DNA from: Bdellovibrionales bacterium RIFOXYD12_FULL_39_22
GTDB taxonomy: Bacteria > Bdellovibrionota > Bacteriovoracia > Bacteriovoracales > Bacteriovoracaceae
Length of the DNA: 41,748 bases
Direction of reading: 5' to 3'
Assembly (NCBI GenBank): GCA_001770205.1
Contig: MEQL01000040.1
Coordinates: forward strand, 62,001 to 103,748
In this document: piece after piece, positions 1-41,748 of the stretch
How positions within the stretch are numbered: position 1 is the stretch's first letter
Layout: each line of letters starts with the position of its first letter
Program-made: the position numbers and the translations under genes
The notes under the pieces: generated by a model
The model's database searches: none
What the model was told of the DNA's origin: nothing
The model's input: only the letters and a program-made list of their open reading frames with translations

Positions 1-1311
1 ATTATCCGCGATAATTTTGTTGATGTTATTATCACAGATTTAGTAATGCCTGAAATTGGAGGATTGGAGATTATTGAGAAGATTATGGCCCTAAAAGAGG
101 GCCATAGTTGTATTTTAATGACAAGCTTTCCCTCTATCGAATCGGCCATACCCGCCTTGAAATCGGGAGCGGCCGATTATCTTATTAAACCTTTTACTCC
201 TGAACAGCTACTTCACTCGGTTCGTAGTGTTTTAAAAAAAGATCGCTTGGCCCGAGATAATAGATTTTTGCGCGCCGAAATGGAACGTATTGGCCACTAT
301 GGGGAGTTGATTGGCAAAAGTGATGTCATGAGAGAACTTTATCGCCAGTTAGAGTCGGCCAAGGGAATTGACTCAAGCATGTTAATTTTAGGAGAGAGTG
401 GAACTGGTAAGGAGCTGGTGGCCCGCATTTTACACAGAAACTCTATTCGTAGTGCGAACTCTTTTGTCCCTATTAATTGTGCTGCTATTCCGGCCGATTT
501 ATTGGAGAGCGAACTATTTGGCCATGAGGTGGGTGCCTTTAGTGGAGCAGTAAAGGCCCGCGAAGGATTATTTGAGGCCGGAGAAGGCGGAACTATTTTT
601 CTTGATGAGATTGGAGAGATGCCATTGGCCTTACAGTCTAAATTATTACGGGTATTAGAAGATAAGAAAATTAGACGAGTGGGGGCCAATCGAGAAAAGG
701 CCATTAACGTAAGGATTATTTCTGCTACCAATCGTAATCTTTTAGAGATGGTGAAAGAGGGGAAGTTTCGCGAAGATCTCTATTATCGCTTAAATGTTAT
801 TTCTATGGCCATACCACCATTACGAGAACGTCGAGAGGATATTATTTTATTGCTGCAACATTATTTTTCCGTATTTGCTAGCAAAGATCGGATCGCGCCC
901 AGCAAGATTAGCACTCAAGTGCGCGATGCCTTGCTAAAATATGCTTGGCCGGGTAACGTAAGAGAGCTTTCTAATTTGGCCCAGTTTTTATTGTATGCTA
1001 GATGTGGGGAGAGTGTGGAAGTAGAGCATCTGCCCAAGCAATTGCAGGCCATTGTCGAGCAGGCAAATGAGGAGTCGTTTGTGCAAGAGCGTTCATCATC
1101 TCAACTATTGGTAAATGATTTTTCTGCACTATATGATTTGCCTCTGGCCGAGGCCAAGCAAAAATTGGCCGATCATTTTGAAAAAAATTATATCAAAAAT
1201 TTACTTATTAAATATGATTGGAATGTATCTCAAGCGGCGGAAAAGTCCAGGTTTGATCGACGCTCTCTTCATCGTATTATTCATCGACATAATTTAAAAC
1301 GGCCAGAGTGA
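1..1311 (+). CDS. Sigma-54-dependent response regulator (NtrC family: REC-AAA+-Fis HTH), 5' end outside window
   Basis: Frame open from base 1 (IIRDNFVDVIITDLVMP, receiver Asp); Walker A GESGTGKE; GAFSGA loop; FLDEIGE; FREDLYYRL; WPGNVREL; C-terminal HTH. Confidence 0.95.
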   Translation: MIRDNFVDVIITDLVMPEIGGLEIIEKIMALKEGHSCILMTSFPSIESAIPALKSGAADYLIKPFTPEQLLHSVRSVLKKDRLARDNRFLRAEMERIGHYGELIGKSDVMRELYRQLESAKGIDSSMLILGESGTGKELVARILHRNSIRSANSFVPINCAAIPADLLESELFGHEVGAFSGAVKAREGLFEAGEGGTIFLDEIGEMPLALQSKLLRVLEDKKIRRVGANREKAINVRIISATNRNLLEMVKEGKFREDLYYRLNVISMAIPPLRERREDIILLLQHYFSVFASKDRIAPSKISTQVRDALLKYAWPGNVRELSNLAQFLLYARCGESVEVEHLPKQLQAIVEQANEESFVQERSSSQLLVNDFSALYDLPLAEAKQKLADHFEKNYIKNLLIKYDWNVSQAAEKSRFDRRSLHRIIHRHNLKRPE

Positions 1312-1320
1312 AATTGGGGA

Positions 1321-1704
1321 CTATTTTAAAATGGCCTTGATGACGTTTTCTAGCTCGGAAGGGCCGTAGGGCTTCGGAACAATGAAAGAGACTCCATTTT
1401 TTTTTAATCTCTCGGTTTCTTCTTCGGAGAATGAATTACCAGTACAAAGAACTATTGGAACAGAAGCGTTGAGCTTATGTATTTCTGTAGCGAAGAGATC
1501 ACCGCGCATAAATGGCATAGATAAATCAGTGAATACGGCCAAGTAGTTAGTTGGGGAAGACTTAAACTTTGTTAATGCCTCCGTGGGGTTTAGATGAACC
1601 TCCACTTCATAACCCATATCTTGTAAAAAGAGCGTGGCAATTTCGGTGATATCAAACTCATCGTCAACAAACAAGATAGTCTTTTTGGAATGTGATTGGC
1701 ACAT
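1321..1704 (-). CDS. Single-domain response regulator (receiver)
   Basis: ILFVDDE, TDLSMP, LCTG and PKP receiver motifs. Confidence 0.92.
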   Translation of the reverse strand: MCQSHSKKTILFVDDEFDITEIATLFLQDMGYEVEVHLNPTEALTKFKSSPTNYLAVFTDLSMPFMRGDLFATEIHKLNASVPIVLCTGNSFSEEETERLKKNGVSFIVPKPYGPSELENVIKAILK

Positions 1705-1734
1705 AATTAATTATTGATCAGATCCAAAAAGAAG

Positions 1735-2934
1735 TCATCCTATTTTTTCTTTAAAAATAAGCTCACACGCCTGTGAGTAGGAGTGCAATTGTTGTTGGAC
1801 AATAATATTTAAAACCGCTTGATGAATTTGCGCGGTCTTTTGGGTGAAAAAATTAGAGATAGTTTGGAAAAAATACTCTTCATTTTTATTTAAGTGCAGG
1901 CCTTGTTCTTCAACAAATGCCATCAAGAGCGGTGCAAGGCCGGTTAGTTCAGAAGGAATGAATATTTTTTCCATAGATAATCTTAAGACAGCTTCTGCGG
2001 AAAAAAGTGATAACTTGCTATGATCAAAAATATATTTACAAGCAGAGTTAGAAATAAAATTTTCAGGAGAAAACATCTCTGAAGAACAGAAAAAAATCAT
2101 ATCACAATCTAGCTTTTCTGTTCCAGAGAAAGAAGTGGCAATCAGAGTTGGTATTTTTAATGCTGCTTCTGTAAAGCTGCAACGACGGTAATTAAGAAGG
2201 CGGTGTAATTGAGATAGTTCTTCTAGGGAATTTTGTTGTTTGAAAAGTAGGGTCTCTTGGTTTTTTATTAGCGCTATTATTTGAGCGTTAGAGCTGGCCA
2301 GCGTTTTTGCCAAAGCAAAGGCATTAAAATCTGTTCCCACAATTAGACAGCGTTTTCCGGCCAGATTATCTGCTAGATTAGTTAAAACACTTTTTGCCAG
2401 ACATCCAAGATAGATGCCAATATATTCTGCTTTTAGTGGGACTCCTCCGAGATCAACACTCTTTCCTAAAATAGTAGGAGATAGCGTGTTGATATCGGAT
2501 GGTGGAAGGTTGGCAATGAGAGCATTAATTTCACGAGTAGATACCCCATTATCTGCGCAGATAATATCTCGAGTATAATCATCACAGTTGTCCAAGTACG
2601 CTAGAATGAAGTTTTTACAAAAGGACTTAATTTCTTCCTCGGAGTGGCCTTTGGTTTCAAAATCAACAGCACAAAAACTGGATGCCCAGGGGAGTTGAGA
2701 GAGAATTAGTTTTTTTAAATTTTCGTAGGCCCATGCTTGAGTCATCTGGCCAGTTATTGAAAGATGAAAGCGCAAGGGAACCAGAGATTTAATGGAAGAA
2801 GCTAAGTTATATCCATCTATAATGGCGCGATAGGCGTTGCTAGTTTTTAATTCTTTGCGATCATTTTGCCACTTAACTTGAAAGTTAATAGTGTTGGAAG
2901 AAAGATAGTTGTTAGGGATATTTGAGTTATTCAT
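1735..2934 (-). CDS. Glutamate dehydrogenase (GdhA)-like protein with degenerate catalytic and NAD(P)-binding motifs; probable pseudo-enzyme
   Basis: Collinear with GdhA blocks (FQVKWQND, LRFH, LP...DFETKGHSEEEIKSFC, D-x-GVSTREI, LGKSVDLGG, CDMIFFC). GGGKGG is replaced by ASSFCA and GxGNVA by GTDFNA. Confidence 0.8.
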   Translation of the reverse strand: MNNSNIPNNYLSSNTINFQVKWQNDRKELKTSNAYRAIIDGYNLASSIKSLVPLRFHLSITGQMTQAWAYENLKKLILSQLPWASSFCAVDFETKGHSEEEIKSFCKNFILAYLDNCDDYTRDIICADNGVSTREINALIANLPPSDINTLSPTILGKSVDLGGVPLKAEYIGIYLGCLAKSVLTNLADNLAGKRCLIVGTDFNAFALAKTLASSNAQIIALIKNQETLLFKQQNSLEELSQLHRLLNYRRCSFTEAALKIPTLIATSFSGTEKLDCDMIFFCSSEMFSPENFISNSACKYIFDHSKLSLFSAEAVLRLSMEKIFIPSELTGLAPLLMAFVEEQGLHLNKNEEYFFQTISNFFTQKTAQIHQAVLNIIVQQQLHSYSQACELIFKEKIG

Positions 2935-5863
2935 TTATTAAAAGTATTCCAATATTTTTTTTGCTATTAATTTTGGAAGTAATATTTTTCGATGTTCGAA
3001 TGTGTTTGAGATATTTGGTGGTGGATACTATCTCTTGTTTTTCTAAAAAATCCCATTGCAGAAAATCGGAAATGCCGGCCACTGTCATATAAGTGATTCC
3101 CAAAGAGGTTATATTTTGAAAAAAATGCGTTCCTTGGGAGGGATCGGCCTTGAAGTTTCCAGGAGAGGTTTCAATAATACCTGAAACATTGGAAATATCA
3201 TTCCAACTAACAGGAATGCCAAGATGAGGATCAGAAGAACCCCAACGGCCTGGGCCAATCAATAAATAGTGAACTCCATTTTGGCGCATCTTTTGATTTA
3301 GTTCAGTAATCTCTTTCACAATCTCAGCTGATGCCTGAGTGATATCTACACCGGGCCGGATATAAATAATATTATTAACATCAATGTATTCTCCAATACC
3401 GAGTGCATTAGTAGAGTGACAGAAGGCCTTCTGAATATCAGTGTCAGAAATTTCCACATCAAACTCTTGAGCTAAAGTAGTCATTGGTCGAGTTTGTAAG
3501 AGATAAAAGTCGCAAGGGGCCAAAGGGTCCTCCGGAATATTAATGGCAAATTCAATCTCGATTTCACATCCCAAACCAGCTCTGCCAAGCTGCAAAAGTT
3601 TAGATAAAAAAGCAGGGATTTGATAGCGTTGCTGCTTTAACAAAGAAGCAAAAGTAATAATGGCCCCTCCGGCGGGTGAAAAATTATCTAGAATAATATT
3701 ATCATCAGGGGAAAAGGTACTGCTTAGTAGTCGGACAGGTGCTTCATTTATAGCATCAGAGATATCGCGTTTGGTTAGATAGGCTTCTTCATCAATCCAT
3801 AAATCATTACTATTATCACGAGGCCGCATATCCATGGCATAAAAATATTTTTGAGAGTTGGCCAGGATATCATTGACAGTAGAGAATTGAGCAATGTTTT
3901 GAGGATAGGCCGGTGAAAAACGTAAAGTTTGGCCTCCTTCTACGATAATTTTGCCAAATCCCATAGAAAGATTGACGATTCCCTCTTCGGCCTTCATGAA
4001 GTTTAGGGGATAAAAATTATGTGATTGGGCGGTGCCAGAAATAGTGGGATAGTAAAAATTGTCGTAACGTTTTCCAACAACTTCTTGTACCAACACGGCC
4101 ATTTTTTCTTCTTCGGTGCGATGTAGGGTATTACGAGAAAACGCTCGCGGGCCACGAAAAAAAACCGAAGCAAAAACTAAGCGAATTGCCAGCGAAAGTT
4201 GGCGCAACCTTTCGTTAATGTCGGAGTGATTATTGGGCAACATGTAGGTGCTATAGAGTCCGGCGAAAGGCCCATCCTTATTATCTTCCAAAAGACTTGA
4301 GGAACGCACGGCGATAGGATAATTTACTTTTTCTAGATAGGCGCGTAGATCTGCCTCTAATTTTTTAGGAATTTTTGCCTGAGAAAAAAGACGAGACACT
4401 AATTTATCAGAGTATTTTACCTCCGAGAAATCTTCAAAATTATTTTCTTCCATGAATTCATCAAAACAATCAGTAGAGAGCACTAGTGTTTTGGGAATGG
4501 CCACGTTGATGTTCTTAAATTCAGAAAAGTGGACAATATTTTCTTGAAGATATTTGATCATGAAGGCAATACCGCGGGCCTTCCCTCCCAGCGAACCATC
4601 ATTGATTTTAAAGAAAGTTGTTTCCGGATCGAATCCTTCTCCTCGAAAGGAGAGAATGATTCCTTTTTGACGTAAAATTCTGGTGTTTTCTAAAATAGCA
4701 ATTAGTTCTTTGCGCAGAATATCTACATCTGTATAATCTTCAATCAAAATTGAACGAAAAGTAGCGGCCAAAGTAATTTCTGAACGTGCCAGTAGCCAGC
4801 TAGAGAAGTGGTGGCGCTTGGCATGATAGGCCAAAGAGTCGCGGTGAACGGTTTCTAAAACTTTTTCCAACGTGGCCAGGTTGGCCGCGCGAGTTACTTC
4901 GACTCCGTTGGGCATACGAAAAATAAAATCGCCAAATCCCATGTAGTCTACCAAAAATCTCTTTAGTTCGAGATGTAAAGATGGTGAATTTTTATCCTGA
5001 AATTTTACCGCAATTTCGTCAGCGCGAGATTTGTTAGAATTTTCGGTGCTAAGAAGAAGTAAAGATAGATCAGGGTATTCTTTTTTTACTTTGGATAAAA
5101 ATTCAATTCCCGCGTTGGGATTAAGTTGTCCATCTTTAGGGAAGCGCGTATCGGAAAAAATGGCAAGAATATATGGACGATATTGGGTGTAAAGTTCCAT
5201 CGCTTCCTCATAGGAGGATGCCAATAAAATTTTAGTACGGGCGCGCAATTTCATCAGACGATGTTCTTCATTTAAACTATCATCAAGAACTGCCTGTGTT
5301 TGTTTGACAATTGATTGATATAAAATGGGTAGTAGGGAAGAGTAGTAAAAAGGAGAGTCTTCAATTAAAATTAAAACGCGAACCATCGCTAGTTCAGTAT
5401 CGTGGGCAACATTGATCTTATCTTCCCACCACTTCAAAATAGTCCATAGAATGTTGCGATCTCCCGACCAAGTAAAAATGCGATCAATGGCACCAGTCGG
5501 GAAATTTCCTCTAAATTGCGCCAAACTTTTTGTACTATGAGCAAGTAGAATTATAGGTACATTTTTATATAAGCGCTTGGCCTTTTTGCCAAATTCAAAA
5601 AGATCATTGCGGATAATTTTAGGCATAGAGACAATTATGTCAAAAGTCTTTTGGGCCAGCATATCGAGTGCTTCGGTAAAGGAAGAGACTACCGTAATTT
5701 TCGGTGGCTCAATCAGACTGACTCCACGTACGCGCATGAAGACATGTTCGAGTAATCCGCCGTCTTCTTCCATTATAAAGGCATCATAAGGACTAGAAAT
5801 TATCATAATCTCACGCACACGATTGGGCATGAGATTATGATAGATTTTAAATTTAGTGGACAT
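2927..5863 (-). CDS. Receiver-like domains fused to a PEP/pyruvate-binding (PPDK_N, PEP synthase-like) ATP-grasp domain
   Basis: N-terminal SSPYDAFIMEEDG and ILIEDS receiver-like segments; LGGKARG, AVRSSSLLED, FAGLYST, EIEFA, LLQTRP; C-terminal GPGRWGSSDP and SQGTHFF. Confidence 0.88.
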   Translation of the reverse strand: MSTKFKIYHNLMPNRVREIMIISSPYDAFIMEEDGGLLEHVFMRVRGVSLIEPPKITVVSSFTEALDMLAQKTFDIIVSMPKIIRNDLFEFGKKAKRLYKNVPIILLAHSTKSLAQFRGNFPTGAIDRIFTWSGDRNILWTILKWWEDKINVAHDTELAMVRVLILIEDSPFYYSSLLPILYQSIVKQTQAVLDDSLNEEHRLMKLRARTKILLASSYEEAMELYTQYRPYILAIFSDTRFPKDGQLNPNAGIEFLSKVKKEYPDLSLLLLSTENSNKSRADEIAVKFQDKNSPSLHLELKRFLVDYMGFGDFIFRMPNGVEVTRAANLATLEKVLETVHRDSLAYHAKRHHFSSWLLARSEITLAATFRSILIEDYTDVDILRKELIAILENTRILRQKGIILSFRGEGFDPETTFFKINDGSLGGKARGIAFMIKYLQENIVHFSEFKNINVAIPKTLVLSTDCFDEFMEENNFEDFSEVKYSDKLVSRLFSQAKIPKKLEADLRAYLEKVNYPIAVRSSSLLEDNKDGPFAGLYSTYMLPNNHSDINERLRQLSLAIRLVFASVFFRGPRAFSRNTLHRTEEEKMAVLVQEVVGKRYDNFYYPTISGTAQSHNFYPLNFMKAEEGIVNLSMGFGKIIVEGGQTLRFSPAYPQNIAQFSTVNDILANSQKYFYAMDMRPRDNSNDLWIDEEAYLTKRDISDAINEAPVRLLSSTFSPDDNIILDNFSPAGGAIITFASLLKQQRYQIPAFLSKLLQLGRAGLGCEIEIEFAINIPEDPLAPCDFYLLQTRPMTTLAQEFDVEISDTDIQKAFCHSTNALGIGEYIDVNNIIYIRPGVDITQASAEIVKEITELNQKMRQNGVHYLLIGPGRWGSSDPHLGIPVSWNDISNVSGIIETSPGNFKADPSQGTHFFQNITSLGITYMTVAGISDFLQWDFLEKQEIVSTTKYLKHIRTSKNITSKINSKKNIGILLINE

Positions 5864-5884
5864 GCTGAAGTCCTACTTAGATGT

Positions 5885-8788
5885 TTATAGTCCCATTTTG
5901 TGCAAATATTTGGCAAATGCCATTTCCCTAGCATCAGGAGCAACAATTGCTTTTTTAACTTTTAATTTCGAGACCTCTTTACTAATGCCAGAAGTAGCAT
6001 CAATGCCAGAAAGTTTTGCCAAAAGCTCTGCAATAGTTGGTTGTGAGGATTTTATATCGCTGGCCAGCGGTCTGACTACTCCATCTACATTCAAAAAGCT
6101 TCCGTTGCGCTCTAATTGATCTAGATGATGCAAATAGCTGTGTGCCTTAGTTCCTATCGCAAAATTAGAAATGGCCACTACTGGAATTGAGCGTGGTAGC
6201 TTTTTAGATAAGTATGCACCTAAGATGATGGCCCCATCTGCTTTGTTAAAATTGGTTTTTGTATTGGCCGGTTTGGCGCCTATTTTTTCTAAAAATGCCA
6301 CGTTCGTCACTCCAGGAAGTTTTGCAAAAAGATGTTTCTCTTTTCCCTTACGCTTGGGGTCCGTAAGATAGAAGAGAGTGCCTTTTAATTTTTGGGCCAA
6401 CTTGCCTGCGGCCGCTAGATCTTCTAATGCCAACCAGGGGGAAACAAAGATTGCCGGTTTTTTCATCTTAGTGATAAGTTTTTTTGCGTGAGAGATGCTT
6501 TTGTTGCTATTTTCTTTATTTAATTTGTATTTGAGTAGAGCATAAGAGAAGCGTCCTTCTTTGCATATCACTCCGCCATTTACTTTATCATTGGCCACTG
6601 AAGAGGCCTTGATTATTTTTTTCTCATCTACACTACTTACTTGTAGGGCGCAACCTCTTCCACATGCCGTACAGGTAGTGATTGCTTTGGGGCCTTCCCA
6701 TACTCCTTCATATTTGGAGTGATTCATTACGATAGTACCAGTTGGACAAACATCAATACACATTCCACAGGCATCACAATCAGTAGCTTGAAGTGGCCGT
6801 TCAAAATTAGGCGCGATATGAGTTTTAAATCCGCGATCAACAAAAGAGAGCGCAGAAATTTGGCGAACTTCGTTGCAGACGCGAACACAGCTGCCGCAAT
6901 TAATGCACTTCTCACCCTCGAAGCGAATAAGTGGGTGACGTTTGTCTATTTCTGGTTGATTCTTCTTTCCGGGCATTATGGTTTCGCAAGCACCATATTC
7001 AGTAGAGTAGTCACGCAAACTACAGTTAAAACGCGCAGAGCAGCCACATTCAATGCAACGAGATGCCTCGGCCATAGATTGAATTTGAGTGAGTGATTCA
7101 TTGATCGGGGCATATCCGCCATTGGCCAATCTTTTATCGGCCTTATAGATAATTTCTTTTTGTCTTTTCTTTTGCTCAAACCGGGGAGCAAAATCTTCGC
7201 GCTCAAGTTCTTTTATCCTTCCTTTAGAGATACGATACTCTTCTCGAAATTTTATGTCGGCCCCATTTAAGTATAACGAGATGGCGTCGGCGGCAATTTT
7301 ACCTTCTGCACATGCTTGGACGACGGTATTCGGGCCAAAAGAGCAATCGCCAGCAGTAAAAATTCCGGGAACTTTAGTTGTCATGTTTTTGTTATCATAA
7401 ACAACTGTTTTCCACTTAGTGGTTTCTAGTTTGATTGGATCTTTTTCCAGGCAGGCAACTTCTGGATCTTGGCCGATAGCACTAATAATTAAATCAAAAT
7501 CTAAATCTTTCTCGCTACCAGGTACTTCTTCAGGTCTCCGTCGGCCGGAAGCATCAGGCGCTCCTAAGCGCATTTGGGCAACTTTTAGAGCACGAGCACG
7601 GCCATCACTACCAACTACCACCGCCTTTGGTGCGGTCAAAAATTGAAAGTGTACTCCTTCTTCATGACACTCTTCTTGCTCATGTTTAAGTGCGGGCATC
7701 TCCTGCTGAGTTCGGCGATAAAGCAGGTGGACATCCATATTGGGTGCGAGCCGTTTTGCCACTCGAGCACAGTCCATGGCCACGTCTCCACCGCCTACTA
7801 CTGCTACTTTGCGGCCATGTTTTATCTTCTCTCCCAAAACAACTTTACGTAAAAACTCGACTCCGCCTAAAATGCCGTCTACTTGTTCATTTTCAATTCC
7901 CATTGGTTTGGAGACTTGAGCTCCGATTGCAATAAGTACTGCATCGGCCCCTTTTTTTTGTAAATCAGCGATGGAGAAATCAGTTCCCAAACGCTTATTG
8001 GTGTGAACTTTTACTCCTAAATCGATAATGGATTTGATTTCTGAATCTAGCTTATTCCAAGGAAGACGAAATTTGGGGATACCATAGCGAACCATTCCTC
8101 CTAACTGAGGAAGTGCTTCATAGAGGTCTACCGCATGGCCATGTTGACGCAAGTAGAAGGCCGCCGATAGGCCGGCCGGGCCGCCGCCTACGATGGCCAC
8201 TTTTTTTCCACTTTCTTTTTTACACTCCGGTAAAAAAGGTCCGGCCTGAATATCGTATTCGGAAGCAAACCGTTTAAGTGCACGAATGGCAATGGGTTCA
8301 TCCACTAATCCGCGGCGACACTCATTTTCACATGGATTTGGACAAATAGTTCCGCAAACCAATGGTAAGGCCAGGCGCGATTTAATTAGCTTGATGGCAG
8401 AGACAAAATCCCCGTTGGCAATGTGTGCTACATAACCTTGTACATCGGTGGCCGCAGGACAGTGCACTTTGCATGGTGCTAGACAATCCCCGGAGTGATT
8501 AGAAAGCATCAGATCCAAACACATTTTTCGAGTGCTCATAACCTTTTCGCTGTTAGTTTGCACTTCCATATTGGGTGCCACTTTTGTACTACAGGCGGGG
8601 ACAAGGGTACGTGCACCCTTGACTTCCACTACGCAGATGAAGCAGCTAGCAAAAGGTTTCATTCGATCATCATAGCAGAGTGTAGGAATATCTACTCCTT
8701 GCTGTCGGGCCACTTCCAAAATGGTTTGATCTTTTTCGGCCTTGATAATTTTTCCATTGAAGTTGATATCTATTTTATTGTCGCTCAT
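5885..8788 (-). CDS. NuoG/GltD hybrid flavo-FeS oxidoreductase (StnC/NfnA-like large subunit)
   Basis: N-terminal 2Fe-2S (IPTLC...CFICVV...PAC); GltD-like CLAPC/CP, GGGPAG, GGGDVAMD; 4Fe-4S motifs CINCGSC and CDACGMC; CTACGRGC; short degenerate C-terminal Mo-fold region. Confidence 0.88.
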   Translation of the reverse strand: MSDNKIDINFNGKIIKAEKDQTILEVARQQGVDIPTLCYDDRMKPFASCFICVVEVKGARTLVPACSTKVAPNMEVQTNSEKVMSTRKMCLDLMLSNHSGDCLAPCKVHCPAATDVQGYVAHIANGDFVSAIKLIKSRLALPLVCGTICPNPCENECRRGLVDEPIAIRALKRFASEYDIQAGPFLPECKKESGKKVAIVGGGPAGLSAAFYLRQHGHAVDLYEALPQLGGMVRYGIPKFRLPWNKLDSEIKSIIDLGVKVHTNKRLGTDFSIADLQKKGADAVLIAIGAQVSKPMGIENEQVDGILGGVEFLRKVVLGEKIKHGRKVAVVGGGDVAMDCARVAKRLAPNMDVHLLYRRTQQEMPALKHEQEECHEEGVHFQFLTAPKAVVVGSDGRARALKVAQMRLGAPDASGRRRPEEVPGSEKDLDFDLIISAIGQDPEVACLEKDPIKLETTKWKTVVYDNKNMTTKVPGIFTAGDCSFGPNTVVQACAEGKIAADAISLYLNGADIKFREEYRISKGRIKELEREDFAPRFEQKKRQKEIIYKADKRLANGGYAPINESLTQIQSMAEASRCIECGCSARFNCSLRDYSTEYGACETIMPGKKNQPEIDKRHPLIRFEGEKCINCGSCVRVCNEVRQISALSFVDRGFKTHIAPNFERPLQATDCDACGMCIDVCPTGTIVMNHSKYEGVWEGPKAITTCTACGRGCALQVSSVDEKKIIKASSVANDKVNGGVICKEGRFSYALLKYKLNKENSNKSISHAKKLITKMKKPAIFVSPWLALEDLAAAGKLAQKLKGTLFYLTDPKRKGKEKHLFAKLPGVTNVAFLEKIGAKPANTKTNFNKADGAIILGAYLSKKLPRSIPVVAISNFAIGTKAHSYLHHLDQLERNGSFLNVDGVVRPLASDIKSSQPTIAELLAKLSGIDATSGISKEVSKLKVKKAIVAPDAREMAFAKYLHKMGL

Positions 8789-8827
8789 ATATTCATTTTC
8801 CTTTCTTACTATAGATTTTTGCTAAAA

Positions 8828-10609
8828 CTAAAATACTCTAATGGCATCTGTTCTACATACTTCTAAGCACATTCCGCAATTGATACAAACCTTTTTATCA
8901 ATTACAAAGGAGCCCAACTGTTTAGGGGTTCCAGAAATGGCACCCACAGGACAGGCCTTTTTGCAAATGCTGCATGCCGTACATTTATCGCTCATGATTT
9001 CGTGGGTGATAAGTTTTTTACAAACTCCGGCACGGCATTTCCTATCCTTAATGTGCTCGATATACTCCTCTTTAAAATATTTCAAAGTGGTGAGTACTGG
9101 ATTGGGGGCAGTTTGCCCTAATCCACAAAGACTTGAGGTTTTAATTTTTTCTGCTAAATCTTCCAACTTGCCTAAATCTTCCATAGTTCCTTCACCATCG
9201 CAAATTTTGGTGAGGAGCTCTTTCATGCGTAAAGTTCCAATCCGACAGAAGGTACATTTGCCACAAGACTCTAGCTGAGTAAATTCTAAAAAGTAGCGTG
9301 CTAAATCCACCATACAGGTTTTTTCGTTCATGACAATCATGCCGCCAGATCCCATGATGGCCCCGGTGGCGTTGATAGTGGCGTATCCAATTGGAGTATC
9401 AAAGAGGGCCTCGGGAACACATCCTCCAGAGGGGCCTCCTAATTGCACGGCCTTTAATTTGCTGCCATCGTGAGATCCTCCGCCAATCTCTTCTAACACT
9501 TCACGAATTTTCATTCCCATGGGAACTTCTACCAATCCACCTTTTTTAATGGCCCCCGCCAGAGCAAATACCTTAGTTCCGCGAGATTCTTCTGTGCCAT
9601 ATTTGGCGTATTCGCTGCCACCTTTGGCCAAAATCCATGGGAGGTTGGCCAGAGTCTCTACGTTATTAATGATAGTTGGAGATTCAAAGAGACCTTTAAT
9701 GGCCGGAAAGGGAGGCCGAATGCGTGGCATTCCGCGTTGCCCTTCGATAGAAGCAATAAGCGCAGTCTCTTCTCCACAAACAAATGCCCCGGCACCTTGT
9801 TTAATTTTAAGATTGAAGGAAAAATTAGATCCTAAAATTTTACTGCCCAAAAATCCTCGCGCTTTGGCCGCCTCGATAGCAATACCAAAATTTTTCACTG
9901 CCAAAGGATATTCTGCGCGGATGTAGGCGTAACCATCAGAAGCACCAATAGCATATGCTGCTATCAACATCCCTTCCAATACGCTGTGCGGGTCACCTTC
10001 TAGCAAAGAGCGATCCATAAACGCGCCTGGGTCACCTTCGTCACCATTGCAGATTAAATACTTCTTTTTACCTTCTGCACCTCGGGCAAAAGTCCATTTC
10101 ATATGGGTAGGAAAACCCGCTCCGCCACGTCCTCTCATTCCAGAGATTTTTACCTCTTCAATAACTTTTTCAGCGGCCATTTTGGATTTGATAATTTTAG
10201 AAATGGCCTCGTATCCTCCGCGTGCAATATACTCGTCGATAGAGGTAGGATCTAACATTCCGACGTTGCGAAGTGCAATACGGGTTTGTCTTTTGAGATA
10301 CAATCCACCCTCTAATTGAGGAGAGTCTGTAGAGCTAAGTAACAATGCAGTCGGGAGTGCTCCCGATCCGCGATGAAAGTCTAAGATTTGTTGAATGTTT
10401 TTTGGGGCAAGTTTTCCATACATAAAACTTTTTTTGGCCCCATCAATAATTTCGGCAATAACCTCTTGATGGCACATGCCTACGCAACCGACGCTTCTTA
10501 TTTTAGCAGTGGGCGCTAGATTTTTAAAGGCCTCTAAAACGGCCAGAGATCCTGCTGCTTTGCCACAGGTTCCTTCTCCTACAATGATTTCTAAATTTTG
10601 ATCACTCAT
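8828..10609 (-). CDS. NuoF/HydB-like NADH-binding FMN subunit with C-terminal 2x[4Fe-4S]
   Basis: GMRGRGGAGFP, CNGDEGDPGAFMDRS, GAFVCGEETAL, GGPSGG, ESCGKCTFCR, CTACSIC and CINCGMC. Confidence 0.95.
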   Translation of the reverse strand: MSDQNLEIIVGEGTCGKAAGSLAVLEAFKNLAPTAKIRSVGCVGMCHQEVIAEIIDGAKKSFMYGKLAPKNIQQILDFHRGSGALPTALLLSSTDSPQLEGGLYLKRQTRIALRNVGMLDPTSIDEYIARGGYEAISKIIKSKMAAEKVIEEVKISGMRGRGGAGFPTHMKWTFARGAEGKKKYLICNGDEGDPGAFMDRSLLEGDPHSVLEGMLIAAYAIGASDGYAYIRAEYPLAVKNFGIAIEAAKARGFLGSKILGSNFSFNLKIKQGAGAFVCGEETALIASIEGQRGMPRIRPPFPAIKGLFESPTIINNVETLANLPWILAKGGSEYAKYGTEESRGTKVFALAGAIKKGGLVEVPMGMKIREVLEEIGGGSHDGSKLKAVQLGGPSGGCVPEALFDTPIGYATINATGAIMGSGGMIVMNEKTCMVDLARYFLEFTQLESCGKCTFCRIGTLRMKELLTKICDGEGTMEDLGKLEDLAEKIKTSSLCGLGQTAPNPVLTTLKYFKEEYIEHIKDRKCRAGVCKKLITHEIMSDKCTACSICKKACPVGAISGTPKQLGSFVIDKKVCINCGMCLEVCRTDAIRVF

Positions 10610-10660
10610 ACTTTTCTACCTTCTTTTCTGCATTTAATTGATACTATTTTTTTTAATTTT

Positions 10661-11164
10661 CTATTTAATAGTTTCATTACTGTTTTTGGCGTGTCTCGAG
10701 AGCGTTTTGCTGGCCGAAGCGCCGGTTAACTCACCGTAAACTTCATTGTCAATGACCATGACTGGGGCCAAACTGCAACAACCAACACACGCGACATCAT
10801 TGAGAGTGTAAGCGCCATTGTTAGTAGTGTCTTGGCCTTTAGGAATTTTTAAATCGTTGGTAATGGCGGTATTTAGCTTGTCGGCACCGCGCACATGACA
10901 GGCGGTGCCATGACAGATTTTAATTAGGTGTCGGCCTACTGGTTTAAGTCGAAACTGGGAGTAAAAAGTGGCAACCCCATAGAGTTGAGAGCCTGTTATC
11001 TGGCTATTTTCTACTACTAAATCCATGGCCTTTTGTGGCAGGTATCCGTAGGTTGATTGAATTTCTTGCAATAGTGGAACGGTAGCAGACGGTTCTGTGC
11101 CGATTTTCTTTATCCACTGCAAAATTAATGACGGGTCTACATTGGCCTCAAGGGATTTCTCCAT
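10661..11164 (-). CDS. NuoE/HydC-like 2Fe-2S subunit
   Basis: YGVATFYSQF, CHGTACHVRG, ACVGCCSLAP; AGGAGG RBS upstream. Confidence 0.95.
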   Translation of the reverse strand: MEKSLEANVDPSLILQWIKKIGTEPSATVPLLQEIQSTYGYLPQKAMDLVVENSQITGSQLYGVATFYSQFRLKPVGRHLIKICHGTACHVRGADKLNTAITNDLKIPKGQDTTNNGAYTLNDVACVGCCSLAPVMVIDNEVYGELTGASASKTLSRHAKNSNETIK

Positions 11165-11251
11165 TGTGGTTCCTCCTGAAAAGAATTTTATAAATTGGTA
11201 TAAAAATTGGTTTAAACATTTTTAAACATTATGCCACCCCTGTCAATCTTA

Positions 11252-11278
11252 TAAATGGAGAGATTAATAGTTCGACAA
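11252..11278 (+). promoter_or_regulatory. Possible sigma-28-like promoter for the downstream receiver gene
   Basis: TAAA-N15-TTCGACAA compared with consensus TAAA-N15-GCCGATAA. Confidence 0.3.
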
Positions 11279-11346
11279 AAAAATAAAAATACTTTTTAAT
11301 ATAATTAGAACGATCTGTTTTTTTAGAGAAGAGGAGATTCTATTTG

Positions 11347-11763
11347 ATGGTATCAAAGCGAGATGAAAAAATGATAGCGGACAGGAGCAAGATTTTATTG
11401 GTGGATGATGAGGAAGGAATTCGTCGCAATATGAAGGCCATGCTAGAGGATTCTGGCCATCAGGTTGTTACCGCCGCCGATGGGGTAGAGGCCTTGCAGA
11501 TTTTTTCTGCTGGCCCGGCCAGCTTTACTTTAATCATTTCGGACATGTCAATGCCGGCCATGACTGGATTGCAATTGATTAAAGAGTGTCGAAAGCATCG
11601 GCCCGATATTTTGGCCATTATCAGTTCTGGATATAGTACAGAGGTTAACGAAGATAATGCTCATAAGTTGGGAATTAATGGATACATTACAAAACCGGCA
11701 TCATTAAAGGCCATTGTGGCCACCGTGAAGTCTGTTTTAGCTAGTGCAGAGAAAGAGAAGTAG
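11347..11763 (+). CDS. Single-domain response regulator (receiver)
   Basis: ILLVDDE, SDMSMP, SSG, TKP; GAGGAG RBS before ATG at 11347. Confidence 0.92.
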   Translation: MVSKRDEKMIADRSKILLVDDEEGIRRNMKAMLEDSGHQVVTAADGVEALQIFSAGPASFTLIISDMSMPAMTGLQLIKECRKHRPDILAIISSGYSTEVNEDNAHKLGINGYITKPASLKAIVATVKSVLASAEKEK

Positions 11764-11764
11764 A

Positions 11765-12736
11765 TTAGCGAATGACCTTGTCTGCACGACGCAAAATATG
11801 AGAGGGGATGGTGATTCCAATTGCGTTAGCAGTTTTTAGATTTATGGCCATGTAGTCTTCGGCAGTTTCTACCGGAATATCGCCAATATTGCGTCCTTTT
11901 AAAACAAGATCTACCAGTCGCGCTACTTGCTTTCCTACTTCAAATCCATCGAAACCGTAACTATAGAGGGCACCTCGGATTACCAGATCGGTGCGGGTAG
12001 AAGATAGAATTAGCTTATGCTTGATGGCGGCAGTAACAAAATCATCAATTTGGGCCATAATCATTCCGTCGCGTGGAAGATAGATGGCGCTTATATCGCC
12101 TGGGAGGTTTGACAACATTTTATTGATTTCTTCGACATTCCTGACTGCCTGTTCTTTAATCTCTATTCCTAAAATTTTAGCGGCCGCCTTTGTATTTTTT
12201 AAGGAAATAGTGGCACTTTTATCGTCTGGATTGTATGGTAGTAAGACGTTTTTGTTTTTAGGTGAAAAATCCAAAATAAGTTGTAGCCGTTTTCCTTCAC
12301 TTTCTGTCAACATTACTCCGGAAATATTTCCCCCCGGATGTTTTTGATTGGTGATTAGTCCTGCACCTACAGGATCATTTACGGGGCCAAAAAGAATAGG
12401 AATTTTATTTTTAATGGTGGCCTTTTGCAAGGCCAAAAGAGGTGGCGTTGGGGCAGAATAAATTAGATCTGGTTTTTGTGCTAGGAGTTTTTCCACTGCT
12501 GAATCTAGTTCGTCAATGCTATCAATGGTGCCATTGAAGAGGTAGTGAATATTTTTTCCTTCCACATAGTTTCGCTCTTGTAGGCCAGCTTTTAGTCCTT
12601 CAAAGTTAGGAAGACTGTTTTTTGTATATAGCAGGATTCCAACTTTTTTTATATTAATCTCGTTGGCAGCATAGATGCTAAGGGTTAGATACGGAAAAAA
12701 GAGAAATAAAAAAAAAGTGGCAAATTTAAATTTCAT
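11765..12736 (-). CDS. ABC-type substrate-binding protein (ABC_sub_bind family), no permease adjacent
   Basis: Signal peptide; YVEGKNI, DPVGAGL, PGGNISG, INLKTANAIGITIP...RADKVI. Confidence 0.9.
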   Translation of the reverse strand: MKFKFATFFLFLFFPYLTLSIYAANEINIKKVGILLYTKNSLPNFEGLKAGLQERNYVEGKNIHYLFNGTIDSIDELDSAVEKLLAQKPDLIYSAPTPPLLALQKATIKNKIPILFGPVNDPVGAGLITNQKHPGGNISGVMLTESEGKRLQLILDFSPKNKNVLLPYNPDDKSATISLKNTKAAAKILGIEIKEQAVRNVEEINKMLSNLPGDISAIYLPRDGMIMAQIDDFVTAAIKHKLILSSTRTDLVIRGALYSYGFDGFEVGKQVARLVDLVLKGRNIGDIPVETAEDYMAINLKTANAIGITIPSHILRRADKVIR

Positions 12737-12855
12737 ATTATTGGCCTTCGTTTATTCGTGTTTTGTGAGAAGATAACTTCTAATTGATCATTTTTCTAGA
12801 TAATTCTTGTGGCGTGAATTAGAATTGTGGCCTAAACGGATATCGCAACCATTCA

Positions 12856-15528
12856 ATGAGGAAAATAGTGTTTAAAAGCATTCGAGTAAGATTGGCCACT
12901 ACCTTCATAAGCTTAACCATACTTCCACTCATTTTAGTTGGGACAATAATTTCGCTAAATAGTTTTTGGGCCTTAAGAGAAGAGGCGATTGGACATCAAA
13001 AATTAGAGGCAACAAGGTTGGCCACCGCAGTGCAAAGTGTTGTTAATGAGGCAGTCAGAGATTTGGAAATGGTTTTTATCGGCCGTGATTTTATTGTCCA
13101 AAAAGAGTTTGATCAAAAAAATATTCTAGCGGAGTTTATGGCCTACGATAATCACTTTCAAGAGATAGTGTTGATGGATAAAAGAGGTAAAGAGTTAATT
13201 CGTGAGGACCGAGCTAAAGTAGTGACGAAGGAGTCGCTACGAGATCGTTCCGATGAGATGATTGTACAAAAAGTATTGGAGCAAAAGCGTAAGATATTTG
13301 GCTCAATTGAATTTGATGCACGCACTGGAGAGCCACTGATGTCTGTTGCGGTTCCAGATATTTCTATTTTAAGTGGAGAAGTAAAATGTCTGCTTATTGG
13401 AAAAATTCGCTTAAAGGCCATTTGGGTTTTACTCGCGGATATTTCTCATGAAGGAGAGGTGGCATTTATTGTAGATAGTCAAAATAATATTGTTGGCCAT
13501 TCTGATCCTTCGGTGGCCTTAAGTGGACAGCGCTTCACTATGCCAAATTTTCCAGAAGGAGTGGTTTATAACCCTAATTCAGGTGCTGTGATTATGGCAA
13601 TTGAAGAAATTGTATTTGGGGATGGCAAGTTATATGCGGTGGCACAGCGTTCAGAAGAATTTGCTATGTCATTGGCATGGAATATCGTAATTATTACGGT
13701 GGCCGTAGTTGTGGTAGCATTAGCGGTGGCAATTTTTATCTCCATTTTTATGATTTCGGCCATTGTTGGGCCGTTGCGAAATTTAGTGGAGGCAGCTCGC
13801 GCTATTCATAGCGGTGATTTATCGGTACAAGTAAAAAACTCTGACTCGGAAGAGTTAGGAGATTTGTCATTGGCATTTAATGCAATGACCGCTAGATTGC
13901 GACAGTCTATCGAAGATTTGGAGCGAGGAATTGCGGAGCGAGAGTTTGAAATTTTAGAGCGCCAAAAAGCAGAGATTGCGTTGAAAGAAAATCGGGCGAC
14001 CTTGCGACAGATCTTGGATACTGTTCCACAATCTATTTTTTGGAAAAGTTTAGAAAGTGTTTATGTGGGGTGTAATGAAGTTTTTGCACAAGCGGTAGGA
14101 TTATCCGATCCAGAGCAGATAGTCGGAAAAACGGATTATGATCTTCCTTGGCCTGTTGACGAGAGAAATAGTTATATTGCAATTGACCAGGAAGTGATCA
14201 AAACAGGACGAATAATAAAGCATATTATTGAACCTTTACAGCAGGCGGATGGTAAGAGGATTTGGATTGATACCACGAAAGTTCCGCTGAAAAATGGGGA
14301 TGGGAAAATTATTGGTGTGTTAGGCGTTTATGAAGATATCACCGATAGGAGGAAGTCCGAAGAGGAGCGGGCCCGCTTGGAAAAACAACTAAGACAATCG
14401 CAAAAGATGGAAGCAATTGGAACGTTAGCGGGAGGTATTGCCCACGATTTTAACAATATTTTGGCCATTATTTTGGGTAGTACTGAGTTGGCGATGGAAG
14501 AAAAAAATTCTAAAAAGCGAGACGAGGAGTTGGCGCAAATTCTATCGGCCGCAGAGCGGGCCAGTGATTTAGTTAAGCAGATTTTGACCTTTGGCCGTCA
14601 AAGTGACGAGAAACGTCGCCCTATGCAAATTTCTCTGGCAATTAAAGAGTCTCTAAAAATGTTACGGGCATCAATTCCCTCCACGATTGAGATCAGACAA
14701 GAGATTGCCTCTCAAGCATACGCGATGGCAGATCCTACTCAGATTCATCAGATTGTAATGAATCTGAGTACTAATGCTTATCATGCTATGCGCGAAAAAG
14801 GGGGAGTGTTGACGGTCTCTTTAAAGGATGTCAATGGTGATGGTGATGGGCTTATATGGACCGAAGAGAGGGCCGGAAGTTATATAAAACTGGAAGTAAA
14901 AGATACTGGGCAAGGAATGAGTGCAGAGGTTAAAGAAAAAATTTTCGAACCATATTTTACGACTAAAAAAATTGGTGATGGAACAGGCCTGGGGCTTGCT
15001 GTTGTGCATGGACTGGTTAAAAGTTATGGTGGGCATATTATCGTAGAGAGTGATTTGGGTAATGGGAGTACATTTTCGGTATATCTCCCCGCACTAAATT
15101 CACAGTTGGAGGAGATTGCTGTTGATAATGCTACTCATAGTTTTAAAGATTTATTAGGTCATGGTGAGAATATTTTATTTGTAGATGATGAAGAGTCTAT
15201 TTGTTCTGTGATTAAACTGATACTTACAAAAAATGGCCACAATGTGGTGACGATGCCCAACGGAGTCGTTGCCTTGGCGGAGTTTCAAAAAAATCCCAAA
15301 AAATTTGATCTATTAATAACAGATATGACTATGCCATACATGACGGGAGCAGAATTAGTACAAAAGGTATTGGGAATTAGGCCGGATCTCCCCATCATTT
15401 TATGTTCGGGACAAAGCGAATTAGTAAATATAGAACAGGCCAAGGCCATGGGGATTGCAGAGTATTTGGCAAAACCAATTTCTAAAAATGATCTACTATC
15501 AGCGGTAAAGAGGGTAATAAAATTATGA
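12856..15528 (+). CDS. Hybrid sensor histidine kinase (TM-Cache-TM-HAMP-PAS-HisKA-HATPase-REC)
   Basis: Two TM segments; [54 protein letters not shown]-terminal receiver. Confidence 0.95.
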
Positions 15529-18500
15529 ATTGGACGGCCAAGCTTAGCGAAATTTTTGTAAAGAAAGAGAGTCTATCTTTATTAACACTGGTTGCACTTT
15601 TTGCCTGGGGAATACTTTCTTTTTTTGCGACTCCAAAGCAATATAATCCGACGATCATAGCCCCTGCCTTTCAGATTGTAGTTGATTATCCAGGAGCGAC
15701 GCAAAGTGAAGTGTTAGAGCAGGTCACCAAGCCTCTGGAGAATGCCCTCACCGATCTTCACGGGGTAGAAGATATCTATTCGGTAACTACTCAGGGCGGA
15801 CAAGCCGTTGTTAATGTCAATTTTTATGTTGGCGAAGATTTTGATAAGGCCAAAATATCCTTAAGCGATAAAATTCAAAGTGACATGATAAATGCACCGC
15901 CAGGAATCTCTCGTCCGCAGATTAGATCGGTTGATTCGGAAGACGTGCCTATCTTATCTATAGCGTTAGATTCAGATCTGATTGATGCTGTGGACTTACG
16001 CAAATTTGCTTTTAAACTAAGGGATCGATTGCGAGTAATCCAGGGGGCATCGAGAATTAGTGTTATTGGAGGAAGACGGCGAGAATTATCAATTTTGATT
16101 GATCCTCGAGTGTTGGCACAAAAGGCGATTAGACTGGATCAAATTGAAGATTCTATTGCTAAGAATAATCTTTTTTTGCCTTCTGGATTGATAAAGGGAA
16201 AAGAGCAGTATACGCCGGTGGAAGCTTTTGGAATAGTGGAGGCCCCTAGCGATATTCGAGATATTATCGTTATAGCTCATGAGATGAATGCCATTAAATT
16301 AGGGGATCTGGCAAAGGTGGAAGAACAAGTTGTTGAAGTTGACGATTATGTTCGCCATCTAAAGAAAGTGCAAGAGAAAGTAGTAGAAAGAGAAAATGTT
16401 GTGTTGCTTAGTATTTCTAAAATACGAGGCACTAATATTTCGGATGTTACGGAGGCGGTTAATCAGTCTTTAGGCCATTTAAGAAGTGGATTTATTCCAC
16501 CTGAGATACATGCGGAGGTAATAGTTGATGAGGGGTCCGTGGCCAAGGAAGAAATTGATTCGTTAGTGATGAATTTAATCACCTCAGTTATTATAGTAGT
16601 GGTAGTCTTGCTTCTTTTTTTAGATTTGAAGGCCGCTTTAGTTGTGGCGGTGGCCATTCCTCTCACTCTTACTTCTGTTTTTGGTATAGCGCAGCTATCT
16701 GGGCAAAATATTAATCGAATTACTCTATTTGCGTTGATTTTATCACTCGGCCTTTTGGTGGATAATGCTACCGTAATAGTGGAAAATATTGTTCGACGCC
16801 TAAAACTGAAAAAGGCCAATGAAGGAAAAGATGATTTAATTATTGCTTCGGTGGGAGAGGTTGGGCCTGGACTATTTATGTCCACGATCACCACTGTCTT
16901 GGCATTTGTTCCAATGATATTTGTTACCGGAATGATGGGGCCATATATGGGGCCAATTCCTTTTTTTGTTCCTGCCGCCCTTATTGTCTCTTTGCTTTTA
17001 TCTTTTACCTTAAATCCTTGGATGGCATATCGTTTTTTAGATGTTGAATCTACTCCTTCAAAATGGTCTTGGCCTTTTATGTCAAAATTGGGCCGACTGT
17101 TTATGCAGCGTTATGAGTTGTGGTTAGGGAAATTGATTGAGAACAGAAAAAATCGAAATATATTTTTGTTAACTATTTTGGCAGCAGTGGTGTTAGTTTC
17201 TGCTCTTCCGGCCTTTCAATTGGTAAAATTTAGAATGTTACCAAAGGCAGATAAAAAGCAATTTTTTCTTTATGTCGATCTTCCGGCCGGAAGTCCACTG
17301 GATAAAACCTTGCAGGTGGCAAAAAAATTGGAAGAATATTTATTAAAAGAACAAAGCGTTACGATGGTACAAAGCTATGTTGGCCATCCACCGATCATGG
17401 ATTTTAACGGATTGTTTCGAGGCGTGGAGGCCAGGCGCTTTGCGCATCAGGCAACGATGCGGATAGGTCTAGTTGATCCTGCTAAGCGCGATCGGAAATC
17501 AGAAGATTTAGTTTTGGCCTGGCGTCCACTGATAAATGCTAAAATTAAAAAAGATTTTCCTGATTTAGAGATTAAGTTAAAATTGGTGGAAGATCCTCCT
17601 GGCCCACCAGTTTTGTCTACGCTATTGTTGCGAGTGCAGGGGCAGGATATAGATTTTTTAAAGAAAGTGTCCGCAGATATTTCTCCGGTTATTTATGGAA
17701 TTGATCAGGTCGTTGATACCGATACTTCTGTCCCACAGGCCACTACCACTTTGGAGATAAAGGTTCGACATTCTTTGGCCTCCATGATGCGTGTTACTCC
17801 TTATGAAATAGTGGCGACACTGAATAGTTATTACTCGGGAAAAATTGTTGGCATTTATCATAGTGGGGATAATATTGAAGATGAGAAAATTATGATCCGA
17901 CTAGAGAAGAATTTTCGCTTAACGCGAGAGGGATTGTCTCAAATATATTTGCAAAATACGTTGAGAAATCCAGTAAGCTTGTCACAATTGGTAGATATTT
18001 TGGAAGTTGAAACAGTGACGCCTATTCGGCGAGAAAATCGAATGAATACAGTCTATATCTATGGTGATATGGCAAAACGCTCTATAACTTATGCGGCCAT
18101 CGACTTACTTAAATTTTTATATGATTATCGACTTCCTGATGGGAAAGGAGAATTAGTTAAGTTCTCTTTGTTTGGAGCATCTTATCGAAGCGCAAGTGGA
18201 CAAGAGATGGAAATTTCCTTTGGGGGCGAATGGGAATTAACCTTAGAGGTGTTTCGCGATTTGGGGTTGGCCATGCTGGTAGCAATTTTTTTAATCTATT
18301 TTGTGTTAGTGGCACAGTTTGGCTCTTTTTCTGAATCCATTTTAATTATTTCTACCATACCACTGGGGGCCATTGGAGTACTTCCCGGATTTATGATTTT
18401 GGGATGGTCCAGCGGTATTTATTTTACGGCCACTTCGATGATCGGCATGATTGCTTTGGCCGGGATTGCTGTTAACAATGCTATTTTGCTTCTAGAGTAC

Positions 18501-18740
18501 GTCAACGATGAGAAGAAAAGGGGGAGTCCAATTAATCGCGCCCTCTATGATGCTTGTCTAGTGAGATTTCGGCCAATAATGTTAACAACAGCAACTACAC
18601 TACTGGGGTCTTTAACCATTATTAATGATCCAGTATGGGCCGGATTAGCATTTTCTTTGCTCTTTGGCCTAGGAATGTCCACGGTTTTAACTCTCTTGGT
18701 TTTTCCGGCCCTGTATATGGTGATGATTAAATCATCCTAG
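15525..18740 (+). CDS. RND efflux permease (AcrB/AcrD/AcrF family)
   Basis: 1071 aa; YPGAT...V...LE; GLLVDNATVIVENI; RFRPIMLT; ATGA overlap with the kinase stop. Confidence 0.93.
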   Translation: MNWTAKLSEIFVKKESLSLLTLVALFAWGILSFFATPKQYNPTIIAPAFQIVVDYPGATQSEVLEQVTKPLENALTDLHGVEDIYSVTTQGGQAVVNVNFYVGEDFDKAKISLSDKIQSDMINAPPGISRPQIRSVDSEDVPILSIALDSDLIDAVDLRKFAFKLRDRLRVIQGASRISVIGGRRRELSILIDPRVLAQKAIRLDQIEDSIAKNNLFLPSGLIKGKEQYTPVEAFGIVEAPSDIRDIIVIAHEMNAIKLGDLAKVEEQVVEVDDYVRHLKKVQEKVVERENVVLLSISKIRGTNISDVTEAVNQSLGHLRSGFIPPEIHAEVIVDEGSVAKEEIDSLVMNLITSVIIVVVVLLLFLDLKAALVVAVAIPLTLTSVFGIAQLSGQNINRITLFALILSLGLLVDNATVIVENIVRRLKLKKANEGKDDLIIASVGEVGPGLFMSTITTVLAFVPMIFVTGMMGPYMGPIPFFVPAALIVSLLLSFTLNPWMAYRFLDVESTPSKWSWPFMSKLGRLFMQRYELWLGKLIENRKNRNIFLLTILAAVVLVSALPAFQLVKFRMLPKADKKQFFLYVDLPAGSPLDKTLQVAKKLEEYLLKEQSVTMVQSYVGHPPIMDFNGLFRGVEARRFAHQATMRIGLVDPAKRDRKSEDLVLAWRPLINAKIKKDFPDLEIKLKLVEDPPGPPVLSTLLLRVQGQDIDFLKKVSADISPVIYGIDQVVDTDTSVPQATTTLEIKVRHSLASMMRVTPYEIVATLNSYYSGKIVGIYHSGDNIEDEKIMIRLEKNFRLTREGLSQIYLQNTLRNPVSLSQLVDILEVETVTPIRRENRMNTVYIYGDMAKRSITYAAIDLLKFLYDYRLPDGKGELVKFSLFGASYRSASGQEMEISFGGEWELTLEVFRDLGLAMLVAIFLIYFVLVAQFGSFSESILIISTIPLGAIGVLPGFMILGWSSGIYFTATSMIGMIALAGIAVNNAILLLEYVNDEKKRGSPINRALYDACLVRFRPIMLTTATTLLGSLTIINDPVWAGLAFSLLFGLGMSTVLTLLVFPALYMVMIKSS

Positions 18741-20531
18741 GCGAGATCTCTTTCGCTGTTTAAAGGATTTTTTTATCCCAGAAGAAATGCGATGTGCTTG
18801 CAATTGATCGCGTTGCTTATTGCGAGAGTTTTGGCCTTTGGCCACAAAAATTTCTTTTTTGCTATATGGATCTATCTGTGTCCAATACATGGCAGATGCT
18901 AGGGTCATGGGTAAAGGAATAAATGCCTGGACTTGTTGTAATTGCCAATTTTCCTGTTTTAACCAGCTAGATATTTTTTCCATCATTTCTGGCGTACTTC
19001 CAGGGAAAGAAGAGATAAAATAAGGAACGATATATTGTTCCTTCTCTGCCTCGCTAGAAATTTTTTCAAAGATTTTCATAAAGGCAACAAACTGGGAAAA
19101 GCTAGGTTTGCGCATCAAATTTAGTACTTCCTCGTTGGTGTGCTCTGGGGCAACTTTAAGATGGCCGCCGACATGTTTGCTGATGAGTTCGCGAAGATAA
19201 TTCTCATCACGCATGGCCAAATCGTAACGCACTCCGCTGGCAATAAAAATACGGCGAACTTTTTCTATGCTAGATGCTTGTCGTAGAAGATCTACTTGTC
19301 GAGAGTGATTGCAATCCATATTCTCGCAGATATCGGGATGTAGACAGGATGGGCGATAGCACTTTTTGCACATCTCCAGATCCTTCCCTTGTAGCTTGTA
19401 CATGTTGGCCGTAGGCCCACCCAAGTCAGAGATTATTCCAGTGAAGTGTTTACTCTTGGTTAGTCGTTTTATCTCTTCTAAAATAGATTTCTCGGATCGT
19501 GATTGGACAAATTTCCCTTGGTGTTGAGTTAGTGCACAAAAAGAACAACCACCAAAGCATCCTCGATTAATAGTTATTGAGTTCTTAACGGTCTCTAGTC
19601 CGGGAATTTTTTCCTTATAACTCCAGTGTTGTTCTTTGGTAAAAGGTAGATCGTAGATTTCATCCATTTCTTTTTCAGATATTGGAAGTCCGGGGGGCGT
19701 TACCACGATAGCAATCTCTTTGTGAAATTGAATTAGTGTTTTGGCGTTGTAAGGATTAATCTGATTTAAAGAATAAAGCATCGCACGAGAAAATGTTTTC
19801 TTATCACGCCTGACTTCTTCAAAGCTTGGCAGGATTATTTTTTCTTCAATTCTACCCACATCTTCTCGTTCCATCTTAAAAACAAATCCACGCTCGTTTT
19901 GTAACTGAAGTTTTCGCAGTACCGGACGCCACCAATTTGGGTTGTTAGTGGAAGCATTTTTTTTGGCATTATCTAGTTGCCGGGCCAGCAGTAGCGATTG
20001 CTTTTCGGCCATGCCGTAGGCAATCAAGTCAAAGGGGGAGTCTGCTAAAATTGAAGGCACTACTTTGTTTTGCCAATAGTCATAATGGGCCAGTCGGCGT
20101 AGCGCAATTTCTACTCCGCCTCCAATTATTGGAAGGTTTGGAAAGATCTCTTTAGCATACTTTGCAAAAACTACTCCGGCATAATCGGGGCGTAATCCTC
20201 CCTTGCCACCTTCTGAATAAACATCATCGGAACGTTTACGCTTATTCGCAGTGTAATTATTCACCATGGAGTCAACCACTCCAGTTCCAATGCCAACAAA
20301 AAGGCGAGGAGTTCCCAGCCGAAGTAAGTCTTGGGCGGTTTGTGGTTGGGCAACAATTCCTACGCGAAATCCATTGTTTTCTAAGAAGCGGGCCAGGAGA
20401 GGAATACCAAAACTTGGATGATCGACATAGGCATCACCGGATACGAATAAAATGTCTAGCTCGCTCCATGCACGGGCATCCATCTCTTCTTTTGACATCG
20501 GAAGAAATTTACAAAGCAGTTCTTGTTTCAA
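18732..20531 (-). CDS. ygiQ: YgiQ family radical SAM protein
   Basis: FLPMSKEEM, SGDAYVDHPSFG, RGCFGGCSFC, DLGGPTANMY, LKVAPEH. Confidence 0.92.
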   Translation of the reverse strand: MKQELLCKFLPMSKEEMDARAWSELDILFVSGDAYVDHPSFGIPLLARFLENNGFRVGIVAQPQTAQDLLRLGTPRLFVGIGTGVVDSMVNNYTANKRKRSDDVYSEGGKGGLRPDYAGVVFAKYAKEIFPNLPIIGGGVEIALRRLAHYDYWQNKVVPSILADSPFDLIAYGMAEKQSLLLARQLDNAKKNASTNNPNWWRPVLRKLQLQNERGFVFKMEREDVGRIEEKIILPSFEEVRRDKKTFSRAMLYSLNQINPYNAKTLIQFHKEIAIVVTPPGLPISEKEMDEIYDLPFTKEQHWSYKEKIPGLETVKNSITINRGCFGGCSFCALTQHQGKFVQSRSEKSILEEIKRLTKSKHFTGIISDLGGPTANMYKLQGKDLEMCKKCYRPSCLHPDICENMDCNHSRQVDLLRQASSIEKVRRIFIASGVRYDLAMRDENYLRELISKHVGGHLKVAPEHTNEEVLNLMRKPSFSQFVAFMKIFEKISSEAEKEQYIVPYFISSFPGSTPEMMEKISSWLKQENWQLQQVQAFIPLPMTLASAMYWTQIDPYSKKEIFVAKGQNSRNKQRDQLQAHRISSGIKKSFKQRKRSRLG

Positions 20532-21293
20532 TTAGGCCTCTCGCTTAACAATGGAGGCCGAGGCTTGCGCGTTAGGTAAAACTATAATGTCGGCCAAATT
20601 GACATGAGGCGGGCGAGTGGCCACAAAGAGAATGGTTTGTGCAATATCGTCGGCGGCAAGGGGCGTTAGACCGCGGTAAACACTTTTAGCTTTTTCATAA
20701 TCTCCCTTAAAACGCACTAGAGAAAATTCCGTCTCCACCATTCCAGGATTAATAATGCTAACTTTTATTCCGTAAGAATTTAGATCCATACGCATGCCAC
20801 GATTGAGTGCGTCTACTGCAAACTTAGAAGCACAGTAAACTGCGCCATTAGGGTAGACTTCTTTTCCCGCCAGTGATCCAACATTAATAATATGGCCAGC
20901 TTTACGCGCAATCATAGAGGGAATTATTGCTTTAGAAACATAAAGTAGTCCCTTGAGATTTATATCAACCATTGCCTCAATATCATCCATTAACGCAGAG
21001 TCGATGGGATCTAATCCGTGTGCATTGCCTGCGTTATTAATTAGAATATCAATTTGAGTAAATTCTGCTGGTAGTGATTGGATGGCATTTTCAACTTCTG
21101 ATCTATTGCGCACATCAAATTTGAGGGTATGTATTTTGGCGAACTCAGATAACTCATTTTGTAGTTCCTGTAGTCGTTCTTCCCTGCGGCCACAAAGAAT
21201 TAGATTATAGCGCAACTCTTTGGCAAAGAGATTAGCGCAGGCCCGGCCAATACCGGAAGTGGCGCCAGTTATAAAAACAGTTTTACAATACAT
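20532..21293 (-). CDS. Short-chain dehydrogenase/reductase (YdfG-like)
   Basis: TGATSGIG, NNAG, YCASK, PGMVETEFS. Confidence 0.93.
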   Translation of the reverse strand: MYCKTVFITGATSGIGRACANLFAKELRYNLILCGRREERLQELQNELSEFAKIHTLKFDVRNRSEVENAIQSLPAEFTQIDILINNAGNAHGLDPIDSALMDDIEAMVDINLKGLLYVSKAIIPSMIARKAGHIINVGSLAGKEVYPNGAVYCASKFAVDALNRGMRMDLNSYGIKVSIINPGMVETEFSLVRFKGDYEKAKSVYRGLTPLAADDIAQTILFVATRPPHVNLADIIVLPNAQASASIVKREA

Positions 21294-21436
21294 GAAATAC
21301 TCCTCAGTTATTTATGGTGTTACAAAATCCAACGCTTTTGTACTTTATGCCACGATCTTGACCCATTATCAATAGTGGTTCTTTCTGAAGGGAAATCAAG
21401 TTTCTCCAAATACGATGGCCTCTTATACAAACAACT

Positions 21437-22552
21437 CTACTTCATTTCTTTTCCATCCATCCCAACTAATGTTTTAATTAGGCCATTCCAGAGATTGATA
21501 GAGTAACGTTTGATTTTATGATCAAAAATTTTATCTCTAGTTCTGGCATCTGCATTTTGTAAAGACTCTTTAATTTTATTAATATCCTTTTGCGTAAGTC
21601 GGCGCATATTCGCTACATCTTGGGCATCAATTCCATTTTCCTCGCGAAGAAGTTCATCATGAATTGTCCCTAATTCATCAATGTATTTAACTTGACCTAT
21701 GTGGATGTAACTCATTTGCGCCAGTATCTGATTGATTGTGGCGCTACCACTTCGCTCATAATTTTTTGCCATAGTATATGGAACAGTAGTGACGATATCC
21801 AAATGATTAACCAATCGATAGTGAGCAACATTAAAGGCCAACTGAAAGGGAATATTTGCCACCCGAGGAGAGCCAAAGGTGTAGAGGGCCACAACATTAG
21901 CACCGGCCTTCTCTAAACGGTCGGCGGCCAATGTGGCCAGTGCAGCTCCGAGACTGTGTCCAGTAATCCAAAGTGGCCTATTTGTTCTATCTTTTTTTGC
22001 AAAATATTCTGCAATTTTATCCCACACTTTATTTAATACTCGTTGAAATCCGTGATGTACTTTTCCTGCGCCATATTCATTGCTGGCCAAGGCAACTCCT
22101 AAATCAGCAATCCAATCTAAAACTGCCTGTGTTTGTTTGCCTTCCGTGCCGCGAAAAACTAAGATTGTTCCATGATCATTACTGAGTATATATACTTGTG
22201 TGCTCTCTTCTGAAAAAAAATCAACTTCGGAAAAACCAGCGGCCGCAAAGTAGCTGGCCGCTTCGTTGTTAGGAAGATAACTAATACCGGAGAGTTCGCT
22301 TAACCACCAAGCATTTTTTAAATTAAACTCCCGAGTATCGTAGTCAAAGGGGATTTTTTCAGCATTTTCTAAGTATTTGTAGTTTTCAAGAGAGAGCATC
22401 TCTTCTCCCTTAACTTCGCTATAACTTTTAGATGTCAATTCGAAAGTAGAATTGGGAGTTCGATTGATTTGAGGAAGAGCGCAGGATGACAGTGCCAATA
22501 TCCATGCCAAAATTAAAACTGCACTCTTTTTTAATCTAAGCATATTTTGCAT
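21437..22552 (-). CDS. Class 3 lipase, probable lipoprotein
   Basis: Lipobox LALSSC; VFRGT, VHHGF, TGHSLGA, TFGSPR. Start at 22552 chosen from the GAGG RBS; the ORF track gives 22606. Confidence 0.88.
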   Translation of the reverse strand: MQNMLRLKKSAVLILAWILALSSCALPQINRTPNSTFELTSKSYSEVKGEEMLSLENYKYLENAEKIPFDYDTREFNLKNAWWLSELSGISYLPNNEAASYFAAAGFSEVDFFSEESTQVYILSNDHGTILVFRGTEGKQTQAVLDWIADLGVALASNEYGAGKVHHGFQRVLNKVWDKIAEYFAKKDRTNRPLWITGHSLGAALATLAADRLEKAGANVVALYTFGSPRVANIPFQLAFNVAHYRLVNHLDIVTTVPYTMAKNYERSGSATINQILAQMSYIHIGQVKYIDELGTIHDELLREENGIDAQDVANMRRLTQKDINKIKESLQNADARTRDKIFDHKIKRYSINLWNGLIKTLVGMDGKEMK

Positions 22553-22674
22553 AATGTGCCTCACTGGTTTAACTAGTGAGTAGCAAAAAAGAGGCCGGCC
22601 GGTCATCGATAACTGGGCGTATTTTGGTTTAGGCCAGAGAAGAAAATGTATAGAAAAAAATATATGTCAAAACT

Positions 22675-23481
22675 TTAGTAAGGGTTTTTTAAGTACTCTT
22701 GTACCGAGGCAACAAGCCGTTTGATACCAACGCCATCAATTACTCGATGGTCAATGGTGGAAGAAAAAGGGATCATTGGCCTTACCACAGGGGCCCCATT
22801 TTCCGCTACTACTTGATCGCCTATTTTTCCAACGGCAATCACCATGGGACAGCGAGAGTATGGAACTAGTGGAGCATAGGCCCGTTCCAGCCCCAGTGAG
22901 CCGATAGAGGTTACCATGGCGCTTCCAAAACCATCACGAGGAGCACCGATAAGCGGTGACCAGAAGTTTAGATTGTATAGGATAAAGGCCAAAGTATCGA
23001 GCAGTGGCCCTACAAACCATCCAGGTAGTAACTCCATAATACCTTTAGATTTGCTATATTCTTTTTCCTCTCCAGTACGAATTTCTACCACTTTTTTTCG
23101 CACCTCTTCCGCAATTTCATCAAGTGGCCGTTTATGGCAGTTGCGAATGACTAATCCGGAGAGATCCTCCCCATCATCATCAGTGGCAACCTGTAAAAAA
23201 ATATCTACATTTTTGCGTCTATATACCCGTCCAAAGCGCTGCAGTACATTGGCGGAGGGAACCTTGTCTAGCGCTACGGCGATGGCCTTGGCAGCAATAA
23301 TAGTGGGGGTAATTTTAATGTTGCGCAGGCGGTGTTCTTCGATTACTCGTAAACACGGCCTGGCATCAAAATACATCTCACCATAGACGGAAGGATCTCC
23401 CAATTTTCGCCAAGTTCCGACCGCCACTTTTCGCCAGGGACTGTTTTTTTTGTATGGCAACAATTCAACATTATGAAACAT
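22675..23481 (-). CDS. Stand-alone 2-oxoacid dehydrogenase E2-type acyltransferase catalytic domain
   Basis: TSIGSLG, IAVGKI, TIDHRVIDG; no lipoyl domain. Confidence 0.88.
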   Translation of the reverse strand: MFHNVELLPYKKNSPWRKVAVGTWRKLGDPSVYGEMYFDARPCLRVIEEHRLRNIKITPTIIAAKAIAVALDKVPSANVLQRFGRVYRRKNVDIFLQVATDDDGEDLSGLVIRNCHKRPLDEIAEEVRKKVVEIRTGEEKEYSKSKGIMELLPGWFVGPLLDTLAFILYNLNFWSPLIGAPRDGFGSAMVTSIGSLGLERAYAPLVPYSRCPMVIAVGKIGDQVVAENGAPVVRPMIPFSSTIDHRVIDGVGIKRLVASVQEYLKNPY

Positions 23482-23511
23482 TCTTATTCATCCTTTGATC
23501 GCTTGTCGTAA

Positions 23512-24075
23512 TTATTTACAGTAATTTTCTTCCCAGAAGTAGCGATCGCATATGAAGGTGCTATTTATACAATCCATGTTATTGCTTGAGTTATAAACTC
23601 TGAATCGGCACTGACGAGACTCTTCCTGATTGATGGATACCACAAAATCACCTTCGGCCATCAATACATTATTTTTTAGCAATCGATAGTGGATATTATT
23701 GTTGCCTGCATCGAGTAATGGACGTTGTAACAGAGTCCAGACCCACAGATTAAACGAGGAAGAGCTTTCCTTGTGTAGTCGATTAAAGGCCGAACTTTTT
23801 TTAACGATTTTTCCATTTTCCCAGGTAGCAATAAGTTCTACTTTGTCAGCGTCAATATCTGCATCGTAATAAAATTTCGACCAATTACCCCCAGAAAGCA
23901 TGTTAGCGGCACATCGCTGGAAGCTTGTTTCATAAGCATCATATTCAAAGCAATGAATTAGAATTTCACCGCGAAGATGGGCCACTGTCAGATTATTGCC
24001 GGAGCGAAAACCGGCCAGTTCATTGGCAAAAAGAGTGTCTATAATAAGAAAGGCCATAATTGAAAAAAATTTCAT
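23512..24075 (-). CDS. Secreted Cys-containing hypothetical protein
   Basis: Signal-peptide-like N-terminus; GGAGG RBS; several Cys. Confidence 0.75.
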   Translation of the reverse strand: MKFFSIMAFLIIDTLFANELAGFRSGNNLTVAHLRGEILIHCFEYDAYETSFQRCAANMLSGGNWSKFYYDADIDADKVELIATWENGKIVKKSSAFNRLHKESSSSFNLWVWTLLQRPLLDAGNNNIHYRLLKNNVLMAEGDFVVSINQEESRQCRFRVYNSSNNMDCINSTFICDRYFWEENYCK

Positions 24076-24162
24076 ATTACCTCCAAAAAAAATAAAAAGA
24101 AAGTGCTCCCATGAAATGGTAGTGTGGCCTTAACCCTTTAGCAAGTTGCATGAGAGAACTTT

Positions 24163-24552
24163 TTATGGACGATTTTTTAGGTCATTTATAATTTGTGTGA
24201 CACATTCTTCAAGGTCGTACGGTTTATAAAAAACCCGAACGACTCCGCGACGCCAAAGGCCCTCCATTTCCGGATCATAGGAGCCTGTTGTGGCGTAAAA
24301 ACTTATTCCCTGGGCCTTTGTCATTTCAAAAAGTTCTATTCCATTTACAGATGGCATACATACATCTGAAAATATTGCATCAATTTTATTATTAAAGACT
24401 ATATCGAGTGCTTGTAAGGAAGAAGTTGCGGTGTATACGCGAAGTCCTTCGCGAGTAAAAAAATAGTCACAAATGGCAAGTAAATCCTCCTCGTCATCGA
24501 CAATTAAAATGGAGTAAGGGGAGTGCTCTTTTTTTTCATCTTGTGAATTCAT
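24163..24552 (-). CDS. Single-domain response regulator (receiver)
   Basis: ILIVDDE, SDVCMP, TTG, YKP. Confidence 0.9.
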   Translation of the reverse strand: MNSQDEKKEHSPYSILIVDDEEDLLAICDYFFTREGLRVYTATSSLQALDIVFNNKIDAIFSDVCMPSVNGIELFEMTKAQGISFYATTGSYDPEMEGLWRRGVVRVFYKPYDLEECVTQIINDLKNRP

Positions 24553-24733
24553 TGTTGGCCCATATTGTTTCCATATGGAATATTATTGGCAATATTTAGA
24601 GGAAGTAAAGGAAGATAAATATTCCATATAAACTTAAGCACCTGAGCTAATATGCTGATAATACATGCTATTTATAATATATTGAGAAAAGTTTATCGAC
24701 TAACAGATCTGTTCTTATGTTATTTTAAAGTAC

Positions 24734-25687
24734 GTGTTATTATTCTTGTCGCATAAGTTATTGGCAAACAAGGATGAAGAGTTGTTTTCACCAAATAATG
24801 AACCAGAGATCCACAAAAATGTTAAAAATTTTCTAGCACGCCTACAATTTGGATTAAATTTGTCTGACAATGAATTGGCAGATTATATGGGGTACCGCCT
24901 CGTTGATTTTGAACAACATGTGCGAAAAACATTTGATATTTCCATAAATCATCTCGCAAGATTGGCAGAAAGTTTTAATGTTGGAGTGGAAAATATTATC
25001 CAAGGAACAGCTGATGTTTCGCAATTAATAAAGAGGTTCCAGGGAGATGTCTATTGCTTACCAGAGCGTTATCAAATTTTTAGTAAAAGTAAGATGGAAG
25101 TGGCCAGATATACCTTGGGATTTATCGAGGATAGTTTTGGAGTTGATACCAAGCAAATGGTTATGCGCCAACTACAGCTTTCGGATCAACTGATTTTTTC
25201 AGATTGCCACGAAATTAATTTATTACTGGCAGTTGATATTTGTGAACGGATTGCGAAATTACCGCATGGCCAAGAGATGTTGATGCAGATGGGACGCAAC
25301 TTTCATGAACGCAATAAAGAGCAACAGTGGGCCAACGCAGTTAGAGAAATTGAAAAATATGGTGAATTATACTCTTTTTTTAGTGAAGTAGTTGTTCCCA
25401 ACTATGTAGAGAAAAATTTTAAATGGCAGGTGCAAAAAGTCGAAAATGGCTCCTTGATTATAACCGGAACTCCGGAGGTCGAATTATTGGAGATGCTTGG
25501 AAAAGAAAATGTGTGCAAAAAATCAATGGCCCATTTACGTGCCGGTTTTTTATCCTCTGTCGCACAATTTGCCGGCCAAGATCCATTATGGGCAGAGCTT
25601 TTATATTCCACCGCTGATGGATATGACTGCGAGGCCTATAGAATCCATTTTAGTGGCGACGTAAAGTTTAGAAAAAACATCATGTAA
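24734..25687 (+). CDS. XRE-like HTH protein with a C-terminal V4R/H-NOX-like putative ligand-binding domain
   Basis: LNLSDNELADYMG...ISINHLARLAESFNVGVENI HTH; LPERY linker; ends ELLYSTADGYDCEAYRIHF. Start may be TTG at 24782 (AAGGA upstream). Confidence 0.7.
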   Translation: MLLFLSHKLLANKDEELFSPNNEPEIHKNVKNFLARLQFGLNLSDNELADYMGYRLVDFEQHVRKTFDISINHLARLAESFNVGVENIIQGTADVSQLIKRFQGDVYCLPERYQIFSKSKMEVARYTLGFIEDSFGVDTKQMVMRQLQLSDQLIFSDCHEINLLLAVDICERIAKLPHGQEMLMQMGRNFHERNKEQQWANAVREIEKYGELYSFFSEVVVPNYVEKNFKWQVQKVENGSLIITGTPEVELLEMLGKENVCKKSMAHLRAGFLSSVAQFAGQDPLWAELLYSTADGYDCEAYRIHFSGDVKFRKNIM

Positions 25688-25705
25688 TGGCCGGCCACTA
25701 TATTC

Positions 25706-26482
25706 TTATGCTGCCCGCTGTTCTTTTTGTTTTATGATTTCTCGATTTTCTATGATGTAGCGATCTTCCCAAAGATGGAGATATTTACTTGCATGTTTTA
25801 GGCCTTCTTGCGAAAAGTGTTGCTGGTGCATTATGTAAAATTCTCCTCCATGTAAGGCATAGCTGTTAATGGTGGGAAGTTGTCGGCCATGGCGGGAGAG
25901 ATATTCCCAACCCAACTCTTTTTTGCGTAGATCAATTTTATATTTTGCCGCACAGGTCGCAATGACATGTCCAATATTATTTGACTTATATTGGTGCACA
26001 ATCATCGTTACGATAATATCCCAGAAAATTGCCATATTCTCCTTAGTGCGCAAATGGGGTTGTATTGTAAAGGAGCCATTGTAGCCTAGATTTGTTCCTC
26101 CATCCTCTTGACGGTGAAATTCTACAATCTCTGCAACGGCCTGCAAATGATCTGGAGAACAATTTTCACCACTAATCATACCAAAGATGGGGAAATTTAT
26201 TCGATGAAAATCACATTTGGCCAGCGTGACGGACTTCATTCCCATGATAGGTTCAAAAAAACCATTCTCTTCAATACAGAGCAAAATATGGTCTGCTACA
26301 AAATCAGAGGCATCAAAGGGAAGCACCCCAAGTGGATATTCTTTAGTGTATCCTGCAATTTTTAGAGACATTACTTTGGGAAATAAGCTACGAGCTAAGT
26401 GTGATTGCGTTGATTCTGTTAGTAATAGATCGTACATGGACTTAATAACCACAATTTTAAATTTTCTCTGGTCAATGGCCAT
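25706..26482 (-). CDS. Divergent GNAT-fold acyltransferase, LuxI/FeeM-like (putative signal synthase)
   Basis: Motif spacing LKIAGY / FDASDFVADHILL / IMGMKSV / GSFTIQPHLR / IGHVIATC / ELGWE mirrors LuxI/FeeM-type synthases; AAGGAG RBS. Confidence 0.55.
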   Translation of the reverse strand: MAIDQRKFKIVVIKSMYDLLLTESTQSHLARSLFPKVMSLKIAGYTKEYPLGVLPFDASDFVADHILLCIEENGFFEPIMGMKSVTLAKCDFHRINFPIFGMISGENCSPDHLQAVAEIVEFHRQEDGGTNLGYNGSFTIQPHLRTKENMAIFWDIIVTMIVHQYKSNNIGHVIATCAAKYKIDLRKKELGWEYLSRHGRQLPTINSYALHGGEFYIMHQQHFSQEGLKHASKYLHLWEDRYIIENREIIKQKEQRAA

Positions 26483-26523
26483 AAAATATCACTCCTTTCA
26501 ATTAATATTGATATTATTAGTTC

Positions 26524-26550
26524 TGTTCGGAATTAAATTTTATGGCATTA
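26524..26550 (-). promoter_or_regulatory. Sigma-28-like promoter facing the acyltransferase gene
   Basis: Minus strand reads TAAT-N15-TCCGAACA. Confidence 0.4.
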
Positions 26551-26558
26551 GAAAAAAT

Positions 26559-26585
26559 TAATGAGGGATGGAATTTTGCCGATAG
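26559..26585 (+). promoter_or_regulatory. Sigma-28-like promoter facing the methyltransferase gene
   Basis: TAAT-N15-GCCGATAG, near consensus. Confidence 0.55.
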
Positions 26586-26611
26586 GCCCATCATTAACAA
26601 AAGGGGGGCAG

Positions 26612-27409
26612 ATGGGATATTTATTAGAGAGTAATGATGAAGCAAAAAGGTTAGAATTTCAGGCCAAACAGAGAAGTTATCTATTAGAAGGTGAAATGCA
26701 AATTCTTAGCAAACTTCCCTTGGCCGCCAATGCCAGCGTTTTAGATGCTGGATGTGGCACTGGATTAGTTTCTCGTTTTATAAAGAAGGTGCGGCCAGAT
26801 TTATTCCTAGAGGCCTGTGACTTTGCAGATATACGACTCAAACAGGGTGATATTTTTGCTCGAGCAGAAGGTATTTCAGATATCTCTTTTTTTAAGGCCA
26901 ATTTAGAACAGATTGAGCGTGCGGATGCTTCGTATGATTTAATAGTTTCGCGTTATGTTTTTGAACATTTATTAAATCCACAGGCAGTGGCCCATGAACT
27001 TTTTCGTCTGGCCCGACCTGGGGGATCTATTTGTTTAATAGATTTTGATGGTATTTTCGCAAATTTTTATACTCCCAATAAAGAAGTAATGAAAATGTTA
27101 AATAAAATTATGTCGGTATTGGAATTTGATCTTTTTATTGGAAGAAAGTTACCAACACTTTTACATTGCGCAGGTTTTTCCAACATTGAATGGGAGGTCT
27201 CTACTTCATATTTTAAAGGTGATGAGCTAAAAGAAGAGTATGAAAATTGTAAAGAACGACTTTCCTTTGCTCGACCTAAAATTGTGCAGGCACTAGGAAG
27301 TGATGGTGCTGCCGATCAATTTACAAAGTTATATCTGGAGGAAATGCAGCGGCCACACACTACACTATTTTATAATAAATTTATTACTCAAGGATATAAG
27401 AAGTTTTGA
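26612..27409 (+). CDS. Class I SAM-dependent methyltransferase
   Basis: VLDAGCGTG, YDLIVSRYVFEHL, RPGG, IGRKLP. Start ATG 26612 after AAGGGGGG; the ORF track gives 26561. Confidence 0.92.
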   Translation: MGYLLESNDEAKRLEFQAKQRSYLLEGEMQILSKLPLAANASVLDAGCGTGLVSRFIKKVRPDLFLEACDFADIRLKQGDIFARAEGISDISFFKANLEQIERADASYDLIVSRYVFEHLLNPQAVAHELFRLARPGGSICLIDFDGIFANFYTPNKEVMKMLNKIMSVLEFDLFIGRKLPTLLHCAGFSNIEWEVSTSYFKGDELKEEYENCKERLSFARPKIVQALGSDGAADQFTKLYLEEMQRPHTTLFYNKFITQGYKKF

Positions 27410-28158
27410 AGAGTATGAATAAAGTGATCTGACTCTTCTAGTGAGGGAAAGTGGGCACTGTTGGCAAAGATGACTGATTTATAATTGGAAGCTATTTTTT
27501 TGATGAGATTATTTTGATGGTGAAAGTTAACCACTTCATCGTGAGCACCATATATGGCCATAGTCGGAGTATTAATATTGGAAGGTAATTGTACGTTTAG
27601 CGTTTGGCGAACTCCAATAAAAGAAGTGACATCAAATTGCCATTGAGGGGATGAGCTGTTTATGGACCAATATTGCTCCATGGCCAATTTATTGGCCCAA
27701 TAATGGCGTTCTAAATGTGGATAGTCTGCTACTTGCAAAAAAGCATCCAAGTTAAAAAAATCGCTGCGGGCATTCTTTAAAAAATCAGAGTTTTTAATAT
27801 TTGCTACAAGAGAAAAAATCATCTTATCTACATGAAAAATATCTATGGCCGGAGCGATTAAGATTAGTTTTTTTATCGAGGAAGATAGCTCTTGGCATAA
27901 AGATAGTGCCGCAATGGCGGCAAATGAATGTGCGATGAGAATGGTGTTTTTATGGGTGATGCTGTTTTTGGCAGAATCAAACCACGCTTCGTAGGGAGAG
28001 AGTGAGCTATGTTTGTATCCACGGTTTACGGAGGGTTCATGCCAAAAGAAAATGTTGGACTGATCAAGGTTTAAGGCCGAAGAAATTTTATTCTTCAAAA
28101 GTTGTTCTTCCGCATTAGAGTTTCTGCCGGGGCCACCGTGTAGATAGACAATATTCAC
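27388..28158 (-). CDS. Alpha/beta hydrolase
   Basis: HGGPG, AHSFA (Ser), GAHDEVV (Asp), SAHFP (His); GTG start abuts the upstream stop. Confidence 0.9.
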   Translation of the reverse strand: MNIVYLHGGPGRNSNAEEQLLKNKISSALNLDQSNIFFWHEPSVNRGYKHSSLSPYEAWFDSAKNSITHKNTILIAHSFAAIAALSLCQELSSSIKKLILIAPAIDIFHVDKMIFSLVANIKNSDFLKNARSDFFNLDAFLQVADYPHLERHYWANKLAMEQYWSINSSSPQWQFDVTSFIGVRQTLNVQLPSNINTPTMAIYGAHDEVVNFHHQNNLIKKIASNYKSVIFANSAHFPSLEESDHFIHTLQNFLYP

Positions 28159-29019
28159 TTAGCACTGTACCTCAATTGTGCGTCGTGAGTTTTCTTGGGC
28201 AGACTCATTAATGGCCGCAGAAGATTTGTCAACGATGAAACTATTTAAATAATCTTTGGAGAGGTATGATAGAAAAACGTCTTCGTTGTCAGAAAAGTTT
28301 TTCTTAAATTCCGCTAGATGGCCTTCGGGGGTAAGCGAGAAAACCAACTTGTTTTTGGATTCATCCAGGATCTCATAAGAAAAATTGGATTCATATTTTT
28401 TAGCGTTACGGACTAAGCGTTTTATCAAAGAGATTGGATCGTTATCAGAAAAAAGTTTTTTGGCAAAATTACCATGTATTGATTCTTGTTTTACTAAGGC
28501 GAAAATATTATTGGTATCCACCGAAGCTTCGGTGGCGGACTTTTTTATTTTCTGTAAAAAATCAGTGAGAAAGTTGATATTAAGTTGATTGTCATAATTA
28601 CAAAAATAATCAGGGTCAATGCCCATCTCGGTAACTGTCTTTTCAAAACCATCATTTCCCATTAAATTTTTGGCAAAAAATATAAGAGTATTAAGGCCTC
28701 TTATTTTCATGGAGCGTAGATAGGAATAGCGCTGAGGAATTTCAATGCCAGAACTGATTCGGCCACTTTCAACTTGAGAGAAGGTCATGTCGTCTAGATA
28801 GCCATTAATCACCGAATCCATATTTACACCGGTTAATTGGCAAAACTCCGCCCAAAATACCACCGAAGGAACATTGATTCCGTTTTCAATTTTAGACAGA
28901 TACGATTGAGATATACGTAAGTTTGAGCAGACTTCCTTTTGAGTTAGTCCGGATAATTTACGAGCGCAACGAACCATACGTGCGACTTTGGGGGCAGATT
29001 CTGCTTCTGAAGGATTCAT
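28159..29019 (-). CDS. XRE-family HTH regulator with a C-terminal V4R/H-NOX-like domain (paralogue of 24734..25687)
   Basis: ARKLSGLTQKEVCSNLRISQSYLSKIENG is a canonical XRE HTH; IPQRY linker; YESNFSYEI matches YVEKNFKWQV in the paralogue. Confidence 0.85.
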   Translation of the reverse strand: MNPSEAESAPKVARMVRCARKLSGLTQKEVCSNLRISQSYLSKIENGINVPSVVFWAEFCQLTGVNMDSVINGYLDDMTFSQVESGRISSGIEIPQRYSYLRSMKIRGLNTLIFFAKNLMGNDGFEKTVTEMGIDPDYFCNYDNQLNINFLTDFLQKIKKSATEASVDTNNIFALVKQESIHGNFAKKLFSDNDPISLIKRLVRNAKKYESNFSYEILDESKNKLVFSLTPEGHLAEFKKNFSDNEDVFLSYLSKDYLNSFIVDKSSAAINESAQENSRRTIEVQC

Positions 29020-29129
29020 GTATTTTACTCCGATAATAAAAGACTATCATCTTAAATTATAATTCCAAGGAACATGTTTTTACAAGATGGGAAGGTAATT
29101 AATGTATATCAAACAAGGAAGAAGAAATA

Positions 29130-30203
29130 TTATCGGAAATGTTCAATAAATTGCCAAACCATTTCGCGTGATTTTTCCACAATTTGAGGTATTTTCCTCG
29201 GGGATGGAATTTTCTCCATTCCAATTTCGACTACAATTGCCCGTGTTTTTTGTCGCCAGTAAAAATAGTCAGCACTATTACCGGTAGCGATATAGATAGT
29301 GGTAGAAATTTGTCCGGCAATATAACCGTTTTCATGTGACATCTTTTCTACTAATCCCATGAACTCCCTATCATCTTCAACGGCCGGAGCTTGTCGTGTG
29401 TGACCCCAGGGGTACATTACTAATTCACCGTAAGCGTGAAAATCAAGTGTTCCGGCAATTTGGTGGATATTAAAAAAATCAATCCAGGCGGCAACGCAAT
29501 CAATTGGTTCATTGCCAGCATCACCTGGCCAAGGGAAAACGCGGTTAGGATCCTTGTAGTCGATATAACGCTCTTGAGCGATAAAGCTATCTGGACTAGT
29601 TACTGGTAAAATGTAGATTATGTGAGAATCGATCATTTGGGTTAAACGGCCATCTACCCCGTATCCAGCAAGTAATTCTGCTACAAGCGCTAGTACTACC
29701 TCTACTGTAATTAATTCATCTCCATGAGTTGCCGCACTAATTGCCAGAGTTGGACTATTTTTAGAGAGAGCTGTTTTTGAAGCTATTTTAAGTGCATATA
29801 AATTATTTTCGCGCTTGGTTTTTCCATAAACTTCTAAGGAAGCGATTGAGGGGTAGCTTTTTACCCATCCAGTTAATGTTGCCGCCACTTCCGGAAAGGA
29901 GTGGTATGCATCTAGTTCAGATGACTTTTGGCCTTTAAGGAGTTTCAATCTTTTATTTATGTCGAAGGTAAGCAGCGTTGCCTCAGGGGCAAGTTGTAAA
30001 AAATCCTTCTCAAAAATAATAGGGACATAAACTTCGTAGGCAGAATTATTATCTATTCTTTTTACGATCTCAAATTTTTGCGCCACGCTAGATAATCTTG
30101 GATTATCTAGCGGAAGACGATAGCTTCTAATTATTTCTTCTGCCAGAGCGAAGCTGGTATTTAGTATTATTGTTATTAAGGCCAGGAGTGTAATTTTTTT
30201 CAT
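29130..30203 (-). CDS. Secreted M14 zinc carboxypeptidase
   Basis: Signal peptide; HGDE, DPNRVFP, DFHAYGE, YPWG, VEIG. Confidence 0.92.
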   Translation of the reverse strand: MKKITLLALITIILNTSFALAEEIIRSYRLPLDNPRLSSVAQKFEIVKRIDNNSAYEVYVPIIFEKDFLQLAPEATLLTFDINKRLKLLKGQKSSELDAYHSFPEVAATLTGWVKSYPSIASLEVYGKTKRENNLYALKIASKTALSKNSPTLAISAATHGDELITVEVVLALVAELLAGYGVDGRLTQMIDSHIIYILPVTSPDSFIAQERYIDYKDPNRVFPWPGDAGNEPIDCVAAWIDFFNIHQIAGTLDFHAYGELVMYPWGHTRQAPAVEDDREFMGLVEKMSHENGYIAGQISTTIYIATGNSADYFYWRQKTRAIVVEIGMEKIPSPRKIPQIVEKSREMVWQFIEHFR

Positions 30204-30338
30204 TGGAATATGCTTTTATATTTAAGCGAAGCTGTAAAGCTGGGAAGTCTGACAAAATCTGTCTTCGTTAAAAGCTAATTTGTACTGACTAGCTGTTTAA
30301 AATGAAATATAAATATTAGGCTTGAGTTTCACGAAAGT

Positions 30339-31349
30339 ATGAGAAGGATCTCAGAATATATGTCACAACTTTGCGATTCATACAAAAGACGTTTAAATTA
30401 TTTGAGATTGTCGTTAACAGATCGCTGTAATTTGCGTTGCTCATACTGCCGGCCTTTTGAAACAGCTTCAGACAATGAGATGGCAGGGCCACTTACCCCG
30501 AGAGAAATTGAAAATTTGGCCCGGGCCTTGGGCCCACTAGGTATATGCAAAATTCGCTTAACCGGAGGAGAGCCCACGTTGCGTCGCGATCTGTTAGATA
30601 TTGTGGCAACACTAAACTCTGCAGGCCATTTTGAAAAAATTGCGCTCTCAACCAATGGGGTTTTGCTTAAAGATTTGGCGTTCGGCCTAAAAATGGCAGG
30701 AATTAACGCCATCAACATAAGTGTGGATACTCTTGATAGAGAAAAATTTGCGAACATTACTGGGTATGACAAATTGATGGATATCTTGCACGGGATTGAG
30801 GTCGCCTTGACTGCTGGAATTACCTCCATAAAAGTTAATGCTGTCTTGATGAATGGTATAAACGATGGTGATGGAATAAATCAATTTTTACAGATGGTAA
30901 AGGTATGGCCTATTTCAGTTCGTTTTATTGAGCTAATGAAATTGGGCGTTAACGAGTCTAGTTTTGCCGAGAGGTATTTATCTCCTTTGTCGATAATTGA
31001 GCGATTGGAGCTAGATGGTTGGGTGGCCCAGAATCACCGCTTGTCTACTGATGGGCCAGCGCAAATTTTCCGCCACCATGATTTTCGCGGGAGTGTCGGT
31101 TTTATTCTTCCGTATAGTAGAAAATTTTGTGGAGAGTGTAATCGTATCAGAGTTGATAGTCGCGGCCGTCTGAGAACTTGTTTGTTTGGAAAAAACGATT
31201 ATTCATTAAGAGATTTGTTACAAAAAGAGGAGATGCGTTCACATCTGCAGGATAAAATATTATCGTTATTAGATTTAAAACCCAAAGAGCATCATCTTGA
31301 AATGGGGGATGCTGGTAAAGTAGATGGGCTGGTTTCCATCGGAGGATAG
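30339..31349 (+). CDS. moaA: GTP 3',8-cyclase MoaA
   Basis: YLRLSLTDRCNLRCSYC, RLTGGEP, FCGECNRIR..TCL, C-terminal GG. Start could be 30360. Confidence 0.96.
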   Translation: MRRISEYMSQLCDSYKRRLNYLRLSLTDRCNLRCSYCRPFETASDNEMAGPLTPREIENLARALGPLGICKIRLTGGEPTLRRDLLDIVATLNSAGHFEKIALSTNGVLLKDLAFGLKMAGINAINISVDTLDREKFANITGYDKLMDILHGIEVALTAGITSIKVNAVLMNGINDGDGINQFLQMVKVWPISVRFIELMKLGVNESSFAERYLSPLSIIERLELDGWVAQNHRLSTDGPAQIFRHHDFRGSVGFILPYSRKFCGECNRIRVDSRGRLRTCLFGKNDYSLRDLLQKEEMRSHLQDKILSLLDLKPKEHHLEMGDAGKVDGLVSIGG

Positions 31350-31354
31350 GGAAG

Positions 31355-31711
31355 ATGAATGTACGTTTTTCTAGAGGTAAAATTCGTTTTCGCATAGACA
31401 CTGCGGAGTTGGATAGATTAATTGATCGATCGCCAATAGAGGAGAGCGTTTTTTTTGCTGCTGATGATTTTTTATACTTTACCATTATGAGTGTTGCTGG
31501 CGGCGATAGGTTGTTTAAAATATCTAAGCAGGGTAATAATATCTCTTTGGAGGTGTCTGCCTTGGCGTTGGAAAATTTAAAGTCAAATTTGGCCCATTCC
31601 GATTTTCTGTCCGATAGTATTTACTTCGCGGAAGGTAAGAGCGTCAAAGTTGTTTTGGAAATTGATTTGCATGATCCTATGCTAAAAAATAAAAAAGTGA
31701 ATAGAAATTAG
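31355..31711 (+). CDS. Small hypothetical protein within the Moco operon
   Basis: Tightly packed in the operon; MNVRFS..KIRFRID..EL N-terminus; no function recognised. Confidence 0.75.
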   Translation: MNVRFSRGKIRFRIDTAELDRLIDRSPIEESVFFAADDFLYFTIMSVAGGDRLFKISKQGNNISLEVSALALENLKSNLAHSDFLSDSIYFAEGKSVKVVLEIDLHDPMLKNKKVNRN

Positions 31712-31719
31712 GATTTAAT

Positions 31720-32664
31720 ATGACGACAAAACAAGAGACAGTGATGACCCATGTGGATGGAGATGGTAAGGCCCAGATGGTAGATGTTGCGGATAAGAAA
31801 GAAACTATTCGCGAAGCCTCGGCCTATGCACAGGTGAGATTATCTCCAGAGGCCTTTGCGGCAGTTGCAGAAAATAACCTCAAAAAAGGTGATGCGTTAG
31901 CAGTGGCCAAGTTGGCCGGTATCATGGGCGCCAAAAAAACTTCTGAATTGATTCCGTTGTGTCACAATATTTTTGTATCTAAAATTGATGTTGAACTATC
32001 ACTTAATGGCCAGGAAAAAAGTATAGAGATTGTATCTTCTGCCAAGGCCCAAGGACAAACTGGCGTAGAAATGGAAGCGATGATGGCAGTTTCTATTGCC
32101 GCCTTAACCATCTACGATATGTGCAAGGCCATTGATAAGGGAATTGAAATTTCCGCTGTGAGATTACTCTCTAAACGTGGTGGGAAGAGCGGAGAGTATT
32201 ACTATAAAGGGAAAGAAATTGCTGGCCGTGGTATGGTAGTTGCCATTTCTGTTAGTGAAACAGTCGGAGTGCAAAAAAGTAACGTTGAAGCTGCCGAGTT
32301 CGTTGTTGATCATGGAATCAAAGGTGATGCGCATGCAAAAAATTGGCATCGGCAAGTTAGTTTTTTGGCCCAGGAAAGTATTGATCAAATGATAAAAAAA
32401 GGTCTGACACATTTACGGCCAGGAAATTTTGCCGAAAATATTACCACAAAAAATTTGAATCTTCATAAACTTCCAGTTGGAACCAAAGTACAAATAGGCC
32501 GTGAAGTTACCATGGAAATTACTCAAATCGGGAAAGAGTGCCATTCCCGATGTGCAATTTATCATGCTGCAGGCGATTGCGTTATGCCTAAAGATGGTGT
32601 TTTTGCCAAGGTATTAAATGGTGGAATTGCTAGAGTTGGAGATGAGATAAGGATTATCACATGA
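31720..32664 (+). CDS. moaC: MoaC fused to a C-terminal MOSC domain
   Basis: MVDVADK, LIPLCH, TGVEMEA, IYDMCKA; then GDAHA, RQVSFL, GNFAENITT, TQIGKECH..C. Confidence 0.95.
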   Translation: MTTKQETVMTHVDGDGKAQMVDVADKKETIREASAYAQVRLSPEAFAAVAENNLKKGDALAVAKLAGIMGAKKTSELIPLCHNIFVSKIDVELSLNGQEKSIEIVSSAKAQGQTGVEMEAMMAVSIAALTIYDMCKAIDKGIEISAVRLLSKRGGKSGEYYYKGKEIAGRGMVVAISVSETVGVQKSNVEAAEFVVDHGIKGDAHAKNWHRQVSFLAQESIDQMIKKGLTHLRPGNFAENITTKNLNLHKLPVGTKVQIGREVTMEITQIGKECHSRCAIYHAAGDCVMPKDGVFAKVLNGGIARVGDEIRIIT

Positions 32665-33890
32665 TTTCATACCTCAACGCACTTTCAATTGTTCGCAATA
32701 GTGCAAACGGTTTTGCCTTGTGCCAAGAAACAGTTCCCCTTTTAGAATCGTTGGGACGAGTGTTGGCCGCGGATGTAATTGCGGATATTAATCTTCCTCC
32801 ATTTAATAATGCGGCAATGGATGGCATCGCTATATCTTACTCCTCCGAGAGAAGGTATTGGAAACTGCAAGGTGAGATCTCTGCCGGCCACTATATGGAG
32901 ATTTCGTCTCTACGAGAAGATGAGGCGGTGCAAATTATGACGGGTGCAAAACTCCCTTCGCAATGTGACACCATTATTCCCATTGAGGATTTGCAAATAA
33001 AGGGAGGTGGTGCCTCCTTGGCAGTGGATTTTAGGCAAATAAAAAAAGGCCAACACATTCGGCAGCAAGGTGAGGATTTGGCCAAAGGCCACAAGGCACT
33101 AAGTGCGCATTGCAAGATTTCTGCAGCACAAATACCTATTTTGGCCACCTGTGGCCTAGATTTTGTGCCAGTTTTTCGCAAACTTAAAATTGCTATTTTA
33201 TCAACGGGTGATGAACTAGTAGACATTGATAAAATTCCAACTGGTGATCAAATTAGAGTATCAAACCTATCATCACTTTCCGCCCTAGTAAGTAGCATCG
33301 GACATACTTCGATCAATTATGGTGTTGCGCGTGATGCGTTAGATGCACCGACAGGAGTGCTGTCCAAGATGTCAAAAATTTTGGAGAGCGATGTAGATAT
33401 TGTGCTTTTAACTGGTGGTGTTTCTATGGGTAAATTTGATTATGTAAGAGAGGCCATGGATTTACTAGGAGTACAATCACATTTTTGGCAGTCCATGATT
33501 CGCCCTGGAAAACCACTTACTTTTGGCACACATGAAAGTGCAAGAGGGCGAAAATTTGTCTTTGGCCTTCCGGGAAATCCCGTTTCTTGTTTTGTTAATT
33601 TTTATACTTATGTGGTGGCTTTGATAGATAGTATTACAGGAGTTGACGATAGCGTTAAGCGCGTGCGCGCGAAGCTTGTTAATGATGTTCGTAAGCGTGA
33701 TAATAAACGACATTTTATGCGTGCTAAATATTTTGTTGATCCAGAAAATGGAGAGTCTAAAGTTTTAGTATTATCAGAACAAACCTCTGGTAACTTATAT
33801 GGACTTGGCCAGGCAAATTGCTTGGCAGTAATTTTGGAGGATGTATTAAATCCTTCGGCCGGTGAGGTGTTAGAATGTATTCTGATATAA
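32661..33890 (+). CDS. moeA: Molybdopterin molybdotransferase MoeA
   Basis: PPFNNAAMDG, IMTGA, STGDEL, TGGVSMG, PGKP, GLPGNPVS. Confidence 0.96.
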   Translation: MISYLNALSIVRNSANGFALCQETVPLLESLGRVLAADVIADINLPPFNNAAMDGIAISYSSERRYWKLQGEISAGHYMEISSLREDEAVQIMTGAKLPSQCDTIIPIEDLQIKGGGASLAVDFRQIKKGQHIRQQGEDLAKGHKALSAHCKISAAQIPILATCGLDFVPVFRKLKIAILSTGDELVDIDKIPTGDQIRVSNLSSLSALVSSIGHTSINYGVARDALDAPTGVLSKMSKILESDVDIVLLTGGVSMGKFDYVREAMDLLGVQSHFWQSMIRPGKPLTFGTHESARGRKFVFGLPGNPVSCFVNFYTYVVALIDSITGVDDSVKRVRAKLVNDVRKRDNKRHFMRAKYFVDPENGESKVLVLSEQTSGNLYGLGQANCLAVILEDVLNPSAGEVLECILI

Positions 33891-34498
33891 CAGGTGTTAT
33901 TTTGGCCGGAGGAAAGAGCACGCGAATGGGCCAGAATAAGGCATTGCTGAAAATTGGTAACGAGTTGGCCATTGAACGAACTGTTAAAATGATGAGGCGA
34001 ATTTTTTCGCAACTTATCTTAATCACCAATACTCCTAACGAATATGCATTTTTGTCTCTTCCCATGTATTCGGACCTTTTTAAACAACAAGGCCCTTTGG
34101 CCGGAATTCATGCAGCATTAAAAAATGTTGAGAGTGAGAAAGTATTTATTATTAGTTGCGATATGCCTCTTATAACCGAGGAAACAATCCGTTTTATTTT
34201 AGATTACCCATCTTTTTTGCCAATTGTAGTTCCGAAGGCAGATGGTTTTGTACAACAGCTTTGTGGTATTTACTCTCGCTCGGTTGTGGAATTGGCAGAG
34301 GGACTTTTATCCTCGAGTGATGAAGAAGAGGGTCGAGATAAACATCAACACAAAAGAAAATGCAAAGTAATGAGTTTATTAGAGATGGCAGGTGCGACGA
34401 AAATTGAAATGGAACAGGAATTTGGAGATTATAAAGCGAACTCTTTTTTAAATATGAATCGCCTGGATGAATATGAGGCCATTTTAAAATTGATATAG
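33875..34498 (+). CDS. mobA: Molybdenum cofactor guanylyltransferase MobA
   Basis: ILAGGKSTRMG..KA, GPLAGI, SCDMP, FLNMN. Confidence 0.93.
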   Translation: MYSDITGVILAGGKSTRMGQNKALLKIGNELAIERTVKMMRRIFSQLILITNTPNEYAFLSLPMYSDLFKQQGPLAGIHAALKNVESEKVFIISCDMPLITEETIRFILDYPSFLPIVVPKADGFVQQLCGIYSRSVVELAEGLLSSSDEEEGRDKHQHKRKCKVMSLLEMAGATKIEMEQEFGDYKANSFLNMNRLDEYEAILKLI

Positions 34499-34524
34499 AT
34501 AGGTTGATAGAAGTCAGGAGAGAT

Positions 34525-35502
34525 ATGGGTATGTTTAAAATAATTGTCTTGTCATGTATTGCCGTGCAAACTCTTTTGGCAGTTGAAATTTACAACAGTG
34601 GAAGTTTGGGGGGAGGGAGTACAGATAATGTTAATTTAACCTATGATGGTGCGATTGCTGATAATTATCTATCTTTTTCTCATGGCACAAAATTTTTATT
34701 CAACAAAGATTTCTATGCTAAGGTTCGACTCGAATTATATAACTATTTTACGGAAGAACAGAACTCTTCTTATAATTTACAGTCCGCATTTGATAAAAGT
34801 TATTACTGGTTTGGAAATTGGGTTACGGACATTGGCGCGGCGGCATTTTATCAGCGTTATCCGCACGGAAGTGATCCAGAGACCACTAGCACTTTTGATT
34901 CGATGGGTGGAGAAGTGACATTTGGGAATACTTATCAGGGAGAACAGCATGCTCCCTATGTAGTTATTGCTAGCTCGGGCCAAAATTATATCGAAGTGGA
35001 TGATCGTTTTGATTTAGAGTTATCTTTAGCGTTAGGAGATGATCACTACCTAAGTGATTATCTTTTTTTAAACTACGATATAACTATTGGGTTTGTTGAT
35101 TCTTCGGATAGTTACTATAGCAATAATTCTTTTTCTTGTTCTTTTAGTGGAGAGTATCTCTTTTCGGCAAATTTATCGCTTAATGCGCTTATCTCTGTTG
35201 AGCGGACCTCCTATCCAAATAGAACTATTTCTTCTAGCGGCATGGTTATGGGAAGTCAGAAGCAAAATCAAAGATTATTGAATGCAATGAGACCTAATCG
35301 TGATTCGTCAGATAGTATTTTTTCTTTGCAGTCGAACGAAGAATTTCAAAATTTGATTAAGTTGGGTGGAGGATTTGCCTATAAAATTACAGAATTTCTA
35401 GATGGAGAATTTGATTTGTCGGCCACTTCTAATTCCTCGAACACTCAAACTGAGCGTTATAGTGCGTTGGAATTAAGTGGCCGTTTAGCGTATCGATTTT
35501 AG
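34525..35502 (+). CDS. Putative outer-membrane beta-barrel protein
   Basis: Signal peptide; amphipathic Tyr/Ser-rich strands; C-terminal LAYRF; AGGAG RBS before 34525. Confidence 0.7.
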   Translation: MGMFKIIVLSCIAVQTLLAVEIYNSGSLGGGSTDNVNLTYDGAIADNYLSFSHGTKFLFNKDFYAKVRLELYNYFTEEQNSSYNLQSAFDKSYYWFGNWVTDIGAAAFYQRYPHGSDPETTSTFDSMGGEVTFGNTYQGEQHAPYVVIASSGQNYIEVDDRFDLELSLALGDDHYLSDYLFLNYDITIGFVDSSDSYYSNNSFSCSFSGEYLFSANLSLNALISVERTSYPNRTISSSGMVMGSQKQNQRLLNAMRPNRDSSDSIFSLQSNEEFQNLIKLGGGFAYKITEFLDGEFDLSATSNSSNTQTERYSALELSGRLAYRF

Positions 35503-35507
35503 TTTGT

Positions 35508-36083
35508 TTAAGGCGTTGTTGGCGTTGTGGTTGCCTTCTCTTCTTCTTCAGTGGCAGTAGTACTGGCAGCCTTGTCATCAGAAGTATTTCCCTTAACTGA
35601 TTTTTTCATCTCGATCATTTTCGAGTGTTGTTCGCCTTGAAATTGTTTATTTTCTGCGATTTGTTTCTTTTTAAATTCGGCAATGGCAGTTCGGCGTTGT
35701 TCTGGAGTCATGTTACTGTCACCGGCCAGCTTATCATAAAAAGCTAGAGATTCTTCGTATTGAGCATTTCGATGTGCCAGTCTATTAGTATGGTTTGTAT
35801 CGAAGGCGGCCAAAATTTCTTCTCGTTCAGCATCGGTCAGTTTACTATTTTGCGCCAAACGTTCTTGTAATCTATTGCGATGTTCTGCAAACTTATTTGC
35901 TTGCATTTCGTTGCGTTGCAGTCGACGCTGTTCTTTTCGTTCGCGTTGTTCTTTTTTATGCTCTGCTCGTTGTCCTTGTCTTTGTCCTTGGCCAGAACCT
36001 GTGCCACGTTCTTCATTTTTAGCGTAGCTTGGAACGAGTAGTAATACAATCATGGCCAGTAGAGAAATCAACCTTAATTTCAT
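35508..36083 (-). CDS. Secreted or periplasmic helical, highly charged hypothetical protein
   Basis: Signal peptide; Q/R/E-rich helices; repeated LTDAER/MTPEQR motifs; Thr-rich tail; AGGAGG RBS. Confidence 0.78.
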   Translation of the reverse strand: MKLRLISLLAMIVLLLVPSYAKNEERGTGSGQGQRQGQRAEHKKEQRERKEQRRLQRNEMQANKFAEHRNRLQERLAQNSKLTDAEREEILAAFDTNHTNRLAHRNAQYEESLAFYDKLAGDSNMTPEQRRTAIAEFKKKQIAENKQFQGEQHSKMIEMKKSVKGNTSDDKAASTTATEEEEKATTTPTTP

Positions 36084-36115
36084 ATTGCCTCCTTTATAAT
36101 TAGTAATTGTGTTTG

Positions 36116-37468
36116 CTATAAGATAGAAGGATTACACAATATTAATTTTTCTTCAACTTTTTTAGTGGTAATTTTAAGAAGAATGGAGACGCCAATTGCT
36201 TGGCAACATAGTCCGATTGCCAGGCCAATCCAAATACCACGTGCAAGTAGGTGATGGTTAAATGCTAGATAAGAGCCAAGTGGGAGGCCAATTATCCAAT
36301 AGGAAACCATAATGATAAAGAATACGCGATAAGTTTCGCCTAGTCCGCGCAAAACTCCAGAGAGAGTAACTTGCACACCATCAAAAAGTTGAAATAGTGC
36401 AACGATGAATAGAATTGGTACACCAACTACGATTAGTTGGGAATCTGCAGAAAAAAGTTTTAAACAATATTCTGGGAAAAAATAGAATGCTAGGCCAGAG
36501 CAGCTCATAAAAGTTAAAGATAAAAACAGAGCACTTTCTATAAAGAGAAAGACACGATCTATTCTCTTCTCTCCAATGGCATGGCCGACCTTTACAGCTA
36601 CTGCGTTGGATACGGCCAAAGGGACCATGAAGGTAATTGAGGCCAGAGTTAGAATTACATTGTGTGCTGCGGCCTGTATTGTTCCCATCATTCCAGTGAG
36701 AATGGACGAGAGACCAAAGGCCGCCACTTCCATCCCAACGGTGAAAGCAATGGGGATACTGAGTTTCGTTATTTCCCAAAAAAGAGTGGTAAAAATTGAA
36801 AAAGAGTGAAGATATTTTTTGGCATAAATAATTATAGCAATTGCCAGTGAAATTCGAGTGATAATACTGGCAATTGCCAATCCCACAACTCCATAGGAAG
36901 GAATTGGCCCTAGGCCAAAAACGAAAACATAATTAAGGGCAATATTAGAAATTACAGCGATAACGGATAGCGCATTAGAAAATAATACATCTTCAAATGA
37001 TTGAAGAAATTCTTTTACGGCCTGGAAAATAAAGGCCCCCAAAAAGGAAAAAGAAAAAGCGATACTGTATTGGCGAATTAGTGGAATTAGTTTTGCTTCA
37101 AAATTAAAATAAGGAATGAATTGAATGAGTAGGAGAGTAAGCAGCTGAGTTATAATTGCGACAATAACAGCATAGACGATAGAGGTTACAAGATATTTGC
37201 CAACATCTTCACCCTCTCCTCTTCTTTTAGCGAGGATCGGGGAAATTCCAGCAAGACAAGATAGTCCAGCAACAAAAAGAGGTGAAATAAAACCGGTGGC
37301 CACCCCCGTAGCGGCCACTGCTTCAGTAGAATATTTGGCGGCCACTAAAACATCTCCTGCGCCAATGAGCATCTGTCCTAGTTGGCCCAGAACAATTGGA
37401 ATTGCAAAGATAAAAAGTTCTTTTGAAGATAAAACAATTTTACGTAGAGACAATTTGGGCAATGGCAT
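36116..37468 (-). CDS. MATE family efflux transporter
   Basis: About 12 TM segments; PIVLGQL, LNYVFVFG, FMVPLAVS, FQLFDGVQ...GVLRGLG. Confidence 0.94.
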   Translation of the reverse strand: MPLPKLSLRKIVLSSKELFIFAIPIVLGQLGQMLIGAGDVLVAAKYSTEAVAATGVATGFISPLFVAGLSCLAGISPILAKRRGEGEDVGKYLVTSIVYAVIVAIITQLLTLLLIQFIPYFNFEAKLIPLIRQYSIAFSFSFLGAFIFQAVKEFLQSFEDVLFSNALSVIAVISNIALNYVFVFGLGPIPSYGVVGLAIASIITRISLAIAIIIYAKKYLHSFSIFTTLFWEITKLSIPIAFTVGMEVAAFGLSSILTGMMGTIQAAAHNVILTLASITFMVPLAVSNAVAVKVGHAIGEKRIDRVFLFIESALFLSLTFMSCSGLAFYFFPEYCLKLFSADSQLIVVGVPILFIVALFQLFDGVQVTLSGVLRGLGETYRVFFIIMVSYWIIGLPLGSYLAFNHHLLARGIWIGLAIGLCCQAIGVSILLKITTKKVEEKLILCNPSIL

Positions 37469-37491
37469 AATCTTGAGGGTTTTTTACCAGG

Positions 37492-38367
37492 TTAGTGTCC
37501 GATTGGCCCGCTTTTTGTGGGAGATGATTTTTGTTGGACTTCTTTAACTCGGCAGGCAAAATCGCGGATATTGGTAAAAGGGAAATCAGATTTTTTATCA
37601 GAAGATTTTTGCTGTAGAAATTTTTTCCAATCCTCTGATTGAAAATTTGCCCATGCAAATTGATTTTCTTGGGTGCGACTATTTTCGAGAAGTGGCAGAA
37701 TAAATTGTAAAAGTGAGCGTTTGGTTTGTAAGCGCGCAACGGGTGATTGATTATGAATATTCCTCAAAGTTTTTAAAATAACTTCATCCCTATCACCATC
37801 TTCATAATATTCTAAAATAAGGCCCGAGTTCAACATCTCTTCGGCATTAACTTTTTTAGAGGAGAGTAACCAGCTTCTTGCGTAGCTTTTTGGTATTATG
37901 GCACCTAAGATGCCAACGCCGCCACAGGTGGGAACAAGTCCTTCGCTGGCGTGATTAAAAGAGATGGTAGCACTTTTTTTTGCCAATCGGATATCGCCAC
38001 CTAACGTCAGTTCTGCTCCAATGCCGCTTGCACCGGCCTGAATATCCATAACAACAGTTTGAGGAAGAAAATACATTGAGTAGATTATTTTTTGTAAGCG
38101 AAGTAAAAGGGAGTTTAATTTTTCATTGGAAAAAAAATCAGAGTCAATTATATCATGTCCTTGGGAAAATAGATCGGAAGAGGAGGTAAAGAGTATGGAG
38201 TCAATCTCTAGATGGGAGGTGGCCCATGTTAAGAATGATTCCAATTCAAAAATCATTTCGTTATTTACAGCATTGTTGCACTCTGGGCGATGTAATTCCA
38301 CTTTGATTGATTTGTACTTGGGAATTGCTGAGACTTTTATCGTTTGATAGTTAAAGAGAGTGGACAT
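37492..38367 (-). CDS. Enoyl-CoA hydratase/isomerase (crotonase) family protein
   Basis: LHRPECNNA, FSQGHD, GIGAELTLGGDIR, GLVPTCGG. Start 38367 chosen by RBS; the ORF track gives 38400. Confidence 0.88.
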   Translation of the reverse strand: MSTLFNYQTIKVSAIPKYKSIKVELHRPECNNAVNNEMIFELESFLTWATSHLEIDSILFTSSSDLFSQGHDIIDSDFFSNEKLNSLLLRLQKIIYSMYFLPQTVVMDIQAGASGIGAELTLGGDIRLAKKSATISFNHASEGLVPTCGGVGILGAIIPKSYARSWLLSSKKVNAEEMLNSGLILEYYEDGDRDEVILKTLRNIHNQSPVARLQTKRSLLQFILPLLENSRTQENQFAWANFQSEDWKKFLQQKSSDKKSDFPFTNIRDFACRVKEVQQKSSPTKSGPIGH

Positions 38368-38567
38368 AAATGACCTTCCTTGGTTTATTGTTGTCCGCAA
38401 AATTTATATGACAATCCTTCGTCACATTCATGCTTGTACATTGTTTCAGGTTTGCTTTTATTTTGTCAAAAAATAATTTCGCAAGTTAGAGATTGTTGGC
38501 CATTGATGGAGCGCCGAACACAGATATTAGGCAATAGTTGCCGAAAACAGTTTGAGTGAACTTCTTT

Positions 38568-38870
38568 TTAAATATATTTAACTTCAATGTTGGCGAGGTA
38601 GTGTTCGATTGATTCAACGTTGCTTTTTGATCTTTGCAGATCTTTTTTTGTGGCGTTAGTTTCTAGATTGGCCCCTATTTCGCCAAGCTCATCAAATCCA
38701 TAACTTCCAGCATTGCCACTAATTTTGTGGCCAATGTTGCGCGCAGTAGTAAAATCCCCCTTCGCAAGAGCATCTTTTAGGGTAATTATTTCTTTGCGGC
38801 GGTTTTCCAAAAAACCTGGAACTATGTCAGCGATATCTTTGTCAATTTCAATAATTTTTTTATTAGACAT
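38568..38870 (-). CDS. Stand-alone Hpt phosphotransfer protein
   Basis: PGFLENRR, IGHKISGNAGSYGF; GGAG RBS before ATG 38870. Confidence 0.9.
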   Translation of the reverse strand: MSNKKIIEIDKDIADIVPGFLENRRKEIITLKDALAKGDFTTARNIGHKISGNAGSYGFDELGEIGANLETNATKKDLQRSKSNVESIEHYLANIEVKYI

Positions 38871-39038
38871 ACTTTCTCCATTCTTGAATTTTGAACTATC
38901 AAGCGTCAAATAGTCTGCCACACTTTGTCACAAAATCAAGATATTGTTTGGATAATTAACGCGATATTCGTTGATAAAATTGATATGGCTTAGCAGAGAA
39001 CGATTTGAAAAGACTAAAATTATTTTAAGGAAGGCAGT

Positions 39039-39494
39039 ATGACAGAAGTATTATTGGAGCGTAATTATTGGAATGATTTTGCGGATATTTACCTGCAACG
39101 AGAGGATGTTAGTTTTTTTACAAAGAATATTTTGGTGGTTGATGATGATCAAGATTTTGCTTTGTACGTGAAAAAAGTGTTGAGTGATATAGAAGATTTA
39201 TCGGTTGACCTGGCCATTGACCATTCAGCAGCATGGAAATATTTGAACAGAAAGGATTACGATATGATTGTTATGGATATAGCAATGCCGTCAGTTAATG
39301 GTGTTGATCTTGCTAAGTCTATTACGGAGTGGTACCGCAAGGGGTTTCCGATTATTTTCGTTTCAGGAAATAGAGAGCGTAGAGTTGATTTAATTAGAAA
39401 AAAGTTCAACTCAAATCACGTTGATTTTTGCCCTAAACCGTTGGATAAAAATTTTTTCAAGTTATTGGTCAAACGTAGAATAAATAGCTGGTAA
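39039..39494 (+). CDS. Single-domain response regulator with N-terminal extension
   Basis: ILVVDDD, MDIAMP, VSG, PKP. Confidence 0.88.
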   Translation: MTEVLLERNYWNDFADIYLQREDVSFFTKNILVVDDDQDFALYVKKVLSDIEDLSVDLAIDHSAAWKYLNRKDYDMIVMDIAMPSVNGVDLAKSITEWYRKGFPIIFVSGNRERRVDLIRKKFNSNHVDFCPKPLDKNFFKLLVKRRINSW

Positions 39495-39512
39495 TTGATA
39501 TACTTTAGGTTA

Positions 39513-40178
39513 TTAGTTGTCGGCGGTTAGCTTGTATCCTTCTGCATAGATACTTTCAATTTTGATCTTTCCTTCAAAAATTTTCTTTCTTATGGATGTT
39601 ATATGATTATCAACTACGCGATCAGTTACATTTGCCTCTCCCCAGACGATATTGAGTAGACGATCCCTCGATACGACTTCTCCCTCGTGGGCAATAAGAA
39701 AATTGAGGATTTTAAATTCTTTGGGAGTTAAATCGATTGTTTTGTTGCTAATGGTAACGGAGTGAGAGGTAAGATCTACTTCTAGATTACCTATAAGTTT
39801 TTTGGTTTGAGTTTTGCTGCGTTTAAAGATGGCCTCGATCATGGCCAAAAGTTCTCCTAAATCAAATGGTTTTTCTAGATAGTTATCGGCACCAAGTTTA
39901 TAGGCCATGGTGTGGGCAGAGGAGCCTTTTTTTGAGGAGAGAATAATGATCGGAGTATCATTCAGAAAAGGGTGGTTGCGAAACTGGTTGCAGAACTCGT
40001 AGCCAGAAACGCCTGGCAGTTCCAGATCAAGAATTATCAAATCTGGCCGCTTCTCTTGTGCCATAGACATTCCGGCCTCTGCGTTATCGGTTGATAGTAG
40101 TTGATAGTTGTTGCTTAGATGTTTTTGTAAGAGGTGTCTAATTTCAATATCGTCATCAATGGCCAGAATAGATTTCAA
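39513..40178 (-). CDS. OmpR-family response regulator
   Basis: AIDDD, LDLELP, EKP; winged helix LTPKEF...RVVDNHITSIRKK; GGAGG RBS with TTG start. Confidence 0.94.
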   Translation of the reverse strand: MKSILAIDDDIEIRHLLQKHLSNNYQLLSTDNAEAGMSMAQEKRPDLIILDLELPGVSGYEFCNQFRNHPFLNDTPIIILSSKKGSSAHTMAYKLGADNYLEKPFDLGELLAMIEAIFKRSKTQTKKLIGNLEVDLTSHSVTISNKTIDLTPKEFKILNFLIAHEGEVVSRDRLLNIVWGEANVTDRVVDNHITSIRKKIFEGKIKIESIYAEGYKLTADN

Positions 40179-40440
40179 ACATCCTCCGTATTTTTAGCTA
40201 GTGAAGTTTATCGTGCATACTGGTTATCAATTACCAGATATTGTACGAGTGAAATTAATTGTACATCATTTTGATTATGCCTTGTGCGGTAGAAATTTCC
40301 AACATGGAAAATCAAAATTAACTTGAATTTAATTTTAAATTGGTATGATGAATCAATGCAAATAAAAATACAAAATTAACTTTTTTAGAGATTTTTTACC
40401 AATCTCCTGATATAAATATTCTCTGCTTTTAACTAATTGT

Positions 40441-40527
40441 GCCCAGGTGGCGAAATTGGCAGACGCACTACCTTGAGGTGGTAGCGCTGGCAACGGCGTG
40501 CTGGTTCAAGTCCAGTCCTGGGCACCA
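40441..40527 (+). tRNA. tRNA-Leu (anticodon GAG)
   Basis: Acceptor stem GCCCAGG/CCTGGGC, discriminator A and encoded CCA; anticodon arm CTACC-TTGAGGT-GGTAG; long variable arm; GGTTCAAGTCC T-arm. Confidence 0.97.
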
Positions 40528-40536
40528 ACTCATTGT

Positions 40537-40568
40537 AAGGGAACCACCACGGTTCCCTTTTTGTTTTT
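40537..40568 (+). terminator. Rho-independent terminator after tRNA-Leu
   Basis: AAGGGAACC-accac-GGTTCCCTT hairpin followed by a T-rich tract. Confidence 0.85.
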
Positions 40569-40576
40569 AGAATCAA

Positions 40577-41666
40577 CTAGTTGGCCTTCCTTTTCAAATG
40601 TAAGATTTCGCCAAAATCGTCGCGTAGGGGCATAATAGGGGCATTTTTTTCAATTTGCTCAGAATGGCCCACTCCAAAATCCATGAACTGAACTGACTTC
40701 TGTAGATGGTCTGATGAAAAGTGCGCATACCGCAGAGTCATCTTCACATCGGTGTGTCCAAGAATTTTTTGCAGGTCAAAAAGACTTCCGCCGCTCATCA
40801 TAAATTGCGAAGCAAAGGTGTGTCGCATGTCATGAAAACGAATTTTATTCTTAATGCCGGCCATATCCGCATTTGTGAAAGCGACGGTAGAGGTGGCCAT
40901 AATCCACCGGCGTTCCATCTTCCTCACAAAATACAAAGCGCGGATTGAGTTGTCTTCGCATCAGCCCCAGGAGCAGCGAGCGAACGGACATTGTCATTGG
41001 AATGATCCGCTTTAGTTTCGTTTTCGTTGTATCCTTCATTTCGTATTTATCGCGATTTCGAGTAACCGTGATTTGATTGAGTGCAAAATCAATCCGATCC
41101 CAGCACAGTCCACAAAGCTCACCCATACGCAACCCTGTGTGTAGTGCCACAAAAAAGAGGGGATAAAGAGTGTCGCGATTATTGGGCAGCAGGAATTGTT
41201 CAATCTCCTTTTTAGACCAATATGCATCACACTTTAATTCAGCTTTTTGCCTAGGCACAAACTCCCACGGGTTCCCAAAAATGATTCGTTTACGTCTGGC
41301 GTAGTTCAAAATACTCTTCACCATGCCGACGTTATTATTGATTCCTTTGGGTGCATGCTTGGTTTCTTTGAGCTTGGCAATCAGCCTCATTCCGTGTTCT
41401 TCGCGCAAATCTTGAATGTTTACTTTTCCAATGACCGGAAAAACATTGGCCCGCAGGAGCTGTTCATAGTGAATGAAGGTTCGATACTCCCGATTGGCCT
41501 TGATGTGTTCTTCCAGCCAAATCCTTGCATACTCTTCAAACCTTATCTTTGTTGTCTGCACAAGAGAGTTATCACCACTGGCCTTGGCATGTTGTTTTTT
41601 GCCCTCCATGGTTGTCTTCCAAGTTTTCGCGTCGGTCTTGCGGTCGAAATATGGACTAGCGCAAGT
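40577..41666 (-). pseudogene. Tyrosine recombinase/phage integrase, frameshifted and 5'-truncated
   Basis: HTGLRMGEL lies in ORF 40851..41609, while FHDMRH, LGH and TLRY lie in another frame (40577..40936). The shift is near 40860-40880. Upstream FDRKTDAKTW runs back to an in-frame TAA at 41667-41669. Confidence 0.88.
40625..40644. repeat. 9-bp direct repeat TAGGGGCAT x2 (11-bp period), candidate integrase arm-type sites
   Basis: TAGGGGCAT-aa-TAGGGGCAT about 100 bp from the tRNA 3' end. Confidence 0.55.
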
Positions 41667-41748
41667 TTACTAAACTAATACCACAAAACCGCAACAACCA
41701 TCTAGAATCATTAATCTAATTGGCACTTTCAAATGTATACTCTGAAAT

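Follow-up and report, generated by a model that had tools for sequence, protein, structure and literature searches.

Genome-wide GGCC enrichment with depletion of its transition variants in a Bdellovibrionales genome: a possible methylation-linked drive without Vsr

The GGCC-specific cytosine-5 (C5) methyltransferase M.MthTI of Methanobacterium is accompanied by Mig.MthI, a T:G glycosylase of the HhH-GPD type and therefore a repair enzyme other than Vsr. The genome described here differs from that system, as its sole HhH-GPD protein scores as endonuclease III. It resembles Dcm/Vsr bacteria, whose VSP repair mechanism is summarised in a passage of PMC12907096, in coding for a C5 methyltransferase, in the over-representation of the presumed target word with under-representation of its C-to-T variants, and in the transition specificity of the shift. 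Unlike in those bacteria, we found no Vsr in the genome, the word is a 4-mer, and the effect, about 50:1 where sites are synonymous, is much stronger and involves two positions, the outer one most. A solitary core-genome cytosine methyltransferase is shared with Caulobacter, where ScmA has an unlinked Vsr-like partner, VsrA (described in part of PMC12907096), so the repair enzyme need not be linked, but here the corresponding Pfam searches were blank. Cyanobacterial HIP1 and the alternate HIPs also combine a genome-wide palindrome excess with a conserved orphan methyltransferase, and a repair origin has been proposed for them in PMC4390886; these are 6- to 8-mers found about once per kb (same source), whereas the word here is a 4-mer found once per 126 bp, and the lineage is Bacteriovoracia. 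GGCC itself appears in that paper's treatment of widespread methylated palindromes of cyanobacteria, in which the GGCC enzyme M.Ssp6803II, as mentioned in PMC6105098, is N4 methylating, unlike the C5 methyltransferase found here. A full-text literature search retrieved no report of a VSP-like GGCC drive without Vsr.

The window, that is, the whole stretch of 41,748 bases that was analysed (GC 40.2%), contains 355 GGCC. Mononucleotide composition predicts 67 and a second-order Markov model 208, and under the latter GGCC has the top z-score of all 256 words (+14.9). GGCT is the lowest word (14 versus a Markov expectation of 124; z -13.3), AGCC is similarly depleted (28 versus 129; z -11.9), and GACC and GGTC occur 35 and 45 times. 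GGCC is enriched in each 2-kb bin, from 2.96 to 8.24 times expectation, and the 2,216 ORF-free bases hold 9 GGCC versus 1.5 expected, with the four transition variants summing to 5 versus 12.5 (Table 1). An earlier sequence-only reading of this DNA had reported 23 GGCC and none of the transition variants in bases 1-1320, and both counts were reproduced (23 against about 2.6 by composition at GC 42.0%; AGCC, GGCT, GACC, and GGTC, 0 each), as was its remark that the variants are rare over the first 5 kb (GGCC, 55; AGCC, 1; GGCT, 2; GACC, 0; GGTC, 4) while TGCC and GGCA are common (23 and 14). The four sites that it had taken as non-coding all exist, and those at 24126, 25689, and 38498 are ORF free; the one at 22593 falls within the last bases of ORF 21437-22606 and may be coding. 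The window's lack of DNA methyltransferase, vsr, and dnd genes, as stated in that reading, is in line with Pfam scans of 30 ORFs in it. The sole methyltransferase in these scans belongs to a small-molecule class (26561-27409).

Table 1 Coordinates of GGCC-related features in the window and of the methyltransferase gene found elsewhere in the genome
Feature	Position	Strand	Basis
Dispersed GGCC sites with few single-transition variants	1..41748		Counts, Markov-2 z-scores, 2-kb bins
Densest GGCC stretch, within sigma-54 activator gene	1..1320		Counts; gene = window:46-1311, Sigma54_activat
GGCCGGCC, ORF end and start of intergenic gap	22593..22600		Sequence check
GGCC in ORF-free DNA (24076-24162)	24126..24129		Sequence check
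GGCCGGCC in ORF-free DNA (25688-25705)	25689..25696		Sequence check
GGCC in ORF-free DNA (38401-38567)	38498..38501		Sequence check
Orphan cytosine-5 DNA methyltransferase, outside the window	G000:C35:113042-114223	minus	Pfam search

The GGCC bias is supported as a genome-wide, DNA-level process. Across the 3.95-Mb genome there are 31,190 GGCC sites (O/E 5.34; mean spacing, 126 bp), and the Markov-2 ratio of 1.82 is the highest among 136 word classes, with AGCC/GGCT lowest (O/E 0.30; Markov, 0.215) and GACC/GGTC second lowest (O/E 0.40; Markov, 0.65). The remaining GC-only palindromes stand at 1.0 to 1.6, and the double-transition variants of GGCC are near normal (0.59 to 1.04). Enrichment extends to all 10 NGGCCN classes (2.5- to 9.5-fold), and GGCT is scarce whichever base flanks it (0.18 to 0.39). 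All 762 of the 5-kb windows of the genome exceed 1.1 for GGCC, with a median of 5.43.

Codon usage alone had been judged an unlikely cause in the sequence-only reading, and we reach the same view, as intergenic DNA and all three codon phases are biased. The 442 kb outside ORFs of 120 amino acids or more have a GGCC O/E of 5.27, and in each codon phase GGCC exceeds a synonymous-codon shuffle by 2.3- to 3.0-fold; under the same shuffle, a G-ending codon followed by GCT occurs 372 times versus 3,150 expected and an A-ending codon followed by GCC 422 times versus 8,921. GGCC thus remains the top word and its variants the bottom ones after both Markov-2 and codon controls, so that the refutation envisaged in the sequence-only reading did not materialise. 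Alanine codons that follow a G-ending codon are GCC in 62.1% and GCT in 1.3% of cases, a ratio of 50:1 that is otherwise about 1:1 (30.8% and 33.5% following T; 31.4% and 30.4% following C), while the combined share of GCA and GCG is 36.7% following G versus 35.7% (T) and 38.2% (C). The four-fold base ahead of GCC is G in 58.7% and A in 1.3% of cases, versus 33.1% and 29.0% ahead of GCA, and the third base of Gly GGN is C in 50.3% and T in 5.5% when C follows, versus 18.4% and 19.9% when A follows. Synonymous sites therefore shift by transition only, as biased G:T (or A:C) correction predicts, a pattern that speaks against both codon usage and simple selection on the number of sites. GGCC sites also appear to be protected from loss, as weakly suggested by 54 kb of paralogous DNA (70 to 97% identity), in which GGCC is paired with GGCT in 14 of 1,370 cases (1.0%; control XYCC to XYCT, 4.5%) and GGCT with GGCC in 14 of 183 (7.7%; control, 3.4%), pair counts that are very small, include each pair twice through symmetry, and suffer from saturation.

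The sequence-only reading had proposed a long-resident GGCC modification enzyme. A C5 methyltransferase is indeed present outside the window (Table 1), the single PF00145 match in the genome (247.7 bits; G000:C35:113156-114157), with the motifs FSGAGG, PPCQ, ENV, and QIGNAVPP intact, and its neighbours are housekeeping genes with no recognisable restriction partner. Orthologs at 46 to 61% identity occur in all 36 genomes sampled from the family of Halobacteriovorax and Bacteriovorax, while among 23 genomes from other families of the phylum none had a methyltransferase of comparable similarity and one had just a partial match at 32% identity. The gene is under strong purifying selection across the whole family, and its target-recognition region is highly conserved (mean column identity of 68% in 19 sequences). 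The target-recognition domain does not align with that of M.HaeIII; it aligns instead with that of CmoX (8yf3), which PMC12783734 presents as a GpC-specific methyltransferase. Foldseek ranks 3g7u, DNMT1, M.HaeIII, and M.HhaI alike and so does not discriminate among specificities. GGCC is the presumed target of this orphan methyltransferase. Site avoidance in the host, a usual though not obligatory feature of HaeIII-type restriction-modification, is not seen, GGCC being 5.3-fold enriched. A profile search of the genome gave no D12-class or N4/N6 methyltransferase above the curated cut-off. As for a cognate restriction endonuclease of HaeIII type, PF09556 had no match in a search that was also blank in all 14 control genomes.

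The same earlier reading had paired the modification enzyme with biased G:T repair, for which the transition-specific pattern speaks and a candidate enzyme is missing. Neither Vsr (PF03852) nor DUF559 had a match in the 94.6%-complete assembly, although the same Pfam searches find the Caulobacter control, and the two Vsr proteins of the family, used as tblastn queries against the genome, yielded no E value better than 0.42. Only 2 of the 36 family genomes contain Vsr, and the strongly biased relatives G021, G017, and G002 are not among them; in the relative G006, a Vsr gene follows one methyltransferase copy. The genome's one HhH-GPD protein is a canonical endonuclease III (246 bits versus a cut-off of 211.7) that keeps the catalytic lysine context. 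One UDG is an ordinary family 1 enzyme, and the other is a divergent, family-4-like protein found phylum-wide, including in families without GGCC bias. No further dedicated T:G repair enzyme was identified in the genome.

Most of the family genomes share the bias. In samples of about 4 to 35 kb per genome, from relatives that are not independent data points, 26 of 36 family genomes reach a GGCC O/E of at least 2, versus 1 of 20 outside, and GGCT/AGCC is at 0.6 or less in 10 of 36 versus 0 of 20. The complete 3.44-Mb relative G003 has GGCC as the top word (Markov, 1.85) and AGCC/GGCT at the bottom (0.60) over 420 kb, and the genome of Halobacteriovorax marinus SJ has the same signature, weaker. 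The methyltransferase is not sufficient, since 10 of the 36 samples have an O/E below 2 although all 36 genomes carry the enzyme. In the 0.9-Mb relative G037, an intact ortholog coexists with GGCC as the lowest word (Markov, 0.31) in 440 kb, and the two closest homologs outside the class, which are cyanobacterial (47 to 48% identity), lie in DNA with GGCC at 0.08 and 0.16. GGCC thus seems to be abnormal wherever close relatives of the methyltransferase occur, an argument from anomalies of opposite sign that is weakened by the avoidance of CCGG at both cyanobacterial loci.

We favour, with a probability of roughly 0.55, a methylation-linked, VSP-like, transition-only correction without Vsr that is tied to the orphan methyltransferase. 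G:T (possibly A:C) mispairs one position away from GGCC would be resolved to G:C, so that GGCT/AGCC and, more weakly, GGTC/GACC would be steadily converted to GGCC, while standing GGCC sites would be shielded from C-to-T loss. The correction would be tied to the C5 methyltransferase as a core gene of the Halobacteriovorax/Bacteriovorax family and would resemble the VSP repair of Dcm/Vsr bacteria, carried out by a non-Vsr enzyme. HaeIII-type enzymes methylate the inner C of GGCC, and depletion is strongest at the outer C (GGCT/AGCC) and weaker at the inner C (GGTC/GACC), so the simple Dcm/Vsr analogy needs further assumptions; we infer which cytosine is concerned, and likewise that the drive comes from mismatch correction and not from a different mutational process. 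More tentatively, transition mismatches may be corrected to GGCC in this family by an undescribed activity other than Vsr, perhaps recruited by or built into the orphan methyltransferase, which over evolutionary time could have rewritten synonymous and non-coding sites to the present density.

Transitions are the commonest polymerase errors, and their dominance, like the dispensability of Vsr, would also be accounted for by a methyl-directed mismatch-repair ratchet (Elhai's model for cyanobacterial HIP), in which a replication error produces GGCC on the new strand, immediate methylation makes that strand pass for the template, and general MutS/MutL repair fixes the error with no T:G-specific enzyme. 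Three MutS_V matches are present in the genome, and when the outer pair is mismatched the enzyme still meets an intact C:G at its inner target, which would fit the stronger depletion at the outer position. The model has been published for orphan-methyltransferase palindromes (PMC4390886), but it is itself still untested and, according to that paper, predicts saturation at about one site per kb, well below the density seen here; MutH was not found in the genome, and all known methyl-reading nicking enzymes, as the same text states, come from Dam/MutH bacteria. We consider the ratchet unlikely. Selection for dense GGCC as functional marks (a predator's self-label, binding sites for nucleoid proteins, or strand signals) would suit the strong purifying selection on the methyltransferase family-wide, the even GGCC density across the genome, and, speculatively, the need of a predator to handle foreign DNA. 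At equilibrium, however, such selection would lower all alternatives alike, whereas the purine-ending Ala codons hold their share and the normalised GGCC-to-neighbour ratio is 13 to 18 for transition neighbours versus 3.2 to 3.7 for GGCA, GGCG, and GGGC. The positions of GGCC, moreover, show no pattern beyond codon periodicity and no local skew, and we regard functional marking as improbable.

We give equally little credence to a context-specific mutational process unrelated to methylation, such as A-to-G change in RRCC by a DNA adenine deaminase or a polymerase bias. A-to-G on one strand would turn both AGCC and GACC into GGCC, and it would fit the failure to find a repair enzyme, but it gives no reason for the bias to follow a family in which the methyltransferase is uniformly present, nor for GGCC anomalies of opposite sign to lie beside close homologs of this enzyme, and the paralogs weakly suggest protection of GGCC from loss as well. 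Hardly credible are the remaining explanations: a nuclease that targets AGCC/GGCT and GACC/GGTC, so that these are avoided and GGCC rises passively; phosphorothioation; or the codon usage dealt with above. The four variants are indeed the most depleted words, but GGCC exceeds expectation by about 50,700 (both-strand counts), twice their summed deficit of about 23,500. An excess larger than this deficit marks GGCC as an attractor, not as a side effect of avoiding other words. For phosphorothioation at GGCC, DndC (TIGR03183) had no match in the genome, the initial screen already yielding no candidate.

The methylation-linked correction that we favour would point to a missing enzyme for VSP-like correction without Vsr, and, as the family includes the cultivable H. 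marinus SJ, it is directly testable. If there is an undescribed non-Vsr activity, it would open a new class of enzymes for sequence-directed mismatch correction, and no stronger case would be known of a repair system exerting molecular drive on a 4-mer across a genome. The GGCC bias also bears on the origin of highly iterated palindromes in cyanobacteria. The genome is an unusually clean natural case of repair or mutation bias overriding codon choice, as Ala codons flip 50-fold by the preceding base, and tetranucleotide-based binning and codon-pair statistics for such bacteria are dominated by a single word. The bias is weak in recently acquired DNA. Of the low 5-kb outliers that we examined, one type is the rRNA operon; the others are defence or mobile islands with Abi/SIR2, an integrase element, cassette-like genes, and a PstI-type restriction-modification system accompanied by GmrSD.

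We analyzed tetranucleotide composition in the window and in the rest of its source genome (G000; 3.95 Mb in 62 contigs, 39.2% GC), in which the window is G000:C40:62001-103748. The counts of the sequence-only reading were reproduced exactly: bases 1 to 1320 contain 23 GGCC and not a single AGCC, GGCT, GACC, or GGTC, and over the first 5 kb there are 55 GGCC against 1 AGCC, 2 GGCT, 0 GACC, and 4 GGTC, with TGCC (23) and GGCA (14) as common as it had stated. The whole window (41,748 b, GC 40.2%) holds 355 GGCC, where base composition predicts 67 and a second-order Markov model 208, and among all 256 words GGCC has the highest z-score (+14.9) and GGCT (-13.3) and AGCC (-11.9) the lowest. Genome-wide, the 31,190 GGCC are 5.34 times the mononucleotide expectation (O/E), and the ratio to the second-order Markov expectation (Markov), 1.82, is the top value among 136 reverse-complement classes. 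The variants with a transition at the outer C, AGCC/GGCT (5,358; O/E 0.30; Markov 0.215), form the bottom class, and those at the inner C, GACC/GGTC (7,319; O/E 0.40; Markov 0.65), are second from bottom; the remaining GC-only palindromes lie at 1.0 to 1.6 and the double-transition variants AGCT, GATC, AGTC, and GGTT at 0.59 to 1.04. GGCC exceeds 1.1 in all 762 non-overlapping 5-kb windows (median, 5.43; 5th percentile, 3.04); the sites are on average 126 bp apart, and no local base skew was present within 400 bp. Enrichment extends to all ten NGGCCN classes, ranging between 2.5-fold (GGGCCC) and 9.45-fold (TGGCCA), and GGCT is scarce whatever base flanks it; the unit is therefore the dispersed 4-mer rather than part of a longer repeat. 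Among hexamers, a fourth-order Markov model gives GAGCTC (392 versus 859 expected) and GGATCC (414 versus 904) as the most under-represented, probably because SacI- and BamHI-type restriction sites are avoided.

Codon usage as the cause, already doubted in the sequence-only reading, is contradicted by the distribution of the bias. Genes were called crudely, as 3,094 ORFs of at least 120 aa that do not overlap and together cover 88.8% of the genome. The 442 kb outside them has the same pattern (GGCC, 5.27; GGCT/AGCC, 0.39; GGTC/GACC, 0.56), and within ORFs, whichever of the three phases is taken, GGCC is 2.3- to 3.0-fold over a shuffle preserving protein and global codon usage. The GGCC sites that had been named as non-coding are all present, but the one at 22593 falls inside the final bases of a called ORF. 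Where a synonymous change is enough, the variants are almost gone (NNG|GCT, 372 versus 3,150 expected; NNA|GCC, 422 versus 8,921), and where an amino acid change is required, the depletion is mild (0.77 to 0.85). After a G-ending codon, alanine is encoded by GCC in 62.1% and by GCT in 1.3% of cases (50:1), compared with 30.8% and 33.5% after T and 31.4% and 30.4% after C. Likewise, the four-fold-degenerate base preceding GCC is G in 58.7% and A in 1.3% (46:1), and that preceding GCA, 33.1% and 29.0%. The inner position behaves in the same way, as glycine GGN followed by C is GGC in 50.3% and GGT in 5.5% (9:1), and GGN followed by A, 18.4% and 19.9%.

These ratios also weigh against pure selection for GGCC sites, which at equilibrium would lower all alternatives equally; the shift is confined to the T/C (or A/G) ratio, while the GCA plus GCG share of alanine codons is 36.7% after G, 35.7% after T, and 38.2% after C, so site selection is contradicted. 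Avoidance of the variant words, with GGCC rising passively, is contradicted by the size of the excess, as about 50,700 extra GGCC (both-strand counts) are twice what the four variants together lack (about 23,500), which makes GGCC a true attractor. Phosphorothioation at GGCC is contradicted by the absence of any DndC match in the genome. The reading with the best support is a drive towards GGCC through transition-specific correction linked to methylation, which would resemble very-short-patch (VSP) repair but operate without Vsr.

The genome codes for a single cytosine-5 DNA methyltransferase, in which the motifs FSGAGG, GPPCQGFS, ENV, and QIGNAVPP are all intact. It is flanked by an acyl-CoA dehydrogenase gene on one side and tRNA-modification genes on the other, and a search for HaeIII-type endonucleases gave no match in the genome and none in the control genomes either. 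Orthologs (46 to 61% identity) are present in all 36 sampled genomes of the family (the Halobacteriovorax/Bacteriovorax relatives), each from a separate genus, and the named database homologs belong to Halobacteriovorax, Bacteriovorax, and Bacteriovoracaceae. Outside the family, 23 genomes representing 13 families of the same phylum yielded no comparable homolog; one of these genomes had a partial match at 32% identity. The whole protein is conserved, including the variable target-recognition region (mean column identity of 68% in 19 sequences). Alignment to M.HaeIII covers the catalytic domains only, and across the recognition domain the alignment is to CmoX (8yf3), a GpC-specific enzyme (PMC12783734). 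A Foldseek comparison of the AlphaFold model (pLDDT 85) with the PDB ranked several specificities alike and singled out none. A VSP-type system would be predicted to modify the outer C, in line with the GGCT depletion, and a HaeIII-type enzyme the inner C; HaeIII is stopped by GG(m)CC but still cuts GGC(m)C, according to a note quoted in PMC6105098.

Bias and methyltransferase largely share their distribution. In samples of about 4 to 35 kb per genome, GGCC O/E is at least 2 in 26 of the 36 family genomes (range, 1.29 to 5.27) versus 1 of 20 from other families (0.70 to 2.10), and GGCT/AGCC is at or below 0.6 in 10/36 versus 0/20, counts that are not independent, as the sampled genomes are related. 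Ten family samples show little GGCC enrichment despite having the methyltransferase. In a complete relative of 3.44 Mb (G003), whose methyltransferase bears the database name Halobacteriovorax marinus SJ, GGCC is the top word over 420 kb (Markov, 1.85; O/E, 2.73), with AGCC/GGCT at the bottom (0.60) and GACC/GGTC normal (1.02). From this pattern, the core signature of the family is at the outer position, and G000 is an extreme case with the inner position added.

The sign of the bias is reversed in G037, a 0.9-Mb genome of the same order with an intact ortholog in housekeeping surroundings. There, GGCC is the most under-represented tetranucleotide (Markov, 0.31; O/E, 0.28; 440 kb sampled), and GGTC/GACC is slightly raised (Markov, 1.24). 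Every CpG-containing word is strongly depleted in G037 too (CGCG O/E, 0.06). The closest homologs outside Bacteriovoracia, from two cyanobacteria, have a conserved position near scpB and no recognizable endonuclease neighbor; GGCC stands at 0.08 and 0.16 in the DNA around them, and the surrounding 21 kb is nearly devoid of GGCC and CCGG. Among homolog loci from 72 other lineages, the median GGCC Markov ratio (0.57) is the lowest of 16 palindromes, and 28 of 69 scorable loci are at or below 0.5. As this survey has no matched control set and other specificities occur among the distant homologs, with at least one of low identity being part of a BpuJI-type system, the low GGCC is suggestive only. 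GGCC is thus the word that misbehaves near close relatives of the methyltransferase, which is circumstantial support for GGCC specificity. The opposite sign in G037 suggests that a second function, found in the free-living predators but not in G037, turns GGCC decay into gain.

We searched for the repair component. Vsr and DUF559 had no match in G000, in searches that recover their control genomes, Caulobacter included. Vsr was found in 2 of the 36 relatives, and in G006, a relative with 62% GC, its gene (PF03852, E = 4.9e-22) immediately follows a copy of the family methyltransferase on the downstream side. The sole HhH-GPD protein of G000 is endonuclease III, and the assembly, 94.6% complete, yielded no MutY-like adenine glycosylase (a second HhH-GPD match). 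Of the UDGs of G000, one is an ordinary family-1 enzyme and the other a divergent family-4-like protein (277 aa) spread across the phylum, which was rejected as not family specific (33/36 family genomes and 14/24 sampled outside). The genome has three MutS-domain proteins, and searches found no MutH, no D12-class methylase, and no N4/N6 methylase above the curated cutoff; NucS gave a subthreshold match only (21.7 bits versus a cutoff of 24) in a 349-aa protein. The conserved ORF directly upstream of the methyltransferase has a predicted ABC-transporter-type nucleotide-binding fold (pLDDT 87) and no Walker A motif, so that, judging by the model, it appears to be a degenerate domain of this type. 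True orthologs (E ≤ 1e-18) occur in 19/36 relatives and adjoin the methyltransferase in 13/29 loci, but this candidate repair partner was rejected as the driver, as it is absent from strongly biased relatives such as G021, G017, and G002. Its product nearly always has an Ala-Ala end, resembling a degradation tag.

Palindrome over-representation linked to a methyltransferase is an already known kind of phenomenon, of which the E. coli Dcm/Vsr skew is an example. Cyanobacterial highly iterated palindromes (HIPs) and GGCC are further examples (PMC4390886, PMC6105098). G000 differs from the Dcm/Vsr skew and the HIPs in its 4-mer target, its effect size, its family-wide orphan C5 enzyme, and the lack of a recognizable T:G enzyme. 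The main rival is a methyl-directed mismatch-repair ratchet as proposed for HIPs (PMC4390886), which requires no T:G enzyme and would fit the stronger depletion at the outer than at the inner position, but needs a methyl-reading nuclease, of which none is known outside the Dam/MutH bacteria. Open-access full text yielded no paper on GGCC bias in Halobacteriovorax or Bacteriovorax and none that connects GGCC to Vsr, Dcm, or related topics.

As to the direction of substitution, a single metagenome scan yielded an identical contig and otherwise relatives at 33 to 34% identity. Sequencing runs, available as contigs only and hence without polymorphisms, contained the same organism only, two low-share runs consisting of identical fragments with no diverged strain. 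In 54 kb of diverged G000 paralogs, GGCC is paired with GGCT in 14/1,370 cases (1.0%) versus 344/7,565 (4.5%) for control words, and GGCT with GGCC in 14/183 (7.7%) versus 344/10,183 (3.4%). These counts, tiny, symmetric by construction, and saturated, hint that GGCC is both shielded from loss and gained more often.

Coordinates of the genes, clusters, and low-GGCC stretches discussed in the text
Feature	Location	Strand	Details
Cytosine-5 DNA methyltransferase	G000:C35:113042-114223	minus	394 aa
ORF directly upstream of it	G000:C35:114261-114884 (L002:9262-9900)	minus	212 aa
Ortholog in G037	L124:7791-8828		345 aa
Homolog, Phormidium tenue	L157:9989-11182		47-48% identity over residues 24-394 (both homologs)
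Homolog, Pseudanabaena sp.	L158:9989-11176
vsr gene in G006	G006:C3 (L030:942-1322)
Low-GGCC stretch	C31		rRNA operon
Low-GGCC stretch	C53		Abi_C and SIR2_2
Low-GGCC stretch	C46:1-8000 (L128)		Eco57I-type N6 methylase, BsuBI/PstI-type endonuclease, GmrSD, RelA/SpoT-like protein
Low-GGCC stretch	C23		DUF5906, integrase, SIR2_2
Low-GGCC stretch	C16		Cassette-like GNAT, glyoxalase, Cass2 genes
Low-GGCC stretch	C43		TPR and ExbB/ExbD genes
NADH-dependent oxidoreductase cluster	window 5885-11164	minus	Three genes: 2Fe-2S thioredoxin-like, Nuo51-like, 967-aa Fe-S/pyridine-nucleotide oxidoreductase
Molybdenum-cofactor biosynthesis cluster	window 30339-34498	plus	MoaA, MoaC-MOSC, MoeA, MobA
Phage-integrase-family ORF, window end	window 40851-41609	minus

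Seven of the lowest-GGCC stretches of G000 were inspected, and four of them (C53, C46, C23, and C16) carry defense or mobile functions; that on C36 had no Pfam match. In the C46 defense island, GGCC O/E is 2.1 and GGCT is normal (1.41). The GmrSD of this island is a type IV enzyme that targets modified DNA. The content of the low stretches is consistent with a process that works slowly on resident DNA, although small contigs may be mis-binned (estimated contamination, 1.36%). Within the window, the bin 40001-41748 is the least GGCC enriched (2.96) and has the highest variant share, and an acquired element may begin near this end, where a phage-integrase-family ORF is also located. The oxidoreductase and molybdenum-cofactor clusters of the window look like ordinary metabolism.

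Follow-up and report, generated by a model that had tools for sequence, protein, structure and literature searches.

The question raised by a compact block of five genes in the window, the whole stretch of 41,748 nucleotides analysed here, is whether it encodes a chemical signalling system. A sequence-only reading had proposed a circuit in which a signal is made by a GNAT-like acyltransferase, modified by a methyltransferase, sensed by two HTH regulators and destroyed by a hydrolase. The cassette, conserved across predatory Bdellovibrionota, is probably the genetic basis of a chemical signalling system not yet described; that this is an acyl-amide signal synthase/receptor module working without a LuxR-type receptor is given about an even chance. 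As the earlier reading had supposed, no description of a system of synthase, XRE-V4R regulator and modifying enzyme was found in the literature searched.

Organisation of the cassette

All five genes called from the sequence are present in the open reading frame listing of the window with exactly those coordinates and strands (Table 1), and their orientations and spacings agree with the near-symmetric layout that had been described. HTH-1 and the synthase gene are convergent, with 18 bp between their stop codons, methyltransferase and hydrolase converge with a 22-bp overlap, and the GTG start of the hydrolase (28158) immediately abuts the stop of HTH-2 (28159), as claimed; these two genes are probably co-transcribed. 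Synthase and methyltransferase diverge across 78 bp; the gap widens to 129 bp with a methyltransferase start at Met18 (26612), the position used by 17 of its 41 homologues, most of the others starting within three residues. The divergent gap of a proposed shared promoter region is present, but sigma-70-like matches in the region show no excess over shuffled sequences (18 versus 17.4). The arrangement is not a matter of chance, because it recurs in other genomes.

Table 1. Features of the cassette and its surroundings (window coordinates)
Feature	Position	Strand	Remarks
Operator-like palindrome TTTCCATATGGAAT	24568..24581	.	One mismatch to ATTCCA-N2-TGGAAT
HTH-1, synthase-proximal one-component regulator	24734..25687	+	317 aa; fold comparison and family HMM
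LuxI/FeeM-fold acyltransferase, putative signal synthase	25706..26482	-	258 aa; AF2 and structure comparison; C-terminus -Ala-Ala
Divergent intergenic region, synthase/methyltransferase	26483..26611	.	Extent with the methyltransferase start at Met18
Class I SAM-dependent methyltransferase, cassette-specific orthogroup	26561..27409	+	282 aa; likely true start ATG 26612
Alpha/beta-fold serine hydrolase	27388..28158	-	256 aa; Abhydrolase_1 4.8e-12
HTH-2, second regulator of HTH-1 family	28159..29019	-	286 aa; Pfam and family HMM

The putative synthase

No Pfam or NCBIfam family matches the GNAT-like protein, none of 105 members of its family has a Pfam match (Autoind_synth included), a PDB profile search found nothing relevant and hhalign against TraI gave a probability of 0.9%. 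A Foldseek query with the AF2 model (pLDDT 96.4) returned AHL synthases as its eight best matches (E 1.8e-6 to 1.3e-5). VIA structure comparison gave Z 16.8 for BjaI (rmsd 2.7, 191 residues aligned), 16.4 for RpaI, 15.8 for LasI and 16.2 for FeeM (PDB 2g0b; 176/184 residues aligned), as against 14.3 or less for generic GNATs, while the Atlas model has TM 0.59-0.76 to N-acyltyrosine-synthase/FeeM clusters. Judged from these models, the GNAT-like assignment made earlier holds, and the protein belongs to the LuxI/FeeM branch of the fold. This kinship is structural only, and the fold therefore leaves the amine substrate undecided.

The family comprises 515 representative clusters and has an extra C-terminal helical region with conserved Trp and Arg and an -AA tail. 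The tail, found in 75/105 representatives and at 55/80 loci versus 5/183 neighbouring proteins, resembles an ssrA-type degron.

That AHL synthases and FeeM tie (Z 16.8 versus 16.2), together with the FeeM-type Atlas neighbours, would also suit a regulated pathway to an N-acyl lipid with a bioactive or structural role, namely an N-acyl amino-acid derivative serving as antibiotic, surfactant or membrane aminolipid, for instance during predation; both regulators would then be pathway-specific switches responding to a precursor or fatty acid, or to some external cue, and not to a secreted autoinducer. Antibiotics and aminolipids are among the products of FeeM-type and OlsB-type enzymes, aminolipids can be methylated, and the first known FeeM-type products were antibiotics, not signals. 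The lack of an exporter gene in the cassette points the same way. This lipid reading is regarded as possible but doubtful in view of the gene associations described below.

Distribution in the Bdellovibrionota

The synthase is present in 80 of 401 Bdellovibrionota genomes, with up to three cassettes per genome, and 78 of the 80 also carry the regulator family. A regulator gene lies within 5 kb of the synthase at 72/80 loci (at least two copies in 58) and is convergent with and abutting it at 53/80; the synthase-proximal copy is of the HTH-1 type in 45 of 47 labelled loci. The enzyme adjacent to the synthase is a methyltransferase only at 40 loci, a ThiF/TcdA-like enzyme only at 24, both at one and neither at 15, whereas an alpha/beta hydrolase occurs within 5 kb at only 24/80. 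The expected co-occurrence across genomes is thus seen phylum-wide for synthase, regulators and methyltransferase but fails for the hydrolase, and the five-gene block is not the conserved unit; what is conserved is a synthase with one or two regulators plus one of two enzymes, the methyltransferase or the ThiF-like one.

Several features are easier to reconcile with signalling than with lipid housekeeping: the provision of two dedicated regulators with ligand-binding domains for one synthase, the convergent pairing, the presence of up to three cassettes in a genome and an operator-like sequence at the synthase promoter (see below). Genes for a second acyltransferase or another lipid-assembly step are not conserved nearby, which also counts against the lipid reading, nor are transporter or catabolic genes conserved there.

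The putative modifying enzymes

Matches to Methyltransf_23/25/31/11 (E 1e-14 to 1e-16) support the earlier call of a SAM methyltransferase and place it in class I. Its orthogroup HMM gives it 296.5 bits, whereas the next best protein in the same genome reaches 69.8, and 48 of the 51 genomes that match strongly are also synthase-positive. The nearest solved relatives, one uncharacterised enzyme and phosphoethanolamine N-methyltransferases, give no hint for O- versus N-methylation. For the ThiF-type partner the nearest solved relative is TcdA (E 1.1e-12, similarity over residues 17-165 only), and the best NCBIfam match is PRK08223, a 'hypothetical protein' family, under its cut-off. TcdA dehydrates and cyclises an N-acylated threonine, activating the carboxylate for cyclisation. 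Methyltransferase and ThiF-type enzyme swap repeatedly between close synthase relatives.

The regulators

HTH-1 has no Pfam match, and its start is uncertain (GTG 24734, TTG 24746 or TTG 24761), residue 9 being the start position of most homologues. In its AF2 model (pLDDT 91.9), residues from about 22 to 93 form a degenerate XRE HTH, and those from about 119 to 313 a ligand domain of heme-less H-NOX/V4R fold. Residues 21-93 match XRE HTH domains with Z 5.6-7.7, and residues 119-313 match entire H-NOX domains with Z 15.0 (170 residues aligned at rmsd 2.8 A) and 14.8. The ligand domain also resembles palmitate-binding Bet3 (Z 10.3-11), the V4R domain of MJ1460 (8.4) and the ligand domains of the transcription factors VirS (12.0), CdpR (8.3), PoxR (8.1) and DmpR (7.4). 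HTH-2 has a canonical XRE HTH at residues 14-68 (HTH_31 9.7e-11, HTH_3 1.3e-9) and the same C-terminal sensor domain. These folds, together with Pfam V4R matches in 21 of 117 family members, uphold the description of the receptors as XRE-V4R-like. The outer genes had been called paralogues, and sequence comparison shows them to be distant paralogues: BLASTP aligns them with E 0.003 (18% identity over 200 aa), and both match the family HMM nearly full-length (HTH-1 1.7e-67; HTH-2 4.6e-64 over profile positions 1-265 of 290). No alignment column carries His in more than 29/117 members, and heme ligation is therefore unlikely; a Cys triad occurs in only 47/117 and in neither regulator of the window.

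Pairing of HTH-1 and HTH-2 through their HTH domains is predicted with a score of 0.85 (best control 0.00), a mark reached by 116/157 solved complexes and 2/215 mismatched pairs, with at least 63% of contacts in common between runs and a partner pLDDT of at least 77; the prediction does not separate hetero- from homodimers and may echo solved XRE dimers. The cassette accounts for every full-length regulator (two) and the only synthase in the window's genome (94.6% complete), in which a search that was positive in an E. coli control found no LuxR-type autoinducer-binding domain.

The regulator family also occurs in 58 genomes in which no synthase was detected. Among 15 regulator loci examined in such genomes, 14 have no synthase nearby and several lie beside housekeeping genes; the family may therefore sense other ligands. 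Such solos would fit the lipid reading and also a cassette directed at foreign compounds, in which some hydrophobic molecule from outside, such as a prey signal, an amine or an aromatic, is picked up by the regulators and then modified or inactivated by the three enzymes. V4R domains of XylR, DmpR and PoxR, whose fold is shared here, sense aromatic pollutants, VirS binds xenobiotic ligands according to the titles of its structure entries, and detoxification is a common task of alpha/beta hydrolases and GNATs. This second alternative is nevertheless considered unlikely: the synthase aligns over 176-195 residues with long-chain acyl-ACP/CoA signal and lipid synthases versus about 140-150 with generic GNATs, the way methyltransferase and ThiF stand in for each other points to the maturation of a biosynthetic product, and the neighbourhoods lack conserved transporter and catabolic genes.

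A candidate operator

The palindrome of the window, whose 12-bp core (24569-24580) is perfect, lies between the start of a response regulator (24552, minus strand) and that of HTH-1, and is thus upstream of these two genes, not of the synthase. At related loci ATTCCA-N2-TGGAAT is found between -60 and +300 of the synthase start in 17/80 cases (shuffle mean 3.8, maximum 12; discovery and enrichment test used identical regions), compared with 4/76 AT-rich control stretches. Dyad matches number 19 in the first 250 bp upstream of synthases versus six or fewer in any other 250-bp bin. Within the window the single site is not enriched (2 matches versus 3.4 expected), and the synthase/methyltransferase intergenic region holds no match at up to two mismatches.

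The hydrolase

Ser78, Asp207 and His236 are retained in 17/17 aligned members, an intact triad that bears out the alpha/beta hydrolase assignment, and the orthogroup HMM scores 160.4 bits versus 46.1 for the next best protein in the same genome. The suggestion that it destroys a methyl ester fares poorly, since the hydrolase is present at only a minority of loci and is not tied to the methyltransferase variant, being no commoner with methyltransferase (14/41 loci) than with ThiF (11/25).

Methyltransferase and hydrolase might instead mask and then unmask a malonyl-thioester, as BioC and BioH do in biotin synthesis, yielding an unusual dicarboxylic acyl chain. BioC is the best NCBIfam match of the methyltransferase (55.9 bits) and BioH is among those of the hydrolase (31.9 bits), but both scores are far under the respective cut-offs (184.95 and 206.95). 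Eighteen methyltransferases of the window's genome match the BioC model, none above cut-off; at 27/41 methyltransferase loci there is no hydrolase, and at 24 loci a ThiF enzyme takes the place of the methyltransferase. Such a pair is highly improbable.

A proposed signalling module

In the acyl-amide signalling reading, the module would be self-contained and would follow LuxI/LuxR logic built from different parts. The enzyme with the observed LuxI/FeeM fold would move an acyl chain from acyl-ACP or acyl-CoA onto an amine, perhaps an amino acid or a SAM-derived moiety, giving an N-acyl amide. A dedicated modifier, here the SAM methyltransferase and elsewhere the ThiF/TcdA-like adenylating or cyclising enzyme, would then cap the product, the most coherent target being a free carboxylate converted to a neutral ester or a cyclised product. 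The diffusible product would be sensed by both XRE-type regulators, whose heme-less H-NOX/V4R domain would take it up in a hydrophobic pocket. Consistent with the domain folds and motif enrichment found, the regulators would form dimers via the HTH and recognise ATTCCA-N2-TGGAAT palindromes, located in the synthase promoter in many genomes and upstream of HTH-1 here. The serine hydrolase, where present, would hold down the level of the signal, and the degron-like tail that of the synthase. Of the circuit as first proposed, synthase fold, receptor domains and methyltransferase co-occurrence stand, whereas the destroy step is weak and the five-gene unit is not conserved.

Comparison with known systems

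The regulators share with XylR/DmpR/PoxR and the AraC-type VirS and CdpR a V4R/H-NOX-fold small-molecule sensor fused to a DNA-binding output, but their output is an N-terminal XRE HTH; unlike heme H-NOX sensors, they have no conserved heme-ligating His. AHL-like acyl compounds bearing a methyl ester have precedents in Ralstonia, whose PhcB signal is detected through a histidine kinase, and in Roseovarius, which has N-acyl alanine methyl esters (NAMEs). In PMC11580390 the NAMEs are presented as structural analogues of AHLs, and its abstract states that they take no part in AHL signalling. TcdA, a tRNA threonylcarbamoyladenosine dehydratase of the ThiF family, is the nearest solved relative of the partner enzyme at 24 loci; the likeness is partial, and the window's own cassette has no ThiF-type enzyme.

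FeeM-type N-acyl amino acid synthases (Pfam PF21926/PF13444) have the same fold, and a product with a free carboxylate would account for the methyltransferase or ThiF partner. The cassette synthase differs in its lack of a Pfam match, its extra C-terminal region and its linkage to dedicated regulators. LuxI/LuxR systems are alike in synthase fold, best matched by BjaI, RpaI, LasI, EsaI, TofI and MesI (Z 14.8-16.8), in the pairing of the synthase gene, often convergently, with a dedicated ligand-binding transcription factor, and in the occurrence of genomes with several systems or with receptor solos. The cassette differs from them in that its synthase falls outside Autoind_synth by sequence, its receptors combine an XRE HTH with an H-NOX/V4R domain in place of the LuxR type, and a methyltransferase or ThiF step is added.

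Gene organisation of the cassette

The five open reading frames of the cassette were all recovered by ORF listing at the positions and on the strands that the sequence-only reading had described, and the ORF coordinates place the start of the hydrolase gene directly against the stop of HTH-2, as also claimed there. The stops of the convergent HTH-1 and GNAT-like genes are separated by 18 bp. The GNAT-like gene and the methyltransferase gene diverge across a gap of 78 bp, which extends to 129 bp if the methyltransferase begins at Met18 (26612), the start in 17 of 41 homologues. The outer genes, encoding the two regulators and previously proposed to be paralogues, are distantly related (BLASTP E-value 0.003, 18% identity over 200 aa), and the family profile covers both HTH-1 (1.7e-67) and HTH-2 (4.6e-64) nearly end to end. 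The GC content of the cassette (0.35-0.40) is in line with that of the flanking DNA, and promoter and terminator scans of the region gave matches at chance level.

Features of the cassette and its upstream flank (positions in the window)
Feature	Position	Strand	Basis or remark
Response regulator, single-domain, 129 aa	24163-24552	-	Response_reg 8.5e-16 (Pfam); divergent to HTH-1
Candidate palindrome	24568-24581		One mismatch to ATTCCA-N2-TGGAAT, perfect 12-bp core; upstream of HTH-1 and response regulator
HTH-1	24734-25687	+	ORF call
GNAT-like gene (putative synthase, 258 aa)	25706-26482	-	ORF call
Methyltransferase	26561-27409	+	ORF call
Hydrolase	27388-28158	-	ORF call
HTH-2	28159-29019	-	ORF call

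The start of HTH-1 is uncertain: the mechanical ORF begins at a GTG (24734), yet 103 of 117 relatives start at its residue 9; residues 1-12 have pLDDT <50 in the model, and translation may instead begin with the TTG at 24761. Upstream of the cassette, the stretch 21437-24075 on the minus strand encodes a class 3 lipase of 389 aa, an acyltransferase catalytic domain of the 2-oxoacid-dehydrogenase type that stands alone (268 aa) and a protein of 187 aa without a Pfam match. This stretch probably lies outside the system, since none of the 80 related loci considered below has a homologue of the 187-aa protein.

Recurrence across the Bdellovibrionota

The synthase was detected in 80 of the 401 sampled Bdellovibrionota genomes, with up to three copies per genome, and is found in 39 of 100 genomes of the family to which the window belongs and in 23 of 57 genomes of another family (f14). 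Outside the window's genome there were 83 matches; regions of 7 kb on either side were taken for 80 of them, the weakest match and two fragments at contig ends being omitted. The sequence-only reading, which proposed a circuit that makes, modifies, senses and destroys a signal, named co-occurrence of the genes in other genomes as a test of the idea, and that test was passed: ORF calling and clustering revealed a member of the regulator family within 5 kb of the synthase in 72 of the 80 loci. The number of regulator copies per locus is none in 8, one in 14, two in 37, three in 20 and four in a single locus. A regulator gene is convergent with the synthase and abuts its 3' end in 53 of the 80 loci, and this proximal regulator is of the HTH-1 type in 45 of the 47 labelled cases, usually with an HTH-2-type gene ahead of it in tandem.

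Of the 80 loci, 41 contain a member of the methyltransferase orthogroup; in 25, a gene of the ThiF family, encoding a ThiF/TcdA-like adenylating enzyme, is found at that divergent position. The methyltransferase is the sole partner in 40 loci and ThiF in 24, both occur in one and neither in 15. Alpha/beta hydrolases, forming two clusters, were identified in 24 of the 80 loci and do not favour those with the methyltransferase (14 of 41, vs 11 of 25 with ThiF), which leaves the destruction of a signal, the role previously envisaged for the hydrolase, weakly founded. No other gene family occurs near the synthase in more than 9 loci, with the exception of generic response regulators (33 loci). Thus, the core of the previously proposed five-gene block recurs across the phylum, but fewer than five genes make up the conserved unit.

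At 94.6% completeness, the window's genome contains one synthase and exactly two full-length regulators, both in the cassette; 13 further ORFs match the regulator profile over short stretches, almost all in the HTH part. Among the 401 genomes, counts from which are not independent because of kinship among the sampled genomes, the regulator family was found in 136 at E <=1e-12, the weakest matches being probably HTH-only, and comparison of the lists revealed 78 of the 80 synthase-positive genomes to be regulator-positive. Methyltransferase matches comprised a strong and a weak group, and at a cut of 1e-60, chosen afterwards, a strong match was observed in 51 genomes, 48 of which contain the synthase. 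The three genomes without it are all regulator-positive, and two of them present a fragmentary setting, one match lying at a contig start and the other directly beside a regulator gene.

A quick maximum-likelihood tree was constructed for 81 synthases. The methyltransferase label changes 16 times on this tree vs a mean of 27.4 for shuffled labels, with 0 of 500 shuffles as low. The ThiF and methyltransferase labels each cluster, yet both change repeatedly between closely related synthases, and the well-supported branches force at least 6 methyltransferase and at least 4 ThiF switches. Some genomes (G251, with cassettes L066, L087 and L097; G162; G377) have the synthase in two or three copies, each accompanied by regulators of its own, and the taxonomic families f1, f14 and f21 are intermixed on the tree; the multiple copies and mixed families suggest ancient paralogy or a transfer inside the phylum. 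An HD_5-domain protein of 438-502 aa, which may be an output or signal-turnover component, lies near the cassette in 7 of the 80 loci (including L062, L098, L099 and L109).

Family and predicted fold of the putative synthase

The synthase matched no Pfam or NCBIfam model, the sole Pfam entry (DUF1248, E-value 0.042) lying below the cut-off. The Autoind_synth model (PF00765) matched neither the window synthase at E <=0.1 nor any of 105 family members at E <=0.01, and none of the 105 matched the FeeM (PF21926) and Acetyltransf_5 (PF13444) models, or indeed any Pfam model at E <=0.01; PF21926 had no match anywhere in the window's genome. A profile search of the PDB for a named family returned one irrelevant match only (E-value 0.91), and the hhalign comparison with TraI of pTiC58 reached a probability of only 0.9%. 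A word-indexed homologue search retrieved 3 proteins only. The family comprises 515 representative clusters at E <=0.001 and 374 at <=1e-10. The alignment used for fold prediction consisted of the window synthase and 104 of the 151 non-self representatives listed; three partial representatives and most of those ranked below 100 were left out. The locus L111, the one weak match of a single-protein search (36% identity over 70 aa), was discarded, none of the profiles matching there.

The AF2 model of the synthase (pLDDT 96.4, pTM 0.92) was compared with PDB using Foldseek, in which AHL synthases (MesI, BjaI, LasI, EsaI, RpaI) occupied ranks 1-8 with E-values of 1.8e-6 to 1.3e-5 and FeeM was found at rank 26. 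On realignment, the model matched BjaI with Z 16.8 (rmsd 2.7, 191 residues aligned), RpaI with Z 16.4, LasI 15.8, MesI 15.0 and TofI 14.8, FeeM (2g0b) with Z 16.2 (rmsd 2.8, 176 of 184 residues) and the P. aeruginosa acyl-CoA N-acyltransferase 1xeb with Z 15.2 (146 aligned), as against Z <=14.3 over about 140-150 residues for ordinary GNATs. An independent comparison with the ESM Atlas gave TM 0.76 to an N-acyltyrosine-synthase cluster, with Bdellovibrionota listed as the commonest phylum. Because of the Foldseek ranking, the realignment Z scores and the ESM Atlas match, the predicted structure is assigned to the LuxI/FeeM branch of the GNAT fold, with the protein a sequence member of neither family; the GNAT-like assignment made earlier for this gene is thus upheld.

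Within the family alignment, Asp60 is invariant and Lys41, Gly44, Tyr45, Pro55 and His65 are nearly so. The C-terminus is -Ala-Ala in 75 of the 105 representatives and in 55 of the 80 loci, vs 5 of 183 neighbouring proteins; the C-terminal end of the window synthase is encoded at 25706-25711. A C-terminal -Ala-Ala resembles the determinant of ssrA-type ClpXP substrates. By analogy, the tail suggests controlled turnover of the synthase and may mark it for ClpXP-type proteolysis.

Regulator domains and predicted dimerisation

HTH-2 contains a canonical XRE HTH (PF01381/PF13560) at residues 14-68 (Pfam HTH_31 9.7e-11, HTH_3 1.3e-9). HTH-1 has no Pfam match, its residues 21-93 matching XRE repressors structurally (Z 5.6-7.7), and HTH_3 is present in 51 of its 117 relatives. 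The HTH-1 fold was predicted from an alignment that included 66 of 67 HTH-1-labelled and 49 of 55 HTH-2-labelled neighbouring ORFs, fragments and over-long ORFs being excluded, and the resulting model has pLDDT 91.9. For residues 119-313, superposition on complete H-NOX domains gave Z 15.0 with rmsd 2.8, in which 170 of 182 residues were matched by model residues 119-307. An exhaustive structure search gave Z 14.8 for H-NOX, and 12.0 for VirS, 8.3 for CdpR, 8.1 for PoxR and 7.4 for DmpR among the ligand-binding domains of regulators; the V4R protein MJ1460 matches with Z 8.4 and the palmitate-binding Bet3 with Z 10.3-11.0. The Pfam V4R model (PF02830) matches 21 of 117 regulator family members (best E-value 2.8e-8), neither window regulator being among them. 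The label "XRE-V4R-like" of the sequence-only reading therefore appears to be correct, in agreement with the XRE match and the H-NOX/V4R fold matches. The regulators are unlikely to be heme-based H-NOX sensors, since no column of their alignment has His in more than 29 of the 117 members; the HTH-1 helix 209-225, which we take to be the place of the H-NOX proximal His, is devoid of His. A set of three Cys residues is present in 35 of 67 HTH-1-type and 12 of 50 HTH-2-type members, and in neither window regulator.

Complex prediction for HTH-1 with HTH-2 gave a score of 0.85, which was attained by 116 of the 157 solved complexes and by 2 of the 215 mismatched pairs; the best of three controls scored 0.00. 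At least 63% of contacts are common to the runs, the partner pLDDT is at least 77 and the predicted interface is mainly HTH-HTH. The prediction supports dimerisation of the regulator family members and does not distinguish a heterodimer from a homodimer, the score not being specific to heterodimers because HTH-1 and HTH-2 are paralogous and XRE dimers are already solved.

Candidate operator site

Enumeration of dyads in 81 synthase-upstream regions identified ATTCC-N4-GGAAT in 8 regions and TATTC-N6-GAATA in 7, against at most 4 in 30 shuffles. With <=2 mismatches allowed, 17 of 80 loci have the palindrome ATTCCA-N2-TGGAAT between -60 and +300 relative to the synthase start, vs a shuffle mean of 3.8 loci (sd 1.9, maximum 12) and 4 of 76 AT-rich control stretches, an enrichment that is somewhat optimistic because the motif was tested on the regions from which it had been derived. 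Upstream of the synthase, 19 matches fall in the first 250-bp bin, and any other bin over 7 kb on each side has <=6. No ATTCCA-N2-TGGAAT match was found upstream of the window's synthase, and the 12-bp palindrome is not enriched across the window (2 matches vs 3.4 expected). The candidate site in the window lies 16 bp upstream of the response-regulator start. Response-regulator genes, which form a generic family, flank the synthase in 33 of the 80 loci and may have a tie to the cassette.

Methyltransferase, hydrolase and ThiF

The methyltransferase belongs to the class I SAM-dependent enzymes and has a Rossmann-type SAM-binding domain (Pfam Methyltransf_23/25/31/11/12, E-values 1e-12 to 1e-16) in which the glycine-rich D-x-G-C-G-x-G motif and a downstream Asp are kept in at least 38 of 42 members; its closest solved relatives give no indication of the substrate. 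The hydrolase is an alpha/beta-fold serine hydrolase (Abhydrolase_1, 4.8e-12) with the triad Ser78-Asp207-His236 retained in 17 of 17 aligned members. Both are distinct within the genome when scored with their own orthogroup profiles, at 296.5 bits vs 69.8 for the next best gene (methyltransferase) and 160.4 vs 46.1 (hydrolase). A role of this enzyme pair akin to that of BioC and BioH is very improbable and was rejected: the methyltransferase scores 55.9 bits against the NCBIfam BioC cut-off of 184.95 and the hydrolase 31.9 against the BioH cut-off of 206.95, the BioC model matches 18 methyltransferases in the window's genome, none above the cut-off, so that such matches are generic there, and the hydrolase is usually missing from the related loci.

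The ThiF-type partner, absent from the window's cassette, matched Pfam ThiF in 4 of 4 members tested and NCBIfam ThiF-family models in 5 of 5, and is closest to TcdA (E-value 1.1e-12). The substrate of TcdA is an N-acylated threonine, whose carboxylate is activated by the enzyme so that a ring can form. An N-acyl amino-acid intermediate, the carboxylate of which is capped, is the favoured inference, mainly because the methyltransferase and ThiF, both able to act on a carboxylate, alternate. The main rival to a signalling function is that the cassette makes, under regulation, an N-acyl lipid with a bioactive or structural role, which we regard as unlikely, though by some way the strongest of the alternatives; modification of foreign compounds by the cassette is less likely still and has a low probability.

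Regulators without a synthase

The regulator family is present in 58 genomes in which a single-protein query detected no synthase. Fifteen regulator loci from synthase-negative genomes, picked for strong matches and not at random, were examined by profile search; a divergent synthase, together with ThiF and a hydrolase, was detected in one (L122), and the synthase was absent from the other 14. The neighbours of the synthase-less regulators, where scanned, include unrelated genes such as flgE, 5'-nucleotidase and aspartyl-tRNA synthetase; these regulators, single or in tandem pairs, also occur beside an MFS transporter or a LysE-type translocator. A hydrolase adjoins one such locus and a hydrolase with an HD-domain protein adjoins another; L118 carries a tandem regulator pair and hydrolase followed by an HD_5-domain protein (E-value 6e-161), with no synthase. 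In the genus g2, the regulator is present in 6 of 6 genomes and the synthase in 1 of 6. Given these loci, it is possible that the regulator family senses other ligands.

Functional interpretation and comparison with known systems

We consider the chances about even that the cassette is a synthase/receptor signalling module built on LuxI/LuxR logic, with a new class of receptor and an added tailoring step. A more extensive proposal, a quorum-sensing-like language of the predatory Bdellovibrionota that is phylum-wide and without a LuxR-type receptor, is put forward more tentatively, as somewhat short of an even chance. In this full form, an N-acyl amide would be made by a branch of the LuxI/FeeM fold not recognised before, the carboxylate of this amide would be either methylated or capped through adenylation and cyclisation of the ThiF type, and the signal would be read by heme-less H-NOX/V4R domains fused to XRE HTHs, a new receptor class, in which two paralogues would act together at ATTCCA-N2-TGGAAT operators. 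Eavesdropping would be possible by means of receptor solos, and the ssrA-like -AA tail would time the turnover of the synthase.

If the cassette is a cell-to-cell signalling system, it would raise the issue of whether obligate predators behave as groups, add a synthase family of 515 representative clusters that is invisible to Pfam and NCBIfam, show that the H-NOX/V4R fold of a one-component regulator can receive an acylated ligand, and offer synthetic biology a compact two- or three-gene signalling pair with no sequence relation to LuxR systems. The alternation of methyltransferase and ThiF would represent a natural experiment on the diversification of signal chemistry.

Searches of open-access texts on Bdellovibrio together with signalling or the domains concerned found no cell-to-cell signalling system described for Bdellovibrionota itself, and none for Bdellovibrio quorum sensing with an autoinducer synthase. 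Within the same texts, nothing was found pairing Bdellovibrio with a synthase of N-acyl amino acids, nothing relevant by title or abstract pairing it with AHL synthase and H-NOX, nothing relevant on V4R in Bdellovibrio, and none linking 'V4R domain' with quorum sensing or acyltransferase. N-acyl alanine methyl esters are AHL analogues of Roseovarius, according to one published account (PMC11580390).

In comparison with known systems, the window synthase is alike in fold to the LuxI-type AHL synthases, although the Autoind_synth sequence match is missing, and likewise to FeeM and the N-acyl amino acid synthases, whose sequence models are unmatched. Unlike LuxI/LuxR systems, the cassette has regulators of the XRE/V4R type, and the LuxR-type autoinducer-binding domain (PF03472) has no match at E <=0.01 in the window's genome, which is 94.6% complete, the control being positive in E. 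coli. The conserved proximal His of the H-NOX heme sensors (PF07700) is missing in the regulator family, whereas their fold is common to the sensor domain of HTH-1. Finally, the regulator loci that lack a synthase resemble LuxR solos.
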